Shown here: positions 1 to 64,000 of the stretch, piece by piece
Position numbering within the stretch: position 1 is the stretch's first letter
How the letters are laid out: each line of letters starts with the position of its first letter
Source of the DNA: Candidatus Saccharimonadota bacterium
Lineage (GTDB): Bacteria; Patescibacteriota; Saccharimonadia; Saccharimonadales; SLHW01
Direction of reading: 5' to 3'
DNA: 64,000 nt
NCBI GenBank assembly: GCA_050486305.1
Contig: JBJHDA010000002.1
Location: 10,659-74,658 of the forward strand
Position numbers and translations under genes: made by a program
Notes under the pieces: generated by a model
What the model was told of the DNA's origin: nothing
Database searches by the model: none
What the model saw: only the letters and a program-made list of their open reading frames with translations

Positions 1-848
1 TCAGTAAAGCCGCCACTACAGTTTGAGGAACTATGGGCGCCGCTAGGCGGATTATCGACGCTTATGCTTGGTATTGCAGCAAAATTTGGTTCTTCTGTTG
101 ATCCGATTCCGCAAACACCGGATTGCACCGGATTTTCAGAGTAAAGCTCCAGCGTGTTTAGTGCGTACCCCATTCTGTCGTCTAGTTCTTCACGGGCAGG
201 ATTGCCGGGCGGCGGAATTTCTGTAGTAGCCACGTATCCTCCATCAATAACCTTCCTTGGTCTTTCAAAGAATGTTAGAAATATCCAGGTAGCCTCTTGC
301 AAGGTCGATGTTTCCCGGAGTTGTTCGTATCCCCATGCCGGCTCAGTCTCTAGTTCATGCATCAGGAAAAGAAGCTGCAACTCAAGACTAAGAGGGTCAA
401 GCCCTAATTCATCAGCATAGTTTAGCCAGTTTTGTTGCCTGCCTGCGGTTGTCCACTGTGCTATACCAAACCCCCTATTGGGTGTTATTTCACTTGCTGA
501 CTCAATTGTTTGGATGCCAGAATCTCCTGGACGCTGTTGAGCCCTATTTGGCATAACAGCACTTTCTTTATATAGATTGCCGACAATGCCGGCAGATTGT
601 TCTGGGGTCAAGCCTTGCTCTCTAAAAAAATTAAATGCAACTTCAACTGCTTCGGAGCCGGAAAATGATGCATCTAGCCCAACCGAACAACTTAGGGCGA
701 CAGAGGAAACCTCTTTGTCAAAGAAATATATACCAGAGTCATATAACCGTTTCTGTTCCCCGGAAATTGCATACACTGACACCTGACCAGTGCCGATAAG
801 CACAACACTAATTAATATTGAAAAAATAAAATTTAGGTGTCGCCTCAT
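1..848 (-). CDS. Secreted peptidoglycan hydrolase, phage-tail-lysozyme-like (putative T4SS cell-wall hydrolase); partial, 3' end beyond window start
   Basis: Not in ORF track because it runs off the window. The minus-strand frame is open from ATG at 848..846 down to nt 3 (checked triplet by triplet; no TTA/CTA/TCA in the plus frame). Its ATG overlaps the TAA of the upstream gene (TAATG). Translation starts MRRHLNFIFSILISVVLIGTGQVSVYA (signal peptide). It continues ...GIVGNLYKESAV...GFGIAQWTTAGRQQNWLNYADELGLDP...QLLFLMHELETEPAWGYEQL...EATWIFLTFFERP, which matches the phage tail lysozyme family pattern (GIAQWT..R...L, QL.F...EL). Confidence 0.6.
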   Translation of the reverse strand, partial: MRRHLNFIFSILISVVLIGTGQVSVYAISGEQKRLYDSGIYFFDKEVSSVALSCSVGLDASFSGSEAVEVAFNFFREQGLTPEQSAGIVGNLYKESAVMPNRAQQRPGDSGIQTIESASEITPNRGFGIAQWTTAGRQQNWLNYADELGLDPLSLELQLLFLMHELETEPAWGYEQLRETSTLQEATWIFLTFFERPRKVIDGGYVATTEIPPPGNPAREELDDRMGYALNTLELYSENPVQSGVCGIGSTEEPNFAAIPSISVDNPPSGAHSSSNCSGGFT

Positions 849-3250
849 TAATTTAATCCTACGTCACCACAACTATCATTTCCTTCATAACAATCAATAG
901 ACGAGACTATCGAGTCATCATAGACAAATAACATTATCCTGATCCATGCCTCGTCATTCAGGTCACTGCAGTTTGCTTCAACATATTCATCTTCAAGGTG
1001 AACCACCTCGCTTACTGGGGTTGCTTGAAGAACCCCATTTACTCTTCTGATTTCTGCGCCGAAGCAGTCTCGTATCTTATCCTTATATCTATCTATATCT
1101 CCACTATCGTACAGTCTTTCTACCTCTAGTGCATTCCTGTATGGGTCCTCGTATCTTGGATCTTCCACGATTGATAAAGGAACACCAATCAAAGGAAAGC
1201 CCCAGTCATAATCAATAGGTTCAGCAGAAGCGGTAGGCATAAGGTTTGAAATAACAGTATAGGGAGCTTTTAGTAGGCCAGCCATAATACTTGCAACATT
1301 AGCACCCATACTTCTGGTATTTGTGGATTGTGCCACTCTGGCAATTAACGATCTTGGTTCGCTTACGTCAAAGATTCTATCTACGAGGCTCTTACTTCTA
1401 AAATTATTAAGCTCTTGCTCATCAAGCCTTGCCATCAGGTGTGCTTCTTCGCTAGTACTTAACTCCACGCCCCCCATAGAAGACAGTGTTGTGTTATGGG
1501 ATCCTCTAGCACCATATGCCATACAAGCACCAAACTTATTTGCATCTTCGACCCGGAGACCACCCTCCTCACCTTCGTCTACAAAGCCGCAAGCATCTGT
1601 TGCTCTTGCTGCTACCTCATCCTGAAGGAAGCTAGACGCCCAGCTCATAATCATTGAATGAACAGCAATCGACCCACCAACCTGAGCGCCTTTTGCGATA
1701 ACCCCGCCAGGCACCAAGAGTGAAAGTGCTCCACCTGCAAGTATCTGAAACCCATACCCTGCTGTACTACAGGCTACAGAAGAAAAACTATCACCCGCTC
1801 TTGCGAGTGCTTGTAGTTCAGGAATATCATCAAATAGCGTATCGGAAAGGATTTCTAAACTACTCCCCCTCATTTGAAACGCTTGCTTGAGTCCAGGGTC
1901 TGCTTCGGCACCCTGACCCTGACCACCATTCGTTAGCGCATCTAGGCTTTTACTTCCCCAGATGCTCCTTCCCGCATCATCACCAAATGATTCTTGTACT
2001 GCACCGATTTGATCCATAGTAAAGTTGCTACCAGATCTTAATTGTGACGAAACAGCCTTTTTGTCTAGGGCTTCTTCCATTGCTGGTTGCACAATAAGGC
2101 TATAGTTAAGTAGCGGAATAATATCCGCTATTTCACCCAAAAAACAAAGTTCACCAGTAAATGTAAGAGCGGCGTTTATGGAGGCCATTCTACCTCCGCC
2201 GATCTTGTCCCTCAAAGAATCCCTTGCGTTTACATACCGTGCACTCAGTTGTGCTACTCTGCCGGTTCGGGTTTTTCGATTACGCTCTAAAATACGTTGT
2301 GCCCTGACATCATATCTTTCTTGAGCAGACGCAGCTGACCGCTGTAGAGGATGAAATAATGACGGCGCATTCCAGAATTTTCCTATTACCCGATAACGTA
2401 ACGAGAGTATCATGGGGGTACTAACCATATTATTTGAGGCCGTGTCCAGTCGGACTAAGCCGGCAATAATGTTTCCTCTTAATTGGGTCTGACCTACTCC
2501 TTCAATGTTTATGAATGCCCCGGCGCCGGGTCCTGTTCCGCTTAAGCCACGTATCGAGTTTTCTGGTATACCAAGGTGTCTGGCGATATTTGCTCTTGTT
2601 TCATCTGGAGTTGCGCCGCGCAAGGCCGAGCCCTCTGGCGGATCAATAAATATACGGGTTGGCCGTCCAGAAGAATCTCTTCTGTCAAAATTAATACCAT
2701 GCTGAGACGCAAGTCTATCGTTTATGCCATGAAAGACTCTACTACCAACAATACCAACTCTCGTCTCCCCTATATCGCCCGTAGAATATGCTCTCGCCAT
2801 CCTAGTAAAGCCATGATTTATTCTACTCTCGGCTACTAGACCACTAGATCTATTGAACCGATTAAGTGCAAAATCAAGCTGCAAAAACTCCAATGGTCCT
2901 GATATTAGGGTTAGCAAGCCGATAATCGCACCAATCGTGATACCACCGGAAGTGCCAGCAACAATCAGCCGCTTGCGCTTTTTTTTAGATTTTCCTTCTC
3001 TTGCAGTACTATCTGAGCCTGTTTTCCAAAATCCAGCATTATCACCTGCTTGCTGTTCTTTTGATTCTAGTCTCGTACTGTCGAGCGGCTCGTTTTTTGA
3101 TTCAGCTGTGTGACTCTTTTCCGAGTTATTGTGATTTTCAGGGTTGCTTACCTTGTCTTTGTTGCCTAAAGAAGCTCCCCTAGGTCTGTCAGCCGAGCGC
3201 TCATCATCATAAACGCCAGTTTCTTTTTCTTTTAGGTCTTGTATTGACAT
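848..3250 (-). CDS. Hypothetical membrane-anchored protein (800 aa), T4SS-operon member; basic N-terminal cytoplasmic segment, single TM, large extracytoplasmic region
   Basis: ORF track. TM helix LIVAGTSGGITIGAIIGLLTLISG follows a KKKRKR stretch. No Walker motifs, so not VirD4. Stop overlaps the start of the downstream hydrolase; start lies 14 nt after the virB4 stop. Confidence 0.4.
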   Translation of the reverse strand: MSIQDLKEKETGVYDDERSADRPRGASLGNKDKVSNPENHNNSEKSHTAESKNEPLDSTRLESKEQQAGDNAGFWKTGSDSTAREGKSKKKRKRLIVAGTSGGITIGAIIGLLTLISGPLEFLQLDFALNRFNRSSGLVAESRINHGFTRMARAYSTGDIGETRVGIVGSRVFHGINDRLASQHGINFDRRDSSGRPTRIFIDPPEGSALRGATPDETRANIARHLGIPENSIRGLSGTGPGAGAFINIEGVGQTQLRGNIIAGLVRLDTASNNMVSTPMILSLRYRVIGKFWNAPSLFHPLQRSAASAQERYDVRAQRILERNRKTRTGRVAQLSARYVNARDSLRDKIGGGRMASINAALTFTGELCFLGEIADIIPLLNYSLIVQPAMEEALDKKAVSSQLRSGSNFTMDQIGAVQESFGDDAGRSIWGSKSLDALTNGGQGQGAEADPGLKQAFQMRGSSLEILSDTLFDDIPELQALARAGDSFSSVACSTAGYGFQILAGGALSLLVPGGVIAKGAQVGGSIAVHSMIMSWASSFLQDEVAARATDACGFVDEGEEGGLRVEDANKFGACMAYGARGSHNTTLSSMGGVELSTSEEAHLMARLDEQELNNFRSKSLVDRIFDVSEPRSLIARVAQSTNTRSMGANVASIMAGLLKAPYTVISNLMPTASAEPIDYDWGFPLIGVPLSIVEDPRYEDPYRNALEVERLYDSGDIDRYKDKIRDCFGAEIRRVNGVLQATPVSEVVHLEDEYVEANCSDLNDEAWIRIMLFVYDDSIVSSIDCYEGNDSCGDVGLN

Positions 3251-3263
3251 AATTTACTCACGA

Positions 3264-5186
3264 TTATACACCTGGTGACAGCCGATTATTTAAGTCAACG
3301 GTACCCTGTGTTCCCTGCATTTCGCCAGTTTGTTCTATTTGTCTTATTTGCTCAGGGTTTGTCGTGATAAGTCCGGTTTCTGTTGGGCTAGCTACAATCT
3401 GAATGTGCACGTGATTTGAGCCAGCGAAAAAGAGGCCCTGCCCAACCGGGAACTGACTGAGGCGCTTTTTCTCTTCACTGGTGAGCTTGAATACATCAGA
3501 TAACACATCGACAGCAGATGCCGATTGCTTAAGCAGAACCTGCATGGACGCATTTGCAACGATTGCTCTTCCCATACGAGACCCCATAAAATCTTCCACA
3601 TCCTGAGTAATAGTGGTGATGCCAAGGTTATATTTTCGGGCGCGCTTGGCAAGGCTAAAGAGGAAGTTTGCAGAATCTTCATATTTCATGAGTTGCCACG
3701 CCTCATCAACTACGAGCATGCGCCTCTTTTTATCAACCTTGGTTTTGTTCCATATAAAGTTTAGGACGATATACATGGCAACTGGCCGCAACTCATCCTC
3801 AAGATCGCGAATATTAAACACAACCATCGGATTATTTATGTTTACGTTGGATTGCTGGGAGAAAATGCCAGCAAAAGTACCAGTGGTGTATTTGCGAAGC
3901 CGTTGGGCAAGCTGAGGACCGAATCCCCCCATGTGTAATAGGGTGTCGTATAGGTCATTGATTGTCGGCGGGGTGGATTTATGGGTAAGCGGATCGTTTG
4001 TGATGCCTGCCTTGGAATATGTCTCAATAAGAGCTGCATCAAGGTCAGCTTCTTCTGCTGGTGTGAGCGCTGGCACGGTCGTGTTGCTTCCGCCACTCAT
4101 CTGAGCTTGTGCGCCGCCCATCATAAGCCGAAGCAGCCCGTGCAGGGTAATAAGGTTACTGCGTAGTGCGTCATCAGCCTCTTCGGTGTCGACCACCTCA
4201 GGTAAATCAAAAGGATTAATGCGCGTTGCTGAATTCAAGCTCAGGTGTACGTAGGCGCCACCGACTGCTTCTGCCATACGTTGATATTCATTTTCTGGGT
4301 CTATGATAAATACCTCAGTGCCTAGCATCATGCTGCGCAGCGCTTCAAGCTTCACAGTGAATGATTTACCAGCACCAGACTTGGCAAATACAACAGAGTT
4401 ACCGTTTTCGAGTGAGAAGCGGTCAAATATAACCAAGCCAGAGTTATGCATATTTATCCCATATAAAATGCCGTTTTCTTGCGTGAGGTCTGCAGACGTG
4501 AATGGAAAGCTTGTAGATAGTGCGCCAGTACTAAAGTTTCGCCGAATTTGCAGCTTGTCAGTAAATTGAGGTACGGTGCTATTTAGGCCTTGTTCTTGTT
4601 GTGAGGTTGCCGGCTTGGAGTAGACGAGCTGCTGGCCGAGCATAGACTCTACCTTGTGTGACACATATTCGAGCTCATCAAGCGATGAGCCATAAATCGT
4701 GAAGTAAAGGCCAAAGCGGAAAAAGCGTTCTTCTCCGACCTGCAGTTTGTCTCGCATTTCTTCTGCGTCAAGAATGGCCGCCTGCTTGCCCGGATCCCTT
4801 ACTCGGCCCTTTTCTGCTTCTATTTGGATGCCCGCCTCGAGCTGGCCGACTTTTTTACGAAGGCTCTCTAGCACTACCTGGCTTTCAACCGGGTAGATGA
4901 ACATAGACATATCCATAACCTCATCAAGGTTTATCATGCTGCTGAGCCAGCCCGTGTATATTTGCCTCGGATAGCCGTATATGTAATACGTTCTCGCATA
5001 CCGTGTGCCAATTTGGAAGTGGGTAGCGCCGAACTCTATGGAGCTTGGCGCGATGAAATCGCGTAAGGCTGTGACGCCTTTTTGAAAAGCTGCGTTGACT
5101 TCTGCTTCTTCCTTCAGTCTCTGCTGTTGAGCGAGCGCTACTGGATCTGCCTGCTGGGCTGGTTGCTTCTTTTTCCGTAAACCCAT
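3264..5186 (-). CDS. virB4: VirB4/TrbE/PrgJ-family T4SS ATPase, C-terminal (ATPase) portion of a split gene
   Basis: Walker A is GAGKS in VFAKSGAGKSFTVK. Walker B is LVVDEAWQL. Other conserved VirB4 blocks are YIYGYPRQIYTGWLS and NLGITTITQDVEDF. Start ATG overlaps the stop of the upstream ORF (TAATG). Confidence 0.85.
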   Translation of the reverse strand: MGLRKKKQPAQQADPVALAQQQRLKEEAEVNAAFQKGVTALRDFIAPSSIEFGATHFQIGTRYARTYYIYGYPRQIYTGWLSSMINLDEVMDMSMFIYPVESQVVLESLRKKVGQLEAGIQIEAEKGRVRDPGKQAAILDAEEMRDKLQVGEERFFRFGLYFTIYGSSLDELEYVSHKVESMLGQQLVYSKPATSQQEQGLNSTVPQFTDKLQIRRNFSTGALSTSFPFTSADLTQENGILYGINMHNSGLVIFDRFSLENGNSVVFAKSGAGKSFTVKLEALRSMMLGTEVFIIDPENEYQRMAEAVGGAYVHLSLNSATRINPFDLPEVVDTEEADDALRSNLITLHGLLRLMMGGAQAQMSGGSNTTVPALTPAEEADLDAALIETYSKAGITNDPLTHKSTPPTINDLYDTLLHMGGFGPQLAQRLRKYTTGTFAGIFSQQSNVNINNPMVVFNIRDLEDELRPVAMYIVLNFIWNKTKVDKKRRMLVVDEAWQLMKYEDSANFLFSLAKRARKYNLGITTITQDVEDFMGSRMGRAIVANASMQVLLKQSASAVDVLSDVFKLTSEEKKRLSQFPVGQGLFFAGSNHVHIQIVASPTETGLITTNPEQIRQIEQTGEMQGTQGTVDLNNRLSPGV

Positions 5187-6142
5187 TACTGCAGCTCCTT
5201 ATTAAGGTTTGGTTGGTTCGCTGTTCCTTGGCCTTTTGTAACGACTGGCGCTGTAAGATCATGAAAGTTCTTTAATTGCTGCCTGGTTGCTGTATCAGGA
5301 TTATAGGTGTCGTAGTAGAGCTCAATCAGCTCCTGTGTGTCTAGTGGCAATCCGGCGACACCACAGTCTTGTAGTCCACCAAGTACGGCCTGAACACGGT
5401 TTCTGAGCTCGTCTTTTGCAGCGTTCAGGTCTGACTCGTTTACTACTACGTGCTGTTCTTTTTCTCCAGCAATACTGCTTTTTATTCCCTCAAAGAAGCC
5501 CTTGCTTGATTCGACCGCACCTCTAACGCTAGCTTTTGAATAGTAAGGTATGACAACGTAAAACTTTTTATCCATAATATTGGTCTGCATAACAAGGTTC
5601 TCAATAAAGCCCAGGTAGTCGTCCATTAGCAGTGCGAGCAGCATATTGTCGTGCTCGGTCCGTATTTTATCGAGCTTTTCTATGTAGGGTCGCATATCAA
5701 CTTTTTGCGACCGGACAAAAATCTGCACATCAAAATACAGGGAATTCAAGAAGCCTTGGTAGGCAAACTCGACGCCTTCGCGTTCTTGTGGGCTCATAAG
5801 GTCGAAGTTGATGGACTTGAGCATGACGACACTCCGAAATGATCCGTCGTTCATAATAACGATACCATCACGTATCTCGGCAATTTGTAGTGTGTTTTGC
5901 GTGCTATTAGGGTTGGATTTTGTCTGTACTCTTGGCTGCTGCCCAATATTTTGTGGTGGCGCTGCACCAGGTGGAACATAGTTGCCAGTTCCAGCAACAG
6001 CCGGCTGAGCCCCGTAGGAGCCATACGGGCTTGCAGGGGCTTGTTGTTGACCTGCTGGTTGTGTTGATCCTGGTTGTGCTTGTGGCTGCCCTTGTGGCGT
6101 CTGGTAATTTTGTGTGTTTGGGTTCATGTACGAAACGCCCAC
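5186..6142 (-). CDS. VirB4 N-terminal domain protein (split virB4, first cistron) with Gln/Pro-rich low-complexity N-terminal extension
   Basis: After ~100 aa of Q/P-rich sequence comes IRDGIVIMNDGSFRSVVMLKSINFDLMSPQEREGVEFAYQGFLNSL. This is typical of the N-terminal region of PrgJ/TrsE-type VirB4 proteins (ikdGii..dGs..kvl.i.piNf). The TAA stop overlaps the ATG of the ATPase cistron. Confidence 0.55.
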   Translation of the reverse strand: MGVSYMNPNTQNYQTPQGQPQAQPGSTQPAGQQQAPASPYGSYGAQPAVAGTGNYVPPGAAPPQNIGQQPRVQTKSNPNSTQNTLQIAEIRDGIVIMNDGSFRSVVMLKSINFDLMSPQEREGVEFAYQGFLNSLYFDVQIFVRSQKVDMRPYIEKLDKIRTEHDNMLLALLMDDYLGFIENLVMQTNIMDKKFYVVIPYYSKASVRGAVESSKGFFEGIKSSIAGEKEQHVVVNESDLNAAKDELRNRVQAVLGGLQDCGVAGLPLDTQELIELYYDTYNPDTATRQQLKNFHDLTAPVVTKGQGTANQPNLNKELQ

Positions 6143-6167
6143 CTTTTGCTAACTACTATAAAAAAAA

Positions 6168-7382
6168 TTAATGAAGCGATACTATCACCTCGTCAGTCGA
6201 TGAACCGTCACCCGTTTTTTTGTTTGCTTGACGAGCAATCGTCTCAACGCTGAGATCATCGTTGTGTGCAAAGTTTAGTATATCAGCATTAGCGGATTGA
6301 TTTCCAGCTGTTTTATCTGTTGGAGCGTCTTTTTTGCTTTGTGTCTCTATGTTGTTTTGCGAGCTTTGCTCTGCCGTTTGTTCAGATAAGGGTTTAATTG
6401 TCTTAAGGTGGCTGTTCATCGGGTTAGGTTTTTTTTGGTTTTCATGAATTTTATCCAGTGCCGCTTGTTCTTCTGGAGTTAATTTGCTGTCAGATTTGGC
6501 CGGAGTGGGGCGTGCTGCTTGCCCTGGCGTCACAATAGGCGCTGCTTCAAATGTAGCGGTCCCGGGTGTCGTTGGGGCATGTGGCTGTCTCATGAACCAA
6601 TAGTCATTTTTTTGCTGCTGAGCTGGTTCGTCCGGTGTTGCTGTGGTAGCTTGTGATTGCTGAAGCTGCGAGACGATCTGCTGCTTGTGTTGCTGGGAAG
6701 ACTGCTCGATCATTTTCTCAAAATGTTGAGCGGTTGGGTTGTTCTGTTCATCATAAATATCATCATCAGGCTTTATGTCATATTCTGCTACCTGTTGAGG
6801 AGTAGAGGTGGGGTCTATCAGTCTATCTGACTGCCTGCTTGGGGTGAAGCTTTGGGAATTTAGGTTTACATTTACGTTTTTTACTGCCCAGCCACGGCTG
6901 TCAATCGTGTCAGCGAGTGCTCGAAGCCGACTTTTAACCTCGGTGTTGCTTAGTCCATCAGTATAGATTTTTTCTTCATGCTTTGGGACGGTTACCGTAA
7001 CAAGCTCTTTTATGCCGTCCTGGTCCCATATACGTCGCCTCGGGCGGAAGTAAAATCGGAGCTTTGCCATCATCCAAACTTCAGTCGGCTGATCTTTACT
7101 CCAGGGGAACGCCAATAAGCCAAAAAATAGCGTAGGAGGTAAGAAAACAACAAGGAGAAAAACTAACCCATTAATGACTGACCAGAATGAAAGATATCCT
7201 GTCACCATGGTAATGCAGGCAAAAATGAACTGCTTAAGTGTGAGGGGTCCGAAAAGCTTGTCTTCCGCCTCGATATCTTGAATTACTTTATACTGGCCCA
7301 TGATTAACCCAAGTATAAAATAGAAAGCAGAAAGTATAAAGCTTACGCTGCCCGATGTGTTCGTTTGGTAAAGCAAATTCAC
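6168..7382 (-). CDS. PrgI/VirB3-like T4SS membrane protein with ~270-aa Gln/Thr-rich disordered C-terminal tail
   Basis: N-terminal 2-3 TM helices carry the pattern FGPLTLKQFIF...KDQPTEVWMMAKLRFYFRPRRRIW, resembling the PrgI family (VirB3 analogue). It sits directly upstream of virB4, as in prgI-prgJ. Confidence 0.5.
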   Translation of the reverse strand: MNLLYQTNTSGSVSFILSAFYFILGLIMGQYKVIQDIEAEDKLFGPLTLKQFIFACITMVTGYLSFWSVINGLVFLLVVFLPPTLFFGLLAFPWSKDQPTEVWMMAKLRFYFRPRRRIWDQDGIKELVTVTVPKHEEKIYTDGLSNTEVKSRLRALADTIDSRGWAVKNVNVNLNSQSFTPSRQSDRLIDPTSTPQQVAEYDIKPDDDIYDEQNNPTAQHFEKMIEQSSQQHKQQIVSQLQQSQATTATPDEPAQQQKNDYWFMRQPHAPTTPGTATFEAAPIVTPGQAARPTPAKSDSKLTPEEQAALDKIHENQKKPNPMNSHLKTIKPLSEQTAEQSSQNNIETQSKKDAPTDKTAGNQSANADILNFAHNDDLSVETIARQANKKTGDGSSTDEVIVSLH

Positions 7383-7499
7383 AGAATACTGACAATGGAC
7401 CCCCTAATAAGGTAATAATTCTATGATCTTGCGGCAGCTCTAAGAACAGCAACTGAGCGATGTAGCTAAAACCTGAACCAAAGGTTTAAGGTGAGGCGC

Positions 7500-8657
7500 T
7501 TAGCTTAATCGGCTTATTAATGCTTGGACTTGTGGGTCTGCTGATGTCCTAATCTCGTCATGGAGATTCTTAATGGTGGCGTAGTCACGGTGTGTTGTGT
7601 CAGGAGCACCAGTAGCATCCTTAGGAATAGCAGGGATTTGGAGTCCTTGAGCTGTTGGACCACCCATTGCGTTTAGCTCTCCGAGGCGTTTCGCGACTTC
7701 TACACGATGAGCGTCTGACACCGATGCTGCTTCTGCCCAAGATTTAGCATCGCTGCCGGCAACCTTGCCAAGCTGTTCTGTTATCATAGCGTTTGCTCTT
7801 GCCTGCTTCATGTCTGCGCCCTCGCTTGGCACGTTTTTGTAACCGGCATTGAGTCCGGTCAGTGCGCCATAGGCGCTTGAGTTTCCGAGCGCTGATCCGT
7901 ATAGCTGTGTCGCTTTCACACCTTCATCGCCAGACAGGGTAGCAATATGCTCTTGAACACCATTAATTTGATCAACCGCTTTATTCTGAGCAAGGTAAGT
8001 TAACGTTCCGGTTACCTGAGACTGTGTAGCGGTTCCAGCTGAAAGATCTTTGTTTAATTGCTCTTGTACAAAATTCAAAGCTTCTTTGCGTGCCGCCCCG
8101 GGGTCTTTTTCATATTTTGCGCCTGCTGCCGTTAGCTCATTAAACTTCACCGTATATTGCATATCCGCATTAATAGTACCTGCAGACGCTTGAATATTTG
8201 CTGCTTGTTCTGTTAAGTGGCCGGCCTGCACCCTTGGGTCATTTTGTGCTTTCTTAGAAGCATAAAAGGCGTTATCAAACTCTGACCAGTTGTCGCTCCC
8301 CGACTCCGGGATGTTCACACCCGGTATACTGTTAGCGCCAACCCTTCTCAGGCCTTTACGGGTTCCTCTCTTTGCTCTTCCAACCGTTGCATCTTTCGCC
8401 TGATGAACATTCCCCCACCGTTGCGCGCCTTTCATCTGTGCTTTTTGCGCCCTTAGCTCATCCTTAGAAGCTCGTCCCCAAGCCCTTCTTTGTTGGCCGG
8501 GCGCCCGCATCTTGCCAGAGAGCGCCTTTATTGGGCCAGTACCCATACCTACAATATTCCTAAATACACCCATAGTTGCCATAAAGACTAGAGGTGCAGC
8601 CAAATAGCCTCCCGCCCATAAAATGATCACCGCCAATACTCTTACTATATCGTCCAT
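7500..8657 (-). CDS. Hypothetical membrane protein, Ala/Gln-rich coiled region (T4SS operon)
   Basis: ORF track lists 7500..8723. The first 22 codons overlap the VirB6-like gene, so the start is more likely the Met at 8657 (MDDIVRVLAVIILWAGGYLAAPLVF TM helix). Confidence 0.4.
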   Translation of the reverse strand: MDDIVRVLAVIILWAGGYLAAPLVFMATMGVFRNIVGMGTGPIKALSGKMRAPGQQRRAWGRASKDELRAQKAQMKGAQRWGNVHQAKDATVGRAKRGTRKGLRRVGANSIPGVNIPESGSDNWSEFDNAFYASKKAQNDPRVQAGHLTEQAANIQASAGTINADMQYTVKFNELTAAGAKYEKDPGAARKEALNFVQEQLNKDLSAGTATQSQVTGTLTYLAQNKAVDQINGVQEHIATLSGDEGVKATQLYGSALGNSSAYGALTGLNAGYKNVPSEGADMKQARANAMITEQLGKVAGSDAKSWAEAASVSDAHRVEVAKRLGELNAMGGPTAQGLQIPAIPKDATGAPDTTHRDYATIKNLHDEIRTSADPQVQALISRLS

Positions 8658-8697
8658 ATTCCTAGCTCCATGCAGAACGCTATTTTTGTATGTAAAT

Positions 8698-10443
8698 TCA
8701 TAAGCTGCCACCTGTACTAGCAATTATCGAAGCCATTATTTTACCAACGGCAGTGGTGACCATTATTATCGGGAAAAACCACATCATAAGCCAAAAGGTC
8801 TTGTTCCATAGGTTCCATATACTGGTTCTTCCCGGGAATATCCAGGCCAGTATAGCCAATGGTGAAACCAACACAAGCAGCACGATAAGCGTGTGACGGA
8901 ACATAAGCAGTGCAAGAACAGCCAGGAGGGCTAGGGCAGCAACGCCAGCGAATCCTGCCAGCGTCGCGACTAGTCCTCCGCCCATTACTCCTTGTGCGGC
9001 TGCGATAGCTCCCCAGGCAACGAGACCTGATACGACGGCCTGTCCAGCAAAACTCTCTGGTGGACGCAAAACCTGCTCCAGTGTGGTGCCTGGCCCCACG
9101 TCAGGAAACGGGTACAATAATAAGTTGTGTATCCCGTAGCCTATGGCTTGTACAAAATCAACGATAAAAACAGTTATCTCAAACGATAAGGCGATGAATA
9201 TTGTAGCGACTACCATCCTTGGCAGCGCACTCTTGACCGTATAGGCGCTAATGAAGTCAAAGCCGAGGGCTGTACTTATAATCATGACTAACATTATCGG
9301 CACTAATAACAGGTATGCGATATTCCTCAGTATTGTCCACGAAGCGCGAAGCCCTTCGTGATCTTCAAAAAAACCAGGTTCAATTGCCAACAGGCTTGCC
9401 ATTCGTTCGTCTACATATCTCAGTGCGCCAGAGGCCATGGACAGCACTTGGCAAAACAGCCACGCCATGCCGCCAGCGTCCTCGCAGGTGGGGCCTCTGT
9501 CCTCATCCTCAATAGTGCCGCCAGGAGCTTCCGCGTCAGGGTTTAGTTCTTGCCAAGCGCGCACAGCCGTTAATGCTGCATCGGCGTGCCTATTCATCAA
9601 GCTCACAATACTTTCGCAGCTAAGCCTTGACCCAGCACTTCTGTCGTCTGCTGCCCTGGACCCCATACCGTAACCGACATGATGATTGCTGCTATCTACG
9701 ATAAATTTATTAGCAGGATCTGCAACCTCCGACCCGTCATTATTTATGATACGTACTGTTGCTCCGCCAGTCTGGTCCGCTCCATTGTTGCATTTTGCAA
9801 AAAAAGTATCCCGTGCAATAAAGTACTGAGCATATCCCGGCATGGTGGTGTTTGTGAAGCTTATTTCTGACCTTCGTTCCCTAAACATAGCAGCGATTAA
9901 ATCGCGGACACTGCTGTTGTTCCGGGTATTGCTGATGCCATCATTAAGCTTGTATTGTCCTGACCCTGGTTCAGTGGGGACGTACATTGCTGGCCACGAA
10001 TTACCTGTTCTGCCGCCAACAGTTTGTGGTTGGGTGAAGAAGTCTAGGATTCCGTCCCCATCACCACCGGGGCTGACCCCCGCGTATGTGAGAAGTGCCG
10101 CAGCACTACTATTACAATTGAGCGATCCGTTACCGCTACTAGACAAATGATTAGTACGATAAGAGCGACCGTCAAAGAAAATTTTTCCTTCTCGCAGCTC
10201 TGCAGTTGTCGGGTAGCTCCCAGCCGATTCACCTTTGACTGCTACTGTGCCCGCTCCCCCGTTTGTACACCAATACAAACCCCAATAGGCTTGATACGCC
10301 CTTACCATGCTAGTAGGGTGGTCGCTTCCTACGTTCTGTGGGCTGGGCCACGCATTGGCGGTGGTTGGAAGGAGGATCGAAACGGCTAATTGAAATAGTA
10401 ATAAGCCAAAAGCCGAGGCTATCCATAACCGCTTTATTTTCAT
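8698..10443 (-). CDS. VirB6/TrbL-like T4SS channel protein: signal peptide, large extracytoplasmic domain, C-terminal multi-pass TM bundle
   Basis: Signal peptide is MKIKRLWIASAFGLLLFQLAVSILLPTTANA. The C-terminal ~230 aa contain at least 5 hydrophobic helices (ILRNIAYLLLVPIMLVMIISTALG...AIAAAQGVMGGGLVATLAGFAGVAALALLAVLALLMF). Position relative to PrgI/VirB4 matches prgH-prgI-prgJ. Confidence 0.5.
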   Translation of the reverse strand: MKIKRLWIASAFGLLLFQLAVSILLPTTANAWPSPQNVGSDHPTSMVRAYQAYWGLYWCTNGGAGTVAVKGESAGSYPTTAELREGKIFFDGRSYRTNHLSSSGNGSLNCNSSAAALLTYAGVSPGGDGDGILDFFTQPQTVGGRTGNSWPAMYVPTEPGSGQYKLNDGISNTRNNSSVRDLIAAMFRERRSEISFTNTTMPGYAQYFIARDTFFAKCNNGADQTGGATVRIINNDGSEVADPANKFIVDSSNHHVGYGMGSRAADDRSAGSRLSCESIVSLMNRHADAALTAVRAWQELNPDAEAPGGTIEDEDRGPTCEDAGGMAWLFCQVLSMASGALRYVDERMASLLAIEPGFFEDHEGLRASWTILRNIAYLLLVPIMLVMIISTALGFDFISAYTVKSALPRMVVATIFIALSFEITVFIVDFVQAIGYGIHNLLLYPFPDVGPGTTLEQVLRPPESFAGQAVVSGLVAWGAIAAAQGVMGGGLVATLAGFAGVAALALLAVLALLMFRHTLIVLLVLVSPLAILAWIFPGRTSIWNLWNKTFWLMMWFFPIIMVTTAVGKIMASIIASTGGSL

Positions 10444-10567
10444 GAGTAATACTATAGCACCATCTTATTGTGAGTGTAATAGATTGACCCCATAAACTTT
10501 ATAAAGCTTACGTTTCTGCACTGCTCTATTTATCTTATCGCCTGCGTGCACCAAAAAGCATAGTCGT

Positions 10568-11089
10568 CTAAAAGGTTTCGTCGAAAATCAAGTCGTCTAA
10601 CTGGTTTGTAAAGTGTATATTGTCAGGTAATTGGTGCATATCCTGTGAGGTTCCTTGCCTGCAGGTTCCTTCCAACTCTTCAAAAAGTTGCCTAAGCTCG
10701 CCTTCTTCTGCTATGTCATCGTATAGAAAGCTACGTAAAGTTCCATCCAGGCTGTGTACTGTTCCGGTGTCTGAATCTTCCTCCCAATAATAGACATCGC
10801 CGTCAATTACCATGGTGTGGGTTGTCCAAGTATCAGATGATTCCGTGGTGTCGGTATAGTTTTCAATCATTCTGAGCGCGCCAGAGTCAAAGTAATAAAC
10901 CGTACTGTCCAGAGGTGTTTCATTATTATTCGCTTGAGTTAGTGTGCAGGTTGCTGCAGTTTCTCCATTAAGAGCTCGGCTAAATACGCTGTAGTCGTCC
11001 GTTGTGCTCCTTGATATAAATGAGGTTAACGCAACGACCGCAACAATAAGAAGTATTCCGGCTAGAATCACTACTAGTCTTTTTTTCAT
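10568..11089 (-). CDS. Hypothetical N-terminally anchored/exported protein
   Basis: ORF track. Begins MKKRLVVILAGILLIVAVVAL; the remainder is Thr/Asp-rich. Confidence 0.4.
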   Translation of the reverse strand: MKKRLVVILAGILLIVAVVALTSFISRSTTDDYSVFSRALNGETAATCTLTQANNNETPLDSTVYYFDSGALRMIENYTDTTESSDTWTTHTMVIDGDVYYWEEDSDTGTVHSLDGTLRSFLYDDIAEEGELRQLFEELEGTCRQGTSQDMHQLPDNIHFTNQLDDLIFDETF

Positions 11090-11236
11090 CTTATTGTCCC
11101 TAAACGGGCTAACATTAGCATTATGTACACTATGTTCACATAAAACCGCTCAGTTAACAAGAAGCTTATTGGTTAAATTCGGACGAGTTTTATACCAGAA
11201 GGTCTTACTAAAAGGTCTACAATGGGCATGATGAAA

Positions 11237-12604
11237 CTACAGGCTTTCGGTGCCGAGGTTCTGCTCATCACCTCTTTTTATCCAGATTTCTTGATCTGGA
11301 GCAAAGCTAGACATGTTTTCTGCTGAGGTGGTTGTTTTTTCAAACTCTAGTACATGTATGAACGCGGTATCATTGTCTGGGTGATTAATGGGCGACCAGT
11401 CAAGATTCATCTTAACCTGTATGCTCATATGGTTTTCGTCGGATTGCCAAGCGTCTACAATTTCCCAACCGTGCTTTATGAAGTAAGGCTCTTCGCCTCT
11501 TTCAGCGCGCCCTTCTCGATGCCCTCTCGTGTACTCGGTGTTTGTTTGTATTAACCGTCTGGCATTTTCGATAGTACGTTCAGCGCCTGGCGTGTTCCCA
11601 AACATAGCCTCAAGACATGTGCTTTCTATGTGAAAGTTATGCGAGTTTAATATGCATGACCTGTTTTGCAAATACTGATAGAGTAGTTCTTCTGGGTTGT
11701 CAGCCGTCATCAGTACGGGCTCATTCTCTTGGTTGATTACCTCTGGGCTGCGAAGCGAAGGGTATTGCGACTCACTTATGGGACCTGAGTGATCTTCAGG
11801 GCTATCGGCTTCTGTGTCATCGATGACTATGTCATCTGTTTCTTCTGTAGAAGATGGCCTATCCTCTTTGTCTAATGGAGGCTGGTCAGTGCGATCAAGC
11901 ATATCTTGCTCTCTATCTGCCAAATTTTGATCAACTTCTTCTTCAGGAGGAGTCGCTTCGGCATCTGAGGGTTCTGATGCGCTTCCTCCGAACGCAATTG
12001 CCGCTGCTGCTGCGACTCCCGCCACACCGGCTGCTAGTCCGCCATACCCGAGCAACTTCTTCCGTTTTTTGACGCTGGTGCTTTCTGTCGGCACTGCTTC
12101 ATCGTTTGGCTGCGCTTCAAGAGTTGTGCTCGGAGCTGTTGCTGCAAGCTGCTGATCTTGACCCTGTTGGTCTTGCGTTTGTTCTTGCGTTTGTTCTTGC
12201 GTTGCATGTTCCCCGGTAGTCGAATCAGAGGCATTCTCCCTTTGACCCACTGAAGAACTAGCGTCTTCGGGGGTATTTTCCGGTAATGGCGGGGGTGTAT
12301 TCGCAAATTCCTCTTCGTCTGCAGCGCCCAGCACGTCGCCAGGACTACTTGGAGCAAGCCTGACAGATTCTTCGGCCCACTGCTTCCATGGGTCGCTGAA
12401 CTCATCGCCTGAGGGTGAAGTGTTTGGCGTATTTTCAGGTATTTGTTCGTCTGTTGGATTTTGCGGTTGCGCCTCAACGACAGTGTCTCCAGGCGCTGGG
12501 AGTTGTTCGGATGTTTCTGGGCCATACACTTCTGTTGGCTTTTCCGTTGGGTTAGCCTCTTGACCCTCTTGTACTGGTGACAAATTTTCTTCAGGAGTAC
12601 TCAT
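11237..12604 (-). CDS. Hypothetical acidic Pro/Glu/Gln-rich protein with central TM helix
   Basis: ORF track lists 11237..12661. The Met at 12604 (MSTPEENLSP) has an AAGGA Shine-Dalgarno 9 nt upstream and is the likelier start. TM helix is LLGYGGLAAGVAGVAAAAAIAFGG. An internal 12-bp tandem repeat encodes QEQTQEQTQDQ. Confidence 0.45.
   Translation of the reverse strand: MSTPEENLSPVQEGQEANPTEKPTEVYGPETSEQLPAPGDTVVEAQPQNPTDEQIPENTPNTSPSGDEFSDPWKQWAEESVRLAPSSPGDVLGAADEEEFANTPPPLPENTPEDASSSVGQRENASDSTTGEHATQEQTQEQTQDQQGQDQQLAATAPSTTLEAQPNDEAVPTESTSVKKRKKLLGYGGLAAGVAGVAAAAAIAFGGSASEPSDAEATPPEEEVDQNLADREQDMLDRTDQPPLDKEDRPSSTEETDDIVIDDTEADSPEDHSGPISESQYPSLRSPEVINQENEPVLMTADNPEELLYQYLQNRSCILNSHNFHIESTCLEAMFGNTPGAERTIENARRLIQTNTEYTRGHREGRAERGEEPYFIKHGWEIVDAWQSDENHMSIQVKMNLDWSPINHPDNDTAFIHVLEFEKTTTSAENMSSFAPDQEIWIKRGDEQNLGTESL
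12171..12206. repeat. 12-bp tandem repeat (tcttgcgtttgt x ~3) inside the 11237..12604 CDS
   Basis: Seen directly. Encodes QEQT repeats on the minus strand. Confidence 0.7.
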
Positions 12605-12719
12605 AGATAATATTTTCCTTGCTATGTAAATACTATAACATATAAAAAAAGAAATGTCCATATAGTTTACTTTTTTGCAAGATTAAATTAATGTTAAGAT
12701 TGATATAAGAAATATAAAA

Positions 12720-13325
12720 ATGAAAGCACTGAAACTCCTTAAGCACCCTACACTAGTAATATTATGTCTTCTTCTGCTGCTCACTGTTGTGGTTATTGCT
12801 TCATCTCTACCAGCTGGTGTATCTGCTCAATCCGGAAGGAGCAGCGACAGAGAAATAGCTGCGGCTGTCTGCCAAGATAATCCTGATGCGCAAGTCTCTC
12901 CCGTTACGTGGGAAGAGTGTATAGAAAGGACCGTACGAAGCCTGAATAGACAGTGTGATTTTAGTCCGCATTCTGAGGCTTGGGCGAGCTGTAGGCAGCA
13001 GTTTTTGGACTCTAATGTCGCTTCATCAGGGTCTGGGATTTCAACCACCCAGCTGAACGCTGATTGTTCAGAGCAACCGTTAACTCCTGACAACTGCGGC
13101 ATAATCGGCTACATTAGAATAATAACGGACGGTCTGACGGTTATTGTGGGTATAGTGGTTGTGATGATGCTCATTGTCGGAGGCATACAATATTCATCTG
13201 CAGGCAGCAACCCTCAGGCGGTAACAGCGGCTAAAAAGAGAATTTCTCAGGCGTTGTTTGCTCTTGTGATATACATATTCTTATTTGCATTCTTGCAATG
13301 GATTGTGCCAGGAGGGGTGTTTTAA
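12720..13325 (+). CDS. VirB2/TrbC-like T4SS pilin paralogue 1 (long Cys-containing variable ectodomain)
   Basis: N-terminal signal/TM. C-terminal block LTVIVGIVVVMMLIVGGIQYSSAGSNPQAVTAAKKRISQALFALVIYIF matches the family motif h-IMII-GG-x-Y-x-SGGD-x-AK-x-TILYA-IGLV shared by all seven genes. Confidence 0.5.
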   Translation: MKALKLLKHPTLVILCLLLLLTVVVIASSLPAGVSAQSGRSSDREIAAAVCQDNPDAQVSPVTWEECIERTVRSLNRQCDFSPHSEAWASCRQQFLDSNVASSGSGISTTQLNADCSEQPLTPDNCGIIGYIRIITDGLTVIVGIVVVMMLIVGGIQYSSAGSNPQAVTAAKKRISQALFALVIYIFLFAFLQWIVPGGVF

Positions 13326-13328
13326 GCA

Positions 13329-13769
13329 ATGATTCAAAGGCTCTTTATATTCAGCATCATCAGCACTTCCTTTATTGTTGCGGCAGTATTCTTTATGCCG
13401 CAGCAACAAGTATCAGCTTGCGACGACCGTGGGACATTCCTGTCTTTTCCCAGATGGTACGAATATCTGGAGGTTGACAGCGAATGCAATGTGAGTGCTA
13501 TTCGGTATGATGGTGGTTCAGGAGAGATTAATCTGGGAGCAACTGTCGGCGCTATACTTCTTGCTGTGACGGAGATACTCTTAAGAGTGTCCGGGATAGT
13601 CGCCGTAGGCTTTATTGTTTATGGAGGCGTTCAGTTCACGATGAGCCAAGGAGCTCCTGACAGGCTGCAGGCATCTAAACAGATTATTATGAATGGCATC
13701 ATCGGTTTGGTTATTGCAGTTTTGGCTGTGGCTATCGTTAACCTAGTGAGCAATATAGTGGTAGGGTGA
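13329..13769 (+). CDS. VirB2/TrbC-like T4SS pilin paralogue 2
   Basis: C-terminal block IVAVGFIVYGGVQFTMSQGAPDRLQASKQIIMNGIIGLVIAVLAV. It starts 4 nt after the previous gene. Confidence 0.5.
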   Translation: MIQRLFIFSIISTSFIVAAVFFMPQQQVSACDDRGTFLSFPRWYEYLEVDSECNVSAIRYDGGSGEINLGATVGAILLAVTEILLRVSGIVAVGFIVYGGVQFTMSQGAPDRLQASKQIIMNGIIGLVIAVLAVAIVNLVSNIVVG

Positions 13770-13773
13770 GATT

Positions 13774-14061
13774 ATGGAACTTCGAAAATTATTCGCTAAC
13801 ATAGAAGGAACGTTCGATGGTGTTAATATCCCAGAGGCTGGTACTGACGGCTCCATTGAGGCTGCGGTTGGCTTTTTCTTTATCCTAGCCGGGATTATAG
13901 CGGTTATCATGATAATTCTTGGCGGCTACTGGTATGTATTGTCTGGCGGTGATCCGCAAAAGACCAAAAAAGCCAAAGACACGATTCTGTATGCCGTAAT
14001 TGGACTAGTCATATCTATCAGTGCCTGGATAATCGTAGGGTTTGTCTTAGCGAGCACGTAA
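13774..14061 (+). CDS. VirB2/TrbC-like T4SS pilin paralogue 3 (no cleavable signal peptide)
   Basis: C-terminal block IIAVIMIILGGYWYVLSGGDPQKTKKAKDTILYAVIGLVISI. Confidence 0.55.
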   Translation: MELRKLFANIEGTFDGVNIPEAGTDGSIEAAVGFFFILAGIIAVIMIILGGYWYVLSGGDPQKTKKAKDTILYAVIGLVISISAWIIVGFVLAST

Positions 14062-14450
14062 TGATGAAAAAACTCCTATTAACATTCACTGCCCTGCTTG
14101 CGCCAGTTTTATTTTTTGCTACGGCGGCAGCGAATGTAAATCCACTGGAAGACGTCTGTCGTGAAGCTCCGAATTCAGCAGTCTGCATTGAAGAGCGAGC
14201 TACCCGAGGGCAAGACAGTACGGATAACCGTGTTGTTAGTTTTCTAGGAGAAGTGGTGAGAATCATGCTGTTTGCACTTGGGGCCATAGCGGTAGTTGCG
14301 GTGATGGTAGGCGCGCTGATGTATGTATTGTCCGGTGGCGACCCAGCAAAAACACAAAAAGCAAAGACTACTATTTTGTATGCACTCATCGGCGTAGTGA
14401 TAGCCACCGTTGCTCAATTGATAATACTGTTCGTTTTAGATAGACTATAG
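14061..14450 (+). CDS. VirB2/TrbC-like T4SS pilin paralogue 4
   Basis: Signal peptide, then AIAVVAVMVGALMYVLSGGDPAKTQKAKTTILYALIGVVIATVAQLI. Start overlaps the previous stop. Confidence 0.55.
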   Translation: MMKKLLLTFTALLAPVLFFATAAANVNPLEDVCREAPNSAVCIEERATRGQDSTDNRVVSFLGEVVRIMLFALGAIAVVAVMVGALMYVLSGGDPAKTQKAKTTILYALIGVVIATVAQLIILFVLDRL

Positions 14451-14487
14451 ATAAAATAATAAGAATCACAGGAGCAAAACACACAAA

Positions 14488-14898
14488 ATGGAAAACATAA
14501 TCAAGCAAACCATACACAGTAAGCCGATCCAGCTTATTCTGCTCGGGGCTATTGTTGCCGCGTTGCTGGTAGTACTCATGCCTGAGGTAGGCTTTACGCA
14601 AGCGAGTGAAGTTCGCCAAGGCATAGGCGCGACTGGTGTAGATACGACCGAGGGTGAGGCTAGATCGGGCATTAACTCGCTGATTCAGACGACCATAAAC
14701 ATCATTTCTTGGATTGTAGGTATCATATCGGTCATCATGATCATCATCGGCGGACTTAAGTACATAATGTCTACCGGAGATTCGCAAAAAGTAGATTCGG
14801 CAAAGAATACCATTCTCTACGCCGTTATTGGTCTTGTTATTGTGGCGTTTGCACAGATAATCGTATTGTTTGTTCTCGACACAACCACAGGTAACTAA
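14488..14898 (+). CDS. VirB2/TrbC-like T4SS pilin paralogue 5
   Basis: C-terminal block IISVIMIIIGGLKYIMSTGDSQKVDSAKNTILYAVIGLVIVAFAQII. Confidence 0.55.
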   Translation: MENIIKQTIHSKPIQLILLGAIVAALLVVLMPEVGFTQASEVRQGIGATGVDTTEGEARSGINSLIQTTINIISWIVGIISVIMIIIGGLKYIMSTGDSQKVDSAKNTILYAVIGLVIVAFAQIIVLFVLDTTTGN

Positions 14899-14978
14899 CG
14901 ATGATAGTTCGTCTACAACTTCAGTCATAGCGCTAGGTCTAGTTGACGCAGAAAAGCCATAAGTGTATAACTTAAGCA

Positions 14979-15398
14979 ATGAAAGGAACGAATAAAATGA
15001 AAAAGAATCTAACAACACTACTCGTAAGCGCCTTGTTTGTGCTCGGCCTGGCAGCGCCACTAGCGCTTGTGTCAGCTACACCCGCCTCTGCACAGAGTGG
15101 AATCGCAGAGAACTTAGATGCGGGGGCACAACGTACGGATCCTGATGCTGACCCGGATGCTGAGGAGCGAGTGAATCAGATTATCGTGACAGTGATAAAT
15201 ATTTTTTCACTTGTTGTGGGTGTGATATCCGTCATCATGATTATCATCGGTGGCTTGAAGTACATCACCTCTGGCGGTGACTCAGGCAACGTAACGAGCG
15301 CTAAGAACACTATTCTTTACGCAATCATCGGTCTTGTTGTGGTGGCGCTAGCTCAGATAATCGTACGGTTTGTCATAGAGCGCGTTACAAACGCATAG
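14979..15398 (+). CDS. VirB2/TrbC-like T4SS pilin paralogue 6
   Basis: Signal peptide (possible start at the internal Met at 14997, MKKNLTT). C-terminal block VISVIMIIIGGLKYITSGGDSGNVTSAKNTILYAIIGLVVVALAQII. The 3' 130 bp are identical to paralogue 7. Confidence 0.55.
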   Translation: MKGTNKMKKNLTTLLVSALFVLGLAAPLALVSATPASAQSGIAENLDAGAQRTDPDADPDAEERVNQIIVTVINIFSLVVGVISVIMIIIGGLKYITSGGDSGNVTSAKNTILYAIIGLVVVALAQIIVRFVIERVTNA

Positions 15399-15427
15399 CC
15401 TCGAAAAGCTAACAGCACAAAAAAATT

Positions 15428-15458
15428 GCCACCGCGGAAACGCGGTGGCTTTCTTTTT
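15428..15458 (+). terminator. Rho-independent terminator after pilin paralogue 6
   Basis: gccaccgcg-gaaa-cgcggtggc is a perfect 9-bp stem. It is followed by tttcttttt. Confidence 0.7.
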
Positions 15459-15473
15459 GTCAGGCTTTGTTAC

Positions 15474-15502
15474 TTGCATAAGTTACATATAAGTGGTATA
15501 AT
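15474..15502 (+). promoter_or_regulatory. Sigma-70-type promoter for pilin paralogue 7
   Basis: TTGCAT (15474-15479), 17-nt spacer, TATAAT (15497-15502). GAGGA ribosome-binding site lies ~12 nt before the ATG at 15543. Confidence 0.55.
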
Positions 15503-15542
15503 GTATAATGCGCATAATTGCGTGTGAGGAGCTATAAGCTGC

Positions 15543-15935
15543 ATGAAAAACACACTACTTTTTATCACGGCTGTTGCTGGACTATTGCTGACGCTTCTAG
15601 CAGTACCTGGTGATACAGTTGCTGCACAGAGCAATATAACAGAGGGCCTCACTCGAGGAGCTGAATTGACAGATCCGGATGCCGAAACTGTAAGTCCTGA
15701 GGATCAAGTAAACGCAATTATTTCTACAATCATTAATCTGTTTTCGCTTGTGGTCGGAGTTGTATCCGTCATCATGATTATCATCGGTGGCTTGAAGTAC
15801 ATCACCTCTGGCGGTGACTCAGGCAACGTAACGAGCGCTAAGAACACTATTCTTTACGCAATCATCGGTCTTGTTGTGGTGGCGCTAGCTCAAGTGATTG
15901 TTCGATTCGTACTTGCCCGTATTACGGGTGCTTAG
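15543..15935 (+). CDS. VirB2/TrbC-like T4SS pilin paralogue 7
   Basis: Signal peptide. C-terminal block VVSVIMIIIGGLKYITSGGDSGNVTSAKNTILYAIIGLVVVALAQVI. Confidence 0.55.
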   Translation: MKNTLLFITAVAGLLLTLLAVPGDTVAAQSNITEGLTRGAELTDPDAETVSPEDQVNAIISTIINLFSLVVGVVSVIMIIIGGLKYITSGGDSGNVTSAKNTILYAIIGLVVVALAQVIVRFVLARITGA

Positions 15936-15963
15936 TAGTAGTCGTTCCTGTATAAATATAAAT

Positions 15964-16002
15964 ACACCCTCTGCAGCGATGCATAAGAGGGTGTATTTTG
16001 TT
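15964..16002. terminator. Hairpin terminator between convergent pilin-7 and hsp20 genes
   Basis: acaccctct-N13-agagggtgt is a 9-bp stem. It is followed by attttgtt on plus and by an AT-rich run on minus. Confidence 0.5.
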
Positions 16003-16015
16003 GCTAGAGGTTTGC

Positions 16016-16495
16016 TTAGTTAATTTGGATTTTCTTAACCGTGTCTTGTTTTACCTTTGTAAAACTGATGGTAAGAACCCCATCCTTTAAGACAGCTTCT
16101 ACTTCTTCTTCCTTTACAGGAACTGGCAAAGCAATACTTCTGCTGAATTCTCCCCAGTAGCACTCCTGCACGAAGTAATTTTCTACGTCCTCTTCTGTGC
16201 CAGCGGAAAGTGTGCCGCGAATGCTGACCGTATTGTCGGCAATACTGACATCAAGCTCTTGCTTGTTTACACCGGCAGTCCGTGCCTTAACTATGAGCTT
16301 TTCCTTCGTTTCATAAACGTCAACAGCGAGTTGGCCTGGAACAGCTTCTTCTTCATCCCAGTCATCTGTTGCTTCAGTCGTTTGTTGGTCCTGACCTGTT
16401 TCGTCGTCGGCCGGTGCAAGTTCTTCATCGTCAAGAAAGGCGGCAGTTAGCTCATCTTCCATCAATAAATCCTCGTCGCGATTTTTGCGCGCCAT
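16016..16495 (-). CDS. Hsp20/alpha-crystallin family small heat-shock protein
   Basis: Alpha-crystallin domain blocks: VKARTAGVNKQELDVSIADNTVSIRG and GEFSRSIALPVPVKEEEVEAVLKDGVLTISFTK. The acidic N-terminal extension is atypical. Confidence 0.75.
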   Translation of the reverse strand: MARKNRDEDLLMEDELTAAFLDDEELAPADDETGQDQQTTEATDDWDEEEAVPGQLAVDVYETKEKLIVKARTAGVNKQELDVSIADNTVSIRGTLSAGTEEDVENYFVQECYWGEFSRSIALPVPVKEEEVEAVLKDGVLTISFTKVKQDTVKKIQIN

Positions 16496-16624
16496 ACGTA
16501 TTACCCTCCGATTGTAAAAAATTTATTTGTCGCTTTTGCAATTTTTGTTAGTGGTTAGTATAGCCTATCCTATAAGATATGAGCAACAGTTTGCTAACAT
16601 ATTTACAACAGTACTAATAACAAC

Positions 16625-17302
16625 ATGATTTTACTGGATAAGCTTATATCAATCATTGCGCCCACATTATGTGTACGCTGCAGCAAAGAAGGATCAGTTG
16701 TTTGTGCATGGTGCTCTCCAGAGCTGATTCCGCTTATAGCAGAGCGGTGCATAAGCTGTAATGCTTTATCCGAAAACTCCCGGACCTGCAAGGACTGCCG
16801 TCGGAAACACAAGTTGCCGAAGCATGTCTGGACACGTTCAGTTTATGAGGATTTTTCGAAGCTATTACTCGGGAGGCTTAAGTTTCAGCGATCTGGTGCA
16901 ACAGCAAAGGTACTGGCATCTCTCATGGCAGAACCCCTGCCCTATTTGTCTGACGACACGCTAATTACTCATGTGCCGACTTCTCCTGCCCGTATTCGGC
17001 AGCGTGGCTACGATCAATCAAGGCTGCTTGCGAAGGAGCTAGCAAAGCAAAATAACGTCCGCTATACGGCGATGCTGAGCAGGTTATCGAATGTTCGGCA
17101 GGTTGGATCATCACGTATTGAAAGAAAAAAGCAACTACAGGGTGCATTTTACTTAAAGCGGGTTTCTGTACCGAAAAAGACACCGATTTTATTAGTTGAT
17201 GATATTTATACAACAGGAGGCACATTGTCTGCGGCGACAGTGACGCTAAGACAGGCTGGGTACAAAAATGTGAATGCAGTCGTTTTTGCGAAGGTGCTGT
17301 AG
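16625..17302 (+). CDS. comFC: ComFC-family phosphoribosyltransferase-domain protein (competence protein F)
   Basis: N-terminal double CxxC zinc ribbons (CVRC...CAWC...CISC...CKDC). C-terminal PRTase motif is LLVDDIYTTGGTLSAA. Confidence 0.75.
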   Translation: MILLDKLISIIAPTLCVRCSKEGSVVCAWCSPELIPLIAERCISCNALSENSRTCKDCRRKHKLPKHVWTRSVYEDFSKLLLGRLKFQRSGATAKVLASLMAEPLPYLSDDTLITHVPTSPARIRQRGYDQSRLLAKELAKQNNVRYTAMLSRLSNVRQVGSSRIERKKQLQGAFYLKRVSVPKKTPILLVDDIYTTGGTLSAATVTLRQAGYKNVNAVVFAKVL

Positions 17303-17540
17303 TGCGCCCGCTCGAGCCGACTTTACTTTCTAGCCCGACATATCGGTATCGGGCTTTTGCCCTACTTCGCTAATGCTTCAGAGGGCATCCTTCATAGGCA
17401 ACGAAGTTAGCAACGATGAATGGCGGAAGGGGTGGGATGATTTCATGCTTTGACAGCATGTTCTCGGAGTAAACTCCTGCGAGCAAGCTGTCACGCCCGA
17501 ACCGCATTGGGTTCGACTCCGCGCTTTCTGGCAAGAAAGC

Positions 17541-17563
17541 TAAACCCGAGCACGAGGCTCGGG
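17541..17563 (-). terminator. Hairpin terminator downstream of tRNA-Ser(UGA); copy A of a duplicated ~60-nt element
   Basis: Read on the minus strand: cccgagc-ctcgt-gctcggg followed by ttt. A second hairpin gctttct-tgcc-agaaagc lies at 17523-17540. A near-identical element lies at 17813-17853. Confidence 0.5.
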
Positions 17564-17573
17564 CTTACCTTCC

Positions 17574-17663
17574 TGGCGGAAGGGGTGGGATTCGAACCCA
17601 CGGTACCGTTTCCGGCACGCTTGTTTTCAAGACAAGTACCATAAACCACTCGGTCACCCTTCC
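17574..17663 (-). tRNA. tRNA-Ser (anticodon UGA), type II with long variable arm, CCA encoded
   Basis: Reverse complement is GGAAGGGTGACCGAGTGG...CTTGT-CTTGAAA-ACAAG...GGTTCGAATCCCACCCCTTCCGCCA. Anticodon loop CTTGAAA gives anticodon TGA. Confidence 0.8.
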
Positions 17664-17812
17664 AACAGGTTGTGATTATAGCAAAGATATAGAAAATGCC
17701 GAACGAATTGATGCCCGTATTGCGTGAAAATTCGCCAGTTTTTTGTAGAGGAGATAGGGGTGCGCTTCACTTGCACGGAACTCGCTTATCGAACCTGAGA
17801 GCCGAATCACCA

Positions 17813-17882
17813 GCTTTCTGACGAGAAAGCTAAACCCGAGCACAAGGCTCGGGTCTATATCTTCCTGGCGGAGAGAGAGGGA
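17813..17882 (-). repeat. Duplicate of the tRNA-Ser downstream terminator element (copy B) fused to a 17-nt 3' fragment of a tRNA-Ser(GCU)-like gene (tRNA remnant)
   Basis: 17813-17853 is ~95% identical to 17523-17563. 17866-17882 (tggcggagagagaggga) is identical to the 3' end of the intact tRNA-Ser(GCU) at 18038-18054, then diverges with no T-arm. Confidence 0.6.
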
Positions 17883-18008
17883 TGACATCGTTGCCACTGC
17901 ACTGATGCTCGGAGCAAGCTCCTGTGCGTCAGTTTGTGTCACCGAACGCCTCGCTACTATTTTGCTTGCGCAAAATATACTCGGGTTCAAATCCCTCAAC
18001 AAGACAAA

Positions 18009-18028
18009 AAGACCGACGCTTGCCGGTC
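18009..18028. terminator. Bidirectional hairpin terminator downstream of tRNA-Ser(GCU)
   Basis: agaccg-acgcttgc-cggtct is flanked by an A-tract and a T-tract. Confidence 0.55.
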
Positions 18029-18037
18029 TTTTTGTCT

Positions 18038-18130
18038 TGGCGGAGAGAGAGGGATTCGAACCCTCGCGGGAGCTTGCGCCCCCCTACAGCTTTAGCAAAG
18101 CCGCCCCTTCAGCCACTTGGGTACCTCTCC
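18038..18130 (-). tRNA. tRNA-Ser (anticodon GCU), type II, CCA encoded
   Basis: Reverse complement is GGAGAGGTACCCAAGTGGCTGAAGGGGCGGCTTTGCTAAAGCTG...GGGTTCGAATCCCTCTCTCTCCGCCA. Anticodon loop TTGCTAA gives anticodon GCT. Confidence 0.8.
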
Positions 18131-18376
18131 TCGTCACAATCTGCTCCGAGCTTACCAGAAAACTTTTCAAAACAAGTTTCAAAAGTTGTCAGGTAAGCTC
18201 TAGCGGCAGTTGCTCCTCTCAATTGCCCAAACAGGCAAGCCTTGGTTTGGTCAATTGGCTCGAACTCAGCTGATGCTCGTTGATTGTAACAGATGTAGAT
18301 TATAACAAACAATTTACGGGAACGCGATAAGTCGCCGGTTGTTTCTTGTTGTGGCTATTTCCGCTACAATAAACAT

Positions 18377-18928
18377 ATGCAGGAAGACAATTCGTTTAAC
18401 CCATCCCAACAAGATGAAGCTAGCAATGACAGCTCAAGCAACGATCAAGCGCCTCCTGCCCAAAACGACACGGTGCTTATTGAGTGGACGGCGTCTGAGT
18501 ATATTGCGCACCACAAGCCGGCTTCTTGGTATGTATTGCTCGGCTCCATAGTTGCAGTCATATCCATTGCGGTTTATTTGTTAACACAAGATGTTGTTTC
18601 GACGAGTGTCGTGGTGATTGCTGGGGTACTATTTGGTGTTTTTGCACTGCGAAAACCAGAGGTGCGTACGTACCAGCTTAAGACCTCCGGCCTTACCATA
18701 AGTAACAAACATTTCCCTTTTGATTTATTTAAATCGTTTGCAGTTCACGAGGAGCAAGCGCTTCGTTCGATATTTTTGATGCCGATGAAGCGGTTTATGC
18801 CTGGTCTCACCCTGTACTTTCCCCCGGACCAAGAAGAGAAAATCGTAAATGCTTTATCCGACTATCTGCCACTTGAAGATCGCGAGCCGGATGCGATAGA
18901 TAAACTCATGAATAAGATTAGATTCTAA
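18377..18928 (+). CDS. Hypothetical membrane protein (two TM helices, C-terminal PH-like/YdbS-like region)
   Basis: ORF track. TM helices are WYVLLGSIVAVISIAVYLL and VVVIAGVLFGVFAL. Confidence 0.4.
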   Translation: MQEDNSFNPSQQDEASNDSSSNDQAPPAQNDTVLIEWTASEYIAHHKPASWYVLLGSIVAVISIAVYLLTQDVVSTSVVVIAGVLFGVFALRKPEVRTYQLKTSGLTISNKHFPFDLFKSFAVHEEQALRSIFLMPMKRFMPGLTLYFPPDQEEKIVNALSDYLPLEDREPDAIDKLMNKIRF

Positions 18929-18991
18929 AACTTCGCTTGGATTCACCCCTGTTCTGTGCTAGAATCAACCCTGTCCAAAATCGTCCATTAA

Positions 18992-19068
18992 GCACCCGTA
19001 GCTCAGCTGGATAGAGCGTCTGTTTGCGGTACAGGAGGTCGCAGGTTCAAATCCTGCCGGGTGTACCA
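18992..19068 (+). tRNA. tRNA-Arg; anticodon read as GCG (no A34), G1-U72 pair, CCA encoded
   Basis: GCACCCGTAGCTCAGCTGGATAGAGCG-TCTGT-TTGCGGT-ACAGG-AGGTC-GCAGGTTCAAATCCTGC-CGGGTGT-A-CCA. Acceptor and D arms closely resemble bacterial tRNA-Arg. Confidence 0.7.
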
Positions 19069-19322
19069 CGTCGATACCGTACAAAGAGTTTGCTGGTTTT
19101 TCTGCAATCAAGTGACAGAAAAAAGCCACAAACTCTTTTTGATATCTTCTCTTCCGATTCAAGAATCCTCTCTTGAATCGGGCTCCGCAGAAATTTTACT
19201 TGGCTGGCTCCGATAGGAGCCGTGAACTTGCGAAGCAGGTAGTGGAGTGAGGATACGCGCATCCGCCAGCTGGCGGAGAGTATAGAGAGAAAAGACACGA
19301 TGTCATCTTGCCGGGTGTACCA
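19069..19322 (+). repeat. 254-bp hairpin-rich segment bounded by a direct repeat of the tRNA-Arg 3' end (possible relic attachment site or small structured RNA)
   Basis: 19306-19322 (cttgccgggtgtacca) matches the tRNA 3' end 19053-19068 (cctgccgggtgtacca) at 15 of 16 positions. Four strong hairpins lie between them. These include an 11-bp perfect stem ccgattcaaga/tcttgaatcgg at 19154-19181 and the pair aaagagtttg/caaactcttt at 19083-19137. Confidence 0.45.
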
Positions 19323-19336
19323 GGTGCACTTCAAAG

Positions 19337-19361
19337 CCCTTCCCAAAAAAGAAGGGTTTTT
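19337..19361 (+). terminator. Rho-independent terminator
   Basis: cccttc-ccaaaaaa-gaaggg followed by ttttt. Confidence 0.55.
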
Positions 19362-19468
19362 AAATTTAACAGAGCATCCAGCCGGCTTTATCTTTTTGCT
19401 CGTGCTTGCCTATAAAGGCGTAGGTGCGTTTAATTATCTCTAGGTAATTATTAAGGCGGTCAATTCAA

Positions 19469-19990
19469 GTGAACCAAGCGAAGCTCGTTAGAGACAAAAT
19501 TCCTGAAATTATTGAAGCCAACGATGGCAAAGAGCCGTCGTGGCGCTTTGCTGAGAATAATGCCGAACATAGAAGCCTATTGCATGAAAAGCTCAGCGAG
19601 GAGCTTGAGGAATATCAAGCTGCTAAAACGCGGGACGAACGAGTGGAGGAGCTTGCTGATATAACAGAAGTAATCTACAGTTTTGCTACGCTTGAGGATT
19701 ATACGGACTTCCACCTTGAGCATCTGAGCAAAGCACAGAAGGCACACTCGGACGAAATTAGGGATTATTCTCTACGCGGTATTGTGGAGCGTTTTTCTGC
19801 TTTGCAGGCAGCGCTTTCTGACACGCCGAGTTCTAGTGAAAGGCTAGAGAAGCTTGCTGGCCTGCTGAGCTGCACGCATGAATTGTCTGCTCTCGAAGGC
19901 GTCCAAACTCATGAGGTAGAGGAAGTTCGCATGAAGAAACGTGAAGAGCGCGGATCTTTCATCGGTGGCGTTGTGCTGTTGAACTGGTGA
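19469..19990 (+). CDS. MazG-like nucleoside-triphosphate pyrophosphohydrolase family protein (GTG start)
   Basis: Motif LHEKLSEELEEYQAAKTRDERVEELADITEVIYSF matches the EExxE...EELaD pattern of all-alpha NTP-PPases. AAGG lies 13 nt upstream of the GTG. Confidence 0.4.
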   Translation: MNQAKLVRDKIPEIIEANDGKEPSWRFAENNAEHRSLLHEKLSEELEEYQAAKTRDERVEELADITEVIYSFATLEDYTDFHLEHLSKAQKAHSDEIRDYSLRGIVERFSALQAALSDTPSSSERLEKLAGLLSCTHELSALEGVQTHEVEEVRMKKREERGSFIGGVVLLNW

Positions 19991-20030
19991 CTGTTCGGGG
20001 TTAGAATTTAAGCGTTCGACACATGGACAT

Positions 20031-20122
20031 GGAGGAGTGGCCGAGCGGTTGAAGGCGCACGACTCGAAATCGTGTATGCGGGGCAACTCGTATCCAGGGT
20101 TCGAATCCCTGCTCCTCCGCCA
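20031..20122 (+). tRNA. tRNA-Ser (anticodon CGA), type II, CCA encoded
   Basis: GGAGGAGTGGCCGAGCGGTTGAAGGCG-CACGA-CTCGAAA-TCGTG-long variable arm-GGGTTCGAATCCCTGCTCCTCCGCCA. Confidence 0.8.
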
Positions 20123-20189
20123 TCCTGCGTCGTCCGCCCAAGGCGGACTATGAAGGATTGTCAGGAGAGGAGCGGTCACGGCTTTACAG

Positions 20190-20741
20190 CTAAGGTTCTG
20201 CTACCACGAAGCGCGGGTGTAGTTCCGCTAGCTTTGCAGCCTCGATAGCTTCCTTGTTCGCAGGTACGAAAAACTCATCGTCGTGCAGCTGCTTCAGGGC
20301 TTCAAGTTCGTATATTCCGATTGTGCTGTCCGCGTCTATGCCGGCATAATGTATCGGATTGTCATGTGCTTCAAGCGGGTTTTGTAGCTGTTCTGCCGAA
20401 CTAAAGCAGTAATAGACTTTTCCGTTGATACCTTCGATTATTCCGTGGTATTCCGAGTGCTGTTCGTCGAAAATCGTATCATCGGCAAACAGAGGCCCAG
20501 AGTCAATATCTAAATCAAACTCTTCTTGTGGTAATTTTTCGTGTGCGCCTGCTTGCGTATAGCCGCTAAACATAACACTGTCCGGCGATCGGCTAAGCTC
20601 TTCAGTAACGAATCGCAATAGCCACTGGCCGATTTTCTGAACGTGCCGCTCCGGCACTCCAATATCACCCTCAAGAGCTATTTTTTCTTCCTGGCTAATC
20701 TCAAAGACTTCAGCAGACGATACTCGTATAAACTCGCTCAT
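20190..20741 (-). CDS. Hypothetical acidic protein
   Basis: ORF track only; no recognisable motif. Confidence 0.35.
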   Translation of the reverse strand: MSEFIRVSSAEVFEISQEEKIALEGDIGVPERHVQKIGQWLLRFVTEELSRSPDSVMFSGYTQAGAHEKLPQEEFDLDIDSGPLFADDTIFDEQHSEYHGIIEGINGKVYYCFSSAEQLQNPLEAHDNPIHYAGIDADSTIGIYELEALKQLHDDEFFVPANKEAIEAAKLAELHPRFVVAEP

Positions 20742-20819
20742 ACTTAATATGTATTTAACGATGATTACTACATAAAAGCAATGTGAGCACTCGGAAGTAT
20801 ATCAGCAAACACGGTGAAG

Positions 20820-21797
20820 CTATTTGTGCTTCTTTTTCCGAACAATTGTCCTAATAATAAACCCGCCCAACAAAATGATTACTCCGAAAATACCGGCAAT
20901 AATTGCTGCGTCATCAATCAGCAGATAAAGCGCATCAACTAGTGCGGCTTGAAGTGCTGTTCCCTGCTCTATTGCAAAAACCGACCGCGCAAATAGTGCG
21001 GCCGAGCCTGCCAAAATCAAGATGAGTGCTCCGGCAAGCAGGTAGTGATTGCCTGCTCTGCGAACACCCTTCCGTTTAGTTGCGCTCAGAGCGATAATAG
21101 CCAAAGACAAAAACAGTACACCAGCCACTAATGGCCAAAACGCTTTCCGGAGCCATTGAAATGTTTTTGGCAGTACCGAGTCTTCATCGGAAGCACCCGT
21201 CTCATTAATGATATCGCCTGAAGAAATCGCTATGTCTCCCAGTGGTTCACCTGACCTGAATAATTCCTCGGCGTATGCCTGTGCGAACTGATCGGTATCG
21301 GCTCCAGGGGGGACGCAGGTAAGCCCCCATGGATTATCAGCTTGTGTTGCCTGGGCTGCTGTTGTGCAAGCAGGTAAGTCGTCAAGATGTGCACGGGCTT
21401 CTTCCGTAATAATCTCCTTGAACGACCCCTCTGCTTCGCTGAAATCTATCGAAAAATGGAGTGCAGCCGTCTCGCCGTTTAGCCAAGCGTATGTACTGTC
21501 CAGGGCTGACTCTATCTGCGCCTGTACCACATCAACAGTTAATGCTTGGCGCGTAATTCTATCGGCTGTCTCTTCTTCAAGACCCGGGATTTCATTTGCT
21601 TGTTTGCTGAACCGCTTGGAGGTCTCCTCGACCAAGGCGTCATAAACACCAGCTTCTGTAAGGTTTGCTTTCATCGGCTCAGGTGTCTCAAGCACATGCG
21701 TAAATACGGTAGTAATAAGCAGAAGAAAGATTGTGAGCTGCAGGAGGATAGCGCACAAGGCAATGCCGAAGATTTTCAGTAAAGACATAAACATCAT
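20820..21797 (-). CDS. Hypothetical integral membrane protein (TM helices at both ends)
   Basis: ORF track gives 20820..21884. That upstream portion would overlap the divergent HIT gene, so the start is more likely at the MMFMSLLK methionines (21797/21794/21788). Confidence 0.4.
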   Translation of the reverse strand: MMFMSLLKIFGIALCAILLQLTIFLLLITTVFTHVLETPEPMKANLTEAGVYDALVEETSKRFSKQANEIPGLEEETADRITRQALTVDVVQAQIESALDSTYAWLNGETAALHFSIDFSEAEGSFKEIITEEARAHLDDLPACTTAAQATQADNPWGLTCVPPGADTDQFAQAYAEELFRSGEPLGDIAISSGDIINETGASDEDSVLPKTFQWLRKAFWPLVAGVLFLSLAIIALSATKRKGVRRAGNHYLLAGALILILAGSAALFARSVFAIEQGTALQAALVDALYLLIDDAAIIAGIFGVIILLGGFIIRTIVRKKKHK

Positions 21798-21834
21798 TGT
21801 ACAGCGATATTGCTGTGTGTGGGATAATAGACGC

Positions 21835-22230
21835 ATGGAAGACTCGGTATTCACAAAGATTATTAACGGCGAGCTCCCTGGCAATAAGGTGTATGAGGAC
21901 GAGAGAACAATCGCGATTATACCGCTTCATCCAATTGCCCAGGCACATGTATTAGTGATACCGAAAAAACAAATTGATCAGTTCATCGACCTGCCACAAG
22001 AGGATTACGATGCGGTGATGCGAACCGTGCAGCTTGTAGGTAAGCAAATCATGGAGAAGGTCCGGCCACACCGGGTAGGACTGCAGGTTGTCGGGCTAGA
22101 TGTTCCTCATGCGCACATACATGTTATCGGGTTTAATACCCTCAGTGAATATCGTGAGCAGCCTGATGAATCGCAGCCACCAAACAATGAAAAGCGTGAA
22201 GCGCTCGCTAAATTGCTGGCTTTTTCGTAG
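21835..22230 (+). CDS. HIT-family (histidine triad) nucleotide hydrolase/transferase
   Basis: MEDSVFTKIINGELPGNKVYEDERTIAIIPLHPIAQAHVLVIPKK, plus the histidine triad HAHIHVI. Extended -10 (tgtgggataat) lies 6 nt upstream of the ATG, suggesting a leaderless transcript. Confidence 0.8.
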   Translation: MEDSVFTKIINGELPGNKVYEDERTIAIIPLHPIAQAHVLVIPKKQIDQFIDLPQEDYDAVMRTVQLVGKQIMEKVRPHRVGLQVVGLDVPHAHIHVIGFNTLSEYREQPDESQPPNNEKREALAKLLAFS

Positions 22231-22240
22231 AATAGACAGT

Positions 22241-22414
22241 ATGACAAGTGGCTTAATCGCATTCTTAATGGCAATCGGTACGGCTACCTGGGTGTACCAG
22301 AAGTTTCATAACAGCACGGGCGGCAATACGCAGAACGCGCTTATCGGTGCGGCAGTGGTTGGTGTTCTTGTGTTTGTGCTTGTGTTTACTTTGCTCGGGC
22401 TTATCCCTGAATAA
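22241..22414 (+). CDS. Small hypothetical membrane protein (57 aa, two TM helices)
   Basis: Internal ATG of track ORF 22100..22414; MTSGLIAFLMAIGTATWVY...AAVVGVLVFVLVFTLLGLI. Confidence 0.3.
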   Translation: MTSGLIAFLMAIGTATWVYQKFHNSTGGNTQNALIGAAVVGVLVFVLVFTLLGLIPE

Positions 22415-22475
22415 ACTAGCATCAAACGGCTAGTTTTTACTTGCTTTTTAAAGCGTTAGTAGTACTATAAGGTGT

Positions 22476-23315
22476 ATGAATGAGGAGGCCTTAGGCAAGG
22501 CGTTGCAGGCTGCGCGCAAGGATGCCGGATTAACCCAGCAGGAGCTATGCCAGAAAGCAAAGCTAAGCTATTCGACATTGGCAAAAATTGAGCGCGGCGC
22601 CATAAAAGCACCTTCAATCTTTACGATTCACTCTATCGCCGATGCGCTCAATATGACACTGGGTGAACTGCTCGGCGATATCATGCCGGATAAGCCGCAG
22701 AAAAAGCGTTCAGTAACGGGGATACGGTTTGTTTATTTTGATATCAATGGCTGCCTAGTGCACTTTTATCATCGGGCGTTTACTGCACTTGCTGCTGCAA
22801 CCGGCAAGCCGGCAGACATGATAGAAACGACGTTTTGGCACTATAACGATGTTGTGTGTCGCGGCGAAATGGGGATTGATGAGTTCAACGCAATCTTAAG
22901 CGAGCAGCTGGAGAAGCCAGGGATAGACTGGCGAAAGTACTACCTAGAAGCGGTAGAGCCGATCCAGGAAATGTATGACCTTGTACACTGGGCAGCTGAT
23001 TACTACCACGTGGGCTTGCTGAGCAACATTATGCCCGATCAGATTGCACAAATGCGTGAAAAAAAGCTGCTGCCCGATGTGCAGTACGAGACAATTATTG
23101 ACTCTTCGGAAGTAAAAGCTATTAAGCCAGAGAATCAGATTTTTGAGATTGCAGCAGCAAAAACGGAATTCGACCCGTCTGAGCTACTGCTAATTGATGA
23201 CTCACGAGCCAATATCATGGCCGCAGAGCGGCTTGGCTGGCGTGTGCTGTGGTTTGACGCGTATCGCCCAGCTGAGAGCGTTCAGCGCGTCCGAGACGCC
23301 CTCCGCTTTTCCTAG
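22476..23315 (+). CDS. Fusion protein: N-terminal XRE-family helix-turn-helix domain plus C-terminal HAD-superfamily hydrolase domain
   Basis: HTH region is LTQQELCQKAKLSYSTLAKIERG. HAD region is IRFVYFDINGCLV...LLIDDSRANIMAAERLGWRVLWF. Confidence 0.55.
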   Translation: MNEEALGKALQAARKDAGLTQQELCQKAKLSYSTLAKIERGAIKAPSIFTIHSIADALNMTLGELLGDIMPDKPQKKRSVTGIRFVYFDINGCLVHFYHRAFTALAAATGKPADMIETTFWHYNDVVCRGEMGIDEFNAILSEQLEKPGIDWRKYYLEAVEPIQEMYDLVHWAADYYHVGLLSNIMPDQIAQMREKKLLPDVQYETIIDSSEVKAIKPENQIFEIAAAKTEFDPSELLLIDDSRANIMAAERLGWRVLWFDAYRPAESVQRVRDALRFS

Positions 23316-23816
23316 AACAAATGTGTCGTTTTGCTTGCCCGCCTACCAAGCAGCCGGCGCCGCAATACTTTTTCGTATCACGTTGTTGCAATCTCCAGTA
23401 CTCACTCGACGTATCATAAATACGACTCGTTGCGTGCTTCAACTGCGCCTAGTGCTACGAAATCACATTGATTTTAGAATTCGATATGCACCTCTTAATA
23501 TCATTTAGAAGTTCAGTAATAATTTTTAATTTTATGCGATGTTCATGTTGTCGTACCACCGTACGGTTTATGTCGTTTCTCGTTTCTGCCTTGTACTTAG
23601 TTGTCTCGGATAATTTAGTCTCACGCGCTGCAATGGGCTTTACAGCAGTGCGAGCTATTCAAGTGTCTTAAGAACGGGTTAAATACAGCTCCATTTCGTT
23701 TCTAATAGTGAGACGCCAAACTAACTCCGGGTGCGCACCTCTTATTCAACGGTGTAGTTTTTGTTACCCTAGCGATACCGCTGGGTCAGGCGCAGCTATA
23801 CACCCTGTAGGGCAGA

Positions 23817-26390
23817 TCAAGATAGCTGCTTGAATCGCTCAAGTTCTTCGGCGAGTTTGCCTTTTCGTTCTTTTGCTTCCGCTAGCTGCTGTTTTGACTC
23901 TTCAACAAGTTTTTTCGGTGCTTTTTCAGTGTAGCTTTTGCTGCCCAGGCGCTTTTCAAGCGAGCTGATACTTTGGCCAGCCCGCTCAAGACTAGCCTCA
24001 AGCTCGGAGACGTATCGCCGGGCGGTTGCCTGATCGATATCCAGCCAGCAAGCACGGTCGGTTTGGGTAAGGTTCAACCCTTGGCCGTCCGCCACACTTT
24101 TTACGTTGGTGATTTGAGCGAGCCGGGCAACGAGATTCCCCTGCTCTTCTAGAAATGCATCCCCGCTGTGGTAAAGCGTGACATCAGTCTGCAGTTTGAG
24201 TGTGGCCTTGACGTAGCGAATTTCACTAACGATTGCCTTCACTTCCTCGAACGTGGCTGCCTGCTTGGCGTCTGGCTTTTTTACCGTTGGCCAAGAACTG
24301 GTTATCAGTAGGCTGTCATTTTCCCATGCCAACGTTTGCCAGATCGTTTCGGTAACAAACGGAGCAAAGGGGTGTGCCAGCTTCAGGATCGTCTCTAGGC
24401 AGTAAGCCAGGACATCTTTGTTAAGCTCGGATTTTGTCGCTTCGATATACCAATCCGCAAAGTCGTCCCACACCAGATGGTACAAGTGCTCATAAGCTTC
24501 AGAGAAACGATAAGTGTCTAGATATTCAGTCAGGTTGGAAGCAGATTGATGTAATTTATTCAACATCCAATGGTCGGCTATGCTCGTAGGTTTTGGATGC
24601 TTCTTTGGGGTATAGTCATCGCCGAGCTTATCTTCGGTGTAGCGGGCGATATTCCACAGCTTATTGCAGAAATTACGAGCGTCTTCTATTTTTCTTGGGT
24701 CGTAGCCGCGGTTAACGGCAGGTGTCCGGCCGGCAATCAGACCCATTCGCAGTGCGTCAGATCCGAACTCCTCTATCACTGGAAACGGATCAACGACGTT
24801 GCCGAGTGATTTACTCATTTTGGCGCCGTCTTTTGCCATAACGTAGCCGTGTATATACACCTCCTTGAAAGGTACCTCACCAGTGACATACAAGCCGAGC
24901 ATTATCATTCGCGACACCCATGGATAAAGTATTTCGCCGCCTGTTTCCATTAAGCTGAGCGGGTAAAACTTCTTGAAGTCCTCGCCGTCTGGGTAGTCGA
25001 GAGTTACGTATGGCCAGCTTGAGCTGGAAAACCAAGTATCGAATACGTCTGGGTCGCGAACGTACGTTTTGCCATCTTTCGTAATCGTTTCTTCGCTGAC
25101 TCGCTCGTCAAAAATCCAGTCATCAGGGTTGCTGGCATTTACGAAGGCCGGGATGGGGATGCCCCAGGCGATTTGCCGGGAGATATTCCAGTCCCGCAGC
25201 CCTTTAAGGTAAGCAACTAACTGCTCCCCTTTTGCAGCCGGATAAAAGGTGATAGCGCCGCTGCGGATCGCTTTGATAGCTGTGCTGGCGAGCGGTTTCA
25301 TATCGACAAACCACTGCTCGGTTAACAGGGGCTCAATAACGGTACCGCATTTGTAGCAGTGCCCGACATTGTGGGTGTGTCGTTCAGTTTTTTCTAGTAA
25401 TCCCAGGCTTTTCAGGTCCTCAACTACAGCCTTTCGTGCTTCCTCTACGCTGAGGCCGCGGTATGCATCCGGCGCTTCATGTGTCATCTTGCCGTCGTGG
25501 CCAATAACACTAATCATTGGCAAATCATGGCGTTGTCCGGCCTCAAAGTCGTTTTGGTCATGAGCAGGGGTTAATTTAACCGCACCGGTCCCAAACTCCA
25601 TGTCTACAAAATCGTCGGCTATGATTGGTATTTCACGATTCGTCAGGGGTAGCTTCACGGTTTTTCCGACAAAATCTTTATAACGGCTGTCGCTCGGATG
25701 CACCGTTACGGCCGTGTCGCCGAGCATTGTTTCCGGCCGGGTGGTTGCGACAGTAATGCTGCTGCTGCCATCTGTGAGCGGGTATTTGATGTGCCATATA
25801 GTCCCCTGCTCTTCTTTGTGCTCTACCTCGATATCGGCAAAGCCCGTACCGTGGAAGGTGCAGTAGTTTACCAGCCGTTCACCCCTGTAAATCAAGCCAT
25901 CGTCCCAAAGCTTTTTGAACGTTTTAAACGCTTGGGTTACGACTTTTTTATCTAAGGTAAAGGTAAACCTCGTCCAATCACAGCTAATACCGAAAGACCG
26001 GAACTGCTGCTCATAATTCGTACGGTTTTTGGCAACGAACTCCCAGATATTTTCGTACAGCTCTTCCCGGGTAAAGTCAAACCGGCTCTTCCCTTCTTTC
26101 GCCAGGTGTTTTTCGTAGACGGACTGTGTTTCAAAACCGGCGTGATCCGCCCCTGGCAGCAGGAGTGTCTCCTTCCCCTTCATACGGTGATAGCGAGCAG
26201 GGATATCCTCTAGTGCTGCCGTTAAAGCGTAGCCGATATGCAAGTTGGCGTTGGCATTCGGTGGCGGCATAACAATACTGTATGTTTCCTTCGCGCCTCT
26301 TGCTTTTGGCTCAAATGCACCCGATTTTTCCCAGAGCTTATAGATATCTCCTTCATATAACTTCGGTTCATAGACTTTCGGTAGTTTCAT
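23817..26390 (-). CDS. valS: Valine--tRNA ligase
   Basis: Class I motifs PPPNANANLHIGYAL (HIGH) and KMSKSLGN. 857 aa with C-terminal coiled-coil tail (KQQLAEAKERKGKLAEELERFKQLS), typical of ValRS. Confidence 0.85.
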   Translation of the reverse strand: MKLPKVYEPKLYEGDIYKLWEKSGAFEPKARGAKETYSIVMPPPNANANLHIGYALTAALEDIPARYHRMKGKETLLLPGADHAGFETQSVYEKHLAKEGKSRFDFTREELYENIWEFVAKNRTNYEQQFRSFGISCDWTRFTFTLDKKVVTQAFKTFKKLWDDGLIYRGERLVNYCTFHGTGFADIEVEHKEEQGTIWHIKYPLTDGSSSITVATTRPETMLGDTAVTVHPSDSRYKDFVGKTVKLPLTNREIPIIADDFVDMEFGTGAVKLTPAHDQNDFEAGQRHDLPMISVIGHDGKMTHEAPDAYRGLSVEEARKAVVEDLKSLGLLEKTERHTHNVGHCYKCGTVIEPLLTEQWFVDMKPLASTAIKAIRSGAITFYPAAKGEQLVAYLKGLRDWNISRQIAWGIPIPAFVNASNPDDWIFDERVSEETITKDGKTYVRDPDVFDTWFSSSSWPYVTLDYPDGEDFKKFYPLSLMETGGEILYPWVSRMIMLGLYVTGEVPFKEVYIHGYVMAKDGAKMSKSLGNVVDPFPVIEEFGSDALRMGLIAGRTPAVNRGYDPRKIEDARNFCNKLWNIARYTEDKLGDDYTPKKHPKPTSIADHWMLNKLHQSASNLTEYLDTYRFSEAYEHLYHLVWDDFADWYIEATKSELNKDVLAYCLETILKLAHPFAPFVTETIWQTLAWENDSLLITSSWPTVKKPDAKQAATFEEVKAIVSEIRYVKATLKLQTDVTLYHSGDAFLEEQGNLVARLAQITNVKSVADGQGLNLTQTDRACWLDIDQATARRYVSELEASLERAGQSISSLEKRLGSKSYTEKAPKKLVEESKQQLAEAKERKGKLAEELERFKQLS

Positions 26391-26714
26391 GTCTCTTAGG
26401 TGTGCCCCATCTTTACAATCATTTATAAATGGCAGAGGTTGCTGCTCTCGCGGTAACGCTTATCTGTGCGTCTTGTAACCCCTGTATATCTTACGTAGCT
26501 TATCATATCGTCATCTGTTACGAAAGCGAGAAACATGTTGCAATTTCACGTGAAAAATAGACAAACTACCTCAAAGGTTTTCACATGAAACCCTCTCAAA
26601 TAGATTGTCTATACTGGTCTGTTTCCAAAGTACCGTCTGGTTGGTGAGCCAGACATTTCCAGTCGTTTTTATTTTCACCTATAACCATAACAAGGAATAA
26701 AACAGAGGTCAATA

Positions 26715-26754
26715 TTGACACGAATTGAATAATATGTTACATTATGTTACAATG
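26715..26754 (+). promoter_or_regulatory. Promoter of leaderless type: TTGACA-17-TACATT, with the ATG 8 nt downstream
   Basis: TTGACA at 26715-26720. TACATT at 26738-26743. In-frame ATG at 26752. Confidence 0.4.
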
Positions 26755-27249
26755 GGTGAAATGTACCTAAATACAGAAAATAGGTCCGGACAGGCTTTTA
26801 TTGAGGTTCACGGCCGGCAATCTCAGCTGGCTCTTGAGGCATATGGCAGTGAGCAGCTTGATGCGCCGCCAGCGGGTGAGCGAGTTGTAATAATGCAGTC
26901 CCGGACGCAACGGCACCCCGACATCTACGTTCCTGATAAGGGGGTTACTCCGATTTACCACGGGCTACAAACAGTTATTGAAAAATTGAATGATAATCAT
27001 ATCGAAGGAGAGCAGTTTTATATTGCACTTGCGTGCCAACTTCGTTTTAATCCAGTGATGATAGGGCTGTTTCAACAGACAACAAGGCGAATGATTGAAA
27101 AATCAATTCATGATACGCAACGCGGATTCCTAAAAATAGTTTCAGAAGACGGTGGTGAGAGATTGCCGCATTCGGCCAATCTACTGGATAAGCAGGTAAA
27201 TCACTACCGGAACAATCAACACACCAGAGAGCTCGGTCAAGCTACATAG
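26752..27249 (+). CDS. Hypothetical protein
   Basis: Track ORF 26725..27249 begins inside the promoter. The in-frame ATG at 26752 (MGEMYLN) is the likelier start. Confidence 0.35.
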   Translation: MGEMYLNTENRSGQAFIEVHGRQSQLALEAYGSEQLDAPPAGERVVIMQSRTQRHPDIYVPDKGVTPIYHGLQTVIEKLNDNHIEGEQFYIALACQLRFNPVMIGLFQQTTRRMIEKSIHDTQRGFLKIVSEDGGERLPHSANLLDKQVNHYRNNQHTRELGQAT

Positions 27250-28312
27250 AGAGATTTGGCTTGATGGTAAGCGTGCGCGGATCTGCTGTCGGCTGATCGA
27301 GCAGTGCATGATAGCAACCGAGTGCCGCAACCATGGCTCCGTTGTCGGTCATTAGTTTTATATCCTGGTAATTGATGGGTAAGGGGAGGCGCTCAGCCAG
27401 CTGGCGGCGGAGCTCCTGGTTCGCTGCAACGCCACCACCGATGACGACGCTTTTTGGTTGATATGCTTCATAAGCTTGGATGGTCTTATCCACGATGGTT
27501 TCAACTGCCACACGCTGAAAGCTGGCGGCGATGTTTGCTTTCTGCGTTTCTGAGAGGCGCTCAGCGACCTGATGAGAGGGAAAGTCGTGGCTTTCCCCGA
27601 TTTCTTGCTGGGCAAGCCGTAAAACGGCTGTCTTAAGCCCGCTGAATGAAAACTCGTAATCGTGTGGCAGCTTGGCCTTTGGTAATGTATAGGCGAATGG
27701 ATCGCCGGACTGAGCTTTTTTACTGATGCTGGGGCCGCCGGGGTAGGGGAGACCGATAATTTTGGCGACCTTATCGAACGCTTCGCCGATGGCATCATCT
27801 CTGGTCTGCCCAAGCAAGGTGTAGTCAAAATGGTCCCGCCAGAGCGCGAGCTGACTGTGACCGCCGCTGATAATTACCCCAAGCATCGGAAACTGCGGGC
27901 TGGTCGAGGAGAGCTGATAATGAGCTGCTAATGATGAAGTGGAATTGGTCAAGAAGTTTGCGTAGATGTGCGCCTCGACGTGATTGATTGCGTAGAGTGG
28001 TTTCTTTTTTGTAATTGCGAGGGTACGGGCCGTCATGACGCCGACGAGCAGTGAGCCCCCCAGGCCGGCGCCATAAGTTACCGCTATGCCGTCGATATCT
28101 TCCCACGTGCAGTTCGCATCCGTGAGAGCTTGCTGAATAACAGGAGTAATCGATTCGATATGGCTCCGTGCGGCTATTTCCGGCACCACGCCACCGAACG
28201 CAATGTGTTGGTCCATGCTGGATAAGACAGCATTGGACAAAAGCTTATTGCCGTCTTCTACAATGCCACAGGCTGTCTCGTCGCAACTGGTCTCGATCCC
28301 AAGTATTTTCAC
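27242..28312 (-). CDS. tsaD: tRNA N6-adenosine threonylcarbamoyltransferase TsaD (Kae1/Gcp family)
   Basis: MKILGIETSCDETACGIVEDG...GGVVPEIAARSHIE...GGVAAN. Confidence 0.85.
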   Translation of the reverse strand: MKILGIETSCDETACGIVEDGNKLLSNAVLSSMDQHIAFGGVVPEIAARSHIESITPVIQQALTDANCTWEDIDGIAVTYGAGLGGSLLVGVMTARTLAITKKKPLYAINHVEAHIYANFLTNSTSSLAAHYQLSSTSPQFPMLGVIISGGHSQLALWRDHFDYTLLGQTRDDAIGEAFDKVAKIIGLPYPGGPSISKKAQSGDPFAYTLPKAKLPHDYEFSFSGLKTAVLRLAQQEIGESHDFPSHQVAERLSETQKANIAASFQRVAVETIVDKTIQAYEAYQPKSVVIGGGVAANQELRRQLAERLPLPINYQDIKLMTDNGAMVAALGCYHALLDQPTADPRTLTIKPNLSM

Positions 28313-28379
28313 GTGGTAATCATAGCACAGCAGAAAGAATAAGTTGCAATCATAAGCATATTATAGTATAATAAGAAAT

Positions 28380-28874
28380 ATGTCTGAATTTAACACACCA
28401 ACACCAGAACACTCAAAACAGCACAACCTTGAAGCCTTTCAGGCGGTAAGGGAGGTTGACCCAGCTGTGTATGATATCGCAGAGCTTGCCGCTAAGGTCG
28501 AGCCGTTCCATGGTGCAACCCAAAACGTCGCTTCGATACTAGATGACAAGGGTCACCGGATGTGCGATGTGCAAGCCAGCGGCGAATTGTTCGTCAGGGG
28601 AGATCCAAAAAAGTCCGCCAGCGTTGAGCTTCGCTCGTACCATGGAGGTGAGCCAGAGCATTCGGTTTATTTATTTGCAGATAATCTCGAAGTTCCACTG
28701 AAAGACCGTACCGTTACCGGCATGGCTGCCTGCGAGGTTATGGCTGATGGCCGAAAAGGCGTCAAGTTGGTGCACAAGCAAGCTGGCGAGTTTGAGCTTT
28801 CTCCAGAAGACGAAACGATGGTTCGGCTCAGTATGCTCAAGCATTTCAATGCTGCGCTTCTTTCTATGGATTAG
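28380..28874 (+). CDS. Hypothetical protein
   Basis: ORF track; no recognisable motif. Confidence 0.35.
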   Translation: MSEFNTPTPEHSKQHNLEAFQAVREVDPAVYDIAELAAKVEPFHGATQNVASILDDKGHRMCDVQASGELFVRGDPKKSASVELRSYHGGEPEHSVYLFADNLEVPLKDRTVTGMAACEVMADGRKGVKLVHKQAGEFELSPEDETMVRLSMLKHFNAALLSMD

Positions 28875-28928
28875 GTATTGCAAATAGTCTGCTGTGTGAC
28901 TATAGGTGGTATGCGGTAAAATAGGGGC

Positions 28929-30203
28929 ATGAACCCGAAGAAATTTGCCCGTAAAGTACTGCCGTCAGCCGGAGTGAAAACCGCCGAGGAAACGTATCGG
29001 AAGGGTCGGATAAAGGCGCTTCAGCTGCGTTACGGCTACCCAGCACGCGACTTGCAGATAATTGCGGTGACGGGTACCAATGGCAAAACTACGACCTGCA
29101 TGATGATAAACGCCATGCTTAAATCCGCTGGCTATAAAACAGCGATGTTCACCACGGCAGCGGTTGAGGTCGCCGGCAAGAGAGACATCAATACAAGACA
29201 CACGACCGTACCCGTTACGGCCGATTTATTACGATTTTTTACCGAGGCAAAAGACCAGCAGGTCGACTACGTTGTTTTAGAGGTTACGAGCCATGCATTG
29301 CACCAACACAAAGTCTTGAATATACCCATTGAGGTGGCGGTTCTGACGAATCTTTCGCAAGATCACCTCGACTATCACGGCACCATGGAAGAGTATGCTG
29401 CCATGAAGGCGAGGTTGTTTAATTCGTATTTAAGTCCGATGTATTGCGTGTTGAATCATGATGATCCGAAGTACGGTTTTTTTGAAAAGCAAAGCGTTGG
29501 CTTGGTGCGCAGCTATGGCACGAAGCGGGGAAGCGATCTTGTGATAAGTAATGTTCGGCCAACAAATGAAGGGAGTAGTTTTTCTTTATCTGAGGACGGG
29601 CAGAAAGTGTCGGTTAATCTGCCGATGATGGGGGCGTTTAACGTTGCGAACGCCGCTGCGGCTGCGGCTGCCGGAACAGTGCTCGGGCTTAGCCTAAAAG
29701 CAATCGCCAAAGGGTTGGCTGCTGTCGAGCCGGTGCCGGGCAGAATGGAGCGAGTGGAAGCAGGGCAGCCGTTTACGATTCTGGTTGATTATGCAGTAAC
29801 TCCGGATGCGCTGCAGCAAGCGTTGAGCTCGCTCAAAGAGCGGAGTAGCGGCAAAATTCACCTTGTGTTCGGCGCTACAGGTGATCGGGATAAAGCAAAG
29901 CGCCCGCAGATGGGGGAAATTGCTGCAGAATACGCTGACAAAATTTACCTGACCGACGATGAAACGTATACGGAAGACCCGGCCAGCATACGAAAAATGG
30001 TCATGAAGGGAATAAGAAAGGCTAGAGGAGCTAGTAAAACCAAAGAAATGGCCGATAGAAAAAAGGCGATAGAAGCGGCACTAAAGGCGGCAAAAAAAGG
30101 CGATATCGTCTACTGCACCGGTATCGGCCACCAGGATTCTCGCAACATGAGCGGCAAGCTAGTACCATGGAACGAAACAGAAGTCATTAAAGAGCTACTG
30201 TAA
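28929..30203 (+). CDS. Mur-ligase family protein, MurE-like (UDP-N-acetylmuramoyl-tripeptide synthetase-like) but lacking the usual N-terminal UDP-binding domain
   Basis: P-loop IAVTGTNGKTTT sits at residue ~45 (versus ~110 in MurE). Middle-domain motif LEVTSHAL...LTNLSQDHLDYHGTMEEYAAMKARLF. C-terminal motif FGATGDRDKAKRPQMGEIAAEYADKIYLTDDETYTEDP. It lies outside any dcw-type cluster. Confidence 0.55.
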   Translation: MNPKKFARKVLPSAGVKTAEETYRKGRIKALQLRYGYPARDLQIIAVTGTNGKTTTCMMINAMLKSAGYKTAMFTTAAVEVAGKRDINTRHTTVPVTADLLRFFTEAKDQQVDYVVLEVTSHALHQHKVLNIPIEVAVLTNLSQDHLDYHGTMEEYAAMKARLFNSYLSPMYCVLNHDDPKYGFFEKQSVGLVRSYGTKRGSDLVISNVRPTNEGSSFSLSEDGQKVSVNLPMMGAFNVANAAAAAAAGTVLGLSLKAIAKGLAAVEPVPGRMERVEAGQPFTILVDYAVTPDALQQALSSLKERSSGKIHLVFGATGDRDKAKRPQMGEIAAEYADKIYLTDDETYTEDPASIRKMVMKGIRKARGASKTKEMADRKKAIEAALKAAKKGDIVYCTGIGHQDSRNMSGKLVPWNETEVIKELL

Positions 30204-30267
30204 CGGAGACAAATACTTTACAAACCAGCAATAATATTATACAATACAAAGATATAGTGGAATTATT

Positions 30268-30969
30268 ATGAGAGAAATAACATCTATAGAGCGACCCGAC
30301 GGCGCAACATGGCGGTCATTCGAAACGGACTCCTGCGAAGTTTTGTTAACGAGTCGCGGTGCTGAACTAGTTGATTCAACCCCTGATATTGAACGGGTCA
30401 TTTCTCTCTATATGCGTAAAGCATTAGGCAAGACAATGCTTGCGGGCGGCGGTATTCGTACGTTTTTTGCCGAAGGATCGAATTCAAAAATCTATACAGT
30501 ATCTGACGATATTTTGATGAAAGAGACGAGGGGCCATTCCATGCAGGCAATGCTAGAGCGCATGGATGTTATTGACTATGTGATTGATGCAGGAAACGTA
30601 CCGAGATGGATCGATATGCCCGATCATTATGGAATAATCATACCGAAGCACGATGATATGCAGTACGTTATGATGCAGCGGATAGACGGTGGCGTAAACG
30701 TCGATCACATTTTGAACCCTGATGAGTCGAGCGAGCTCGAACGGAGGGGTGTATTGTCTGAGTTTGGCGGGGAGATTACGGCGCAAACACAAAATGAGGT
30801 ACGGCAACGTTACGCCGACTGTGAGAAGATATTGCATCAGGCTATCGCAGAAGAAGATCTTATTCCGAGCGACCTCTTGAGTGACTGGCATCCTGGAAAT
30901 GTACTAGTTGAAAGGCTTCATACGCCTATCGCTAGAAGCCCATACAAGATGTGGGTCATTGACCAGTAG
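30268..30969 (+). CDS. Minimal protein-kinase-like fold protein (Kdo-kinase/RIO-like)
   Basis: Catalytic-loop-like DWHPGNVLV and C-terminal metal-binding-like WVIDQ. A candidate beta3 lysine lies in KIYTVSDDILMKE. 233 aa. Confidence 0.35.
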   Translation: MREITSIERPDGATWRSFETDSCEVLLTSRGAELVDSTPDIERVISLYMRKALGKTMLAGGGIRTFFAEGSNSKIYTVSDDILMKETRGHSMQAMLERMDVIDYVIDAGNVPRWIDMPDHYGIIIPKHDDMQYVMMQRIDGGVNVDHILNPDESSELERRGVLSEFGGEITAQTQNEVRQRYADCEKILHQAIAEEDLIPSDLLSDWHPGNVLVERLHTPIARSPYKMWVIDQ

Positions 30970-31036
30970 CCCGACAGCACATTATTAAATTCAACAAGTA
31001 AATAACAGAAAAAATAATTGTAAAAATAGCAAAAAT

Positions 31037-31846
31037 ATGCTATTATATTCACCTATGGGAAGCTATTCCGACAGGCCTGGCGGCAACAGGCACATTTCCT
31101 CTTCAGAATCTGACCCAAGTCAGATGGAGTTTTTAATTTCGCCGGAAATTGACCCCAAGATTGAACATTACGCGCTAGGCGCAAAGGATGTATTTGATTT
31201 TGCTGAAACGCTGAAGCAATTTAATTATCGTAAAACTGATAGTCAGTTCGACATATCGAATACCGAATTATTCGGCACAGAAGCAATTGATGTAGTGAAC
31301 CGCGACACGAAAAAGCGGCTGTACATTACACCCCGCCAAAGCGATCATTCGACAGAGGGCACTTTAACCGAATTATTCGGGTACAACGCAATCCTGCAAC
31401 GAGTCGGTACTTATGCAGGAAAATTTGACGCATATGATGTTCCGCGTGGTTCGCGCTCCCTTTATAAAACTTTACGAAGCGGCCCGTATGAGCGAGAGTA
31501 CATGGAATTTTTGACAGGAAAGGCCGTTCGATTCGTTGCCCTGCTTCGTTCCATGGATCCAGAAACTTTTGGCGTAGATATAAAAAACCTTGCCTTAACT
31601 CATAACGGTCAAGATACTGATGACGACGATGTTTATCTTACTGTGGTGCCACCCGTCCGTGAGCCATCCAGTCCGAAAAGCCTAAAGAGACTCCGTTATC
31701 TCGCTTCGCGGCCGCAAGACGCTCCAGTGAATAGTATTATTGCAGAACTTGAGAGGGGTGCAGCGTCAACGACTGATATAACCCCCGAGCAGGTAATTCT
31801 CCGGCATTTTAAAAAGAAAAATAATTCTGAGGGTGACAATGGCTAA
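31037..31846 (+). CDS. Hypothetical protein
   Basis: ORF track; overlaps the next gene by 14 nt. Confidence 0.35.
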   Translation: MLLYSPMGSYSDRPGGNRHISSSESDPSQMEFLISPEIDPKIEHYALGAKDVFDFAETLKQFNYRKTDSQFDISNTELFGTEAIDVVNRDTKKRLYITPRQSDHSTEGTLTELFGYNAILQRVGTYAGKFDAYDVPRGSRSLYKTLRSGPYEREYMEFLTGKAVRFVALLRSMDPETFGVDIKNLALTHNGQDTDDDDVYLTVVPPVREPSSPKSLKRLRYLASRPQDAPVNSIIAELERGAASTTDITPEQVILRHFKKKNNSEGDNG

Positions 31847-32912
31847 CAACAAGGGCTTCAGCCGTGAACATGATCCAACCCTCCTCTCAAGCGGCAAGCT
31901 CCATGAGCCTGACTTAAGACGTAAACATGACTTATCGATTTATTCCGGTGAAGATGAGCCGAACCAAGACCACATCGATTCTCTTTTAAGCGGCTATCCT
32001 GTTGTTCATGAATCGCATGTTGGGCATATCAGGCGTTCGATGGATGCGGTTACATTAAACAAGATTATCGAAAGCAAACGCTCAGCTCATGGGGTCGGAT
32101 TCGGCAGCTTTCGGCTGATTGGGGGCATTGCAGCCGGCGCTTCAGTAGAAAGACAAAGCATTCCAGTAGCGTTCAAACCGTTTAACGGCCCGGAAAAAGC
32201 ACTCCATGAAATGTATGGTTATGGTGTTTTACGGGCAATGGGAATCGAAACCTTTGACCCAATAGGCGTATTTCCGGCGCGTCACGGCGATCATTTTGTA
32301 CTGGCCTCCCATAAGCGTAATGACCTAATGAGTTTAGACCGAGACCATTGGGTAATCGGCGGCTACGTTAAAGACAGAGAAAGCGCTGAGACCGTCGAGA
32401 GAAATTCCGAGGTAGTAAAAGGAATATCAGAAATGCTGGGCTATCTGCATGTTCATGGTGTTCACCATCCGGACGGGCAAATTAAAAACTGGTCTGTTAC
32501 ACCAGAGGGCGATATAGGTGTTATCGATACTGAAAATCTAATCGCTGGGCAAGCGAATGGCCCTGACGCAGTGAATTTGGCCTGGAATGACATCGAGAAG
32601 CTGGTGAAGTCATTGGTCTTTGCCAATACTGACGAAGAAACCAAGCTTTTTGGGGTTGGAATGTTTGCCGGAATGTCAGTTGAGAGGGTTCGCTCACAAA
32701 TCGAGAGCCTAATAATAAACCCGTACATAAACAGCATTTTTTCCAACTCATTGCACAGTGAGACAAGTAATCCCGATATACTTGATCACGCAGAAGCCCT
32801 CATTTCTGGAGTGCAAAAAACTTTTGACAACAACCCTGATTGGCCAGGCCATATTATTGCTATGCAACATGTGGCACACGAAGTTGTGAAGCAGTCGATA
32901 ATCCGACCATAA
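31833..32912 (+). CDS. Protein-kinase-like fold protein (aminoglycoside/sugar-kinase-like; AmgK-like candidate)
   Basis: Candidate ATP-binding lysine in VAFKPF. HEMYGYGVL resembles the kinase C-helix. Catalytic loop is LHVHGVHHPDGQIKNW (HxDxxxxN). DFG-equivalent is IGVIDTEN. Confidence 0.4.
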   Translation: MTMANNKGFSREHDPTLLSSGKLHEPDLRRKHDLSIYSGEDEPNQDHIDSLLSGYPVVHESHVGHIRRSMDAVTLNKIIESKRSAHGVGFGSFRLIGGIAAGASVERQSIPVAFKPFNGPEKALHEMYGYGVLRAMGIETFDPIGVFPARHGDHFVLASHKRNDLMSLDRDHWVIGGYVKDRESAETVERNSEVVKGISEMLGYLHVHGVHHPDGQIKNWSVTPEGDIGVIDTENLIAGQANGPDAVNLAWNDIEKLVKSLVFANTDEETKLFGVGMFAGMSVERVRSQIESLIINPYINSIFSNSLHSETSNPDILDHAEALISGVQKTFDNNPDWPGHIIAMQHVAHEVVKQSIIRP

Positions 32913-32944
32913 CAGCTTTGATCTAGCTGTGAGCGTCGAAGGTC

Positions 32945-32973
32945 TTGACAGGGCGGTTAGCACTCTATTATTA
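32945..32973 (+). promoter_or_regulatory. groES promoter (-35 TTGACA at 32945-32950; -10 TATTAT overlapping first CIRCE)
   Basis: TTGACA at 32945-32950. TATTAT at 32966-32971 lies inside the CIRCE-1 spacer. Confidence 0.5.
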
Positions 32974-32983
32974 TGAGTGCCAA
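32957..32983. promoter_or_regulatory. CIRCE-like operator 1 (HrcA-type inverted repeat)
   Basis: TTAGCACTC-N9-GAGTGCCAA versus consensus TTAGCACTC-N9-GAGTGCTAA. Confidence 0.75.
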
Positions 32984-32987
32984 CGGG

Positions 32988-33014
32988 TTAGCACTTAGTT
33001 TTGGCGAGTGCCAA
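32988..33014. promoter_or_regulatory. CIRCE-like operator 2 (tandem copy)
   Basis: TTAGCACTT-N9-GAGTGCCAA, starting 4 nt after operator 1. Confidence 0.7.
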
Positions 33015-33084
33015 AAATTACTTGCGAGAAGTGCTAACTCGAGCTAAGAAATCGGATAGAACTAAAAATTTTTAGGAGGAACGG

Positions 33085-33351
33085 ATGGCAGCAAACATTC
33101 AGCCGCTTGCGGATTATGTTTTGGCAGAACAGGAAGATGTCGAGACAAAGACAGCCAGTGGTCTATATGTCATGGAGAAATCACAAGAAAAACCGAAGGT
33201 AGCAAAGGTGCTAGCAGTCGGCGCGGACACGAAAACTATAAAAAAAGGTGATCGGGTTATATACAAAGGCTACAGCACGAACGACATCAAAATCGATGGC
33301 AAAGAATACATACTGATTAAAGAAGAAGACCTGCTAGCAACGGTTAAGTAA
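33085..33351 (+). CDS. groES: Co-chaperonin GroES
   Basis: MAANIQPLADYVLAEQ...ASGLYV...KGDRVIYKGYSTNDIKIDGKEYILIKEEDLLATV. Confidence 0.9.
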   Translation: MAANIQPLADYVLAEQEDVETKTASGLYVMEKSQEKPKVAKVLAVGADTKTIKKGDRVIYKGYSTNDIKIDGKEYILIKEEDLLATVK

Positions 33352-33371
33352 TCAAGGAGGAGATTCACGAC

Positions 33372-35027
33372 ATGGCAAAAAAAGTTTTTTATGATGAGGA
33401 CGCTCGGCGGCGAGTGCTTGCCGGAGCAGAAATTTTATACGACGCAGTAAAGACCACCATGGGGCCAAAAGGTCGCAACGCTGTCATAAGCAAGAGCTAT
33501 GGAAGCCCGACGGTTACGCACGATGGCGTGACAGTCGCTAAAGGCGTTGATATTGAAGATGTTGACGATGAAACGCTCGGCTACAAGGTAGGTGCGGAGT
33601 TAATTAAGCAAGCTGCCAGTAAAATGAATGATGTAGCAGGTGATGGTACGACGACCGTTACTGTGCTGACTTATCACATATTGTATGAGGCGAATAAACT
33701 GATCGCTGCCGGGCACAACCCGATGCAGCTTCGAAAAGGACTCGAAGCAGCTGCGCATAACGTCATTACAGAACTCGGCGGTCAAGCAGAAGATATCAAG
33801 GCAAACAAGAAGCGCGTGGCTGAGGTTGCAACGATTTCAGCTGGAGATAGCCAGATTGGTGAACTTATCGCTGACGTCATAGATAAGGTTGGTAAAGATG
33901 GTGTTGTTACCGTTGAAGAAGGCCAAGGACTTGAACTCGAGAGTGAAGTGGTAGAAGGCTTTACGTTCGATCGCGGCTTCGTGAGTCCGTACATGGCGAC
34001 AGATACGTCCCGTATGGAGGCCGTATATGACAAGCCGGCAATCGTGATTACCGATAAGAAAATCAGCTCGATCCAGGATATCTTGCCACTTCTTGAGAAG
34101 CTTGTACAGGCTGGCAAAAAAGATGTATTGCTCGTTGCGGAAGACGTTGAAGGTGATGCGCTTGCCAACCTTGTCCTGAACCGGCTGAAGGGAACGTTCA
34201 ACTGTGTAGCAGTAAAGGCGCCGGCATTCGGTGACCGCAGAAAAGACATTCTGCAAGATATTGCGATTTTGACAGGCGCAACGGTGATTAGCGAAGACCA
34301 GGGCCACAGCTTTGAAACAGCTGACATGGATATGGTCGGCTCATCCCGCAAGGTGATTGTAGATAAGGACGAGACGACTATTATCGAAGGAAGCGGTGAT
34401 GTATTAGAGCTGGATGCGCGAATCAAGCAGATTACTTCACAAGCTGAACAAGCGAGCAGCGAATATGACAAAGAGAATCTCGAAAAGCGCCGTGCTGCAC
34501 TATCCGGTAAAGTTGCAGTTATTAAGGTTGGCGGTGCGACCGAGACCGAAATTGAGGAAAAGAAGTTCCGAGTTGATGACGCTGTGGCAGCGGTAAAAGC
34601 CGCGCTCGATGAAGGTATCGTACCTGGCGGCGGTGTTACGCTGATAAACCTAGCAGCTACGATACAGGAAGATGCATCTGATACATCAGCAGCAGGCGCG
34701 CAACTTTTGAAGAACGCGCTCGAGCAGCCGTTTAGAATTTTGCTTGGCAACGCTGGCCTGAATGCTGACGAGTGGTTACCGCAAGTCAAGAAAGCAAAAG
34801 CAGGGCAGGGAGTTAACGTAAACGACCCAAGTAAGCTGGTAGACCTAAAAACCGCCGGTGTGGTTGACCCAGCACGGGTTACGAAAGAAGCGATCCAAAA
34901 CGCAGCATCAATTGCAGGAACTGCCATGACAATGGGCGCTCTTGTGGTTGAGGTGCCAGAAAAAGAACCGGCTGCACCAGCTGGCGGTGGCGGTATGCCA
35001 GGTATGGGCGGTATGGGCATGATGTAA
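33372..35027 (+). CDS. groEL: Chaperonin GroEL
   Basis: AKKVFYDEDARRRVLAGAEILYDAVKTTMGPKGRNAVI...AVKAPAFGDRRK...C-terminal GGGGMPGMGGMGMM. Confidence 0.95.
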   Translation: MAKKVFYDEDARRRVLAGAEILYDAVKTTMGPKGRNAVISKSYGSPTVTHDGVTVAKGVDIEDVDDETLGYKVGAELIKQAASKMNDVAGDGTTTVTVLTYHILYEANKLIAAGHNPMQLRKGLEAAAHNVITELGGQAEDIKANKKRVAEVATISAGDSQIGELIADVIDKVGKDGVVTVEEGQGLELESEVVEGFTFDRGFVSPYMATDTSRMEAVYDKPAIVITDKKISSIQDILPLLEKLVQAGKKDVLLVAEDVEGDALANLVLNRLKGTFNCVAVKAPAFGDRRKDILQDIAILTGATVISEDQGHSFETADMDMVGSSRKVIVDKDETTIIEGSGDVLELDARIKQITSQAEQASSEYDKENLEKRRAALSGKVAVIKVGGATETEIEEKKFRVDDAVAAVKAALDEGIVPGGGVTLINLAATIQEDASDTSAAGAQLLKNALEQPFRILLGNAGLNADEWLPQVKKAKAGQGVNVNDPSKLVDLKTAGVVDPARVTKEAIQNAASIAGTAMTMGALVVEVPEKEPAAPAGGGGMPGMGGMGMM

Positions 35028-35233
35028 GAATCATGAGAGGAGCCGGGCAATCGAATGAATCGGTCGCTCGGTCTGCTCTCCTCCCGTAGCGGTAAAAACA
35101 ACCGAGGAATGAATCCCCGGTTGTTTTTGATTTAAAATATTTTCATTGCACTAAAGCATAAGCTTTCATATGAGAAATATAAGTTGCTAATATTGCCATA
35201 TTGTAGTATTGTATTACTCAACAAGCAGGAGTT

Positions 35234-35650
35234 TTGAACATGGCATTATTTCGCAGAAAGAAAGATAACGACGTCCTTCCAGAAGAAGTGCAGGATTACT
35301 ACCGCGCTGAAGAGCGTGACCGTACGGGCAGGGCTTGGCTGTTTGCAGCCGGCGGGTTTGTTTTAACGGTAGCAGTAGTACTTGGATTGTTTTTTGCGGG
35401 TCGTTGGGCATACCAGGCAGTATTTAACGATAGGGACAATGGCACAATCACAGACGTTGATGATGCAAATGATAACGATAACGATGAAGAAGCTCCAGTA
35501 GACGAGAACGATGAGCAGCTCCCTGATTTCTTTAACGATGAAGACGATGCTGAAGAAGCAAACGATGAAGACGAAGCTGAGCCAAGCGAGCCAGAAACAC
35601 CTCGCACCGGCCCTGAATTACCACAAGCAGGCCCTTCTAGCGAAGAGTAG
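35234..35650 (+). CDS. Hypothetical membrane-anchored protein with highly acidic D/E/N-rich C-terminal tail
   Basis: TM helix is AWLFAAGGFVLTVAVVLGLFFAG. Tail is DDANDNDNDEEAPVDENDEQLPDFFNDEDDAEEANDEDEAEPSEPE. Confidence 0.45.
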   Translation: MNMALFRRKKDNDVLPEEVQDYYRAEERDRTGRAWLFAAGGFVLTVAVVLGLFFAGRWAYQAVFNDRDNGTITDVDDANDNDNDEEAPVDENDEQLPDFFNDEDDAEEANDEDEAEPSEPETPRTGPELPQAGPSSEE

Positions 35651-35670
35651 TCTTTAGTTTATAGATAATT

Positions 35671-35704
35671 AAAAATGCACCGGCATGAAAATCGGTGCAT
35701 TTTT
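35671..35704. terminator. Bidirectional rho-independent terminator
   Basis: aaaaatgcaccg-gcatgaaaat-cggtgcattttt is a perfect 12-bp palindrome arm including the A/T tracts. It sits between convergent genes. Confidence 0.75.
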
Positions 35705-35726
35705 AATAGCTGCCTACTAACAAATA

Positions 35727-36254
35727 TTAGCTTGGCTGTTCTGGTGGCTGTTCTTCTGAAGCGTCATCCTTCGTGAAGTAGTTTATTTCGTTAATTATGT
35801 CCAATAGAGCTTGAGCACGCACTTTGTCATCCTCAATCTGTCGAGCGGCATCGTACGCATCTTTCACGAGTGAGTGATTATCAGATGCTTGAATGATGCG
35901 CATGGTTGTATGAAACTTCTCTTCTGGTGATTGTTCAAGCTGACCAACGAGCGGACTTAATTGCTGGAGAGCTTGCTGTTTAATATTGAGTAACTCGTCA
36001 TCCTGGACGGGTGCAGCAGGAGGCTGAGGTTGACTAGTAGCCACGAGATTGTCGTCTGACGGTGCTGGGCTGTCAGCTGCTGGCTGTTCGTCAAAAACCG
36101 AATCATAGGCAGGCTTCGGCGGCGCAAAATCATGGTCGGCTGGCGGTGCTGCCGGGCTTTGTGATTGGCTGGCAGGGTCATTCGTGCCCTGGTCGTTTGT
36201 ACTCGTATCTTGACCTTGTTGTTGATTGTTTTGATCGTTTTGCTGATCGAACAT
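35727..36254 (-). CDS. Hypothetical protein with Gln/Pro-rich N-terminus and helical C-terminal domain
   Basis: ORF track. Confidence 0.35.
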   Translation of the reverse strand: MFDQQNDQNNQQQGQDTSTNDQGTNDPASQSQSPAAPPADHDFAPPKPAYDSVFDEQPAADSPAPSDDNLVATSQPQPPAAPVQDDELLNIKQQALQQLSPLVGQLEQSPEEKFHTTMRIIQASDNHSLVKDAYDAARQIEDDKVRAQALLDIINEINYFTKDDASEEQPPEQPS

Positions 36255-36331
36255 GCCACCCCCTATTGCTTTGGCTTTAGTATATAGTAGTTAGTAACAG
36301 TATAAACCATAAGCAAAAAAGGAGAAATGAT

Positions 36332-37381
36332 TTGTCTGTACTTGATGATGTAAAAATGATCCATCAGCGTGATAGCCAGGACGCGCTTGGCGTTGCCGAA
36401 AAGCAATGGCAGCAGATATCCTATGAGTTCGACACCGACGTCTCGGCGATTGACTTTGGTCGTGTTGAGAATATCGTATACGCGGGTATGGGCGGATCAG
36501 CGCTCGCGGCCTCACTCTTTACTTCGTGGCCGGAAAAAACGGTACCGTTTGAAATCGTTCGGACATATGACTTGCCACCGTACGTTAATGAAAAAACACT
36601 GGTAATTGCTGCTAGCTATTCTGGCAACACCGAAGAGACGGTTAGTGCGCTCCAGCAGGCGATAGACAAGAACTGTCAAATCATAACAATCAGCTCTGGC
36701 GGCAAGCTTGCAGAAATTGCCAGAGAAAAGAATTGTCCGTTATTTGAACTGCCAACTGGCTTTCAGCCACGTATGGCAGCCTTGTACGGGTTGAACGCAC
36801 TGGCCACCATGTTCGATAAAACGCCAATCGTTGCTGGAGAAGCCTTGCTTTCAACGTTTCGGTCAGCCTCAGATTTTATAAAACAGGCGGCCATAACGTT
36901 CCGGCCAGACGTGCCGACGACAGACAACCAGGCAAAACAGCTGGCGCTTGATCTTGCGGGCAGCTCCATCGTCATTTATGCCGGCCCAAAGCTGTTCCCA
37001 GCAGCGTATAAATGGAAGATCAGCTTTAATGAAAATGCTAAAAATGTAGCCTGGTGCAATGAGTACCCTGAGTTTAATCACAATGAGTTTTTAGGCTGGA
37101 CAAGCCATCCAGTACAAAAGCCCTATAAGGTGGTCAACTTGTTGGCCTCGACCGAGCACGAGCGGGTAGGAAAACGGTTCACGATTTCTGAGCGCTTGCT
37201 GTCCGGAAAGAAGCCGGCGGCGCAAACAGTCGAGGCAAACGGTAGTACCGTGCTCGAGCAGCTGCTTTGGACCGTACAGCTCGGTGATTTCGTGAGCCTT
37301 TACACTGCTTTATTAAACGGACTAGATCCGACGCCAGTCGATATCATCGAAAAACTAAAAAGCGAATTAGCAGCTAGCTAA
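36332..37381 (+). CDS. Bifunctional phosphoglucose/phosphomannose isomerase (SIS-domain PGI/PMI family); TTG start
   Basis: VYAGMGGSALAASLF...LVIAASYSGNTEETVSALQQA...ITISSGGKLAEIA. AAAGGAG lies 7 nt upstream of the TTG. Confidence 0.6.
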   Translation: MSVLDDVKMIHQRDSQDALGVAEKQWQQISYEFDTDVSAIDFGRVENIVYAGMGGSALAASLFTSWPEKTVPFEIVRTYDLPPYVNEKTLVIAASYSGNTEETVSALQQAIDKNCQIITISSGGKLAEIAREKNCPLFELPTGFQPRMAALYGLNALATMFDKTPIVAGEALLSTFRSASDFIKQAAITFRPDVPTTDNQAKQLALDLAGSSIVIYAGPKLFPAAYKWKISFNENAKNVAWCNEYPEFNHNEFLGWTSHPVQKPYKVVNLLASTEHERVGKRFTISERLLSGKKPAAQTVEANGSTVLEQLLWTVQLGDFVSLYTALLNGLDPTPVDIIEKLKSELAAS

Positions 37382-37905
37382 ATGGCGGATTTTTTGAGGC
37401 CGAGCAAGTAGCCAATATAGCTGACTAGGACATGAAGGCCGCCGTACAGTACGATCACCGTGAGTACTAGCGGCAGGGTCAGTACGCCATGCGCTACCGG
37501 GTAGGCTAAAGCGAGGCCGCCAAGTATATAGTCTGTCTGGTCAAACGGAATCCAGCTTTTTCCTGCTGGTACTCCGCGCTGGCGTTTAAAAAAACTAGCA
37601 ATCGCATCGCCGGCCAAGGCTCCAAAGCCAAGGCTAAGGCCGAGCAAGATCGCCTCACCGGCCGCACCAACGTAGGGCATGAATAGGTAGAACTGTAAGA
37701 GCGCAACCAGCCCGGCGCACAGCGTACCGAACAGTAGTCCGCGCCAGGTTTTATTCTTTCCGAACAACGGTTTACCACGCCACGTTACCCCCAGGTCAAT
37801 CGGGGTTTGCCAATGCCTAAGAACTGGCAAGCGAGCCGCAATTACCGGTGCCATATTTGCGATGCCGGCTGGCAAAAAGAACCAAAGCGCATCAAAAAAA
37901 ATCAT
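37378..37905 (-). CDS. CDP-archaeol-synthase-family (CarS/DUF46-like) integral-membrane cytidylyltransferase
   Basis: 175 aa polytopic protein. Carries LPAGIANMAPVIAARLP...PIDLGVTWRGKPLFGKNKTWRGLLFGTL and FFKRQRGVPAGKSWIPFDQTD, recalled CarS family hallmarks. Its start overlaps the PHP gene stop (ATGA). Confidence 0.5.
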   Translation of the reverse strand: MIFFDALWFFLPAGIANMAPVIAARLPVLRHWQTPIDLGVTWRGKPLFGKNKTWRGLLFGTLCAGLVALLQFYLFMPYVGAAGEAILLGLSLGFGALAGDAIASFFKRQRGVPAGKSWIPFDQTDYILGGLALAYPVAHGVLTLPLVLTVIVLYGGLHVLVSYIGYLLGLKKSAI

Positions 37906-38555
37906 TTCCGAAGAACCTTCTTTTTCATTCGATGGAAGCTCGGATATAACAGAGAAACGAATTGTGGCCTATCTACGATTAACTTCGCGGTTTTTATGAG
38001 ATGCGGCAAAGTTTCTTTGTTTGGGATATCAGAGAGGAGTGTGTAGGTACGGCCAAGTCCGCGGATACCGTGAGCGTCACTGCTTGCCGCGCCTGGGATG
38101 TGGTGTAGTCTTGCCCAGACGACAGCTTGCTGAGAACGATTTTGTATAAACGCTCGGCCGTTGCAAGTTTCTATTATGTCTATCATATCTATCAGCTCTT
38201 CCAGCAAAGAGGGACTAAGACCTTTTCTAATGGTTTCAAACGGATGCGGAATATAAACAAGCCCGTCTTGCTCTTTTATAAGGTGCATCGTTTTTTTAGC
38301 AGACAGCCCTTCCGGTACCGGCTTGCTGAGAAACAGCCCAACAACTTCACCTTCTGCGGCCATTATTTCCTCGCCGATTATTATTTTTTGCCCGAGTTCA
38401 TCGTGGAGTGCTTGCGCTGTTCTGATTGTGCCGTGATCTGTAATTGCGACACAGTCTAGTACGCCGTCTGCCAAAAGTGTCCTGTATTGATCAGGAGATA
38501 TCCCGCCATCATGAGATGCGGTTGAGTGGGTATGGAAGTCAACTTTCTTGTGCAT
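37902..38555 (-). CDS. PHP-domain phosphoesterase
   Basis: MHKKVDFHTHSTASHDGGISPDQY...DCVAITDHGTI...ASSDAHG are metal-binding histidine/aspartate motifs of the PHP family. Confidence 0.7.
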   Translation of the reverse strand: MHKKVDFHTHSTASHDGGISPDQYRTLLADGVLDCVAITDHGTIRTAQALHDELGQKIIIGEEIMAAEGEVVGLFLSKPVPEGLSAKKTMHLIKEQDGLVYIPHPFETIRKGLSPSLLEELIDMIDIIETCNGRAFIQNRSQQAVVWARLHHIPGAASSDAHGIRGLGRTYTLLSDIPNKETLPHLIKTAKLIVDRPQFVSLLYPSFHRMKKKVLRK

Positions 38556-39187
38556 TACCGCCCGATCTTTTTTTGAATCCGTAGCAATCTGGAAAACGCG
38601 GTATAGGTGGACAATGCAGTGACAGCGATGACAGCAAGCAGTAGTTGATGGGTAAGCAAACCAATGATGATAAAGGCAATTCTGACCTCAAAGCGCATTA
38701 ATCCGTCAGCGAAAAGCGCGTTGATTTCGGCATGGGAAAAAGCTTGGTTCTGAACGGCAGTCTCACCCTTTGCCTTTACGTAGCTGACGCAAAGACTGGC
38801 GCCACAAGCGGCTACTGCCCAGACTGCGCCGATTGGTTCACCGATAGCAACGAGCGCGTAAGCGGCGCCGATATAAATGAACACTTCTTTAATGCGGTCT
38901 GTACTGGCATCCAGGAGCATGCCTGCTGCAGAGGCGCGATTTTGGACGCGGGCGAGAGCGCCGTCCAGCGCATCAAATAAGCCAAATATGACGAGCAGCC
39001 CGGCAGCCCAGTAAAAACTTTGCGTTGCGATTAGGAGTGCGACGGGGACGTGCATCAACAGGCCGATGTAGGTAATGACGTCCGGGTGAAGCTTACCGTT
39101 GCTGCTCCGATCGAGCGTTTTCGCTAATCGGTCCATATGTTTTCGGACCCAGCTTCGGGCTGCATCGAGTGGTTTTGCCAAGTTCAT
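38555..39187 (-). CDS. CDP-alcohol phosphatidyltransferase family protein
   Basis: Signature DGALARVQNRASAAGMLLDASTDRIKE matches D-G-x2-A-R-x8-G-x3-D-x3-D. Multiple TM helices. Its stop overlaps the PHP gene start by 1 nt. Confidence 0.75.
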   Translation of the reverse strand: MNLAKPLDAARSWVRKHMDRLAKTLDRSSNGKLHPDVITYIGLLMHVPVALLIATQSFYWAAGLLVIFGLFDALDGALARVQNRASAAGMLLDASTDRIKEVFIYIGAAYALVAIGEPIGAVWAVAACGASLCVSYVKAKGETAVQNQAFSHAEINALFADGLMRFEVRIAFIIIGLLTHQLLLAVIAVTALSTYTAFSRLLRIQKKIGR

Positions 39188-39220
39188 TGCTTTTAGTATA
39201 TATGCGTCTTAAAAATATAG

Positions 39221-39778
39221 TTAGTTTTGTAGTTTGTTGGCAATTGAGGTGAGCTCTTGACACAATCCATCGAGCGACTTATTGGTTTTCTCTTCTGCTG
39301 CAGTGCCGTTTTCATCGATTGCGCTCTTCACGTGCCCGATATGGACTGCTTTTGGCAGTGGTAACAGCTTGACTCCTTGGCTCATGAGCCGCAACTGTTC
39401 GGTTGCTCGTGCACCACCAATCGGCCCAGAACTGTAGCTGATGATACTGAGCGGCTTATAGTGCCACCCTTCCCAGCCATAATCGATCGCGTTCTTTAGC
39501 GTTGCTGGCGGGCCGTGATTATACTCACACGTTACAAATATAAAACCGTCAGCTGTTTCTAACTGCTCGTTCCAAGCTTTGCCTTCCGGGTGATTAAACC
39601 TTCCGTTTAAGTCGCCCACTGAGGCCGGTTCGTCATAAAACGGCAAATGAACGTCGCGAAGATCGACGATTTCATACGTTGCATCGTTGCGCTGTTTGAG
39701 CTGAGTCTGCAGCCATACTTTCACCCGATCTGCACTCCGGTTAATGCGGGTGCTTCCAATAATTACTAAAATTTTCAT
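39221..39778 (-). CDS. NAD(P)H-dependent FMN reductase / flavodoxin-like fold oxidoreductase
   Basis: MKILVIIGSTRINRSADRVKVWL...GFIFVTCEYNHGPPATLKNAIDY. Confidence 0.7.
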   Translation of the reverse strand: MKILVIIGSTRINRSADRVKVWLQTQLKQRNDATYEIVDLRDVHLPFYDEPASVGDLNGRFNHPEGKAWNEQLETADGFIFVTCEYNHGPPATLKNAIDYGWEGWHYKPLSIISYSSGPIGGARATEQLRLMSQGVKLLPLPKAVHIGHVKSAIDENGTAAEEKTNKSLDGLCQELTSIANKLQN

Positions 39779-39879
39779 GTAACCTCCCTCGGCTCTACCT
39801 CCAGCCTAACATCTTGGTGCGTAATCAGAAAAACACCGGGTACTCCAGTAAGGAGCTGGTATACTTATAGGCAAGTATT

Positions 39880-41523
39880 ATGCATGAACTTCAGGCTCAT
39901 ATCAGTGAGGTGTGCCAGCGTTTATTCGCCGATGCGGCGGACGTTGAGCTTCAGATTCCAGAAAAAGAATTCGGCGACTTTACGACGAACATCGCGATGC
40001 AGCTGGCAGGACGGCTGCAAAAAAACCCTCGCGATATCGCAGGAGCGATTGTAAACGAACTCAATCATCCGGCTGTTGCTTCTGCGGAAATCGCCGGACC
40101 GGGCTTTATTAATATCAGGCTTACTGATGAGGCTTTGGTCAGCAGTATAGAAACGGAGCCAACACAAGCAACGCTCCAGAAAAACACGGTCGTTATCGAG
40201 ACGAACAACCCTAACCCGTTTAAGGCAATGCATATCGGCCACGCCTACAATGCGATTATTGCCGATGGTATTGCCAATATATTAGAGCGTGCTCAGGCGC
40301 AGGTGCACCGCGTTAGCTACCACGGTGATGTTGGCGCTCATGTCGGCAAAAGCATGTACAGCTTACTTCGGTATGTTGGCGGAAATCCAGCTAAGCTCGA
40401 TGAGATTCCGGCTTCGGAGCGTAATAGCTTCATGTCAAAGATGTATGCTGAGGGCGCAAACGCGTACAAAGAAAATGAGACAGCAAAAGCGGAGATAGAT
40501 GCGTTAGCGCAGCAGTCTTTCGTGCTTGATGATCCGGTTTATAAGCAGGTGTATGAAACGTGCAAGGCGTGGAGCTTCGCTGACATCGACACATTAGTTG
40601 AGCGGCTTGGTAATCAACCAGTAGAAAAGCGATACCTGGAGAGCGAGGCGGATAAGCTCGGCGTTGAGACCGTGCAGGCTAACGTCGGTACCGTTTTTGT
40701 AGAGAGTGAAGGTGCGCTAATCTTTCCTGGCGAAAAATATGGCGTGTTTGATAATGCATTCGTTTCATCAAAGGGAAGAGGCCTGTATGGTGCGCGCGAT
40801 CTCGGGCTTATACAGTTGAAAGCTCAGGATTTTCATCCGGATAAAAGCTATATCGTGACAGCACACGAGCAAAAAGATTACTTCCGGGGAGTATTAAAGG
40901 CTGCCGAGCTCTGTTTCCCTGAGCAAAAAGACGTTACGATAAATATTTCTACCGGTACGGTTACCCTGTCAACCGGCAAGATGAGTTCACGAACAGGTGA
41001 TGTCATAGAGGTTCGCTGGTTGTTTGATCAAATCGAGTCAGCGCTCACGGAACAGGGCGGCTCGGCTACTGAAGCCGTAGTGCGAGGCGCCATCCGATAC
41101 CAATTTTTACGACACCGGGTGAGCAGCGACATAGTGTTTGATGTAAACGAATCAATTAACACGCACGGGAATTCCGGTCCGTATCTACAATATGCTCATG
41201 CCCGTGCACGGTCTATCTTAGCGAAATCAAAATTACTTGCGGGCGCAAGTAATTTTGCGCAGCTAACTGATAGCGAACGTGAATTGCTGCGTAAAATCAG
41301 CCATTATCCATACCATCTTGCTAAAGCCAGCACAGAACTCGCGCCGCACATAGTTTGTACCTACCTGTATGAGCTCGCACAAACGTTCAACCGGTTTTAC
41401 GAGAGCAGCCGGGTAATCGGTGATGAACGCGAAGCAACCAGAGCCCAAATTGTTAAGCTGTATGCAGATGTACTTAAGGACGGCCTGGAGCTTCTTGGTA
41501 TCCCGGCGCTGGAGGAGATGTAA
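39880..41523 (+). CDS. argS: Arginine--tRNA ligase
   Basis: HIGH motif (NPNPFKAMHIGHAYNAII). C-terminal DALR anticodon-binding domain (PHIVCTYLYELAQTFNRFYE). Confidence 0.85.
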   Translation: MHELQAHISEVCQRLFADAADVELQIPEKEFGDFTTNIAMQLAGRLQKNPRDIAGAIVNELNHPAVASAEIAGPGFINIRLTDEALVSSIETEPTQATLQKNTVVIETNNPNPFKAMHIGHAYNAIIADGIANILERAQAQVHRVSYHGDVGAHVGKSMYSLLRYVGGNPAKLDEIPASERNSFMSKMYAEGANAYKENETAKAEIDALAQQSFVLDDPVYKQVYETCKAWSFADIDTLVERLGNQPVEKRYLESEADKLGVETVQANVGTVFVESEGALIFPGEKYGVFDNAFVSSKGRGLYGARDLGLIQLKAQDFHPDKSYIVTAHEQKDYFRGVLKAAELCFPEQKDVTINISTGTVTLSTGKMSSRTGDVIEVRWLFDQIESALTEQGGSATEAVVRGAIRYQFLRHRVSSDIVFDVNESINTHGNSGPYLQYAHARARSILAKSKLLAGASNFAQLTDSERELLRKISHYPYHLAKASTELAPHIVCTYLYELAQTFNRFYESSRVIGDEREATRAQIVKLYADVLKDGLELLGIPALEEM

Positions 41524-42137
41524 TGTCGCGCAAGCCTGTATCTGACGAAGCGGTACAAAAATCAACAGGAAAGACACTAAACGAGTGGTTTTTACTGCTC
41601 GATAAGCACAACGCAAAAGACTGGTCACACAAGCAGATCGCTGACTGGCTCATTAATGAAAATCATATAAAAAACGGCTGGTGGGCACAGACCGTCACTG
41701 TCGAGTATGAGCTTCACCACGGCAAGCGTGTCGTCGGCCAAACCAAAGATGCCGGGTTCCAGATAGGGGTGCAAAAAACGATTCCGATCAATGCGGCAGT
41801 GTTATGGGACATATTGACCAGTGGTCATGGATTGAGTCTTTGGCTGGGCAAAGATGCCTCGCTAACCTTAGAAAAAGCCGGAAAAGCTTCTTCTGTTGAC
41901 TGGACGGGGGAAGTACGGAGCATAGATCCAGAAAAGAAATTGCGGCTCCGGTTGCAACAGCCGAACCGTCCGGCTTCAACGCTCCAGCTGTATTTCATGC
42001 CTTCTGGCGATGAAAAGACATCACTCCGTTTTCACCACGAAAAACTACAAGATCAAGAAGATAGGGCTACTATGAAGCTTCACTGGCAGCAGGCGCTCAA
42101 TAGCATTCATGCCTATGTTACGAACGGAAAGCCATGA
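41523..42137 (+). CDS. Hypothetical protein (DUF4287-like N-terminus), translationally coupled to argS
   Basis: The ATG overlaps the argS TAA (TAATG). N-terminal segment is KTLNEWFLLLDKHNAKDWSHKQIADWL. Confidence 0.35.
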   Translation: MSRKPVSDEAVQKSTGKTLNEWFLLLDKHNAKDWSHKQIADWLINENHIKNGWWAQTVTVEYELHHGKRVVGQTKDAGFQIGVQKTIPINAAVLWDILTSGHGLSLWLGKDASLTLEKAGKASSVDWTGEVRSIDPEKKLRLRLQQPNRPASTLQLYFMPSGDEKTSLRFHHEKLQDQEDRATMKLHWQQALNSIHAYVTNGKP

Positions 42138-42191
42138 AGCAGATGCATAAAATTAACGTCACGTATAAGTAAACACCAAGGAGGAAGTACT

Positions 42192-43394
42192 ATGTTAAAA
42201 ACAGCCCAGGAATTCATAAAGCGAGCCGGCAGGGAAATCGGCTTATCGGATGAGCAGATCGACAAATTTTTGCAGGCGGACCATGAACATCAGTTTGACA
42301 TTTCTCTCAGCGACAATACGTACAAAGCCTACCGGGTACAGCACAACAACCAGCGCGGTCCGTACAAGGGAGGGATTCGCTTTCATCCGGAGGTCGACTT
42401 AGATGAGGTACGGGCACTCGCCACCCTTATGTCGGTAAAGAACGCGGCCGTCGGCTTACCGTTGGGTGGCGGTAAGGGCGGTGTGGCCGTGAACCCGAAA
42501 GAGCTTAGCAAGCACGAGCTAGAGGAGCTGTCCAGGGAGTATGTGCGAGGGCTCAAGGATTACATCGGCCCCGACACTGATGTACCGGCCCCGGACGTGA
42601 ACACCAACGCTCAGATAATTGACTGGATGGTAGACGAGTACGAAAAGCTCACCGGCGACAAAACAAAAGCTAGCTTTACCGGAAAATCAATAAAAAACGG
42701 CGGCTCAGAGGGTCGTGAGGCAGCAACTGGCTACGGTGGCGCCAGCGTACTGAGTGAGGTGCTGAAACAATACGGCGAAGATACGGCTGACCTAACGTAT
42801 GCAATTCAAGGGGTTGGAAACGTCGGGTCGTTCTTTATGAAACGCGAGGAAGAGCTATTGCCGAATTTGCAGCTCGTCGGTGCTTCTGATTCAAGCGCTG
42901 GCATTAGCTCGGGCTTTGGATTAAGCCCAAGTGAGCTGATTGCTTATCGTGCGGAAGGCAAGAAGTTTATTGATTACAAAAGCGAAGATACTGTCCAGCT
43001 TGCGAACGGTGAGCTGTTAACCGAAGAAGTTGACGTGCTCGTCTTAGCGGCGCTGGGCGGAGTTATCAATAAAGACAATATGAAAGACGTAAAGGCAAAA
43101 TATATACTGGAGCTCGCTAACGGCCCGCTGACGCTCGAGGCACACGACTATCTCACTAAGCAGGGCGTGACGATCATCCCGGATATAATTGCGAACGCAG
43201 GCGGTGTGGCCGCAAGCTTACTGGAGTGGCAGCAGAACAGAGCTGGTGAGCACTGGGACGAGGCTGATGTGCTGAAAAAATTAGAGGAGTATCTACGGAC
43301 AGCAGTAGATGAAGTAACGACGGTTGCCGATAAACACGATGTCTGCATGAAAGAGGCAGCGTTCATCACTGCCCTGAAGCGCCTGAGTGAATAA
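42192..43394 (+). CDS. Glu/Leu/Phe/Val dehydrogenase family protein (glutamate dehydrogenase-like)
   Basis: YKGGIRFHPEVDLDEVRALATLMSVKNAAVGLPLGGGKGGV, plus a Rossmann segment IQGVGNVGS. Confidence 0.8.
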   Translation: MLKTAQEFIKRAGREIGLSDEQIDKFLQADHEHQFDISLSDNTYKAYRVQHNNQRGPYKGGIRFHPEVDLDEVRALATLMSVKNAAVGLPLGGGKGGVAVNPKELSKHELEELSREYVRGLKDYIGPDTDVPAPDVNTNAQIIDWMVDEYEKLTGDKTKASFTGKSIKNGGSEGREAATGYGGASVLSEVLKQYGEDTADLTYAIQGVGNVGSFFMKREEELLPNLQLVGASDSSAGISSGFGLSPSELIAYRAEGKKFIDYKSEDTVQLANGELLTEEVDVLVLAALGGVINKDNMKDVKAKYILELANGPLTLEAHDYLTKQGVTIIPDIIANAGGVAASLLEWQQNRAGEHWDEADVLKKLEEYLRTAVDEVTTVADKHDVCMKEAAFITALKRLSE

Positions 43395-43434
43395 GCCCAT
43401 CCTGCTACAATGAAGGGTAAGTGAAGGAGAGGCT

Positions 43435-43731
43435 ATGTTTACCGTAAGGATTCTTAAGCGAAAAGACGCAGTGTCGATTATTTTGGCGGTGGTACTAGGG
43501 CTAGTAGTGGCGCAGTTTATTAGTTCGGTGGCCCTCAGTTTATCGGCGCTATTGTCAGAGCTGATTAATCAAGCACCTGTGCAAGGGGTCCGGCAGTTTG
43601 AGTGGCGTTCGGGAATCTTCGACCCGGCAATCGCTATGGTGTTGCAGATTCTTGTTCTAGAAATTTTCCTTCAAATAGTTATTCGTACAAATAACTTACT
43701 AGAAAAAGCGAAGGAACATAAAAAACAGTGA
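43435..43731 (+). CDS. Small hypothetical membrane protein
   Basis: ORF track; two hydrophobic helices. Confidence 0.35.
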   Translation: MFTVRILKRKDAVSIILAVVLGLVVAQFISSVALSLSALLSELINQAPVQGVRQFEWRSGIFDPAIAMVLQILVLEIFLQIVIRTNNLLEKAKEHKKQ

Positions 43732-44132
43732 GTAAGCCGGGAGACGGTAGACGACAGCTAAGTGACGCACAGCGCAAGGTTTTACGAGAAAAAGAAACCG
43801 AGCCGCCATTCAGCGGTAAACTGCTTCATAATAAAAAAGAAGGCGTCTATGTCTGTGCAGATTGCGGAGCAACGTTATTTTCTAGCGATCATAAGTTTGA
43901 CTCAGGGTCAGGATGGCCAAGTTTTTTCGATGTCGCACAATATGGAGCAATAAAGCTTGTAAGTGACACAAGTCACGGGATTGAGCGGACTGAAGTGCAG
44001 TGCGCCAGCTGCAGCGGTCATTTGGGGCACGTATTTGATGATGCGCCGGAACAACCGACGGGCAAACGTTACTGTATAAACTCGCTCGCACTATCGTTCG
44101 AGCCAGCTAAACGAGGAAAAAAGCAGAAGTAA
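43728..44132 (+). CDS. msrB: Peptide-methionine (R)-S-oxide reductase MsrB
   Basis: CADCGATLFSSDHKFDSGSGWPSF...HGIERTEVQCASCSGHLGHVFDD. Confidence 0.9.
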   Translation: MSKPGDGRRQLSDAQRKVLREKETEPPFSGKLLHNKKEGVYVCADCGATLFSSDHKFDSGSGWPSFFDVAQYGAIKLVSDTSHGIERTEVQCASCSGHLGHVFDDAPEQPTGKRYCINSLALSFEPAKRGKKQK

Positions 44133-44188
44133 GATTAGAACGGCAACGTATTCTTGTACAATAATAACAGCGATAGGAGGCAAGTATT

Positions 44189-44533
44189 ATGGCACGTGAC
44201 CGAGCAAAAAAAGAACTGAGCAGCTTTATGGACTTTGTCCGGCAGCAAGGGGTTGTCGGTATTGCGGTGGGGCTGGCTGTTGGGGTTGCGGCAGCGAACG
44301 CCGTCCGTGAAGTAGTAGATGGGCTTATCAGCCCGATCGTGGGGTTTATACTGGCCGGAACAGAATTATCAGAGATAACGTGGAACACTGGCCTTACTCG
44401 GCATGGTGTCGATCTGGTGTTTGCTTGGGGCTCAGCCTTAAACGGCATAATCATACTACTGGCGACTGCGTTTATCATCTACATAATCGTACATAAGTTT
44501 CGGCTGGATAGGCTGGATAAGAAAAAAGACTGA
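44189..44533 (+). CDS. mscL: Large-conductance mechanosensitive channel MscL
   Basis: SFMDFVRQQGVVGIAVGLAVGVAAANAVREVVDGLISPIVGFIL...GVDLVFAWGSALNGIIILLATAFIIYIIV. Confidence 0.75.
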   Translation: MARDRAKKELSSFMDFVRQQGVVGIAVGLAVGVAAANAVREVVDGLISPIVGFILAGTELSEITWNTGLTRHGVDLVFAWGSALNGIIILLATAFIIYIIVHKFRLDRLDKKKD

Positions 44534-44541
44534 GGAGTATC

Positions 44542-45735
44542 ATGCGGAACAAGCGGCCGATTATATTAATAACTGTACTGTTGGTGGCGGGAGCGGCTAT
44601 TGGTGCCTGGATTTTAATTAACGGTGCAGGCAATGATCAGGCAGGACGGACAGATAACGGTGCTGAACAAGCGGATGAGTCAAGAGATTTTCTGCGTATC
44701 GTTGCGACAGGCGACATGATAGCGCACGATTCCGTCATCGCGAACGCAGAAGGCAACGGCAGCTATGATTTTTACTCACTCATGGAAAATATGCGTCCAT
44801 ATTTTGAACAAGCTGACGTAAGATTTTGTAATGAGGCTACGCCGGCTGGAGGCGAACAATTTGGTATCTCAGGTTACCCGATCTTTAATGCTCCACTTGA
44901 GTGGCACGATGGGATGGAGCAGGCAGGTTGTAATGTGATAAACCTTGGTACGAACCACACATACGACAAAGGCGAGGCACTTGTCGATGCTATGGTGGAT
45001 GATTGGCAGGGTAGAGATGTGCTCGCTACGGCCGGTGCGTACCGTAATCAAGCTGAGCGTGAACAAATCAGTTATTTCGAGGTGCACGATGTTACTTTTG
45101 CTTTCCTGTCATACAGTACGTATACCAACGAGCCGGTACCAAATAGCTACAGTCTTGTTCAGTACGATGAGCCAACGGCAACGCGTGAGATTACCGAAGC
45201 CAAAGAAAACGCAGACATTGTGTTGGTAAGTATGCGGTGGGGAACCGAGTACGCTGATTCGGCCGATGAGCAGCAGCAGCGTATTGCTCAGGAAATAGCT
45301 GATGCGGGAGCAGATTATGTGTTCGGTCACGGGCCGCATGTGCTCCAACCGGTAGAGCGGATTAACAGAGAGGATGGCGGCGAAACTATCGTCTGGCATT
45401 CGCTTGGTAACTTTCTGAACACACAAATTCCGGCTGACACGTTGATTGGTGGTTTTGCCGTTATGGACATTAGCTTGGAGGATTTTTCGCTGCAGCAACT
45501 TGGCTTTTTGCCAGTGTATTCGCACTACGAATGGTCGGCTGAAGAAGCTGCCGCACAGAACCTATTGGCGCGTCGTAATCTACAAATGTTTACGCTCGCG
45601 GAGACGGACGACAGCTATTTTGCACGCAACCAACTTGATACGACTGTTCAAGCCGAGACAGAACGGGTGCGAAATGTACTCAATCGCCTGAGCGACGTCA
45701 CAATAATGACACCAGAAGATTATCTGAGTAATTAA
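44542..45735 (+). CDS. CapA/PgsA-family metallophosphoesterase (poly-gamma-glutamate biosynthesis protein-like), N-terminal anchor
   Basis: FLRIVATGDMIAHDSV...CNVINLGTNHTYDKG...GADYVFGHGPHVLQP. Confidence 0.6.
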   Translation: MRNKRPIILITVLLVAGAAIGAWILINGAGNDQAGRTDNGAEQADESRDFLRIVATGDMIAHDSVIANAEGNGSYDFYSLMENMRPYFEQADVRFCNEATPAGGEQFGISGYPIFNAPLEWHDGMEQAGCNVINLGTNHTYDKGEALVDAMVDDWQGRDVLATAGAYRNQAEREQISYFEVHDVTFAFLSYSTYTNEPVPNSYSLVQYDEPTATREITEAKENADIVLVSMRWGTEYADSADEQQQRIAQEIADAGADYVFGHGPHVLQPVERINREDGGETIVWHSLGNFLNTQIPADTLIGGFAVMDISLEDFSLQQLGFLPVYSHYEWSAEEAAAQNLLARRNLQMFTLAETDDSYFARNQLDTTVQAETERVRNVLNRLSDVTIMTPEDYLSN

Positions 45736-45936
45736 TTTTTTGCTTGAAAGATGCTCAGTTGAGTAGCCAGCTGATGCATGGATAAACAGGAGCTAATTAC
45801 AGATACGGCTGCTTGACTGGACAATCTGCTAATGCTACTGTTTTACTACTGTTATTTGTGAGAAATATTGATGATGTGAGCCGTCACATCAAACGCTAAA
45901 ACACACTGAACTGAAACTAATTTTGAGGTACCAACA

Positions 45937-47154
45937 ATGAAACAAACGCAGCAGCAGGCGCATAACCAGCGCTTCTTTGCGACTGCACTGCTAATTGGTG
46001 TTCTCATTGCTGTATCAATTACCGGGCTTATCGTTACCGCATTTGCTTATACTCTGCTCGGTGACAGGGAGATTCGGATGGGCAGCTCCCAGCCTGGTGA
46101 TGTCACCGACTACACGGTTGAGTTTGAGGTATCGACCGGTGGCAACCTCGGTGGTATTGCAATCACATTTTGCGCCGACTCACCAGTGATTGGTGATCCG
46201 GAGTGCGTCGCTCCTACCGGCTTTGACTTAACGGCAGCACTCGATAACCTTGACGCAGGTGACGTTGACCTTACCGGTTATCAGATAGCTGTATCAAATC
46301 ATGCCAGTTCAGGCGGAAGTGGTGACAATACGGCAGTGGTAAGTTCAGTAGCTCCGGCAAGCGTCTCTGCTGGCGAAACGGTCTCTCTCGATCTTTTGGG
46401 TGTGACGAATCCTTCAGATAATGGAACATTTTTTGCACGCATATACACATATGAAGAGGCAAACCATGCGTTAGGATATGATTTAGAGAATCCTTCAGAG
46501 GAGGGTGACGTAGTGGATGCCGGTGGGGTGGCGCTCAGTACGGCAGAGACAATCGACATTACCTTTATGGTGCAGGAGCGTATTACGTTTTGTGTCTTTA
46601 CGAACGAACTAAGCGCTCCAGGCGATTATCAAACTTGCAGCGGCACGAGTGCCGGCGCGGTGGTAATGGGTGATGATAACGGATTTTTAAGTGTAGATGA
46701 GCCATCTATTAGTAAAGATACTAAGTATAATATTGCGACCAATGCTTCTGCCGGAGCGACGATTCGAGTGCGAGGCAATACGTTAGCATCAGGGTCCGCG
46801 ATGATTGACCCGATTGGCAGCACTGCAGCAGGCAGCGTTCCTGGCACTGAGCAATTCGGCTTGTGTACGTATTTGCATCCGAATAGCCTCAGCGGTGGAC
46901 TGGTTCCAAGTAGTCCTTACAATCACGCAGATTGTGTAAATACGGTCGCTGGACAGGGCAGCGGCAATGATGCCGGCGCGCAGTTTGCATTTGATGATAC
47001 AGGAATAGCAAGTCCGTATGGGCAGGCTATTGCCACAAAAACAGCCGGTGATTGGTCTACTGGGAAGCTGGTACTGCTAGCAAATGTAAGTAACGTGACC
47101 CAGCCGGGCATCTATACGACGGAATTTTACGTTGTGGCGACTGGCCGGTATTGA
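45937..47154 (+). CDS. Hypothetical exported/anchored Gly/Ala/Thr-rich protein
   Basis: N-terminal TM helix FFATALLIGVLIAVSITGLIVTAFAY. No enzyme motifs recognised. Confidence 0.35.
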   Translation: MKQTQQQAHNQRFFATALLIGVLIAVSITGLIVTAFAYTLLGDREIRMGSSQPGDVTDYTVEFEVSTGGNLGGIAITFCADSPVIGDPECVAPTGFDLTAALDNLDAGDVDLTGYQIAVSNHASSGGSGDNTAVVSSVAPASVSAGETVSLDLLGVTNPSDNGTFFARIYTYEEANHALGYDLENPSEEGDVVDAGGVALSTAETIDITFMVQERITFCVFTNELSAPGDYQTCSGTSAGAVVMGDDNGFLSVDEPSISKDTKYNIATNASAGATIRVRGNTLASGSAMIDPIGSTAAGSVPGTEQFGLCTYLHPNSLSGGLVPSSPYNHADCVNTVAGQGSGNDAGAQFAFDDTGIASPYGQAIATKTAGDWSTGKLVLLANVSNVTQPGIYTTEFYVVATGRY

Positions 47155-47178
47155 GCTACACCGGTTAGTAGCGAGAGC

Positions 47179-47733
47179 TTATTTCTGTGCCTTTAGCCAG
47201 TCCAGGTAAAATTGTAACTCGGCGATTGATGCCTGGATATCATCAAAGGCTCGGTGAATCTCTTTTTTTTCAAACATAACGCCGTATTTTCCCTGCATCA
47301 ACACTTTAAGGGCGCTAACGTCCAGCATACGGTAATGAAGCTTTAAGTCTAGATTCGGCATCCAGTACTTTAAGAAATTCCGGTCGTTATGTATAGAGTT
47401 GCCGGCAAGGACGGCCGGCTCGTCGCCAAAATGTTTTTTGACAAGGGCGAGCAGGTCGTTCTCGACGTCTGATAGCGGCTTGCCCTCGCTTAGTTTATCG
47501 ACAAAATCATCTCGGTTCTCAGGAAACTCACGCCACCAGATATTCTTTTGCATTCTATCGATGACGGTTTGCTTCTTCTGCTGGATGCGCGCTTCGTAAT
47601 TACCAAGCGTCTTGAATTGAAAATCCGTTACTTCTACCGCTACTTCCAAAAGAACGTCCTTTTCCGGCTCGAGCCCGGTCATTTCCAGATCCATCCACAG
47701 TAATTTTGTCGGGAGTGCTTTTTTGTCTATCAT
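47179..47733 (-). CDS. orn: Oligoribonuclease (DEDDh 3'-5' exonuclease)
   Basis: LLWMDLEMTGLEPEKDVLLEVAV...LAGNSIHNDRNFLKYWMPNLDLKLHYRMLDVS. Confidence 0.85.
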   Translation of the reverse strand: MIDKKALPTKLLWMDLEMTGLEPEKDVLLEVAVEVTDFQFKTLGNYEARIQQKKQTVIDRMQKNIWWREFPENRDDFVDKLSEGKPLSDVENDLLALVKKHFGDEPAVLAGNSIHNDRNFLKYWMPNLDLKLHYRMLDVSALKVLMQGKYGVMFEKKEIHRAFDDIQASIAELQFYLDWLKAQK

Positions 47734-47834
47734 CTTGGGTGTTAGTATAGCGTGTTTCTGGGCATCTCATAAAGTAACGGATAGTGTGGCTAACGTGTCG
47801 CCCGTTCATTTACATACGCGCTATACTGGTAAGC

Positions 47835-48647
47835 ATGAATAAAAAAAGAGTGCCATTACTGTTAATTGTCGTTGTCGTAATCTTGGCCGGGGCGCTATTT
47901 ATATGGGCTGACCGGGCAGGCGCACCAACGAACAACGAGGCAGAGCCAGCACCGGACGCATCCACGAATGAAGCTGAGGCTGATGATTCTGGTTTTGACA
48001 GGAGCTTATACAGTATTGATGAGCCAGGCAGCCCGTGGTGGATCGTGAACCGGGAGCGGCCGCTACCAGATGGCTACGTTCCGCCAGATTTAACGGTGCC
48101 TGACGTACGGTTACGGCTCGGGGCGGGCGAAGAGCAAATGCAGTTTAGCCAACAGGCCGTACCTGCTCTTGAAGATATGTTTGCGGCAGCAGGTGACGAT
48201 GGCGTGGAGCTAGTTTTTGGCAGCGGCTATCGGTCTGAGCAGCTGCAGGCGCAATTTTATAATTCGTATGTTGAGCGGGATGGACAAGAAGCAGCGGATA
48301 GGTATTCCGCCCGGCCTGGCACGAGCGAGCACCAAACAGGCCTAGCAGTAGATATCACGACACCAAGCGGGGAATGTCACCTGGAGGTTTGTTTTGAGGA
48401 TTTGCCGCAAGGTCAGTGGCTTAGCGAAAACGCTCACCGATACGGCTTCATTATCCGGTACCCTGAGGGTAAGGAGGATATAACCGGTTATCAGTACGAG
48501 CCGTGGCACCTGCGTTATGTCGGAGAGGAGCTAGCGACCGAGCTGTATGAGACAGGCCAGACTATGGAAGAATTCTTCGATGTAGTGGGATATATGCCTC
48601 AAGTCCTTGCTTATGCCCGTATGGCTGGCTGCACCTGCTGCTGCTAG
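47835..48647 (+). CDS. D-Ala-D-Ala carboxypeptidase / VanY-like M15 peptidase, N-terminally anchored
   Basis: Start chosen at ATG 47835 (MNKKRVPLLLIVVVVILAG). The track ORF begins at 47784. M15 motifs: GSGYRSEQLQ...SARPGTSEHQTGLAVDIT...EPWHLRYVG. Confidence 0.7.
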   Translation: MNKKRVPLLLIVVVVILAGALFIWADRAGAPTNNEAEPAPDASTNEAEADDSGFDRSLYSIDEPGSPWWIVNRERPLPDGYVPPDLTVPDVRLRLGAGEEQMQFSQQAVPALEDMFAAAGDDGVELVFGSGYRSEQLQAQFYNSYVERDGQEAADRYSARPGTSEHQTGLAVDITTPSGECHLEVCFEDLPQGQWLSENAHRYGFIIRYPEGKEDITGYQYEPWHLRYVGEELATELYETGQTMEEFFDVVGYMPQVLAYARMAGCTCCC

Positions 48648-48708
48648 ATTTCTTATCTAGCTAGAAAGAGGCTTACTCTGACTCAACAGTGAGGGTAGAG
48701 TAATAAAA

Positions 48709-48736
48709 TTGACAAAATTATAAAAAATGCTATAAT
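48709..48736 (+). promoter_or_regulatory. Sigma-70-type promoter (TTGACA-16-TATAAT) upstream of 48782 gene
   Basis: TTGACA at 48709-48714. TATAAT at 48731-48736. Confidence 0.5.
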
Positions 48737-48781
48737 AAATTATATGTATACTTTTATCAATGGATTGGTAAAGATTCAATC

Positions 48782-49432
48782 ATGAGCCGCGCTGTTTACA
48801 TAGGTGGCTTTAGTGGTGGCGAAGCGTATGCCGGCGAGGTAAAAGAGGCGCTTGGTAATCACTTTGAAGATGTTGATTCCTTTAGCTTCCCTGAAGCGAT
48901 GGCTGACCCAGAGTCTATACGTAAAGCAACAGAGCGTATGACCGTAATTACTCACTCTGCGGGTATGTTAGCGTTACACGATGCAGTACGTCCGGCAGAG
49001 TTACACGCATTCGGCGCACCGCTGCCTGCCAATAGAATGCAATTAATAATGCGAACTTTTGCAAAATCTAACCAGATGATTGGTCGCATCCGGTCACTCG
49101 CTGATGCAAAAGCCGTTGCTAAATTTCATGCGAGGAGTGGGGCAGAATTGTTTCTTCCAACGCGAGCACTTGGTCACTGGAAGCCGTTTTTTGCGGGTGA
49201 TATTAGCCGGTTTGACTCACTTGTTGCCGGAGAAGGCATAGCAAGCCAGAGCGCGCGTGTAGAGTTGAATTATGGTGACGCTGACAGATATTTTACCGTT
49301 CCAGAAGATGTAAGGGTACGAGCAAGTAAGATTCCTGGCGTTACTTTGAGCATGCTGCCCGGACAAACACATGATGATTTTGTTATGCGACCGGACGAAG
49401 TGTTAAGCGATTATCTATCGAAGCAAAAGTAA
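48782..49432 (+). CDS. Hypothetical alpha/beta-hydrolase-like protein
   Basis: Nucleophile-elbow-like ITHSAGML. No further confident motifs. Confidence 0.3.
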   Translation: MSRAVYIGGFSGGEAYAGEVKEALGNHFEDVDSFSFPEAMADPESIRKATERMTVITHSAGMLALHDAVRPAELHAFGAPLPANRMQLIMRTFAKSNQMIGRIRSLADAKAVAKFHARSGAELFLPTRALGHWKPFFAGDISRFDSLVAGEGIASQSARVELNYGDADRYFTVPEDVRVRASKIPGVTLSMLPGQTHDDFVMRPDEVLSDYLSKQK

Positions 49433-49472
49433 GCCCATTCCTATAAAAAGGCTGCCTTTACATTTATGGTTT

Positions 49473-49504
49473 GAGAACAATACCGCATGAGAACAATACC
49501 GCAT
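49473..49504. repeat. Perfect 16-bp tandem direct repeat (gagaacaataccgcat x2) in promoter region of 49587 gene
   Basis: Seen directly; possible operator. Confidence 0.6.
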
Positions 49505-49586
49505 ATGAAAAAACAGACTATTTTCAAAATGTTCGTTGAGGAGTACAATGCGGGCATAAATTTTTAAACTCAAAAGGAGTTAACAG

Positions 49587-49901
49587 ATGAGCGCCAATGG
49601 AATAGAGCTAAGAGGTAAGTGTGCAGATACGCAGGTTGACCCATATGATGTTGCTGAGCAGCTAGTACAGCTGACAGAAATGGATCCGGAAGACAGAAAA
49701 GGGCTGAGTCTTGAAATAGCAAAGCATTGCCTAAACTGCACGGTAGAAAACCCAGGTGCACCGGATATCGTTTCTGCCGACCGTCTCCGCTCTGATCCAG
49801 ATACAGACGTTTGCCCGATTTCTGCCCGCCGAGCCGCTTTACTGGCAGTAGAGGAGCATGTGGAGCTTGTGCCACGCCAATGCACCGGCGTATCAATTTA
49901 G
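49587..49901 (+). CDS. Hypothetical small Cys-containing protein
   Basis: Good ribosome-binding site (AAAAGGAG 7 nt before the ATG). Confidence 0.4.
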   Translation: MSANGIELRGKCADTQVDPYDVAEQLVQLTEMDPEDRKGLSLEIAKHCLNCTVENPGAPDIVSADRLRSDPDTDVCPISARRAALLAVEEHVELVPRQCTGVSI

Positions 49902-49922
49902 GTTTCTTTAAGTTGAGCAAAA

Positions 49923-49978
49923 AAATACTTGCCCGGGCAAGTATTTAAAAATAGGTAGCTAAAAAGCTATCTATTTTT
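49923..49978. terminator. Two tandem hairpin terminators
   Basis: First is aaatacttgccc/gggcaagtattt, a perfect 12-bp palindrome. Second is aaataggtagct-aaaa-agctatctattt followed by ttt. Confidence 0.65.
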
Positions 49979-50013
49979 AAAGACATAACAGGGAGAGTGA
50001 CAATCCGTAACGT

Positions 50014-50382
50014 GTGGTTTACACTGGACAGGATATGGATCATAAGATAGTAGAGGACTACATACTGAGCATGCCGAATAGCCGGCTAGATTACCCATTT
50101 GGTGAAGGGGTTGCCGTGTACAAAACCGGTGATAAAATGTTTGCGCTGATTCAAGAAGGGAAAGCGCCGGTGCGCTTAAGTCTCAAGTGCGACCCGCAGC
50201 TTGCAAAATTATTACGCGAAAAATACGAAACTGTCCTAGAGGGTTATCACTTGAATAAAAAACACTGGAATACCATGCTATTGACCGGACAGTTGCCGTG
50301 GGAGGAAGTGCAAGCGCTTATCCTGCATAGCTATAACCTCGTTACGAAAACTGATTCTGAAACACCAGAAGTGCTTGGCTAG
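50014..50382 (+). CDS. MmcQ/YjbR-family protein
   Basis: VEDYILSMPNSRLDYPFGEGVAVYKTGDKMFALI...HLNKKHWNTM. Confidence 0.55.
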   Translation: MVYTGQDMDHKIVEDYILSMPNSRLDYPFGEGVAVYKTGDKMFALIQEGKAPVRLSLKCDPQLAKLLREKYETVLEGYHLNKKHWNTMLLTGQLPWEEVQALILHSYNLVTKTDSETPEVLG

Positions 50383-50978
50383 AGGTCTTCGATTGCGTTA
50401 TGCAACAGCACTGCTTCATCGAATAACTCCTGTAGCAGTGCTAGATCATTTCCGGTTGCTTCATCTGCGGCACGACGTATTGCCTCAATATAGCTTGCCA
50501 GTTCATTTTGCATAATCTCGACGAACACCGCGTCAAATCTGTTCGCTTGTTCTGCAGATTCCAGTTCAGTGGTTGTTGACTGGCTTTCTAGGAGACGCAA
50601 ATCGGCTGTCCGAAGACTCCTGCCTTTACTGGCCACATTGCTGATCACTTGTCGCTGAGATGACTCTACTGACGCTTTGGTGGTTATAGCGATGTTGAGT
50701 GCTTGCTGGGAGCGTGCTTTGCTGGTGCCGATGTCGGCGATTCGGGTGATTTCTTCTTGGCGCTGTGCGAGGTTAACGAACCGCTCGGTCATGTCAGTGC
50801 CACCGCCAAAAATTAGCGCCATCATTAGAGAAATAAAGAGCAGCAGTATTCCGCCGCCAGCAGCCACAATAATAATCCTGGTTTTTTTATCAGCGCTTGT
50901 AAAGAAGCCGGTCTTTGTTTCTTTTTGCTCAAGAAAGCTATAGTCAGGTGCCGGGTTATTTTGTTCCATCCTATGCAC
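50379..50978 (-). CDS. Hypothetical membrane-anchored helical protein
   Basis: TM helix IIIVAAGGGILLLFISLMMALIFGG. Confidence 0.35.
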   Translation of the reverse strand: MHRMEQNNPAPDYSFLEQKETKTGFFTSADKKTRIIIVAAGGGILLLFISLMMALIFGGGTDMTERFVNLAQRQEEITRIADIGTSKARSQQALNIAITTKASVESSQRQVISNVASKGRSLRTADLRLLESQSTTTELESAEQANRFDAVFVEIMQNELASYIEAIRRAADEATGNDLALLQELFDEAVLLHNAIEDL

Positions 50979-51101
50979 AATAATAGTTCAATTTAAGGAT
51001 AAGGGCAAAGCACTGTCCGGGTTTGCGCACATAAGGGAGGTCTTTTTCGTAAACCACTTAAGCTATCACCTGTCACGCATAACCTATATACTAAAGATAA
51101 T

Positions 51102-52859
51102 ATGGATGCAGTCGAGGATATTAAAAGCCGGCTTTCTATCGAGGATGTTGTCGGTGACTATCTCGAGCTTAAGCGGTCAGGCCGTAATTTTAAGGCGCTT
51201 AGCCCGTTCACGAACGAAAAAACACCGAGCTTCATGATAAGCCCGGAAAAACAGATTTGGCATGACTTTAGCTCCAATAAGGGTGGCGACATGTTTTCAT
51301 TTGTGATGGAGATGGAGGGGCTTGATTTCAAGGGCGCGCTAGAACTGCTGGCCCGCAAAGCAGGTCTCGATATCAGTACGTATCGGTCTGGCAACAACAA
51401 AGGTGCCGCAAGATTGAAAGAGCGAATGTATGAAGCGCTCGATCAGGCAGCAAATTTTTATCAACGGTATTTGACGAAGCATGAGCAAGCACTCACGTAC
51501 GTACGCAAAAAGCGCGGTTTTGATAAAGAGACAATGTTGGAATTTAGGATCGGCTATTCGCCAGATAACGGCACGGAGCTGTATTCGTATCTACGCGGCA
51601 AGAAGTTTACGGACGAGGAGCTGCAAAAAGCCGGTTTAATGGTAGTACGATACAACAAGCCAAGCGATATGTTTCGAGGGCGGATTATGGTGCCACTCAT
51701 GGATCCGCAGGGGAGGGTTATCGGATTTACGGCTCGGCTGCTCCGCGACGATCCGAATGCTCCAAAGTACATAAACACCCCACAGACGATACTGTACGAT
51801 AAAGGTCGCCACGTTTTCGCCTTCCATCTAGCGAAAGAAGCAATACGCAAAGAAAAAGTGTGCGTGATGGTGGAAGGAAACCTAGACGTGGTTTCAGCTC
51901 ACCAGGCAGGCACAAAGCACGTTGTGGCCACAGCCGGTACTGCTCTGACAGAAAGCCACCTGAAGACTGTCTTACACTTTACCGATGACGTTAGAATTTG
52001 TTTCGATCAAGACGCTGCCGGGCAAGATGCTATTGAACGGTCGATTGCTGTTGCGAGCAAGCTCGGTGTTTCGTTATCTGTTCTGCCGCTTCCGGAAGGA
52101 AAAGATCCAGACGATGTTATTCGCAGCAATAAAAAAGATTGGCAGGCAGTATTAAAGCAGCCAGTTTACGCGATTGATTGGTTGCTTGAGCGGTACGAAA
52201 AGCAGCTCGATATCACAACCGCCCAAGGGAAGCGGGGGTTTACGGATATCGTGCTCCGGCGACTAGCAGATATACATGACCCGGTAGAGCGGGAGCACTA
52301 TATTACTGTGCTGGCTCGCCGATTGGAGGTGTCACCCGATGCGCTACGGATGAAGTTGGCCTCTGAAACTGCGGTAAAGAAGCAGCGCTATCACAAAAAA
52401 CCAAAGACAGATGTAGCGAGCGCAACGGCTGACGAAAAAAAGAGCCGAGAAAGGGCGAAGCTCCAAGACCACCTATTGGCCCTTGGGCTTATGCAGCCAG
52501 CGCTGCGGAAAACCGTGGTAGCCATTCCTGAAGAGGTTATGGAAGGAGAGGCAGCGCAGAAACTATATAAAATACTGCAGCAACATACAGACGGTGCAAC
52601 AGAGATTTTAACTGATGGTTCGTTGAAGGGGGTGACAGATTATGTTAAAATTTTACAATTGCAATTTGAAGAGCTTTACTCTGGGAGAGATTTGGTGGAG
52701 CTTCGAGACGAAGCAAAGCGAACAAAAGCTCTATTGACGAAAAAATATGTCGACTATAAGACAAGCGAGATCACAGCGCAACTTGGTGATGTTGACGAAG
52801 CAACAGAAAAGGCGTTATTAGAACAGGTAAATCATTTAAACACGCTCCTAAGGCAGTAA
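51102..52859 (+). CDS. dnaG: DNA primase DnaG with a cysteine-less (degenerate) N-terminal zinc-ribbon
   Basis: Zinc-binding motif reads [37 protein letters not shown], against canonical CPFH.EKTPSF...CFGCG. TOPRIM block [16 protein letters not shown] is intact. Confidence 0.85.
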
Positions 52860-52882
52860 GTAAGAGGGGACACTTATATATT

Positions 52883-54049
52883 ATGGCGAAGCAAAAGAAG
52901 CAAGAGCAAGACAAGGCAAAGACGACAAAGCCTGATGCCAAGACCAAGAAAACAGAACAGGACAAGCAGCTTGATCCACAAGCTGTTGTTCAGCTCGTTG
53001 AAGAAGCGACAAAAAAGGGAAAGATTGAACAAAAAGATATCTTCAAGGTTATCCCCGATACTCAAAAAAACGAAGATGTTCTAGATGCGCTTTATACTCA
53101 ACTTGATGAATCGGGAGTTGAGATTGTTATCCCGCCAGAGATAAACAAAAAGAGTGATGAATGGGTCAGTGACGATGATGAAGAGGTCGTGCCGCAAGAT
53201 ACCTCCTACCTGGACGATATTTCTGATGATTCCGTTCGCTTGTACCTACGTGAAATCGGTAAAATTCCGCTATTAAGTGCAGAAGAAGAGCTGGAGCTGG
53301 CGAACAAGGTTGTTGCCGGAGAGCCTGGTGCGAAAGATAAAATGGCCGAGGCAAATATGCGACTTGTTGTATCGATAGCCAAGCGGTATGTCGGGCGTGG
53401 CCTGGACTTGCTCGATCTCATCCAGGAAGGCAACACTGGTTTGCTCCGGGCTGTTGAAAAGTTTGACCCAGACAAAGGGTTCAAGTTCAGTACGTATGCG
53501 ACCTGGTGGATCAGGCAGGCTATCACTCGTGCTATTGCTGATCAGGCCAGAACAATACGTATACCAGTCCACATGGTCGAAACGATCAACAAATTGCTTC
53601 GGACCCAACGGCGATTGACGCAAGATTTAAACCGCGAGCCAACCAATGAAGAGATTGCTCAAGCGATGGAGCTGGAAGTTGAAAAAGTTGAACACATTAT
53701 GAAGATCAAGCAGGACATATCGAGTCTAGACGCATCCGTGCGGGATGACGAAGAGGACTCGGTGCTCGGTGATTTCATCGTTGATGAAGACACGATTACC
53801 CCTGAAGAGTCAGCGACTGGCTCACTCCTAAAAGAGCATGTAAAAGATTTGCTCGGTACGCTGACAGAGCGTGAACAAAAAATCCTGAAGCTCCGTTTCG
53901 GTCTAGAAGATGGCAAGAGTCATACACTTGAAGAGGTCGGGCAAGAGTTTATGGTCACTCGCGAGCGAATACGGCAAATCGAAGCGAAGGCACTGGCGAA
54001 ATTGCGCAAGCACCGCGATAGCCGACGTATGCACGATTACTTAAAATAA
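52883..54049 (+). CDS. rpoD: RNA polymerase sigma factor RpoD (sigma-70 family, primary)
   Basis: [76 protein letters not shown], and a region-4 HTH. Confidence 0.9.
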
Positions 54050-54071
54050 AAATTCGTAGTATTCTAGCGTT

Positions 54072-54671
54072 ATGAATATTGTAGGGATTGCTGGCTTGCC
54101 GAGGAGTGGCAAGGATACGTTCGCGGAGTGGTACTTAGATGCCGGTTATTACGGCGTGTCTCTTGGAGACGTGGTTCGTGAGGAAGCACGCCACCGGCAT
54201 AAAGATAAACCTGATCCGATATCCGTCGCTCACATGACAGAGACAGCCAATCACCTCCGCCAGCAATTCGGCTCGGATGTGATTTTAAGGAAGGCCGTTG
54301 AGCAATTTCAGGCTGCTCAAACGGATAAATCGTATAAAGGGCTAGTACTCTACAGTATCCGTACACCGGTAGAGGCTGACTTTATTTTAAAGAATAGAGG
54401 ACGCTTGGTCTGGATTGAGGCAGCTGATGCGGTTCGATACGCTCGGGCAATCGAGTTTGCACGCGAGGGCGAGAGAACAGATATAGATATGGAAACGTTT
54501 TTAGCTCACGAGGCCTTGCAGTGGCAGCCGAAACCAGGCATACCAAAGGAAGCCCAAATGGATGTCTCGTATGTTAAAAGCCATGCTACCGATATAGTAG
54601 AAAATAATGAGAACGACATTGAAGGCTTTCGCCAGAAATACCTGGAGCTGATTGCTGCCGAGCGCTCGTGA
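54072..54671 (+). CDS. P-loop kinase resembling phage-T4-type deoxynucleoside-monophosphate kinase family
   Basis: P-loop reads IVGIAGLPRSGKDTFAEW. The G-x2-RSGKDT form is characteristic of the dNMP-kinase-like family. Confidence 0.4.
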   Translation: MNIVGIAGLPRSGKDTFAEWYLDAGYYGVSLGDVVREEARHRHKDKPDPISVAHMTETANHLRQQFGSDVILRKAVEQFQAAQTDKSYKGLVLYSIRTPVEADFILKNRGRLVWIEAADAVRYARAIEFAREGERTDIDMETFLAHEALQWQPKPGIPKEAQMDVSYVKSHATDIVENNENDIEGFRQKYLELIAAERS

Positions 54672-54709
54672 CAACTAGTATTCTGCCGAATCAGATATAA
54701 TAGAAGTTC

Positions 54710-55801
54710 ATGACAATGGATACAGCGCACTTTCAGAGCCGGCTGAAACAGTATCAGCAAGTCATCGATGACGATATAGCGTCATACGCTGATTCGTTGC
54801 GCGAAAGCATACGCGAACAATATGGAGCATACGCGGCGGTCGAGATCGATGCATATTTACAGATACTGGAACGAGGGGGTAAGCGTATAAGAGGTGCACT
54901 GACGATTGTCGGCTATGAGATGTCAGGGGGCACAGATACTGACATGATAGTAAAGGCCGCTCGTGTTATCGAAATGATGCACGCCTATATGTTGATTATT
55001 GACGATATTCAGGATGGATCGCTGATTCGCCGCGGCGGTCCAAGTGCGCACGCTCATTTAGCCACGCTTCACGAAGAGAAGAAATATAGTCAGTCTAGCG
55101 AGCATTTTGGGGTGTCGATTGCGCTTAATGCGGCTATCGCAGGAGCTCATGCTGCACAAATGATCCTGGCAAACATTGATGCGGATGAATCATTACGAAT
55201 TAAGGCAATCAGCATACTAAACAGAACGATTGCGATTACTGCGCATGGGCAAACGTACGATATTATGAATGAAGTTGTTCCAGAAGTAGAGCAAGCCGAT
55301 GTGGAACGAACACTTGAACTAAAAACTGCTTACTACACGGTACTTAACCCACTACATGTCGGTATGGTGTTGGCCGGTGCGGATTGTCATGCAACTGATG
55401 CTATTACTGATTACGCGGTTCATACTGGAAAAGCGTTTCAGATAACGGATGATCTACTCGGCGTCTACGGAACAGAAAAGGACAGCGGTAAGAATCCGCT
55501 TGATGATATACGTGAAGGCAAGCGCACCCTGCTTATTATCCATGCTCTTAAGCATTGCAGTGCAACTGATAAAAAATTTCTCCTGAGCGTGCTCGGGAAT
55601 AGTGACCTCACCCAAGAGCAGTTTGAATCAGTCCAGGAAATCCTAAAGACATGCGGTTCGTATACGTATGCGACGAAACAAGCCAGAAAGCACGTAGAGG
55701 CTGCGCTAGTCGCGCTTGAGGCTGAGGCACACCGTTGGGACGAGTCAGGCGTACGGTTCTTGCGCGGACTTACTCAGTACCTCCCGGGCCGTGCTGCCTG
55801 A
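54710..55801 (+). CDS. Polyprenyl synthetase (trans-isoprenyl diphosphate synthase; FPP/GGPP-synthase-like)
   Basis: First Asp-rich motif MLIIDDIQDGS. Second Asp-rich motif FQITDDLLGVYG. Confidence 0.75.
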   Translation: MTMDTAHFQSRLKQYQQVIDDDIASYADSLRESIREQYGAYAAVEIDAYLQILERGGKRIRGALTIVGYEMSGGTDTDMIVKAARVIEMMHAYMLIIDDIQDGSLIRRGGPSAHAHLATLHEEKKYSQSSEHFGVSIALNAAIAGAHAAQMILANIDADESLRIKAISILNRTIAITAHGQTYDIMNEVVPEVEQADVERTLELKTAYYTVLNPLHVGMVLAGADCHATDAITDYAVHTGKAFQITDDLLGVYGTEKDSGKNPLDDIREGKRTLLIIHALKHCSATDKKFLLSVLGNSDLTQEQFESVQEILKTCGSYTYATKQARKHVEAALVALEAEAHRWDESGVRFLRGLTQYLPGRAA

Positions 55802-55859
55802 GCGCCATATCGCTCATGCTCAGGAATGGACTCCCGGGGTGGTACACTTATAGGTACAT

Positions 55860-58502
55860 ATGGCAGGTGAAGCGAAAAAGTTAAAAAAACTGGCGATTAT
55901 TGACGGGAAGTCAGTTTTTTATCGTGGATATTACGCGATGAGCAATCTTGCCACGAAGGATGGTACGCCAACCGGTGGTGTATACGGCTTTGCGGTTATG
56001 GCGTTAGAGGTACTAAAAAAGCTTGACCCTGATTACGTCTGCGTCGCCTGGGATAAGTCAAAAACAAATATAAGAAAACGGCGAGAAATTTATTCTGAAT
56101 ATAAAGCGGGCAGAAAGCCGCCTCCACCGGATTTCTTTGAGCAAATACCAATTCTGCATGAGCTGCTGGATGCTTTCGGGTGGCCCTTGTATGAAATAGA
56201 TGATTATGAGGCGGATGACATCATGGGTGCTTTGGCCGTTCAGGCAACCGAGCAAGGGCATGAAACGATGCTAATCACGAGTGATCTGGATGCACTCCAG
56301 CTCCTTGATAAGGATGTACATGTTTACGCGCTGAAAAAAGGGTTAAGCAATATCGAGCTGTATAAGCCAGATTCATTTGAGAAAAAATACAGTATTAAGC
56401 CCAGTCAATTTCTTGACCTAAAAGCGTTGATGGGTGACTCGTCTGACAATATCCCCGGTGTTCCCGGAATCGGTCAGAAAACCGCAACCCAACTCCTGCA
56501 GGAGCATGGATCACTCGACGGTATTTATGAAAACCTTGATCTGATAAAAAATTCGACTCGGGAAAAACTCGAATCTGGCAAGAAGCTCGCCTACCTGAGT
56601 AAAAAACTTGCAAGCATTTGGACAGATGCGCCGATAAAGCTGGATGTCGCAACGATGAACGGCGACAGCGCAAAGCCCGACAAAATACAAAAAATATTCG
56701 CCAGGCTAGAGTTCCGCGGCTTACTGAAACAATTACCAGAGTCGCTGACAAAAGGAACAGCAGTGAAGGAACCGTTGCCATCCGATGTGCCAATCCATGC
56801 TGAGGCAATTGTTCGTATATCGTCAGATAAAGCACTGGAAAAAGAAAGATTCTCTGGTACCGTCTACCTCCATAGCCGGGCAAAAGGTGCACATGGGCGG
56901 CAACCGGAGTATATCTCGTTATCGACCGGAAAAGACGGCAAAACGTATGTTATCGAAGCTGACAGCATCAAGGCCGAAACGCTGGCAGCTTCGCTTAACG
57001 GTGTAACGGCGGTTGTGGGTCACGACGTAAAGTCCAGTCTGCAGGTACTGTACGAGCTTGGACTGCCATTGCCAGCTGTCGGGCATGATGTTTTCGTCGG
57101 GGCGTATTTGTTGAACTCGCTACGGCGCGAGCAGTCACTGACAGAGCTAGCGAGCAGTGATCTCGGTTATGACGGATCGTCATTCGAGTCGTTTTCCAGC
57201 GATGAGTATGCTGAGCGTGCTGGGGAGATAACTGCGGTTATCAAGGCGCTCCACGAGCAGCAACAGAAAGCCCTAAAGAGCGAGCCCAAGCTGGCAAAGC
57301 TGGCGGCAGAAATAGAGTGGCCAGTTATTCCAGTACTGGCTCGTATGGAGCACGCTGGCGTAAAGCTTGATACAGTTTATTTAAAGAAAATGTCGGTTGA
57401 GCTAGCGGACGATATAAATGATGTACAGCAAGAAATATTTGGGTTAGCGGATAAAGAATTTAATATAAATTCACCACAGCAGCTATCTGAAGTACTGTTT
57501 ACTGACCTTAAGCTGCCCACAGAGAACATAAAAAAAGGCAAAACAAATTACTCTACTGCGGCCAGCGAACTAGGTAAATTACGAGACCAGCATGCAATTA
57601 TTGAACTATTGCTTCGGTACCGTGAGTATACGAAGCTAAAGAGCACATATGTTGACGCCCTGCCAAAGCTTGTCGACGAACACTCTCGCCTCCATACGAC
57701 ATTTCATTTGACGATTGCTCAGACGGGTCGCTTAAGCTCCACTGACCCGAATCTGCAAAATATTCCCGTTCGTACAGAGCTAGGCAAGCGGATTCGCCGA
57801 GCCTTTATTGCCGAAGAAGGCAATGTACTGGTGAGCGCTGACTATTCTCAGTTCGAGCTCCGGCTCGCCGCATACTTAGCAAACGATAAAGAACTCATAA
57901 AATTATTTAACGATGGTGCTGATATCCATACTATGACCGCTTCGCAGATTTATGGCCGTGATCCGGAAGACGTGACAAAGACGATGCGACGTGACGCGAA
58001 AGTTATAAACTTTGGTGTTCTGTACGGAATGAGCCCGCACGGTCTTGTGGCGGCAACCGGTATGACCTACGAGGCGGCTAAAAAATTTATCGATACCTAT
58101 TTCGAGATCAGAAAACCGATACTCAACTACATCAATGAGCTGAAACGCAAGGCTAAAGAAGAGGGCTACGTCGAGACGCTTTTTGGCAGAAAACGGCCTA
58201 CTCCAGATATAAAATCGAGTAATTTTGTTGTTCGAAAAGCGGCTGAACGTGCAGCTGTTAACATGCCAATCCAAGGTACCGAAGCAGACATCATGAAGCT
58301 GGCAATGGTTGCCGTTGACGAAATTTTACCAGCCGGTGCTGTTCAGTTATTGCAGATTCACGATTCTATTTTGGTGGAATGTAAAGCAGCTGATGCTAGC
58401 GCTGTCGCGAAAGCCATGCAGCAAACCATGGAGAGCATTTATGAGCTTCCGGTGAAGCTGCAAGTAGATGTCTCGATAGGCAAGCATTGGGGAGAGCTAT
58501 AA
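55860..58502 (+). CDS. polA: DNA polymerase I
   Basis: 5'-3' exonuclease N-terminus (LAIIDGKSVFYRGYYA). Pol-A motifs RRDAKVINFGVLYGMS and QIHDSILVE. Confidence 0.9.
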   Translation: MAGEAKKLKKLAIIDGKSVFYRGYYAMSNLATKDGTPTGGVYGFAVMALEVLKKLDPDYVCVAWDKSKTNIRKRREIYSEYKAGRKPPPPDFFEQIPILHELLDAFGWPLYEIDDYEADDIMGALAVQATEQGHETMLITSDLDALQLLDKDVHVYALKKGLSNIELYKPDSFEKKYSIKPSQFLDLKALMGDSSDNIPGVPGIGQKTATQLLQEHGSLDGIYENLDLIKNSTREKLESGKKLAYLSKKLASIWTDAPIKLDVATMNGDSAKPDKIQKIFARLEFRGLLKQLPESLTKGTAVKEPLPSDVPIHAEAIVRISSDKALEKERFSGTVYLHSRAKGAHGRQPEYISLSTGKDGKTYVIEADSIKAETLAASLNGVTAVVGHDVKSSLQVLYELGLPLPAVGHDVFVGAYLLNSLRREQSLTELASSDLGYDGSSFESFSSDEYAERAGEITAVIKALHEQQQKALKSEPKLAKLAAEIEWPVIPVLARMEHAGVKLDTVYLKKMSVELADDINDVQQEIFGLADKEFNINSPQQLSEVLFTDLKLPTENIKKGKTNYSTAASELGKLRDQHAIIELLLRYREYTKLKSTYVDALPKLVDEHSRLHTTFHLTIAQTGRLSSTDPNLQNIPVRTELGKRIRRAFIAEEGNVLVSADYSQFELRLAAYLANDKELIKLFNDGADIHTMTASQIYGRDPEDVTKTMRRDAKVINFGVLYGMSPHGLVAATGMTYEAAKKFIDTYFEIRKPILNYINELKRKAKEEGYVETLFGRKRPTPDIKSSNFVVRKAAERAAVNMPIQGTEADIMKLAMVAVDEILPAGAVQLLQIHDSILVECKAADASAVAKAMQQTMESIYELPVKLQVDVSIGKHWGEL

Positions 58503-58553
58503 CACTGCTTCAGGAAGCTTGAAATTTGCTACAACAGTGGTATAATATAATGC

Positions 58554-59120
58554 ATGAAGTATCTTATCGGAGGCTTCGGTGTCGTGTTGGTGGTGGCTGC
58601 TATTTTAGCAGTCATTTTCGCTTTGATGGGGCGAGATGAAACCCCTAACGATGTTATGCCACGTGATATCACATTAACTGATCACGCAGACGCGAGCTCA
58701 GAAGTCTCATTCACGACGTATGGCAGGATTGTTGGTCAAGATGAATTTCAGGCGATACGGATTACTGTCAATCAGAGCCAGCGGACGCTGGATATATTAA
58801 GTGGCTACGAGCTTTCAGTCGAAGAGAGGGTGCAGTTCTCTAATACAGCGGCTGCTTATGAGGCATTTTTGCACGCACTGGAAAATGTCCGTTTTACTGA
58901 TGTTATCGAAGGAGAACCAGAGCGAGAGGACGGCAAGTGTCCGACGGTCAGACGGCATGTATACCATTTGCGGGTTGATGGCGATGCACGGCTCCGTACC
59001 TGGTCAAGCCCGTGTCGGGGTGAGCGTGGAAATTTTGGTGGCGAGCGAAGGGCTGTTGAGCGTCTGTTCCAAGAGCAGATCACCGACTACCGGGATCACA
59101 CACGAGGCATTCGGTTGTAG
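58554..59120 (+). CDS. Hypothetical N-terminally anchored protein
   Basis: ORF track; TM helix LIGGFGVVLVVAAILAVIFAL. Confidence 0.35.
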   Translation: MKYLIGGFGVVLVVAAILAVIFALMGRDETPNDVMPRDITLTDHADASSEVSFTTYGRIVGQDEFQAIRITVNQSQRTLDILSGYELSVEERVQFSNTAAAYEAFLHALENVRFTDVIEGEPEREDGKCPTVRRHVYHLRVDGDARLRTWSSPCRGERGNFGGERRAVERLFQEQITDYRDHTRGIRL

Positions 59121-59149
59121 TCTATTGTGTTCTCGCGGTACAGTATACG

Positions 59150-59725
59150 GTGATGATACGTGCAATAGTGTTTGATTGCTTTGGTGTGTTGGCAAAAAGC
59201 AACACATGGGATGATTTTTGGAATGTTTTGCCTCCAGATATTGATGAGCAGGCAATCTACACGATTCATCATGAATATGATGCCGGCAAACTGACGAAGG
59301 ATGAATTTGTGTACCGGCTGCACGATCTAACTGGGCATGAGCCAGAATTTATCGAAGAAGCTGCCTCAGTAGAAGGCATGAAGAACGTCGCATTACTACG
59401 CTATATAAAATCACTCCGGGTCAGAGGACATAAGATCGGGCTTTTGAGCAATATTGCGAGCGATTGGGTAACCAAAGATTTTCTTACTACCGATGAGCAG
59501 AAGCTGTTTGACGCGATGGTGTTTTCTTTCGAGGTTGGTATGACGAAGCCAGATCCAGCAATCTTTCAGTTGACGTGCCAGCGACTCGGCGTAACGCCAG
59601 CCGAAACAGTATTCATTGATGATATGCAGACGAACGTTACCGGAGCGCGCGATATCGGGAGCAAAGCAATTTGTTACACCAGTCTGCCGCAAATGAAAGA
59701 AGAGCTTAACACGTTGCTTAATTAA
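59150..59725 (+). CDS. HAD-superfamily hydrolase (subfamily IA-like)
   Basis: MIRAIVFDCFGVL (motif I), LLSNIASD (motif II region), FIDDMQTNVTGARDIG (motif IV). Confidence 0.7.
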   Translation: MMIRAIVFDCFGVLAKSNTWDDFWNVLPPDIDEQAIYTIHHEYDAGKLTKDEFVYRLHDLTGHEPEFIEEAASVEGMKNVALLRYIKSLRVRGHKIGLLSNIASDWVTKDFLTTDEQKLFDAMVFSFEVGMTKPDPAIFQLTCQRLGVTPAETVFIDDMQTNVTGARDIGSKAICYTSLPQMKEELNTLLN

Positions 59726-59966
59726 CGGAGCCGATGCGAATTACGAGCTTTCTTGCACCCCCGCATAGCTGATGAAGCTCATGGAGCCGAAGCTGCAATT
59801 GGCTCGCCAGGGCACCACTGTTCACGGTAATGGCGATTGACTCATGGTAGATTGTAACCTGGCAATTTTCTTGAAATTCTCGAGCAACGAAATCTTTAAT
59901 AACAGCGATCTCTTCCGGCTGTTTTTGTGGCCGACTGCCGCGCAAGATTGAGCTGACACTATCCAT
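59718..59966 (-). CDS. DciA-like (DUF721) protein, candidate replicative-helicase loader
   Basis: Track ORF 59718..60101 would overlap the divergent mutM start, so the Met at 59966 was chosen. Pattern VTIYHESIAITVNSGALASQLQLRLHELHQLCG resembles DUF721. Confidence 0.35.
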   Translation of the reverse strand: MDSVSSILRGSRPQKQPEEIAVIKDFVAREFQENCQVTIYHESIAITVNSGALASQLQLRLHELHQLCGGARKLVIRIGSVN

Positions 59967-60017
59967 ATCCAGCAGTATAGTAAAAAAGCCAAACAGCAGA
60001 AAGGTATAATAGACAGC

Positions 60018-60914
60018 ATGCCGGAACTTCCTGAGGTTGAAACAGTACGCAGAGGCTTGGATGCGCTTGTGCCAGGCCAGCGTATTCGTGATGTTGAGCA
60101 CGATTGGACGAAGAGCTTTCCGAACGCACAGGTTGATGTTCAGCGCTATTTAATCGGCGCCCAAGTGCTTCGTATCCGGCGGCGAGCTAAAGTGCTGATT
60201 GTCGATCTTGATACGAAATACAGCCTCATTATTCACTTAAAGATGACTGGTCAGCTTGTTTTTATTGGGAAAACAGAGGCGGCACAAACAGAAAATGTGC
60301 GGTTTGGGGCCGGTCATCCAACTGATAGTCTAGTTGGCAGCCTGCCAGATAACTCAACTCGTGTTTCGTTAACATTCCAAAGCGGCGACAAGCTGTACTT
60401 TAATGACCAGCGTAAGTTCGGCTGGGTAAAACTAATGCCCACGATTGAGATCCCGAACATTGATTTTTTCCGTAAGGTCGGGCCAGAGCCGCTTGAAGCG
60501 TCATTTACTGAAGCGGTGTTTCGTGCTCAGCTTGCACGGCGGAAAAACTCGACCATCAAAGCCGCCCTATTAGACCAAACCGTAGTTGCTGGGGTCGGCA
60601 ATATTTACGCAGATGAATCGCTGTGGGCTGCCAGGATACACCCCGCTACACGAGTGAATGAAGTTTCCGATGACGCGCTGGATACATTATTTTCTAAACT
60701 GCGGCTCGTTTTACAAAAAGCTATTGACGCGGGCGGCTCAACGGATAAGAATTATGTAAACGCCGAGGGGAAGAGAGGGGGCTATCTCTCGTTTGCCGAA
60801 GTCTTTCGGCGTGAAGGAAAAGCGTGCAGCCGCTGCGGCTCAATTATAGAAAAAATCCGCGTGGCAGGGAGAGGTACTCATATTTGTTCAGAATGCCAGA
60901 AAGTACGAAAATGA
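60018..60914 (+). CDS. mutM: Formamidopyrimidine-DNA glycosylase (Fpg/MutM)
   Basis: N-terminal MPELPEVETVRRGL. C-terminal zinc finger CSRCGSIIEKIRVAGRGTHICSECQ. Confidence 0.9.
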   Translation: MPELPEVETVRRGLDALVPGQRIRDVEHDWTKSFPNAQVDVQRYLIGAQVLRIRRRAKVLIVDLDTKYSLIIHLKMTGQLVFIGKTEAAQTENVRFGAGHPTDSLVGSLPDNSTRVSLTFQSGDKLYFNDQRKFGWVKLMPTIEIPNIDFFRKVGPEPLEASFTEAVFRAQLARRKNSTIKAALLDQTVVAGVGNIYADESLWAARIHPATRVNEVSDDALDTLFSKLRLVLQKAIDAGGSTDKNYVNAEGKRGGYLSFAEVFRREGKACSRCGSIIEKIRVAGRGTHICSECQKVRK

Positions 60915-61846
60915 TATATACATTAACCGGGTCGAATAATTTTTTGTTAAAGCAGAAGCTTAAACAGCTGACATCCGCGTTTGTTGATGCGTATGGCGAC
61001 CATGAGTTTGAGCGGCTGGATGGCGAAGAGACGGAGTTGCCAGACTTGCAGGCAAGGCTGCACAGCGTGCCTTTTTTCTCAGATAAAAAATGTATCGTTG
61101 TGTATGAACCTGGTCAAATTGCCGGATTCCGCGATAAGTATGAACAGGTACTTTCTTCTGCCAATGATGCAATCGACGTTATTTTAGTCGAATCAAAGCT
61201 TGATAAAAGACTTGCTTACGCGAAATACTTAAAAAAGCATACGGAGTTTCAGCAGTTTGACGAGCTGGATGAAAGCGCGCTGTCGCGTTGGCTGGTTGAG
61301 GCTGCGAAGGATAGAGGAGCTAGCTTGAAGCAGTCTGACGCAGTGTATCTTATTCAGCGTGTCGGCACTGATCAGCATTTATTATTCAACGAGATTGAAA
61401 AGCTTACATCGTATAGTTTGCACATCACACGCGAAACCATAAATATGTTGAGTGAACCGGCGCCGCAAAGCAGCATTTTTGAGCTGATTGATGCAGCGTT
61501 CTCCGGCAAGGTGACTCGGGCACTTCAGCTGTATGACGATCAACGCGCCCAAAAAGTAGAGCCGCAAGTAATCCTTTCTATGTTGGCGCGGCAGCTGCAT
61601 ATTATCGCGCTTACAAAGGCTGCGCCAAAGACGAAGACAAGGCAGCAGATAGCACAAGATAGCGGTCTGCATCCGTACGTCATACAAAAAGCGATGGAAA
61701 GTTCACGCTCGTTAAGCAGCCGCAGCATAAAGCACTGTATTTCAGAGCTGCTCGATATTGATAAGCGACTGAAAAGTCAGGCAATCAATGCAGATGAAGC
61801 GCTTCGCTCATATGTCGTAATACTCGCTCATGCCCAGAACGGATAG
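60911..61846 (+). CDS. holA: DNA polymerase III delta subunit (HolA)
   Basis: The ATG overlaps the mutM stop (ATGA). LHSVPFFSDKKCIVVYEP and subsequent helical domains match the delta subunit pattern. Divergent from rpsT as in many bacteria. Confidence 0.65.
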   Translation: MIYTLTGSNNFLLKQKLKQLTSAFVDAYGDHEFERLDGEETELPDLQARLHSVPFFSDKKCIVVYEPGQIAGFRDKYEQVLSSANDAIDVILVESKLDKRLAYAKYLKKHTEFQQFDELDESALSRWLVEAAKDRGASLKQSDAVYLIQRVGTDQHLLFNEIEKLTSYSLHITRETINMLSEPAPQSSIFELIDAAFSGKVTRALQLYDDQRAQKVEPQVILSMLARQLHIIALTKAAPKTKTRQQIAQDSGLHPYVIQKAMESSRSLSSRSIKHCISELLDIDKRLKSQAINADEALRSYVVILAHAQNG

Positions 61847-61874
61847 ATGAATATAGTACCTGGGTAAAGCGGCA

Positions 61875-62303
61875 CTATTTTTTTGTGGACTTTTTGGTTG
61901 CCGGCTTTTTAGCTGCTGGTTTTTTGGCGGCCGTCTTTTTTGCGGCAGGCTTCTTGGCCGTTGCTGCTTTCTTAGGTGCGGCTGCCTTTTTCGCCGGGGC
62001 TTTTTTAGCTGTACTGGCCGCCTTTTTCGTACCGGTAGCGAGTTTAACGCCTGCTGCCTTCGCTTCGTTGGCTAGCTGGCTTTTCTTTCGGGCGGCTCGG
62101 TTTTTTTGCAGAAGTCCTTTTTTTACAGCGATGTCGATTGTTTTTTGTGCTTCTGACAGGGCAGCTGCACTGTCTTTGCGCGTCGTGAGGCTGGCGCGGA
62201 ATTCTTTGATAGCTGTTCGCATCGTGCGCTTTGTTTTGGCATTACGAATCGTCGCTTTCTTAGCTGATCGGACTCGTTTTTTTGCAGATTGAATAATGGG
62301 CAT
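61875..62303 (-). CDS. rpsT: Ribosomal protein S20 with ~50-aa Lys/Ala-rich histone-H1-like C-terminal extension
   Basis: MPIIQSAKKRVRSAKKATIRNAKTKRTMRTAIKEF...KTIDIAVKKGLLQKNRAARKKSQLA, then KKAAAPKKAATAKKPAAKKTAAKKPAAKKPATKKSTKK. Confidence 0.85.
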   Translation of the reverse strand: MPIIQSAKKRVRSAKKATIRNAKTKRTMRTAIKEFRASLTTRKDSAAALSEAQKTIDIAVKKGLLQKNRAARKKSQLANEAKAAGVKLATGTKKAASTAKKAPAKKAAAPKKAATAKKPAAKKTAAKKPAAKKPATKKSTKK

Positions 62304-62468
62304 AGCTTAGATAGTTCCTTTTCTTTAAATGATTAACAAGCTGGCTTTTTATCGGACTTGAATGTATCACTGTTTTACGCGTTTGTAAAGTGATTTGCCT
62401 CTGTTTGCTTTATGCTTTTTTTGCAACGGTCAAAAAGTAGTAGACAGCAAACAGTTATATGTAGTAAT

Positions 62469-64000
62469 ATGACAAATAGCATAAGCAAAAATAAAAAGAA
62501 AATTATGCAAGAACAAAAACAACAACTTGTGACCCGGCTAAAAGAGTCGACTAACGTGCTTATTACGGTAAGCAACAATCCTTCGGTTGATCAGCTGGCC
62601 GCTGCAATCGGCTTTACGTTGGCAGTTAATAAGCTGAACAAGCATGCCACCGCTGTTTTTAGTGGTGAAGTACCCTCGGCAATCGAATTTTTAGATCCGG
62701 AAAAAACCATTCGAAAGAATACGGATTCGTTACGTGACTTCATCATATCGCTTGACCGCGATAAGGCAGACAAGCTGCGCTATAAGGTTGAGGATAAGGT
62801 CGTTCGGATTTTCATTTCACCGTACAGAACAGCGATCAAGCAGGAAGATCTGCACTTTGACCAAGGGGATTTTAATGTTGATCTTGTTGTTGCACTCGGT
62901 GTCAAAGAACAAAAAGACCTCGACGAAGCAATCACTGCCCACGGGCGTATTCTGCATGATGCTACCGTAGCAACCGTTAATACTTCAGAAAACGGCACAG
63001 TCGGCACAATACATTGGCAAGATACAAACGCGAGCAGCCTCAGTGAGATGCTCAGTTCACTCACCGCTGACCTAAAAGAAGACCTGCTGGATAATCAAAT
63101 AGCAACGGCGCTGTTAACGGGCATCGTTGCAGAAACCGATAGGTTTAGTAACGACAAAACCAGGCCATCAACGATGGCTGTGAGCTCTAAGCTTATGGCC
63201 GCAGGAGCGAATCAGCAGCTTGTTTCTGCCAAGCTGAAAGAGGCAGAAGAAAAGCCGCCGGAGCCAGAAGCGCCGCCAGAGCCAGAAGAGGCAAACGAGC
63301 CAGAAAACCCGGAAAACAAAGACGAGAATGACGATGGCACACTTAAAATCGATCACGATGAGTTGGAAAATGCCGCTCAAGCTGAAAGCGGTGGGGCGGC
63401 GCCCGATGACGAAGATGATTCGGACGATCACCCGATTCATATAGACGATTCCGGAAAGCTGTATAACGGCGGTCCTCCGCCTGATGAGCTTAAAGATGCG
63501 TTGCGGCCGAGCAGTTCGGATAAAAAAACTGATTCACCGCCGCAAATTATCCGCAAACCGCAAAGTGCGATGTTAAATGATCCGCCGACGAACCAGGATG
63601 GCATGCTAACTCCTGGAGGTGGAGATAATGATGACGAAGGCGTTGTAGATCCGCTCGCCGATACGGCTCGCCGAAATGAGAGAATTTTAAGTCACGATGG
63701 CCCAGCAGACGATGAGCCGGAAGACGAACAAAAGCCCGACGGAGATAACTCGCCCGATTCAACTACAGCAAAGCCGCCGGAGCCAGAAGCGCCGGCACCT
63801 CCGACTGAGCCAAAAGCGGAGGAAGCGCCCAGCGAACCGACGGAACAGCCGTTAAAGGCTGAACCTGGTCCGCAAACGCTGACGGATATTGAAAAATCTG
63901 TCGGAGCACATCAGGATAAAGAAGAGGATAAGGCGCCACCACAGGCGGAAGCAGCCCCGCAAGCACCAACAGATGCGCCGACCGCTAGTGGCACGGAGTC
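62469..64000 (+). CDS. Partial (3' end beyond window): protein with N-terminal degenerate DHH/NrnA-like domain and long acidic Pro/Glu-rich disordered tail
   Basis: Not in track because it is open to the window end. ATG at 62469, with an alternative in-frame ATG at 62505 (MQEQKQQLVTRLKE). Where NrnA has ILIHHHVNPDGDALGS, this protein has NVLITVSNNPSVDQLAAAIG. The tail contains repeated KPPEPEAP motifs. Listed antisense ORFs at 62780-63969 are artefacts of this region. Confidence 0.45.
   Translation, partial: MTNSISKNKKKIMQEQKQQLVTRLKESTNVLITVSNNPSVDQLAAAIGFTLAVNKLNKHATAVFSGEVPSAIEFLDPEKTIRKNTDSLRDFIISLDRDKADKLRYKVEDKVVRIFISPYRTAIKQEDLHFDQGDFNVDLVVALGVKEQKDLDEAITAHGRILHDATVATVNTSENGTVGTIHWQDTNASSLSEMLSSLTADLKEDLLDNQIATALLTGIVAETDRFSNDKTRPSTMAVSSKLMAAGANQQLVSAKLKEAEEKPPEPEAPPEPEEANEPENPENKDENDDGTLKIDHDELENAAQAESGGAAPDDEDDSDDHPIHIDDSGKLYNGGPPPDELKDALRPSSSDKKTDSPPQIIRKPQSAMLNDPPTNQDGMLTPGGGDNDDEGVVDPLADTARRNERILSHDGPADDEPEDEQKPDGDNSPDSTTAKPPEPEAPAPPTEPKAEEAPSEPTEQPLKAEPGPQTLTDIEKSVGAHQDKEEDKAPPQAEAAPQAPTDAPTASGTE

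Follow-up and report, generated by a model that had tools for sequence, protein, structure and literature searches.

The window, the whole stretch of 64,000 nucleotides analysed here, opens with two divergent gene sets. A machinery operon occupies the minus strand (1-12661) and a pilin array follows on the plus strand (12720-15935). All genes listed in an earlier note on this DNA were recovered at the same coordinates, together with the fused stop and start codons (TAATG) at 848 and 5186. The PrgH-I-J-K-like core proposed in that note was found in the gene order VirB6-like, PrgI, TrsD-like, VirB4, large envelope protein and lysozyme. The component set includes VirB4 of MPF_FATA, CD1110 type, a TrsD-like protein, PrgI/VirB3, an extended VirB6-like protein, envelope proteins and pilins. 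The envelope proteins carry or accompany a muramidase and a DD-peptidase. On sequence similarity, the source organism is assigned to the Saccharimonadales; its VirB4 shows 80-90% identity with the best 80 of 590 matches that were confirmed in species genomes, nearly all labelled Saccharibacteria or Saccharimonadales. Saccharibacteria (TM7) are ultrasmall bacteria living on other bacteria. A chromosomal type IV secretion machine with a pilin gene array, described between 2023 and 2025, is common to all of them.

The VirB4 ATPase (3264..5186, minus strand) has 640 residues and is of the CD1110/MPF_FATA type. It matched P-loop_TraG (E=6e-28) and PDB 4AG5 (E=1e-46) and scored 356 bits with the NCBIfam model NF045971 (CD1110 family), for which the cut-off is 325. 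The second-best match was the Mycoplasma ICE ATPase family, and weak similarity to CedB and CedD (NCBIfam; E 1e-14 and 2e-7) was far under their cut-offs. The match to NF045971 spans positions 176-732, leaving out the first ~175 positions of the profile. The neighbouring gene (5186..6142, minus strand) encodes a TrsD-like protein of 318 aa from a GTG start, or 313 aa from the ATG at 6127 (NF041427 TrsD, E=2.5e-5). It covers positions 2-118 of NF045971 (E=1.3e-5) and 19-179 of TIGR00929 (E=0.003), has a precomputed PF26593 TraC-like match on record and shows a Gln/Pro-rich tail preceding the VirB4-like segment. Since the two proteins match different parts of one VirB4 profile, the earlier description of a split VirB4 is literally right, and the profile positions identify the 318-aa protein as the detached N-terminal segment of VirB4. 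The PrgI/VirB3-like membrane protein (6168..7382, minus strand; 404 aa) matched PF12666 with E=1e-10 and 42 bits against a cut-off of 27. A long low-complexity tail comes after its PrgI domain (residues 32-118); TM segments are predicted.

The VirB6-like channel subunit (8698..10443, minus strand; 581 aa) combines a signal peptide with an extracellular domain of low conservation and a membrane domain of five helices (~320-577). Its assignment has structural support (Foldseek E 0.17-1.7), but no HMM supported it and the sequence homology was not significant. The profile-HMM check gave matches for the VirB4, PrgI, lysozyme and T4SS-pilin calls. The earlier note had held that missing strong HMM matches, or a VirD4, relaxase and integrase immediately upstream, would speak against its reading; only the former was encountered, and only for the VirB6 call. 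The 407-aa protein (7500..8723, minus strand), formerly listed as a separate membrane protein, is better described as the C-terminal piece of the extended VirB6-like protein, consisting of its last TM helix and a hydrophilic C-terminal domain. In most relatives a single gene of 850-1100 aa is collinear with both, and in these single-ORF relatives the 407-aa protein corresponds to the stretch that directly follows the 581-aa match. The split recurs in the closest relative (L082), with 589 and 415 aa. The 581-aa and 407-aa genes represent a genuine fission of a single extended VirB6 gene.

The two remaining proteins of the operon have no family match, as the earlier note had stated, and no PDB match. 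The 173-aa protein (10568..11089, minus strand) is membrane-anchored or secreted, and its sole detected homologue, in the closest relative, shows 32% identity. It occupies the position of SEML1_0012 of Southlakia epibionticum, which is NTF2/VirB8-like there. The 474-aa protein (11237..12661, minus strand) has an acidic disordered N-terminus, one TM segment and a C-terminal globular domain of ~170 aa, and is 43% identical to its counterpart in the closest relative. Comparison of both proteins with the PDB demonstrated no VirB8-like component.

At the other end of the operon, a secreted peptidoglycan hydrolase (1..848, minus strand) is cut by the window edge, with 282 of its 414 residues inside. 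Behind its signal peptide lies a phage-tail-lysozyme domain (PF18013, E=4e-24). The complete 414-aa gene is present on an identical Logan contig (L001), in which the C-terminus, lying outside the window, shows the DD-metallopeptidase motif HGLGRAIDI...HTDHLHVE. The adjoining 800-aa envelope protein (848..3250, minus strand), in the position of PrgK/TraG in Gram-positive systems, is composed of a disordered N-terminus, a TM segment at ~95-113 and a large, mostly helical domain. The earlier view that it has no recognisable family holds for Pfam, which has no model for it, but it belongs to a large conserved family with 872 clusters at E<=1e-30. Its core found no match among solved folds. Counterparts in relatives carry an additional C-terminal M23 or VanY peptidase domain, absent here. 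Such shuffling of hydrolase domains among relatives counts for a host-facing role.

The spacer between the divergent gene sets had been given as 58 bp and AT-rich. The interval 12662-12719 is indeed AT-rich, with 15.5% GC against 47.8% for the window, but the true spacer is probably about 115 bp. A minus-strand promoter-like site, TGGACA-17-TATAGT with an extended -10 TG, lies at 12660-12632 and matches the consensus at 10 of 12 positions. Because this site falls inside the first codons of the 474-aa ORF, the protein probably starts at ATG 12604 and has 455 aa, so the divergent control region would extend over 12605..12719 (115 bp, 18.3% GC; no assigned strand).

All seven plus-strand pilin genes of the earlier description pass the gathering score of the Pfam T4SS_pilin model (PF18895), and their products are Sec-signal-bearing, two-helix, VirB2-like proteins. 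Pilin 1 (12720..13325; 201 aa) has a long Cys-rich N-terminal extension, scores 27.3 bits against a PF18895 cut-off of 26.6 (NF045849 E=9e-6) and is first in the array of relatives also, indicating positional orthology. Pilin 2 (13329..13769; 146 aa; 32.4 bits) has a conserved second position. Pilin 3 (13774..14061) is the shortest with 95 aa, reaches 54.6 bits with PF18895 and 42.3 bits with NF045849 (cut-off 40) and is third in most relatives. Pilin 4 (14061..14450; 129 aa) scores 31.9 bits, and pilin 5 (14488..14898; 136 aa) 50 bits, along with 27.5 bits for TrbC against a cut-off of 27.9. Pilin 6 (14979..15398; 139 aa; 50.9 bits) and pilin 7 (15543..15935; 130 aa; 57.3 bits) share 69% identity, and over the 3' 229 nt of pilin 7 the identity to pilin 6 reaches 84%. 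The array of most relatives comprises six pilins, and pilin 7 is a lineage-specific duplicate of pilin 6. Between these two genes, consensus matches point to a terminator-like hairpin (15428-15449) and, after it, a promoter-like site (15482-15509), together occupying 15428..15509 of the plus strand.

The absence of coupling protein, relaxase and integrase, reported earlier for 16 kb, is true of the entire window: none of the larger ORFs in its 64 kb encodes VirD4/T4CP, relaxase or integrase. The rest of the window is housekeeping (ValRS, TsaD, Mur ligase, GroEL, ArgRS, DnaG, RpoD, PolA and others). A T4CP or relaxase may still be encoded at another place in the genome. It is very unlikely that the locus is the transfer module of an ICE or a plasmid remnant with these genes just outside the window. 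In favour of such a module, the family of this VirB4 takes its name from conjugative elements (CD1110 of CTn2), the second-best match of VirB4 is the Mycoplasma ICE family, tRNA-Ser genes are found 1.6-4 kb past the pilin array, and related actinobacterial loci do contain a T4CP and a relaxation protein. However, the identical contig L001, continuing 1.4 kb beyond coordinate 1, shows no more there than the final part of the hydrolase gene and a further envelope protein, and the GC content of the locus is uniform with the remainder of the window. VirB4, 80-90% identical within the order (best 80 of 590 matches), is at most 39% identical to any PLSDB plasmid VirB4. The order comF - hsp20 - pilins - VirB6-like - PrgI - TrsD-like - VirB4 - large protein - hydrolases is kept across Saccharimonadales relatives, with identical Hsp20 and ComF flanks in dozens of species. 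In a close relative (L002), a Big_5 protein and then recF, dnaN and dnaA come after the cluster, again with no VirD4, relaxase or integrase. S. epibionticum has the same flanks with tRNA-Ser and dnaA-dnaN-recF. This conserved synteny bears out the earlier proposal of a chromosomal, non-conjugative apparatus.

Most probably, the locus represents the chromosomal T4SS that Saccharibacteria inherit vertically and is the orthologue of S. epibionticum SEML1_0004-0019 (probability about 0.88), the orthology being judged by order, size and domain content. SEML1_0004-0021 of strain ML1, covering locus and flanks, has the same gene order including Hsp20, ComF and tRNA-Ser, with hydrolases, large protein, VirB4, a ~300-aa TrsD-like protein, PrgI, a ~1000-aa VirB6-like protein, a small protein and divergent pilins. 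Both this system and the Patescibacteria T4SS clade (Quinonero-Coronel 2025, PMC12102498) resemble the present locus in having no cis relaxase or T4CP and in being chromosomal and near the origin. The S. epibionticum locus was described as a relaxase-less T4SS essential for growth on the host (Wang 2023, PMC10633639; Quinonero-Coronel 2025, PMC12102498), and the matching genes are nearly all essential by Tn-seq (Wang 2023, PMC10633639, Tables S1/S2). It differs in having six pilins, as against seven here after the pilin 6/7 duplication, and an unsplit VirB6-like gene where 581 + 407 aa are found here. Its second TrbL/VirB6-like gene of ~1088 aa (SEML1_0013) is replaced here by the unrelated-looking 474-aa single-pass protein, and the large protein here lacks the C-terminal peptidase domain, the DD-peptidase motif being on the lysozyme protein instead. 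A chromosomal, non-conjugative apparatus is thus not new for Saccharibacteria (PMC10633639; PMC12102498). The present work adds the assignment of the 318-aa protein as the separated N-terminal segment of VirB4, the VirB6 fission, the large family of the 800-aa core without a match to solved folds, and related pilin-bearing modules in Firmicutes and Actinobacteria.

With the monoderm MPF_FATA (CD1110) type the locus shares a VirB4 that clears the equivalog cut-off for CD1110, PrgI and TrsD-like components, the order VirB6-VirB3-(TrsD)-VirB4-hydrolase and the lack of outer-membrane core components. It differs in having no T4CP, relaxase or oriT, in its VirB2-like pilin array and in being chromosomally fixed, not mobile. 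Related pilin-bearing VirB4 modules were found on the 898-kb replicon of Pontibacillus sp. ALD_SL1 and on linear plasmids of Embleya sp. NBC_00896 and Streptomyces sp. BHT-5-2; the Mycoplasma ICE Mbov_0395/0397 families are grouped with them. These modules share the order pilin(s) - VirB6-like - PrgI/TraL-like - TrsD-like - VirB4 (37-39% identity) - hydrolase, and their pilins also belong to PF18895/NF045849. They have one or two pilins, in contrast to 6-7 in Saccharibacteria, lie on plasmids or megaplasmids, and show no relationship between their hydrolases and the 800-aa core. The Pontibacillus copy likewise has no T4CP or relaxase within 12 kb. In the Embleya locus, a T4CP and a replication-relaxation gene immediately follow VirB4, so their absence here is a real difference between the loci.

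Identity to relatives is 84% for VirB4, 66% (median) for the TrsD-like protein, 43% for PrgI, 36-54% for pilins, 30% for the VirB6-like protein and 25% for the 800-aa protein, and conservation of the 173-aa, 407-aa and 474-aa proteins in relatives is essentially undetectable. This drop from cytoplasmic to exposed parts also counts for a host-facing role. The machine would then serve the epibiont-host interface and not conjugation. VirB4 hexamers may dock on PrgI and VirB6 and drive extraction of pilins from the membrane and their polymerisation, suggested by family membership, into a pilus or conduit. This structure would cross the epibiont wall, with hydrolases opening the peptidoglycan, and reach or penetrate the host envelope. 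That the fibres only tether the epibiont to its host, with no passage, is improbable. Seven pilins with fast-diverging exposed parts and the chiefly adhesive action of conjugative pili in the literature would suit such tethering, but in Saccharibacteria type IV pili and adhesins already account for attachment and motility (PMC11665869; PMC10633639), and the wall hydrolases, together with the conserved channel subunit of VirB6-like type, suggest a conduit through the envelope.

The role of the T4SS has been termed 'completely unknown' (PMC11665869). Uptake of host material is favoured over effector export or adhesion alone, at about even odds, because in S. epibionticum, according to the literature, comEC is dispensable, the T4SS essential and a distant T4CP homologue non-essential. 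Export of effectors, by which epibiont proteins are injected or released to subvert the host bacterium as with Brucella VirB or Streptococcus suis 89K, is a lesser possibility, though a serious one. Substrate recognition would then need no cis-encoded coupling protein. Wang 2023 (PMC10633639) suggests that the system 'may instead export proteins', T4CP-less exporters such as Ptl and Brucella VirB are known (PMC12102498), and the same anatomy fits both directions. These known exporters are diderm systems, however, and no candidate effector, chaperone or secretion signal was seen in or beside the locus, where the neighbours are housekeeping genes. Lethality of system loss in an organism unable to make its own building blocks also seems to fit acquisition somewhat better. 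Helicobacter pylori ComB and archaeal Ced are a precedent, being VirB4-type ATPase machines with inward transport and no coupling protein or relaxase (cited in PMC11665869 as T4CP-less DNA-import T4SSs). Outside the ATPase domain the present locus shows no specific homology to them; ComB is a diderm system, and in S. epibionticum it is the competence channel ComEC that is dispensable and the T4SS that is essential.

The minus-strand machinery operon (1-12661) and the divergent plus-strand array of seven small pilin genes (12720-15935) were recovered by ORF listing and translation, and the gene layout claimed in an earlier note was borne out. From the divergent spacer inwards, the minus strand encodes a 474-aa protein (11237-12661), a 173-aa protein (10568-11089), a 581-aa polytopic protein (8698-10443), a 407-aa protein (7500-8723), the 404-aa PrgI protein (6168-7382), a 318-aa protein (5186-6142), the 640-aa VirB4 (3264-5186), an 800-aa protein (848-3250) and a signal-peptide lysozyme which continues past the window edge (1-848). 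Both TAATG stop/start overlaps, at 5186 and at 848, were confirmed, and the AT-rich divergent spacer is 58 bp long with 15.5% GC compared to 47.8% for the window. A sigma-70-like site (10/12, extended -10) was located at 12660-12632 on the minus strand, inside codons 1-19 of the 474-aa ORF, for which the ATG at 12604 (MSTPEEN...) is probably the correct start; this would extend the divergent spacer to about 115 bp. An Rfam E-value scan and a repeat scan of 1-16600 revealed nothing except the pilin paralogy.

VirB4 matched Pfam P-loop_TraG (E=6e-28) and the NCBIfam model NF045971, 'VirB4-like conjugal transfer ATPase, CD1110 family', with 356 bits (cut-off 325), and among solved structures the VirB4 domain 4AG5 (E=1e-46) and TrwK (1e-5). 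The PrgI/VirB3 protein matched PF12666 with 42 bits (cut-off 27), and its gene neighbours the TrsD-like gene next to virB4. The 318-aa product of the TrsD-like gene matched positions 2-118 of NF045971 and the 640-aa protein positions 176-732; as the two proteins cover separate segments of one VirB4 profile, the proposal of a split VirB4 was right. The 318-aa protein also matched the TrsD/TraD model NF041427 (E=2.5e-5) and positions 19-179 of TIGR00929, and by these profile matches it is a TrsD-type detached N-terminal segment of VirB4. An hhalign comparison of the TrsD-like family with residues 1-250 of the adjacent VirB4 was uninformative (probability 0.6%, Neff 1.6).

The 581-aa protein, which had been called VirB6-like, gave no Pfam, NCBIfam or PDB sequence or profile match, and its exact look-up returned no record. 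Among 15 orthologues of the VirB6-like protein, TrbL appeared in one at E=0.7, with no significant match to TrbL, VirB6 or PrgH profiles. The protein was modelled from a 38-sequence alignment, and the membrane domain (residues ~320-577) was predicted confidently with pLDDT of 75-97. The 581-aa and 407-aa pair combines a predicted polytopic helical VirB6-like fold with a position between VirB3 and the pilins. Predicted fold and gene position support the VirB6-like call of the 581-aa protein, and sequence profiles do not. Most relatives possess a single 'extended VirB6' gene of 850-1100 aa, to adjacent parts of which both window proteins align collinearly, while in the window the two ORFs overlap by 26 nt (junction 8698-8723, within 7500-10443). 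An assembly error was ruled out since the closest relative carries the identical two-gene arrangement in an independent assembly (589 and 415 aa, L082 3008-6027). The two ORFs thus stem from a genuine, lineage-specific gene fission. Precomputed PF19590 labels on VirB6-like relatives (P0010-P0048) were not reproduced by local Pfam and were not used as evidence, and no mention of this accession was found in the literature. In the same way, the precomputed labels PF26593 'TraC-like' on the 313-aa protein of L001, an 8.6-kb Logan contig matching the locus, and PF26571 'VldE' on the lysozyme were absent from the local Pfam-A scan. The mismatch of the three labels probably reflects differing library versions.

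Homologues of the 173-aa and 474-aa proteins were found only in the closest relative. Both have the topology that a VirB8-like (PrgL/TraM, NTF2 fold) component would show, one transmembrane segment and a small domain, but no family match, and PDB sequence searches with the 173-aa protein and the C-terminal domain of the 474-aa protein gave no significant match. The 474-aa gene contains a 12-nt tandem repeat (12167-12203, 3.1 copies, 96% matches); its translation is the TQEQTQEQTQDQ stretch in the acidic, disordered N-terminal part of the protein.

The 800-aa protein, which the earlier note regarded as having no recognisable family, indeed lacks any Pfam, NCBIfam or PDB sequence match, but it belongs to a large family. 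Exhaustive profile search was required to see this, as word-indexed searches, even profile-based, returned only six relatives; it recovered 872 clusters at E<=1e-30 over a core of ~760 aa, which is without match among solved folds. Relatives of this protein end in a C-terminal M23 or VanY peptidase, and the window protein has neither. The lysozyme matched PF18013 (E=4e-24), and its C-terminus, read on L001 (6367-7611), carries the LAS-type DD-peptidase motif HGLGRAIDI...HTDHLHVE; the PrgI, VirB4, 800-aa and lysozyme proteins of L001 are identical to those of the window. In the relative L002 (11920-16037), a glucosaminidase and M23 protein stands in place of the lysozyme with LAS-type motif. 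Hydrolase domains (lysozyme, glucosaminidase, M23, VanY and LAS peptidase) are reshuffled in this way among relatives, across the two genes downstream of virB4.

Sequence conservation differs strongly along the operon. The median identity to relatives is 84% for VirB4, 66% for the TrsD-like protein, 43% for PrgI, 36-54% for the pilins, 30% for the membrane half of the VirB6-like protein and 25% for the 800-aa protein, and when window positions 1-16500 were compared with the loci of relatives (L002-L081), the 407-, 173- and 474-aa proteins showed no detectable similarity outside the nearest relative. Diversifying pressure where the epibiont meets its host would fit such a steep gradient within one operon, and together with the reshuffled hydrolase domains the gradient points to the host interface.

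The apparatus is embedded in a chromosomal context. The other 48 kb of the window is housekeeping in nature, with genes for ValRS, TsaD, a Mur ligase, GroEL, PGI, ArgRS, GDH, DnaG, RpoD, PolA, Fpg and HolA, and the array is flanked at 16016-20122 by Hsp20, a ComF-like phosphoribosyltransferase, tRNA-Ser(tga), tRNA-Ser(gct), tRNA-Arg(gcg) and tRNA-Ser(cga). Pfam scans of ORFs of at least 120 aa across the 64-kb window detected no VirD4/TcpA-type coupling protein, and neither the window nor the L001 and L002 flanks yielded a relaxase, integrase or recombinase domain. The absence of coupling protein, relaxase and integrase, claimed earlier for 16 kb, thus extends, for ORFs of this size, over the whole window. 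A VirB4 scan of 185,579 species genomes yielded 590 confirmed relatives; the best 80 of these are 80-90% identical and nearly all come from Saccharibacteria/Saccharimonadales MAGs, so that VirB4 appears to belong to the class-specific, vertically inherited VirB4s of the Patescibacteria clade. The order comF, hsp20, pilin array, VirB6-like, PrgI, TrsD-like, VirB4, large protein and hydrolases is kept across relatives. The earlier note had also left open a mobility module beyond coordinate 1. The window itself ends inside the lysozyme gene; L001 reaches 1.4 kb further, with nothing there but the remainder of the hydrolase gene and one more membrane-anchored protein. In L002 a Big_5 protein follows the hydrolases, with recF, dnaN and dnaA after it. 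By analogy with L002, the region upstream of the cluster would be the replication origin region and not a mobility module. The parts list, the missing mobility genes and the conserved context support a chromosomal apparatus rather than a conjugative element, as had been proposed.

An 'apparent T4SS (SEML1_0006-0019)', essential by Tn-seq, was described in Southlakia epibionticum (Wang et al. 2023, PMC10633639). It is similar to conjugative systems of Gram-positive bacteria, but its pilins are essential and it has no recognisable coupling or relaxase proteins. According to the supplement of that study, dnaA, dnaN and recF are followed by two small exported proteins, a lysozyme/cysteine-protease protein, a 1113-aa protein with terminal DD-peptidase, VirB4, a 293-aa protein, PrgI, a 998-aa 'T4SS protein', an NTF2-like protein, a 1088-aa TrbL/VirB6-like protein, six PF18895 pilins, Hsp20, ComF and tRNA-Ser. 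Judged from order, size and domains, the two loci correspond gene for gene including the flanks; Hsp20, ComF and tRNA-Ser stand in the order of SEML1_0020-0022, of which Hsp20 was also scored essential. The window differs in a seventh pilin, the VirB6 fission, a relocated peptidase domain and the lack of a second VirB6-like gene. In a wider survey, VirB4 occurred in 2,417 of 3,035 genomes of Patescibacteria, mostly as a monophyletic clade nested in MPF_FATA, with TrsD, PrgI, VirB6 and VirB2 arrays of 2-11 genes near virB4, relaxases almost always absent and a location often adjoining dnaA (Quinonero-Coronel et al. 2025, PMC12102498). The window locus likewise possesses the TrsD-like and PrgI genes by virB4 and a pilin array, with no relaxase or T4CP near virB4. 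It is hence one more orthologue of an already published system, and its description is a correct rediscovery. This system is the only T4SS known as essential for its carrier bacterium and is universal in a large ultrasmall epibiotic group; Tn-seq evidence that it is essential for epibiotic growth exists solely for S. epibionticum ML1 (PMC10633639). As another orthologue the locus raises no new question, and the published model organisms are at least as well suited for testing what is transported, which is an important question. By-products of its analysis are the sequence support for the split VirB4, the structural support for the VirB6-like subunit, the large 800-aa family and the conservation gradient.

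All seven plus-strand proteins passed the gathering score of PF18895 (T4SS_pilin), and the classical TrbC PF04956 was reached only below threshold (best 27.5 vs 27.9). The pilins contain a signal peptide and two hydrophobic helices round a conserved loop, GG-x-x-Y-x-x-S-G-G-D...AK, and share 24-69% pairwise identity. Pilins 6 and 7 are the closest pair (69% aa identity; their 3' 229 nt are 84% identical, and the N-terminal halves vary), which by sequence marks them as a recent duplicate. A GC-rich terminator-like hairpin with T-run (15428-15449) and a promoter-like site (15482-15509) lie between them, so pilin 7 may form a separate transcription unit. The arrays of relatives (L002-L081, about 1300-4500 in locus coordinates) possess 5-9 genes with a positional structure. 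A pilin-1-like gene with long Cys-rich N-terminus followed by a pilin-2-like gene heads nearly every recovered array, a short pilin-3-like gene takes the third position in most relatives, and the distal positions hold a variable number of closely related pilin-4-to-7-type genes. The fixed array head suggests ancient, non-redundant paralogue classes and not interchangeable variants. The positional structure together with the essentiality of all six S. epibionticum pilins favours non-redundant structural roles of the paralogues over antigenic variation. Tubular structures reported for another patescibacterium in a 2026 preprint are the sole, indirect support for polymerisation of the pilins into an extracellular pilus.

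Relatives of these pilins were also sought outside the group. All seven matched the Mycoplasma ICE model NF045849 of NCBIfam ('Mbov_0395 family pilin-like conjugal transfer protein'), and the score of pilin 3 exceeded the cut-off. In PLSDB plasmids the closest VirB4s are 28-39% identical, and tblastn of pilin 5 against all PLSDB plasmids gave no match at E<=1e-3; the plasmid pilin-like genes described here rest on Pfam and PGAP calls and local comparisons. An 898-kb Pontibacillus replicon (L083 7483-17036, NZ_CP062975) carries two PF18895 genes, TrbL/VirB6-like and TraL/PrgI-like genes, a TrsD-like gene (30% identity, E=2e-28), VirB4 and a 1050-aa NlpC/P60 and M23 hydrolase, with no T4CP or relaxase within 12 kb. 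An Embleya linear plasmid (L084 7520-18363, NZ_CP108778) carries a 176-aa ORF that lacks annotation but contains the pilin motif and overlaps a VirB6-like gene at its start; next come PrgI, whose C-terminal part is TrsD-like, and then VirB4, T4CP, a replication-relaxation protein and NlpC/P60. A Streptomyces plasmid (L085, NZ_CP081497) has a similar-looking module. Pilins are regarded as absent from MPF_FATA (PMC12102498) and, in cited literature, from other Gram-positive T4SSs. These few loci, some with sub-threshold hits, suggest an origin of VirB2-like pilins in the ancestor of a monoderm sub-branch rather than co-option by Patescibacteria. We tentatively give a probability of roughly 45% to a joint reading, in which a pilin-VirB6-VirB3-TrsD-VirB4-hydrolase module was ancestral to a FATA-type sub-branch and survives in Firmicutes, Actinobacteria and Mycoplasma ICEs with (Embleya) or without (Pontibacillus) T4CP and relaxase, and in which the Saccharibacterial array represents at least three ancient, positionally fixed, non-redundant paralogue classes forming a heteromeric pilus and not an antigenic-variation cassette. 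The Gram-positive modules bear on the origin of the pilins and on whether monoderm T4SSs make pili; if the reading is true, some Gram-positive T4SSs build VirB2 structures, against current reviews. The positional structure of the array, the NF045849 matches and the Gram-positive pilin modules were not found in the published accounts consulted.

From established T4SS biology, VirB4 hexamers would dock on VirB3/PrgI and VirB6 and would supply the energy for pulling VirB2-type pilins out of the membrane and polymerising them, while the muramidase and DD-peptidase would open the peptidoglycan. Effector export through this assembly is a serious rival to uptake as the direction of transport. We lean towards uptake because the locus lacks a coupling protein, whose distant homologue in S. 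epibionticum is not required, and because ComEC is dispensable in that species but the T4SS is essential.

A few other genes of the window were noted. Three adjacent minus-strand genes (37378-39187) encode a CarS-like protein (CDP-archaeol synthase family, PF01864, E=2e-28), a PHP-domain protein and a CDP-alcohol phosphatidyltransferase; the first represents an archaeal-type family of lipid activation, here in a bacterium whose own lipid synthesis is very limited. A 279-aa protein (22476-23315) shows an HTH_3 (Cro/C1) domain fused to a HAD hydrolase domain, and a 397-aa PGA_cap protein (poly-gamma-glutamate capsule synthesis, CapA-like) is encoded at 44542-45735.

What the first reader, a model, noticed from the sequence alone, without database searches (positions are those of the whole stretch)
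12720..15935. Tandem array of seven paralogous VirB2/TrbC-like pilin genes with a hypervariable exposed region
All seven ORFs (95-201 aa) end in the same ~55-aa module: TM1 ending in IMIIxGG, loop Y-x-SGGD-x5-AK-x-T, and TM2 ILYAxIGLV. Upstream of that module each has a different signal peptide and a 25-100-aa variable, often acidic or Cys-containing, region. This is the topology of T4SS pilins. Seven divergent copies arranged head-to-tail are reminiscent of surface-antigen variation cassettes. The last copy at least has its own promoter and terminator, and the array sits divergently from the secretion operon. In a host-attached episymbiont this could provide alternative pilus tips or adhesins.
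Basis: partly seen in the sequence, partly recalled or inferred. Interest (0 to 1): 0.8.

Follow-up and report, generated by a model that had tools for sequence, protein, structure and literature searches.

The report
Saccharibacterial type IV secretion pilin array
The seven tandem genes are real and belong to the pilin-like gene array of the Saccharibacteria type IV secretion system, which is already published and essential in a cultured relative, so this is a new example of a known feature and not a new kind of antigen-variation cassette bank.

Summary
Seven same-strand ORFs (12720-15935) all pass the Pfam gathering cut-off for PF18895 (T4SS_pilin). They lie divergent to a VirB4/PrgI-type secretion operon.

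Two details are wrong. Copy 3 has no signal peptide, and the strict motif fits copies 3-7 only.

The kind is already published:
- Six essential pilins, SEML1_0014-0019, in Southlakia epibionticum (Wang 2023), with the same Hsp20/comFC/tRNA-Ser neighbours.
- 441 arrays of 2-11 pilins across Patescibacteria (Quinonero-Coronel 2025).

In 80 related Saccharibacteria loci the array is a conserved, ordered set of six old paralogues. Two-fold cross-validated position assignment was correct in 265 of 270 cases. The window reads 1-2-3-4-5-6-6: only the last gene is duplicated, and this is the second commonest layout.

That argues against a cassette bank for copies 1-5.

The following I did not find in the papers I read:
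- Gene 6 has its own conserved promoter-like site (53 of 77 spacers).
- Genes 1-4 overlap.
- Copies 6 and 7 share a 130-nt perfectly identical tract inside otherwise synonymously diverged DNA (p = 7e-12). This indicates gene conversion, and it recurs in other genomes.

Best reading: non-redundant subunits of one T4SS-dependent surface structure, with gene 6 as the major subunit. Interest is low to moderate.

The parts
12720..13325 (+). Pilin-like gene 1 (array position 1), 201 aa. It has a signal peptide, a Cys-rich helical head of about 60 aa, a flexible linker and the C-terminal two-helix module.
   Evidence: PF18895 27.3 bits. Position-1 HMM 154 bits against 44 or less for the other positions. 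AF2 mean pLDDT 75.9: helices 43-103 have block-mean pLDDT 87-94, a low-confidence linker spans 105-113, and the hairpin covers 127-198. Cys 79, 91, 116 and 126 are at least 90% conserved among relatives.
13329..13769 (+). Pilin-like gene 2 (position 2), 146 aa, with a signal peptide and 2 Cys.
   Evidence: PF18895 32.4 bits. Position-2 HMM 129 bits against 52 or less for the others. Best BLAST hit is position 2 in 46 of 46 six-gene arrays.
13774..14061 (+). Pilin-like gene 3 (position 3), 95 aa. It is leaderless, with a short N-tail and the two-helix module.
   Evidence: PF18895 54.6 bits. It is the only copy above the NCBIfam NF045849 (Mbov_0395 pilin-like) cut-off, 42.3 against 40 bits. It has no N-terminal hydrophobic segment, and only 9% of position-3 orthologues have one. 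Position-3 HMM 101 bits against 86.
14061..14450 (+). Pilin-like gene 4 (position 4), 129 aa, with a signal peptide and 2 Cys. Its start overlaps the stop of gene 3.
   Evidence: PF18895 31.9 bits. Position-4 HMM 110 bits against 94.
14488..14898 (+). Pilin-like gene 5 (position 5), 136 aa.
   Evidence: PF18895 50.0 bits; PF04956 TrbC 27.5 bits, just under its 27.9 cut-off. Position-5 HMM 144 bits against 127.
14943..14971 (+). Promoter-like site TTGACG-17-TATAAC in the spacer between genes 5 and 6.
   Evidence: Read from the sequence and scored. The motif TTGNNN-N16-18-TANAAN occurs in 53 of 77 5>6 spacers of related loci (shuffles: mean 4.7, maximum 10), mostly 27-39 nt upstream of the ORF.
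14979..15398 (+). Pilin-like gene 6 (position 6, first copy). The maximal ORF is 139 aa. The likely true start is ATG 14997 (133 aa), which has AAAGGA 9 nt upstream.
   Evidence: PF18895 50.9 bits. Position-6 HMM 174 bits against 159. The database protein from the same 120,797-bp contig is 133 aa (P0009). Sequence.
15226..15355 (+). 130-nt tract in gene 6 that is 100% identical to 15763-15892 in gene 7 (end of helix 1, loop, helix 2). Interpreted as a gene-conversion tract.
   Evidence: Inside the tract 0 of 42 same-residue codons differ synonymously; just outside it 18 of 23 do (Fisher p = 7e-12). The tract is only 73-81% identical to the closest orthologues.
15428..15459 (+). Intrinsic-terminator-like hairpin (9 bp, 8 GC) plus U-tract after gene 6. 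An A-tract lies upstream, so it could act in both directions.
   Evidence: Fold of 15399-15470: -29.4 kcal/mol, z = -4.7.
15482..15509 (+). Promoter-like site GTTACA-16-TATAAT upstream of gene 7.
   Evidence: Best-scoring site in the scan, 10 of 12 matches.
15543..15935 (+). Pilin-like gene 7 (position 6, second copy), 130 aa. It looks like a monocistronic unit.
   Evidence: PF18895 57.3 bits. Position-6 HMM 169 bits against 150. 68% identical to gene 6. AF2 pLDDT 78: leader helix 3-19, short helix 32-43, long helices 52-88 and 93-128.
15763..15892 (+). Partner of the 130-nt identical tract, in gene 7.
15960..16003 (+). Hairpin plus U-rich tract after gene 7, lying between gene 7 and the convergent Hsp20 gene.
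   Evidence: Fold of 15936-16015: -27.7 kcal/mol, z = -3.9. A terminator-like hairpin follows the last array gene in 68 of 79 related loci.
8698..10443 (-). Polytopic membrane protein (581 aa, leader plus at least 5 C-terminal hydrophobic segments). It occupies the place held in S. epibionticum by the divergent neighbour that Foldseek annotates as TrbL/VirB6.
   Evidence: Hydropathy. Homologues sit a median of 312 nt upstream of the array, on the opposite strand, in 57 loci. SEML1_0013 annotation.
6168..7382 (-). PrgI-domain (VirB3-like) membrane protein, 404 aa.
   Evidence: PF12666 42.4 bits against a 27 cut-off. Conserved upstream of the array in 47 loci.
3264..6142 (-). VirB4-like ATPase (3264-5186) and a weak TrsD/VirB4-N-like protein (5186-6142).
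   Evidence: NF045971 CD1110-family VirB4, 356 bits against a 325 cut-off; P-loop_TraG 98 bits. The 318-aa protein hits TrsD at E = 2.5e-5, below its cut-off.

Best explanation
The seven genes encode the pilin-like subunits (Pfam PF18895, VirB2/TrbC superfamily) of the chromosomal, monoderm-type (VirB4/PrgI) type IV secretion system of a Saccharibacterium. The locus has the same layout as the essential six-pilin array SEML1_0014-0019 of Southlakia epibionticum.

Shown here:
- The array is a conserved, ordered set of six ancient paralogues, positions 1-6.
- The window has one extra copy of position 6.
- Genes 1-4 overlap and gene 5 follows closely.
- Gene 6 has its own conserved promoter-like site.
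- The array ends in a terminator-like hairpin.
- Copies 6 and 7 exchange sequence by gene conversion over the helix-loop-helix core, while their mature N-terminal parts stay different.

Inferred mechanism:
- Six of the seven products are inserted by Sec and lose a leader. Copy 3 inserts without one.
- Each sits in the membrane as a helical hairpin with the basic loop in the cytoplasm and both ends outside.
- The VirB4-driven machine extracts them into one heteromeric surface structure, a pilus or conduit that touches the host cell.
- The position-6 protein is the major, separately transcribed subunit. Positions 1-5 are minor, co-translated, non-redundant parts. Position 1, with its Cys-rich head, is the best candidate for a tip or adhesin.
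- Duplicated position-6 genes provide two outer surfaces on one core, and conversion keeps that core compatible.
For: Family:
- All seven pass the PF18895 cut-off.
- 42 of 47 position-6 relatives also hit PF04956 TrbC/VirB2 at E <= 1e-3.
- 40 of 40 position-3 and 47 of 47 position-6 relatives hit the Mycoplasma ICE pilin-like family NF045849.

Context:
- VirB4 of the CD1110 family is above its cut-off, and a PrgI-domain protein is present.
- The layout is VirB4..PrgI..membrane protein (-), then the array (+), then Hsp20 (-), then ComF (+). It is conserved in 32-78 of the 80 loci depending on the gene.
- It matches SEML1_0013-0022 in S. epibionticum, where all six pilins are called GD/ES/ES, that is essential.

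Ordered paralogues:
- Window copies map to positions 1,2,3,4,5,6,6.
- Two-fold cross-validation was correct in 265 of 270 cases.
- 18 untrained seven-gene arrays read 1234566, and one ten-gene array reads 1234566666.

Operon shape:
- Median gaps are -4, -4, -4, 10 and 74 nt, and a terminator-like hairpin follows the last gene in 68 of 79 loci.
- A promoter-like motif occurs in 53 of 77 5>6 spacers, against a shuffle maximum of 10.

Major-subunit inference:
- Position 6 is the most conserved, with 68% module identity against 42-49% for the others.
- It is the only position that is commonly duplicated.

Conversion:
- The 130-nt identical tract gives p = 7e-12.
- Similar mosaics occur in L025, L008, L030 and L032.
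- There is no general nucleotide constraint on the tract.

Co-assembly hint:
- In-frame fusions of positions 2+3 (L067, L070) and 1+2 (L079) exist.

Fold:
- AF2 gives a helical hairpin after the leader.
Against: - No pilus made of these proteins has been seen in any Saccharibacterium. The papers read call it a possibility only.
- None of the seven copies reaches the PF04956 cut-off.
- Essentiality of the upstream genes in the Tn-seq could partly reflect polar effects in an operon (my inference).
- The major/minor assignment, the topology and the leader cleavage rest on hydropathy heuristics and analogy. No expression or protein data are available here.
- The promoters and terminators are consensus matches only.
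- The fusions could be frameshift errors in MAGs.
Confidence: 0.7

Rival explanations
1. Membrane-resident channel parts, not a pilus. The pilin-like hairpins stay in the cytoplasmic membrane and line or gate the T4SS translocon, as may be the case for the Mbov_0395-type proteins of Mycoplasma ICEs. No extracellular filament is made.
For: - Monoderm T4SSs are generally described as lacking pili.
- All position-3 and position-6 relatives match the Mycoplasma ICE family NF045849, and copy 3 passes its cut-off.
- The VirB4 is of the monoderm CD1110 type.
- Copy 3 has no leader.
- No structural match to solved pilus subunits was significant.
Against: - Six of the seven have leader-like N-termini and exported, variable, Cys-containing regions. 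These make more sense on a surface.
- Position 6 is separately promoted and duplicated, as expected for an abundant structural subunit.
- 42 of 47 position-6 relatives hit the TrbC/VirB2 pilin family.
Confidence: 0.2
2. Variation cassette bank. The copies are alternative, interchangeable surface variants. They are expressed differentially or recombined to change the exposed face of the pilus for host range or evasion.
For: - The pre-module regions are very variable.
- Copy 7 has its own promoter-like site and terminators.
- Gene conversion does occur between copies 6 and 7 and between the equivalent pairs in other genomes.
- The copy number of position 6 varies from 1 to 5.
- The same speculation is made in PMC12102498.
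Against: - Positions 1-5 are conserved one-to-one and in a fixed order across the sampled Saccharimonadales.
- Genes 1-4 overlap as in a coupled operon.
- All copies are complete genes. There are no silent partial cassettes, no inverted repeats around a promoter, and no recombinase among the neighbours scanned.
- All six are individually essential in S. epibionticum.
- The conversion tracts homogenise the conserved core and do not move variable segments.
Confidence: 0.08
3. Artefact or unrelated small membrane proteins. Either the tandem copies come from misassembly of strain variants, or the module is a holin-like or other membrane family with no link to secretion.
For: - The 130-nt exact repeat is about the size of assembler k-mers, so a mis-join cannot be formally excluded without reads (my inference).
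- Weak chance hits to cytochrome bd subunit II occur.
Against: - The flanks of copies 6 and 7 differ from each other.
- The 1234566 layout recurs in at least 18 independent assemblies, including long contigs.
- All seven pass PF18895.
- There are no holin or other PHROG matches with an annotated function.
- The link to the T4SS operon is conserved.
Confidence: 0.02

Closest known systems
Essential pilin array of Southlakia epibionticum ML1, SEML1_0014-0019 (Wang et al. 2023, Cell; PMC10633639)
   Same: - Tandem same-strand PF18895 genes.
- Divergent from a - strand T4SS operon with PrgI and VirB4.
- Followed by Hsp20 (-), comFC (+) and tRNA-Ser.
- Lengths of the last four genes (103, 126, 127, 138 aa) resemble positions 3-6 here (95, 129, 136, 133 aa).
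   Different: - Seven genes here, because position 6 is duplicated.
- Genes 1 and 2 differ in length (201 and 146 aa here, 132 and 185 aa in ML1).
- The window has extra genes (10568-11089 and 11237-12661) between the membrane protein and the array.
- One-to-one orthology with the ML1 proteins was not tested, because their sequences were not fetched.
VirB2-like pilin arrays of Patescibacteria (Quinonero-Coronel et al. 2025, Microb Genom; PMC12102498)
   Same: That paper reports 441 arrays of 2-11 pilin genes in 383 assemblies, especially in Saccharimonadia, found with PF18895 and PF04956. Mean identity within an array was about 25%, and host-range or antigenic variation was proposed.
   Different: - The paper reports a maximum within-array identity of 54%. 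Copies 6 and 7 here are 68% identical, and 84% in the module.
- A term search of its main text found no mention of orthologues, gene duplication or gene conversion. I read no discussion there of fixed gene order or a promoter before the last gene.
TrbC/VirB2 conjugative pilins of diderm T4SSs (Pfam PF04956; F-pilus TraA, T-pilus VirB2)
   Same: - A leader followed by a two-helix hydrophobic hairpin with a short basic loop.
- Encoded next to a VirB4 ATPase.
- Sub-threshold PF04956 hits for five of the seven copies, and hits at E <= 1e-3 for 42 of 47 position-6 relatives.
   Different: - No copy reaches the PF04956 cut-off.
- The host is a monoderm, and no VirB5, VirB7, VirB9 or VirB10 was recognised in the neighbours scanned.
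- There are six distinct paralogues in place of one major pilin.
- A filament is not demonstrated.
Mbov_0395 family pilin-like conjugal transfer protein of Mycoplasma ICEs (NCBIfam NF045849)
   Same: A short two-helix protein of a monoderm conjugation system. Copy 3 passes the family cut-off (42.3 against 40 bits), and all position-3 and position-6 relatives tested match at E <= 1e-3.
   Different: - Six of the seven window copies are below the cut-off.
- It was not checked here whether the Mycoplasma ICEs carry one such gene or several.
- The Saccharibacterial system lacks a recognised relaxase according to PMC10633639.
Tandem VirB2 paralogues of Bartonella and Anaplasma (as cited in PMC12102498)
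   Same: Several divergent VirB2 copies in tandem in a host-associated bacterium, with surface variation proposed.
   Different: Here positions 1-5 are fixed orthologues, essential in a relative, and not a variable family. Only the terminal gene varies in number. No direct sequence comparison was done.

Membership tests
Pfam PF18895 T4SS_pilin | Whole-protein score at or above the curated gathering cut-off (26.6 bits) | tested here: met
   The scores are 27.3, 32.4, 54.6, 31.9, 50.0, 50.9 and 57.3 bits for copies 1-7. Copy 1 is only just above the cut-off.
Pfam PF18895 T4SS_pilin | Two hydrophobic helices joined by a short polar, basic loop at the C-terminus | tested here: met
   Hydropathy shows two C-terminal hydrophobic segments in every copy. 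AF2 gives helices 52-88 and 93-128 in copy 7 and 127-160 and 165-198 in copy 1. The loop Lys is invariant (K172 in copy 1 numbering).
Pfam PF04956 TrbC/VirB2 pilin | Score at or above the gathering cut-off (27.9 bits) | tested here: not met
   The best is copy 5 at 27.5 bits. Copies 6, 7, 4 and 3 score 23.6, 22.4, 18.5 and 16.6 bits, and copies 1 and 2 have no hit. 42 of 47 position-6 relatives match at E <= 1e-3, with a best E of 4.5e-8. The relationship is at superfamily level, not family membership.
Pfam PF04956 TrbC/VirB2 pilin | Cleavable N-terminal leader before the mature pilin | tested here: inconclusive
   Six of the seven have an N-terminal hydrophobic segment followed by an AxA-like site, read by eye. 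Copy 3 has none. No dedicated signal-peptide predictor was available and no cleavage data exist.
Pfam PF04956 TrbC/VirB2 pilin | Polymerises into an extracellular conjugative pilus (with bound lipid in the solved examples) | not testable with these tools
Saccharibacterial T4SS pilin array (type: S. epibionticum SEML1_0014-0019) | At least six tandem same-strand PF18895 genes, divergent from the T4SS operon | tested here: met
   The same layout occurs in 45 six-gene and about 22 seven-gene arrays among the 80 loci.
Saccharibacterial T4SS pilin array (type: S. epibionticum SEML1_0014-0019) | Downstream neighbours Hsp20 (opposite strand), comFC-like gene, tRNA-Ser | tested here: met
   In the window: HSP20 at 16016-16495 (-), ComF-like phosphoribosyltransferase at 16625-17302 (+), tRNA-Ser at 17574-17663. 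In ML1: SEML1_0020-0022. Hsp20 lies downstream on the opposite strand in 78 of 80 loci.
Saccharibacterial T4SS pilin array (type: S. epibionticum SEML1_0014-0019) | Each pilin gene required for epibiotic growth | not testable with these tools
   This is known only for ML1, from Tn-seq. The organism of the window is uncultured.
Antigenic-variation cassette systems (expression site plus silent donor copies) | Truncated or promoterless donor cassettes feeding one expression locus | tested here: not met
   All seven are full ORFs with start codons. Genes 1-4 overlap in operon style. Apart from the terminator hairpin, the only inverted repeat was a 14-nt pair 1.5 kb apart, which is probably chance.
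Antigenic-variation cassette systems (expression site plus silent donor copies) | Rapid turnover of copy content between related genomes | tested here: not met
   Positions 1-5 are conserved one-to-one (265 of 270 in cross-validation). Only position 6 varies, from 1 to 5 copies.
Antigenic-variation cassette systems (expression site plus silent donor copies) | Gene conversion that transfers variable segments between copies | tested here: inconclusive
   Conversion is demonstrated between copies 6 and 7, but the tracts cover the conserved core or the leader, not the variable part.
NCBIfam NF045849 Mbov_0395 pilin-like conjugal transfer protein | Score at or above the 40-bit cut-off | tested here: inconclusive
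   Copy 3 passes at 42.3 bits. The other six score 22.0-37.9 bits.
Phage holins / unrelated small membrane proteins | Match to a holin or other non-secretion family | tested here: not met
   There is no holin family in Pfam at E <= 1. PHROGs gave only two hits, at E of about 0.005, to families of unknown function.

The most novel reading that the evidence does not exclude
The six ordered paralogues build a heteromeric, T4SS-driven pilus in a monoderm bacterium, which would be the first of its kind. The separately promoted terminal gene encodes the major subunit. Lineage-specific duplicates of that gene (copies 6 and 7 here) are alternative major subunits with different outer surfaces. Recurrent gene conversion keeps their packing core identical, so that either can enter the same lattice. 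This would be a concerted-evolution route to varying host or phage recognition.
Probability: 0.25. Interest if true: 0.65.

Novelty: new member of a known kind. Interest (0 to 1): 0.3.

Why it matters
The role of the T4SS in Saccharibacteria is an open question. The system is essential for epibiotic growth, but its substrate and its structure are unknown (PMC11665869, PMC12857230).

This window does not change that picture, because it is one more example of the published pilin array. The comparative results do give concrete handles for experiments in the cultured species:
- a fixed order of six paralogues;
- overlapping genes 1-4;
- a dedicated promoter-like site for the last gene;
- a leaderless third gene;
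- duplication restricted to the last gene;
- gene conversion that keeps the core identical while the exposed N-terminus differs.

They suggest which gene is probably the major subunit, which genes are minor, and which residues are free to vary.

Tried and rejected
- **PDB sequence search.** A profile search of PDB sequences returned only cytochrome bd subunit II at E = 0.029. I treat this as a hydrophobic chance match. It also explains the 'cytochrome bd subunit 2' names that JGI gives some homologues.
- **Source record.** The look-up of encoding contigs for the window's own protein returned nothing. The cluster look-up gave no accession or name. The source record is therefore unknown, beyond a 120,797-bp NCBI contig.
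- **Best-BLAST-hit assignment.** This was misleading for copies 3-5, because the highly conserved position-6 proteins attract hits. I replaced it with position-specific HMMs and cross-validation.
- **First BLAST script.** It timed out and was rerun.
- **Recent duplication of copies 6/7.** Rejected as the cause of the identical tract, because synonymous sites just outside it are near saturation.
- **Nucleotide-level constraint on the tract.** Rejected, because the closest orthologues are only 73-81% identical there.
- **Holins.** Rejected.
- **L078 two-module ORF.** This is an N-masked gap, not a fusion.

Full report
**1. What is in the sequence**

Between 12720 and 15935 there are seven ORFs on the + strand, of 201, 146, 95, 129, 136, 139 and 130 aa. 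All seven score above the curated gathering cut-off of Pfam PF18895 (T4SS_pilin, 26.6 bits). The scores are 27.3, 32.4, 54.6, 31.9, 50.0, 50.9 and 57.3 bits, and each match lies in the C-terminal ~70 residues. Five of them also give sub-threshold hits to PF04956 (TrbC/VirB2), the best being 27.5 bits against a 27.9 cut-off.

An HMM built from the shared module finds exactly these seven ORFs in the 64-kb window. Each copy has two C-terminal hydrophobic helices separated by a short Lys-containing loop.

AlphaFold2 on copy 7 with 46 relatives gives mean pLDDT 78. It predicts a leader helix, a short helix, and two long helices at 52-88 and 93-128.

- Copy 3 has no N-terminal hydrophobic leader. 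This is a property of its whole orthologous group: only 9% have one, against 91-100% for positions 1, 4, 5 and 6.
- The literal motif (IMIIxGG, SGGD, AKxT, ILYAxIGLV) fits copies 3-7. Copies 1 and 2 carry a degenerate form, and only six module columns are invariant.

**2. Surroundings**

The array is divergent from a - strand operon (848-12661). That operon contains:
- a VirB4-like ATPase above the cut-off of the monoderm CD1110 family (356 bits against 325);
- a weak TrsD/VirB4-N-like protein;
- a PrgI-domain (VirB3-like) protein;
- a 581-aa polytopic membrane protein.

Downstream are an Hsp20 gene on the - strand, a ComF-like phosphoribosyltransferase and a tRNA-Ser.

A strong hairpin plus U-tract lies between copies 6 and 7 (15428-15449). 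The best promoter-like site of the region (GTTACA-16-TATAAT, 15482-15509) precedes copy 7, and a second hairpin plus U-tract follows it.

**3. Organism and prior knowledge**

Copy 7 has 7028 relatives at E <= 0.001 in the protein collection. Seventy-eight of the 80 best genomic loci come from Saccharibacteria/Saccharimonadales MAGs or from bins labelled only 'bacterium' or 'Patescibacteria group'. The other two, L023 and L074, are labelled Pirellulales and Burkholderiaceae and are probably mis-binned.

The feature is already described in three papers.
- Wang et al. [quoted passage not shown]
- Their Tables S1 and S2 list SEML1_0014-0019 as six PF18895 proteins of 132, 185, 103, 126, 127 and 138 aa, all on one strand and all called GD/ES/ES in Tn-seq. 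A TrbL/VirB6-like gene precedes them on the other strand, and Hsp20, comFC (K02242) and tRNA-Ser follow. This is the layout of the window.
- Quinonero-Coronel et al. 2025 (PMC12102498) report 441 VirB2-like arrays of 2-11 genes in 383 Patescibacteria assemblies. Identity within an array averaged 25% with a maximum of 54%. They raise the antigenic-variation and host-range idea.
- A 2025 review repeats this and calls a pilus an 'intriguing possibility'.

**4. What the comparison of 80 loci adds**

I called ORFs in the loci and located the module with an HMM. The modal array has six genes with a stable length order, with medians of 214, 137, 98, 132, 137 and 138 aa.

Position-specific HMMs trained on six-gene arrays, with the window excluded, gave these results for the window copies:

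| Window copy | Assigned position | Score (bits) | Best other position (bits) |
|---|---|---|---|
| 1 | 1 | 154 | 44 or less |
| 2 | 2 | 129 | 52 or less |
| 3 | 3 | 101 | 86 |
| 4 | 4 | 110 | 94 |
| 5 | 5 | 144 | 127 |
| 6 | 6 | 174 | 159 |
| 7 | 6 | 169 | 150 |

In two-fold cross-validation 265 of 270 genes were assigned to their own position. Eighteen seven-gene arrays that were not used for training read 1234566, and one ten-gene array reads 1234566666.

The array is thus a fixed set of six old paralogues, and growth happens almost only by copying the last gene. The window shows the second commonest layout.

The neighbours are conserved too. Hsp20 follows on the opposite strand in 78 of 80 loci, ComF in 74, and the membrane protein precedes the array in 57.

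**5. Operon shape**

Median distances between consecutive genes are -4, -4, -4, 10 and 74 nt. ORF starts were taken as the first possible start codon, so these are lower bounds. Genes 1-4 therefore overlap in the ATGA style, while gene 6 is set apart.

The 5>6 spacer carries a TTGNNN-N16-18-TANAAN motif in 53 of 77 loci. Shuffles gave a mean of 4.7 and a maximum of 10. The motif lies mostly 27-39 nt upstream of the ORF.

In the window this site is TTGACG-17-TATAAC at 14943-14971. Its distance fits a start at ATG 14997, which has AAAGGA 9 nt upstream. The database protein from the same contig is 133 aa, which agrees with that start.

A terminator-like hairpin follows the last gene in 68 of 79 loci.

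Position 6 is also the most conserved, with 68% module identity among orthologues against 42-49% for the other positions. I infer that it is the abundant, major subunit and that positions 1-5 are minor parts made in coupled amounts. This is an inference from gene organisation, not a measurement.

**6. Gene conversion between copies 6 and 7**

The two genes share a 130-nt stretch of perfect identity (15226-15355 and 15763-15892). It covers the end of helix 1, the loop and most of helix 2.

Within the last 76 codons, none of the 42 same-residue codons inside the tract differs synonymously. Just outside it, 18 of 23 do (Fisher p = 7e-12). The duplication is therefore old and the tract is recent.

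The tract is only 73-81% identical to the closest orthologues elsewhere, so a general constraint on the nucleotides does not explain it.

The same mosaic appears independently in other genomes:
- L025: the whole module is identical (226 nt) while the N-terminus is unrelated.
- L008: the leader and the module are identical while the mature N-terminus and the C-tail have diverged.
- L030: a 95-nt identical tract.
- L032: an 89-nt identical tract.

In solved conjugative pili such as the F pilus (established knowledge, not tested here), the two termini face outward and the inter-helix loop faces the lumen. By that analogy conversion keeps the packing core uniform while the exposed parts differ.

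A term search of PMC12102498 found no mention of gene conversion, duplication or orthologues. The other papers I read did not raise these points in the passages I examined. The 68% identity of copies 6 and 7 exceeds the 54% maximum reported in that paper.

**7. Other details**

Position 1 proteins carry a long, very variable exported region, only 7% identical among orthologues. It has conserved Cys residues at 79, 91, 116 and 126 in copy 1 numbering. AF2 models residues 43-103 of copy 1 as a confident small helical bundle (block-mean pLDDT 87-94) joined by a low-confidence linker to the hairpin. It has no significant structural match. It is the natural candidate for a tip or adhesin, but that is only a guess.

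In three other genomes neighbouring genes are fused in frame: positions 2+3 in L067 and L070, and positions 1+2 in L079. If these fusions are real, they suggest that neighbouring paralogues sit together with the same membrane orientation. They could also be frameshift errors.

All position-3 and position-6 relatives tested match the Mycoplasma ICE family NF045849 ('Mbov_0395 pilin-like conjugal transfer protein'), and copy 3 passes its cut-off. This is a lead that pilin-like proteins may already belong to monoderm conjugation systems and need not have been borrowed from diderm systems as PMC12102498 considers. I did not pursue it.

**8. Explanations weighed**

- **Best explanation (0.7).** Non-redundant subunits of one T4SS-dependent surface structure, with a separately expressed major subunit that is sometimes duplicated.
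- **Main rival (0.2).** The proteins never leave the membrane and form part of the translocon. Monoderm T4SSs are not known to make pili, and the structure searches could not tie these proteins to solved pilus subunits.
- **Cassette-bank idea (0.08).** This fails for positions 1-5 and survives only in a weak form for the 6/7 pair.
- **Artefact or unrelated membrane family (0.02).** Very unlikely.

**9. Verdict**

However, the object is the published Saccharibacterial T4SS pilin array, so the window adds a new member of a known kind.

The additions from this analysis are modest:
- the ordered orthology of the six positions;
- duplication restricted to the terminal gene;
- the conserved promoter-like site before gene 6;
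- the leaderless third gene;
- the recurrent conversion tracts.

They could help design experiments on a system whose function is still open. Interest is 0.3.

Noticed in passing
window 7500-10443 (- strand): The membrane protein upstream of the array looks split. A 581-aa ORF (8698-10443) is followed by an overlapping 407-aa ORF in another frame (7500-8723; a more likely start is the ATG near 8657). Homologues of the 581-aa part have a median length of 922 aa in 57 related loci. This could be a frameshift, a real split, or a variable C-terminal half, since the 407-aa part has no BLAST hit in the loci.
   Followed up: partly
window 10568-12661 (- strand): Two genes lie between the membrane protein and the array only in this genome. 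One is 173 aa with a leader. The other is 474 aa, acidic and rich in Pro/Glu/Thr/Gln, with one hydrophobic segment. Neither has a homologue in the 80 loci at E <= 1e-5, and neither has a Pfam or NCBIfam hit. In other genomes the membrane protein ends about 312 nt from the array.
   Followed up: partly
L067 8455-9117; L070 124-825; L079 7921-8724: Single ORFs that hold two complete pilin modules in array order: positions 2+3, 2+3 and 1+2. These are either natural gene fusions or frameshift errors in MAGs.
   Followed up: partly
L025 2875-3766; L008 9426-10435; L030 9482-10396; L032 1178-2076: Duplicated position-6 genes in other Saccharibacteria show the same mosaic as window copies 6 and 7. 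Perfectly identical DNA (89-226 nt) covers the module, and in L008 also the leader, next to strongly diverged N-terminal regions.
   Followed up: yes
L074 (labelled Burkholderiaceae MAG) 1179-6690; L023 (labelled Pirellulales MAG): L074 carries a ten-gene array reading 1234566666, the largest seen. Both contigs sit in bins of unrelated phyla, so they are probably mis-binned Saccharibacteria contigs.
   Followed up: no
window 17574-20122: There is a cluster of four tRNA genes just downstream of the ComF-like gene: Ser-TGA, Ser-GCT, Arg-GCG and Ser-CGA. A 122-aa ORF at 17905-18273 overlaps tRNA-Ser-GCT and is probably not a gene.
   Followed up: no
window 1-14000: Cumulative GC skew reaches its minimum at about 10-12 kb, near the divergent junction between the T4SS operon and the array. 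This may only reflect the switch in coding strand. PMC12102498 notes that T4SS clusters often lie near dnaA, which was not looked for in the window.
   Followed up: no
window 14018-15060 (- strand): Two long antisense ORFs, of 129 and 224 aa, overlap pilin genes 4-6. They are very probably not genes, because homology strongly supports coding on the + strand.
   Followed up: no
window 13774-14061 and A5 alignment: Position-3 proteins have no leader. They share an invariant Pro (P20 of copy 3, usually in an I/L-P motif) in the short N-tail, preceded by a weakly hydrophobic 'A-Q-I/L' stretch. The meaning of this is unknown.
   Followed up: partly

What the first reader, a model, noticed from the sequence alone, without database searches (positions are those of the whole stretch)
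15226..15892. 130-bp perfect direct repeat between pilin paralogues 6 and 7 indicates recent gene conversion
Positions 15226-15355 and 15763-15892 are identical over 130 bp, encoding the C-terminal module. The flanking 5' halves of the two genes are only ~70% similar and the 3' ends diverge immediately after the repeat. Such mosaic identity is the footprint of segmental gene conversion or recombination within the array, the mechanism expected for a variable surface-protein repertoire.
Basis: seen in the sequence. Interest (0 to 1): 0.55.

Follow-up and report, generated by a model that had tools for sequence, protein, structure and literature searches.

The report
Gene conversion between tandem pilin genes
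Two neighbouring secretion-system pilin genes of a Saccharibacteria (TM7) bacterium share a perfectly identical 130-base stretch because one copy recently overwrote the other by recombination, a well-known process that also recurs in related species and keeps the conserved core of the two proteins the same.

Summary
Window 15226-15355 and 15763-15892 are identical over exactly 130 nt, the longest repeat in the 64-kb window.

- **What the genes are:** genes 6 and 7 of seven tandem VirB2-like pilin genes (Pfam PF18895). They lie beside a Gram-positive-type type IV secretion system in a Saccharibacteria chromosome.
- **Not protein-level selection:** the tract has 0 synonymous differences over 33 synonymous sites. 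Its flanks are saturated (pS 0.85). Other species with 93-95% identical protein in this segment differ at most synonymous codons.
- **Tree conflict:** three syntenic relatives have the same seven-gene array. In the 42-codon tract, informative sites group the paralogues by genome (74, against 2 by gene class). In the flanks they group by gene class.
- **Recurrence:** independent exact tracts of 62-226 nt occur between the last two pilin genes in 6 of 75 species.

This is interlocus gene conversion, that is, concerted evolution. It is confined to the conserved helix-turn-helix core. It homogenises that core rather than diversifying it, and both genes are complete, so I found no silent-cassette variation system. 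The closest precedent is concerted evolution of the Bartonella Trw trwL arrays. It is a new member of a known kind, of modest interest.

The parts
12720..13325 (+). Pilin gene 1 of the seven-gene VirB2-like (T4SS_pilin) array, 201 aa
   Evidence: ORF; PF18895 27.3 bits (gathering score 26.6)
13329..13769 (+). Pilin gene 2, 146 aa
   Evidence: PF18895 32.4 bits
13774..14061 (+). Pilin gene 3, 95 aa
   Evidence: PF18895 54.6 bits
14061..14450 (+). Pilin gene 4, 129 aa
   Evidence: PF18895 31.9 bits
14488..14898 (+). Pilin gene 5, 136 aa; not involved in the exchange (pS 0.64 to genes 6 and 7 in the tract)
   Evidence: PF18895 50.0 bits
14997..15398 (+). Pilin gene 6, 133 aa (an alternative upstream ATG lies at 14979)
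   Evidence: PF18895 50.9 bits. P0009, 133 aa, is on the same 120,797-bp NCBI contig as gene 7. AGGA lies 8 nt before 14997 (read).
15226..15355 (+). Conversion tract, copy in gene 6. It encodes ...SVIMIIIGGLKYITSGGDSGNVTSAKNTILYAIIGLVVVALA..., that is, the end of helix 1, the turn and most of helix 2.
15366..15382 (+). Tail patch of gene 6 (CGG TTT GTC ATA GAG CG; R-F-V-I-E-R) that carries the codons typical of gene 7 in the relatives
   Evidence: few sites, weak
15428..15459 (+). Intrinsic-terminator-like hairpin plus T-run after gene 6
   Evidence: 9-bp stem, 8 G-C pairs; inverted repeat I5
15482..15509 (+). Sigma-70-like promoter (GTTACA-16-TATAAT) ahead of gene 7; GAGGAG lies at 15527-15532
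   Evidence: 10 of 12 matches; sequence
15543..15935 (+). Pilin gene 7, 130 aa
   Evidence: PF18895 57.3 bits; P0001 100% identical; AF2 model
15763..15892 (+). Conversion tract, copy in gene 7 (residues about 75-116)
15903..15919 (+). Tail patch of gene 7 (CGA TTC GTA CTT GCC CG; R-F-V-L-A-R) that carries gene-6-class-like codons
   Evidence: weak
15964..15999 (+). Hairpin (ACACCCTCT / AGAGGGTGT, 13-nt loop) followed by ATTTT after gene 7
   Evidence: Read directly from the sequence; the scan did not report it because the loop exceeds 8 nt
6168..7382 (-). PrgI/VirB3-like gene of the divergently transcribed T4SS cluster
   Evidence: PF12666 42.4 bits
3264..5186 (-). VirB4-like ATPase (TraG P-loop / AAA_10) of the T4SS cluster
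   Evidence: PF19044 98.1 bits

Best explanation
Genes 6 and 7 are old paralogues in a conserved seven-gene array of VirB2-like pilins. The array belongs to the Gram-positive-type type IV secretion system of a Saccharibacteria (TM7) bacterium.

In this lineage a 130-bp patch of one copy was recently copied over the other by homologous recombination, that is, interlocus gene conversion between direct repeats 537 bp apart. The patch covers the end of helix 1, the turn and most of helix 2.

The event is the latest of many. In this clade the same 42-codon segment evolves in concert, while the N-terminal half, the 21 codons upstream and the 14 codons downstream keep their gene-specific, orthologous sequences.

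Shown here:
- the exact identity of the two copies;
- the absence of synonymous change inside the tract against saturated flanks;
- the two break points;
- the switch of tree signal between tract and flanks;
- the recurrence in other species, with lineage-specific synonymous codons shared by both copies.

Inferred:
- the exchange runs through the cell's RecA-type homologous recombination, either within one chromosome or between sister chromosomes;
- each conversion restores perfect identity and so favours the next one in the same island;
- selection on the gene-specific flanking residues, or simply the drop in identity there, limits the tract.

The net effect is to keep the buried core of the two pilins identical. 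It does not create variants.
For: - **Identity:** 130/130 at offset 537. It is the longest repeat in the window. Permutation gave 0 of 200,000 shuffles reaching it.
- **Synonymous sites:** the tract has Sd 0 of 33.0 synonymous sites. The flanking 35 conserved codons have pS 0.85 and pN 0.22. Orthologue comparisons within the tract give pS 0.49-0.65.
- **Controls:** L064 and L011 have 95% and 93% identical protein in this segment, yet only 8 of 39 and 15 of 38 same-amino-acid codons are identical.
- **Synteny:** relatives L081, L084 and L086 have the same seven pilin genes; all are followed by HSP20, and L081 and L086 also by a phosphoribosyltransferase gene. The 6/7 duplication therefore predates these species.
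- **Tree signal, summed over six species pairs:**

| Region | By genome | By gene class | Cross |
|---|---|---|---|
| Tract | 74 | 2 | 1 |
| 5' core flank | 6 | 37 | 7 |
| N-terminal part | 43 | 102 | 25 |

- **Within-genome tract identity:** window 126/126, L086 124/126, L081 109/126, L084 106/126. Between genomes it is 0.82 for the same class and 0.81 for different classes.
- **Other tracts:** L025 226 nt, L008 210, L086 98+26, L030 95, L032 89, L081 62.
- **Specificity to the last two genes:** 6 of 75 last-two pairs share 60 nt or more. None of 1,169 other within-array pairs does, and the between-genome maximum is 29 nt.
- **Reproducibility:** the L081 tract is identical in three assemblies. 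The L086 tract is reproduced in three assemblies.
- **Recombination capacity:** homologous recombination operates in Saccharibacteria, since targeted insertion by natural transformation with 1-kb homology arms works (PMC10633639).
Against: - No reads or long reads were available, so the presence of two perfectly identical copies rests on one assembly (the exact protein has one member on one contig). A de Bruijn assembler could have erased a few real differences.
- No conspecific genome exists in the searched collections, so polymorphic break points within the species could not be examined.
- The donor copy cannot be assigned. In the half of the tract that is unconverted in L081, the window differs from r6 at 12 of 60 nt and from r7 at 15 of 60 (counted by hand).
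- RecA dependence is inferred; no recA lies in the window.
- The 3' tail shows an apparently swapped patch that a single non-reciprocal event does not explain.
Confidence: 0.88

Rival explanations
1. Assembly artefact: the two copies are similar but not identical, or the segment was duplicated or collapsed by the assembler. On this reading the perfect identity is produced by bubble popping or repeat resolution in a short-read metagenome assembly.
For: The window comes from a single assembled contig, and no second record of this species exists (one member, one contig; not on record; no exact hit in metagenome contigs). A length of 130 bp is close to common k-mer and read lengths.
Against: - An assembler can only merge sequences that are already nearly identical. 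The flanks are saturated at synonymous sites, so a sharp island of near-identity must be real.
- Both unique flanks of both copies are present in the expected syntenic order.
- Equivalent tracts appear in other species assembled by different pipelines. They are reproduced base for base in three independent assemblies for L081/L082/L083 and for L086/L087/L088.
Confidence: 0.05
2. No DNA exchange: strong purifying selection on the protein, together with codon preference, keeps the two copies identical.
For: The 42-residue segment is the most conserved part of the family. It is nearly invariant across 46 homologues and across species.
Against: - Protein-level selection leaves synonymous sites free. 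Here 0 of 33 synonymous sites differ, while orthologues encoding the same peptide differ at pS 0.49-0.65.
- Other genomes with 93-95% identical peptides share only 21-39% of same-amino-acid codons.
- The between-genome longest exact match is at most 29 nt.
Confidence: 0.01
3. Programmed pilin variation: the array is a cassette system in which conversion shuffles segments among expressed and silent copies to vary a surface antigen or host-binding face, in the manner of Neisseria pilE/pilS. This is the framing the first reader hinted at.
For: - Tandem divergent pilin genes of an essential, surface-exposed apparatus of an epibiont are a plausible setting (PMC12102498, PMC10633639).
- Strain-level replacement of genes 1-2 and a repeat-number change in gene 1 occur in relatives.
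- A possibly swapped patch lies in the tails of genes 6 and 7.
Against: - The exchanged tract is the invariant core, so conversion changes no amino acid apart from possibly position 74 (I/V).
- Both genes are full length with signal peptides and start codons. Gene 7 has its own promoter-like site and hairpins on both sides.
- No G-quadruplex motif lies in 11001-17000.
- The variable N-terminal parts keep clean orthology across four species.
Confidence: 0.04
4. The identity reflects a functional nucleotide element inside both genes, either an RNA structure or regulatory site, or a diversity-generating-retroelement template/variable repeat pair.
For: The 130-nt tract folds better than shuffled sequence (z = -3.0). 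DGRs are common in CPR bacteria and act on C-terminal segments of about 100-150 bp (own knowledge).
Against: - Homologous tracts in 150 genes from other species have a mean z of -0.4. The other fully converted tracts (L008, L025) have z above 0.
- No Rfam family matches there.
- The sequence is not conserved at the nucleotide level between species.
- No reverse-transcriptase domain was seen among the 40 ORFs scanned.
- Mismatches between the two copies in relatives fall at third codon positions and involve all base types; they are not adenine-specific.
Confidence: 0.01
5. Same pattern by a different route: RecA-independent template switching (copy choice) between the two nearby direct repeats during replication, or ectopic integration of the cell's own or a sibling's DNA taken up by natural transformation.
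For: The copies are only 537 bp apart. Saccharibacteria are naturally competent (PMC10633639). A ComFC-like gene lies next to the array.
Against: Sequence alone cannot separate these routes from RecA-mediated intrachromosomal conversion. Patch-like tracts of 60-226 nt with two break points fit all three.
Confidence: 0.15

Closest known systems
Bartonella Trw type IV secretion system: tandem trwL (VirB2 homologue) arrays under 'diversifying selection and concerted evolution' (Nystedt et al. 2008, Mol Biol Evol 25:287; cited in PMC3483213 and PMC2610397)
   Same: - Tandem arrays of VirB2-family pilin genes inside a T4SS locus that lacks an obvious coupling-protein or relaxase function.
- The paralogues are co-oriented and probably co-expressed.
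- Recombination between copies gives concerted evolution.
   Different: - Bartonella is a diderm alphaproteobacterium with an R388-derived system, and whole genes or gene blocks are amplified there.
- Here the host is a monoderm Saccharibacterium with an FATA-like T4SS.
- The seven paralogues here are ancient and mostly about 20-30% identical.
- Conversion here is confined to one 42-codon island in one gene pair.
- I could not read the 2008 paper itself, so the details of its tracts are from memory.
VirB2-like pilin arrays of Patescibacteria (Quinonero-Coronel et al. 2025, PMC12102498; Wang et al. 2023, PMC10633639; review PMC12857230)
   Same: This is the same system. Those papers report arrays of 2-11 PF18895/PF04956 pilin genes near virB4, abundant in Saccharimonadia, and essential in Southlakia epibionticum. 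The window's array lies next to VirB4-like and PrgI-like genes.
   Different: Those papers describe the array members as highly divergent (mean 25%, maximum 54% amino-acid identity). In the passages I retrieved by term search they do not mention recombination between members, and no paper in the library combines 'gene conversion', 'Patescibacteria' and 'pilin'. Here genes 6 and 7 are 68% identical and share a nucleotide-identical core.
Neisseria gonorrhoeae pilE/pilS pilin antigenic variation by gene conversion (own knowledge)
   Same: Non-reciprocal, RecA-type transfer of short patches between pilin gene copies in a naturally competent bacterium.
   Different: - Neisseria uses type IV pilin, not VirB2-like pilin.
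- It has one expressed locus plus promoterless, truncated silent copies.
- The exchanged parts there are the variable regions.
- A G4 element initiates the exchange there.
- None of these features is met here.
Concerted evolution of duplicated bacterial genes, for example tufA/tufB in Salmonella (own knowledge) and the 26 long-lasting cases in prokaryotes (Wang and Chen 2018, PMC6053082)
   Same: - Paralogues are more alike within a genome than orthologues are between genomes.
- The pattern recurs over long times.
- It affects genes whose products work in the same complex.
   Different: Those cases usually homogenise whole genes. Here only an internal segment is homogenised, while both ends stay gene-specific, giving a stable mosaic.

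Membership tests
VirB2-like T4SS pilin (Pfam PF18895 T4SS_pilin / PF04956 TrbC) | Match to the family profile above the curated threshold | tested here: met
   all seven ORFs score 27.3-57.3 bits against PF18895 (gathering score 26.6). PF04956 stays just below its threshold; the best is gene 5 at 27.5 against 27.9.
VirB2-like T4SS pilin (Pfam PF18895 T4SS_pilin / PF04956 TrbC) | Small protein with an N-terminal signal peptide followed by a hairpin of two hydrophobic helices | tested here: met
   the AF2 model of gene 7 (mean pLDDT 79) has helices at residues 2-20, 32-43, 52-88 and 93-128. The A-x-A-type sites ASA|Q and VAA|Q were read from the sequence; no signal-peptide predictor was available.
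VirB2-like T4SS pilin (Pfam PF18895 T4SS_pilin / PF04956 TrbC) | Structural similarity to solved conjugative pilins (TraA, VirB2) | tested here: inconclusive
VirB2-like T4SS pilin (Pfam PF18895 T4SS_pilin / PF04956 TrbC) | Encoded next to core T4SS genes (VirB4, VirB3/PrgI, VirB6) | tested here: met
   a TraG P-loop/AAA_10 ATPase at 3264-5186 and a PrgI-family protein at 6168-7382 lie on the opposite strand, transcribed divergently from the array. Synteny is conserved in relatives.
VirB2-like T4SS pilin (Pfam PF18895 T4SS_pilin / PF04956 TrbC) | Polymerises into an extracellular pilus | not testable with these tools
   No pilus has yet been shown even for the cultured relatives (PMC12857230).
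Interlocus gene conversion / concerted evolution | Paralogues within a genome are more similar than orthologues between genomes in the segment, with lineage-specific shared variants | tested here: met
   in the tract, 74 sites group by genome, 2 by class and 1 cross. Within-genome identity is 0.84-1.00, against 0.81-0.82 between genomes.
Interlocus gene conversion / concerted evolution | Flanking sequence keeps the orthologous (pre-duplication) tree, giving two break points | tested here: met
   the 5' flank and the N-terminal part group by gene class (37 against 6, and 102 against 43). The 3' flank is divergent (55% identity), though its signal is mixed in the window.
Interlocus gene conversion / concerted evolution | Synonymous divergence drops in the tract relative to the flanks and to protein-matched controls | tested here: met
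   pS is 0 inside the tract against 0.85 in the flanks. Searches give the control genomes.
Interlocus gene conversion / concerted evolution | Non-reciprocal transfer by the homologous recombination machinery | not testable with these tools
   Only the end product is visible. Direction and enzymology are inferred.
Interlocus gene conversion / concerted evolution | Both copies physically present and identical in the organism | not testable with these tools
   No reads are available. Indirect support comes from replicate assemblies of relatives.
Cassette-type pilin antigenic variation (pilE/pilS-like) | One expression locus plus silent, truncated or promoterless donor copies | tested here: not met
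   all seven ORFs are full length. Genes 6 and 7 each have a start codon and a signal peptide. Gene 7 has its own promoter-like site, and hairpins follow both genes.
Cassette-type pilin antigenic variation (pilE/pilS-like) | The exchanged segments are the variable, exposed parts | tested here: not met
   the tract is the most conserved segment. The variable N-terminal parts keep orthology.
Cassette-type pilin antigenic variation (pilE/pilS-like) | A cis-acting initiator such as a G-quadruplex near the expressed gene | tested here: not met
   no G3+N1-7 x4 motif on either strand of 11001-17000.
Diversity-generating retroelement (TR/VR pair) | A nearby reverse transcriptase, with differences between the repeats restricted to adenines of the template | tested here: not met
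   no RT domain in the 40 ORFs scanned; mismatches in relatives are third-position changes of all base types.

The most novel reading that the evidence does not exclude
The 42-codon helix-turn-helix core of pilins 6 and 7 may be a long-lived 'conversion island' that selection tolerates or favours. On this reading the two pilins must share an identical buried core to co-polymerise into one heteropolymeric T4SS filament. Their N-terminal regions and extreme tails are kept distinct; these would be exposed if the filament resembles F and T pili. Together with the strain-level replacement of genes 1-2 seen in relatives, the essential Saccharibacteria pilin array would then be a modular apparatus. 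It would have a recombinationally homogenised scaffold and separately evolving host-facing surfaces.
Probability: 0.2. Interest if true: 0.55.

Novelty: new member of a known kind. Interest (0 to 1): 0.33.

Why it matters
- **Biological context:** the VirB2-like pilin array is part of the T4SS that is essential for the epibiotic growth of the one Saccharibacterium tested (Southlakia epibionticum). The role of that T4SS is unknown (PMC10633639, PMC11665869).
- **Functional hint:** two of the seven pilins are held to an identical core by repeated recombination, while their ends stay gene-specific. This suggests that these two subunits work in the same assembly.
- **Practical use:** the tract marks the segment that cannot be used to tell the genes apart in read mapping, primers or Tn-seq.
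- **Warning for comparative work:** trees or identity statistics for these arrays will mislead if this segment is included.
- **General point:** beyond that, it is a textbook case of concerted evolution.

Tried and rejected
- **Conspecific strains for break-point comparison: none found.**
  - the exact gene 7 protein has one member on one NCBI contig, and the next relative is 76% identical.
  - the protein is not on record for a contig look-up.
  - a 38-mer from the tract has no exact match in the metagenome contigs.
  - the best species representative is 73% identical.
- **RNA element:** there is no Rfam hit in the array. The low folding energy of the tract is not shared by homologous tracts, so I rejected this reading.
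- **DGR and G4-initiated variation:** both rejected.
- **Replication origin at the divergent promoter:** there is no DnaA-box enrichment (10 matches against 13 expected). The GC-skew minimum near 10-12 kb is confounded with gene strand, so I left it open.
- **Donor direction:** the window tract is 80% identical to r6 and 75% to r7 in the informative half (hand count), so this is undecided.
- **recA in the window:** not found.
Full report
**Observation**

Window 15226-15355 and 15763-15892 are identical at 130 of 130 positions. The exact run at offset 537 is bounded by mismatches on both sides. It is the longest repeat in the 64-kb window.

Genes 6 and 7 align over 375 nt with 112 mismatches. 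None of 200,000 column shuffles produced a run as long (maximum 45). Using only the conserved core, the maximum was 72.

Outside the tract the genes are far apart. Identity is 46% in the N-terminal part, 65% in the 21 codons just upstream and 55% downstream.

**What the genes are**

Seven co-oriented ORFs from 12720 to 15935 all match Pfam PF18895 (T4SS_pilin) above its gathering score. They give sub-threshold matches to PF04956 (TrbC/VirB2).

A cluster on the opposite strand, transcribed divergently from the array, includes a PrgI-family protein and a TraG-P-loop/AAA_10 (VirB4-like) ATPase. The rest of the window holds housekeeping genes: Val- and Arg-tRNA synthetases, GroEL, DnaG, RpoD and PolA. 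The locus is therefore chromosomal.

Every related locus found belongs to Saccharibacteria/Saccharimonadales MAGs, apart from a few unclassified or apparently mis-binned records.

This is the VirB2-like pilin array described for Patescibacteria:
- arrays of 2-11 genes, with mean identity 25% and maximum 54% (PMC12102498);
- essential in Southlakia epibionticum (PMC10633639);
- reviewed in PMC12857230.

Genes 6 and 7 are 68% identical in protein, above that reported maximum.

An AlphaFold2 model of gene 7 has mean pLDDT 79. It shows a signal-peptide helix, a short helix, then a hairpin of helices at residues 52-88 and 93-128. The tract covers residues about 75-116, which is the last part of helix 1, the turn and most of helix 2.

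Gene 6 is followed by a strong terminator-like hairpin. Gene 7 has its own promoter-like site (10 of 12 matches) and is followed by a second hairpin (sequence). Both genes are therefore complete, and gene 7 appears to be separately expressed.

**Is it selection on the protein?**

No. In the 42 whole codons of the tract, 0 of 33 synonymous sites differ. In the 35 conserved codons that flank it, pS is 0.85 (saturated) and pN is 0.22.

Orthologues encoding almost the same peptide differ at pS 0.49-0.65 in the tract.

I compared the last two pilin genes in 75 Saccharibacteria species:
- Most pairs are 56-80% identical in nucleotides over this segment.
- This holds even where the peptides are 93-95% identical. 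In L064, 8 of 39 same-amino-acid codons are identical; in L011, 15 of 38.

Between genomes, the longest exact match among genes of this subfamily has a median of 10 nt and a maximum of 29.

**Tree discordance**

The closest relative is L081 (gene 7 is 76% identical). Two further relatives are L084 and L086. All carry the same seven pilin genes followed by HSP20, and L081 and L086 also carry the phosphoribosyltransferase gene. The 6/7 duplication is therefore older than these species.

Informative sites, summed over the six species pairs:

| Region | By genome | By gene class | Cross |
|---|---|---|---|
| Tract | 74 | 2 | 1 |
| 5' core flank | 6 | 37 | 7 |
| N-terminal part | 43 | 102 | 25 |

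Each relative has its own shared synonymous codons in the tract:

| Genome | Within-genome tract identity | Longest exact runs |
|---|---|---|
| Window | 126/126 | 130 nt |
| L086 | 124/126 | 98 + 26 nt |
| L081 | 109/126 | 62 nt |
| L084 | 106/126 | 23 nt |

The borders in L086 fall within one codon of those in the window.

Between genomes, same-class identity (0.82) equals different-class identity (0.81). The gene-specific signal has therefore been erased in this segment across the clade. This is long-term concerted evolution of one internal segment, and the window shows its most recent event.

**Recurrence elsewhere**

Independent exact tracts occur between the last two pilin genes of more distant species: L025 226 nt, L008 210, L030 95 and L032 89.

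Six of 75 last-two pairs share 60 nt or more. None of 1,169 other within-array pairs does.

**Artefact?**

I could not check reads. However, an assembler can only merge what is already nearly identical, and the flanks here are saturated.

Base-for-base reproduction in relatives also argues against an artefact. The L081 tract appears identically in three separate assemblies, and so does the L086 tract. I put the artefact reading at about 5%. At most it would turn 'near-identical' into 'identical'.

**Other rivals**

- **RNA element.** The tract folds well (z = -3.0). But 150 homologous tracts average z = -0.4, and the other fully converted tracts have z above 0. There is no Rfam hit and no cross-species nucleotide conservation.
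- **DGR.** No reverse transcriptase was found among the 40 ORFs scanned. Mismatches in relatives are third-position changes of all base types.
- **Cassette-type antigenic variation.** There are no silent or truncated copies and no G4 motif, and the exchanged part is the invariant core.

**Mechanism**

Shown: a two-break-point patch of identity between direct repeats 537 bp apart, repeated over evolutionary time in the same island.

Inferred: transfer by homologous recombination. Saccharibacteria recombine incoming DNA through 1-kb homology arms (PMC10633639).

Also inferred is a self-reinforcing cycle, in which each event restores the perfect identity that the next one needs. The borders would be set by the drop in identity, by selection on the gene-specific flanking residues, or by both.

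Template switching and transformation-mediated ectopic exchange cannot be separated from this route by sequence alone.

**Comparison with what is known**

- The nearest precedent is the Bartonella Trw system. Its tandem trwL (VirB2) genes show diversifying selection and concerted evolution (Nystedt et al. 2008, cited).
- General prokaryotic concerted evolution is well documented (PMC6053082).
- In the searched library no paper links gene conversion with Patescibacteria pilins.

The finding is therefore a new member of a known kind. It is solidly supported and of modest interest.

The gene-conversion reading is right. The 'variable repertoire' framing is not supported for genes 6 and 7. The signs of strain-level variability that I saw in relatives lie at genes 1-2.

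Noticed in passing
L081 3572-4200 versus L082 538-1170 (closest relative species): Two assemblies of the same species are virtually identical (0-3 mismatches per 100 nt) across pilin genes 3-7 and HSP20. They differ by 17-41 mismatches per 100 nt over the 3' part of pilin gene 1 and most of gene 2, and do not align at all further upstream. Gene 1 is 166 aa against 238 aa, and gene 2 is 158 aa against 175 aa. This looks like strain-level replacement of the first two pilin genes.
   Followed up: partly
L086 516-728 (pilin gene 1 of GCA_003563795.1) versus L088: A perfect 111-nt in-frame tandem duplication lies inside pilin gene 1 (1.9 copies, 100% matches). It is absent from another assembly of the same species (221 aa against 184 aa), while the remaining 7.2 kb is 99.8% identical.
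   Followed up: partly
window 15366-15382 and 15903-15919: Just after the tract, gene 6 carries the codons R-F-V-I-E-R (CGG TTT GTC ATA GAG CG), which are typical of gene 7 in three relatives. Gene 7 carries L-A codons resembling gene 6 of the relatives. 'Cross' informative sites number 3, 5 and 3 in species pairs that include the window, against 1, 1 and 0 in pairs without it. This is an apparently swapped mini-patch that one non-reciprocal event cannot explain. It rests on few sites.
   Followed up: partly
L008 5426-5884 and 5992-6435: In this more distant species the last two pilin genes share an identical 29-residue signal peptide as well as a 210-nt identical C-terminal tract. Only the middle of the two proteins, the N-terminal region of the mature pilin, differs.
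   Followed up: no
window 16016-17302: Directly after the array lie an HSP20 gene (16016-16495, minus strand) and a gene with a double zinc ribbon plus a phosphoribosyltransferase domain (16625-17302, ComFC-like competence protein). HSP20 follows the array in all three relatives; the phosphoribosyltransferase gene is annotated in L081 and L086 only.
   Followed up: partly
window 17523-17591 and 17813-17883: Two copies of a 41-nt repeat (93% identical) are each followed by a related 26-nt repeat. The first set abuts and overlaps the 3' end of tRNA-Ser(tga) at 17574-17663. The second set lies where no tRNA was called, so it may be a remnant of a partial tRNA-Ser duplication.
   Followed up: no
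window about 10000-12720: The cumulative GC skew reaches its minimum here. Gene orientation also switches from the minus strand (T4SS cluster) to the plus strand (pilin array and most genes beyond). T4SS loci near the replication origin are reported for some Patescibacteria (PMC12102498). I found no DnaA-box enrichment and no dnaA among the ORFs scanned.
   Followed up: partly
window 15226-15355: As RNA, the window's tract has an unusually stable predicted fold (-41.1 kcal/mol, z = -3.0). Homologous tracts in other species do not share this, so it is probably a quirk of this sequence.
   Followed up: yes
window 63248-63313 and 63767-63814: Imperfect direct repeats rich in GCC/GAG/CCA (Pro/Glu/Ala-type coding repeats) lie near the end of the window.
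   Followed up: no
window 11237-12661 (minus strand): A 474-aa ORF immediately upstream of the array, transcribed divergently, has long acidic, Pro/Glu/Gln/Thr-rich low-complexity regions with a 12-nt repeat (12167-12203) and no Pfam match. A gene with no Pfam hit on record lies at the same position, on the opposite strand, in the relatives L081 and L084.
   Followed up: no
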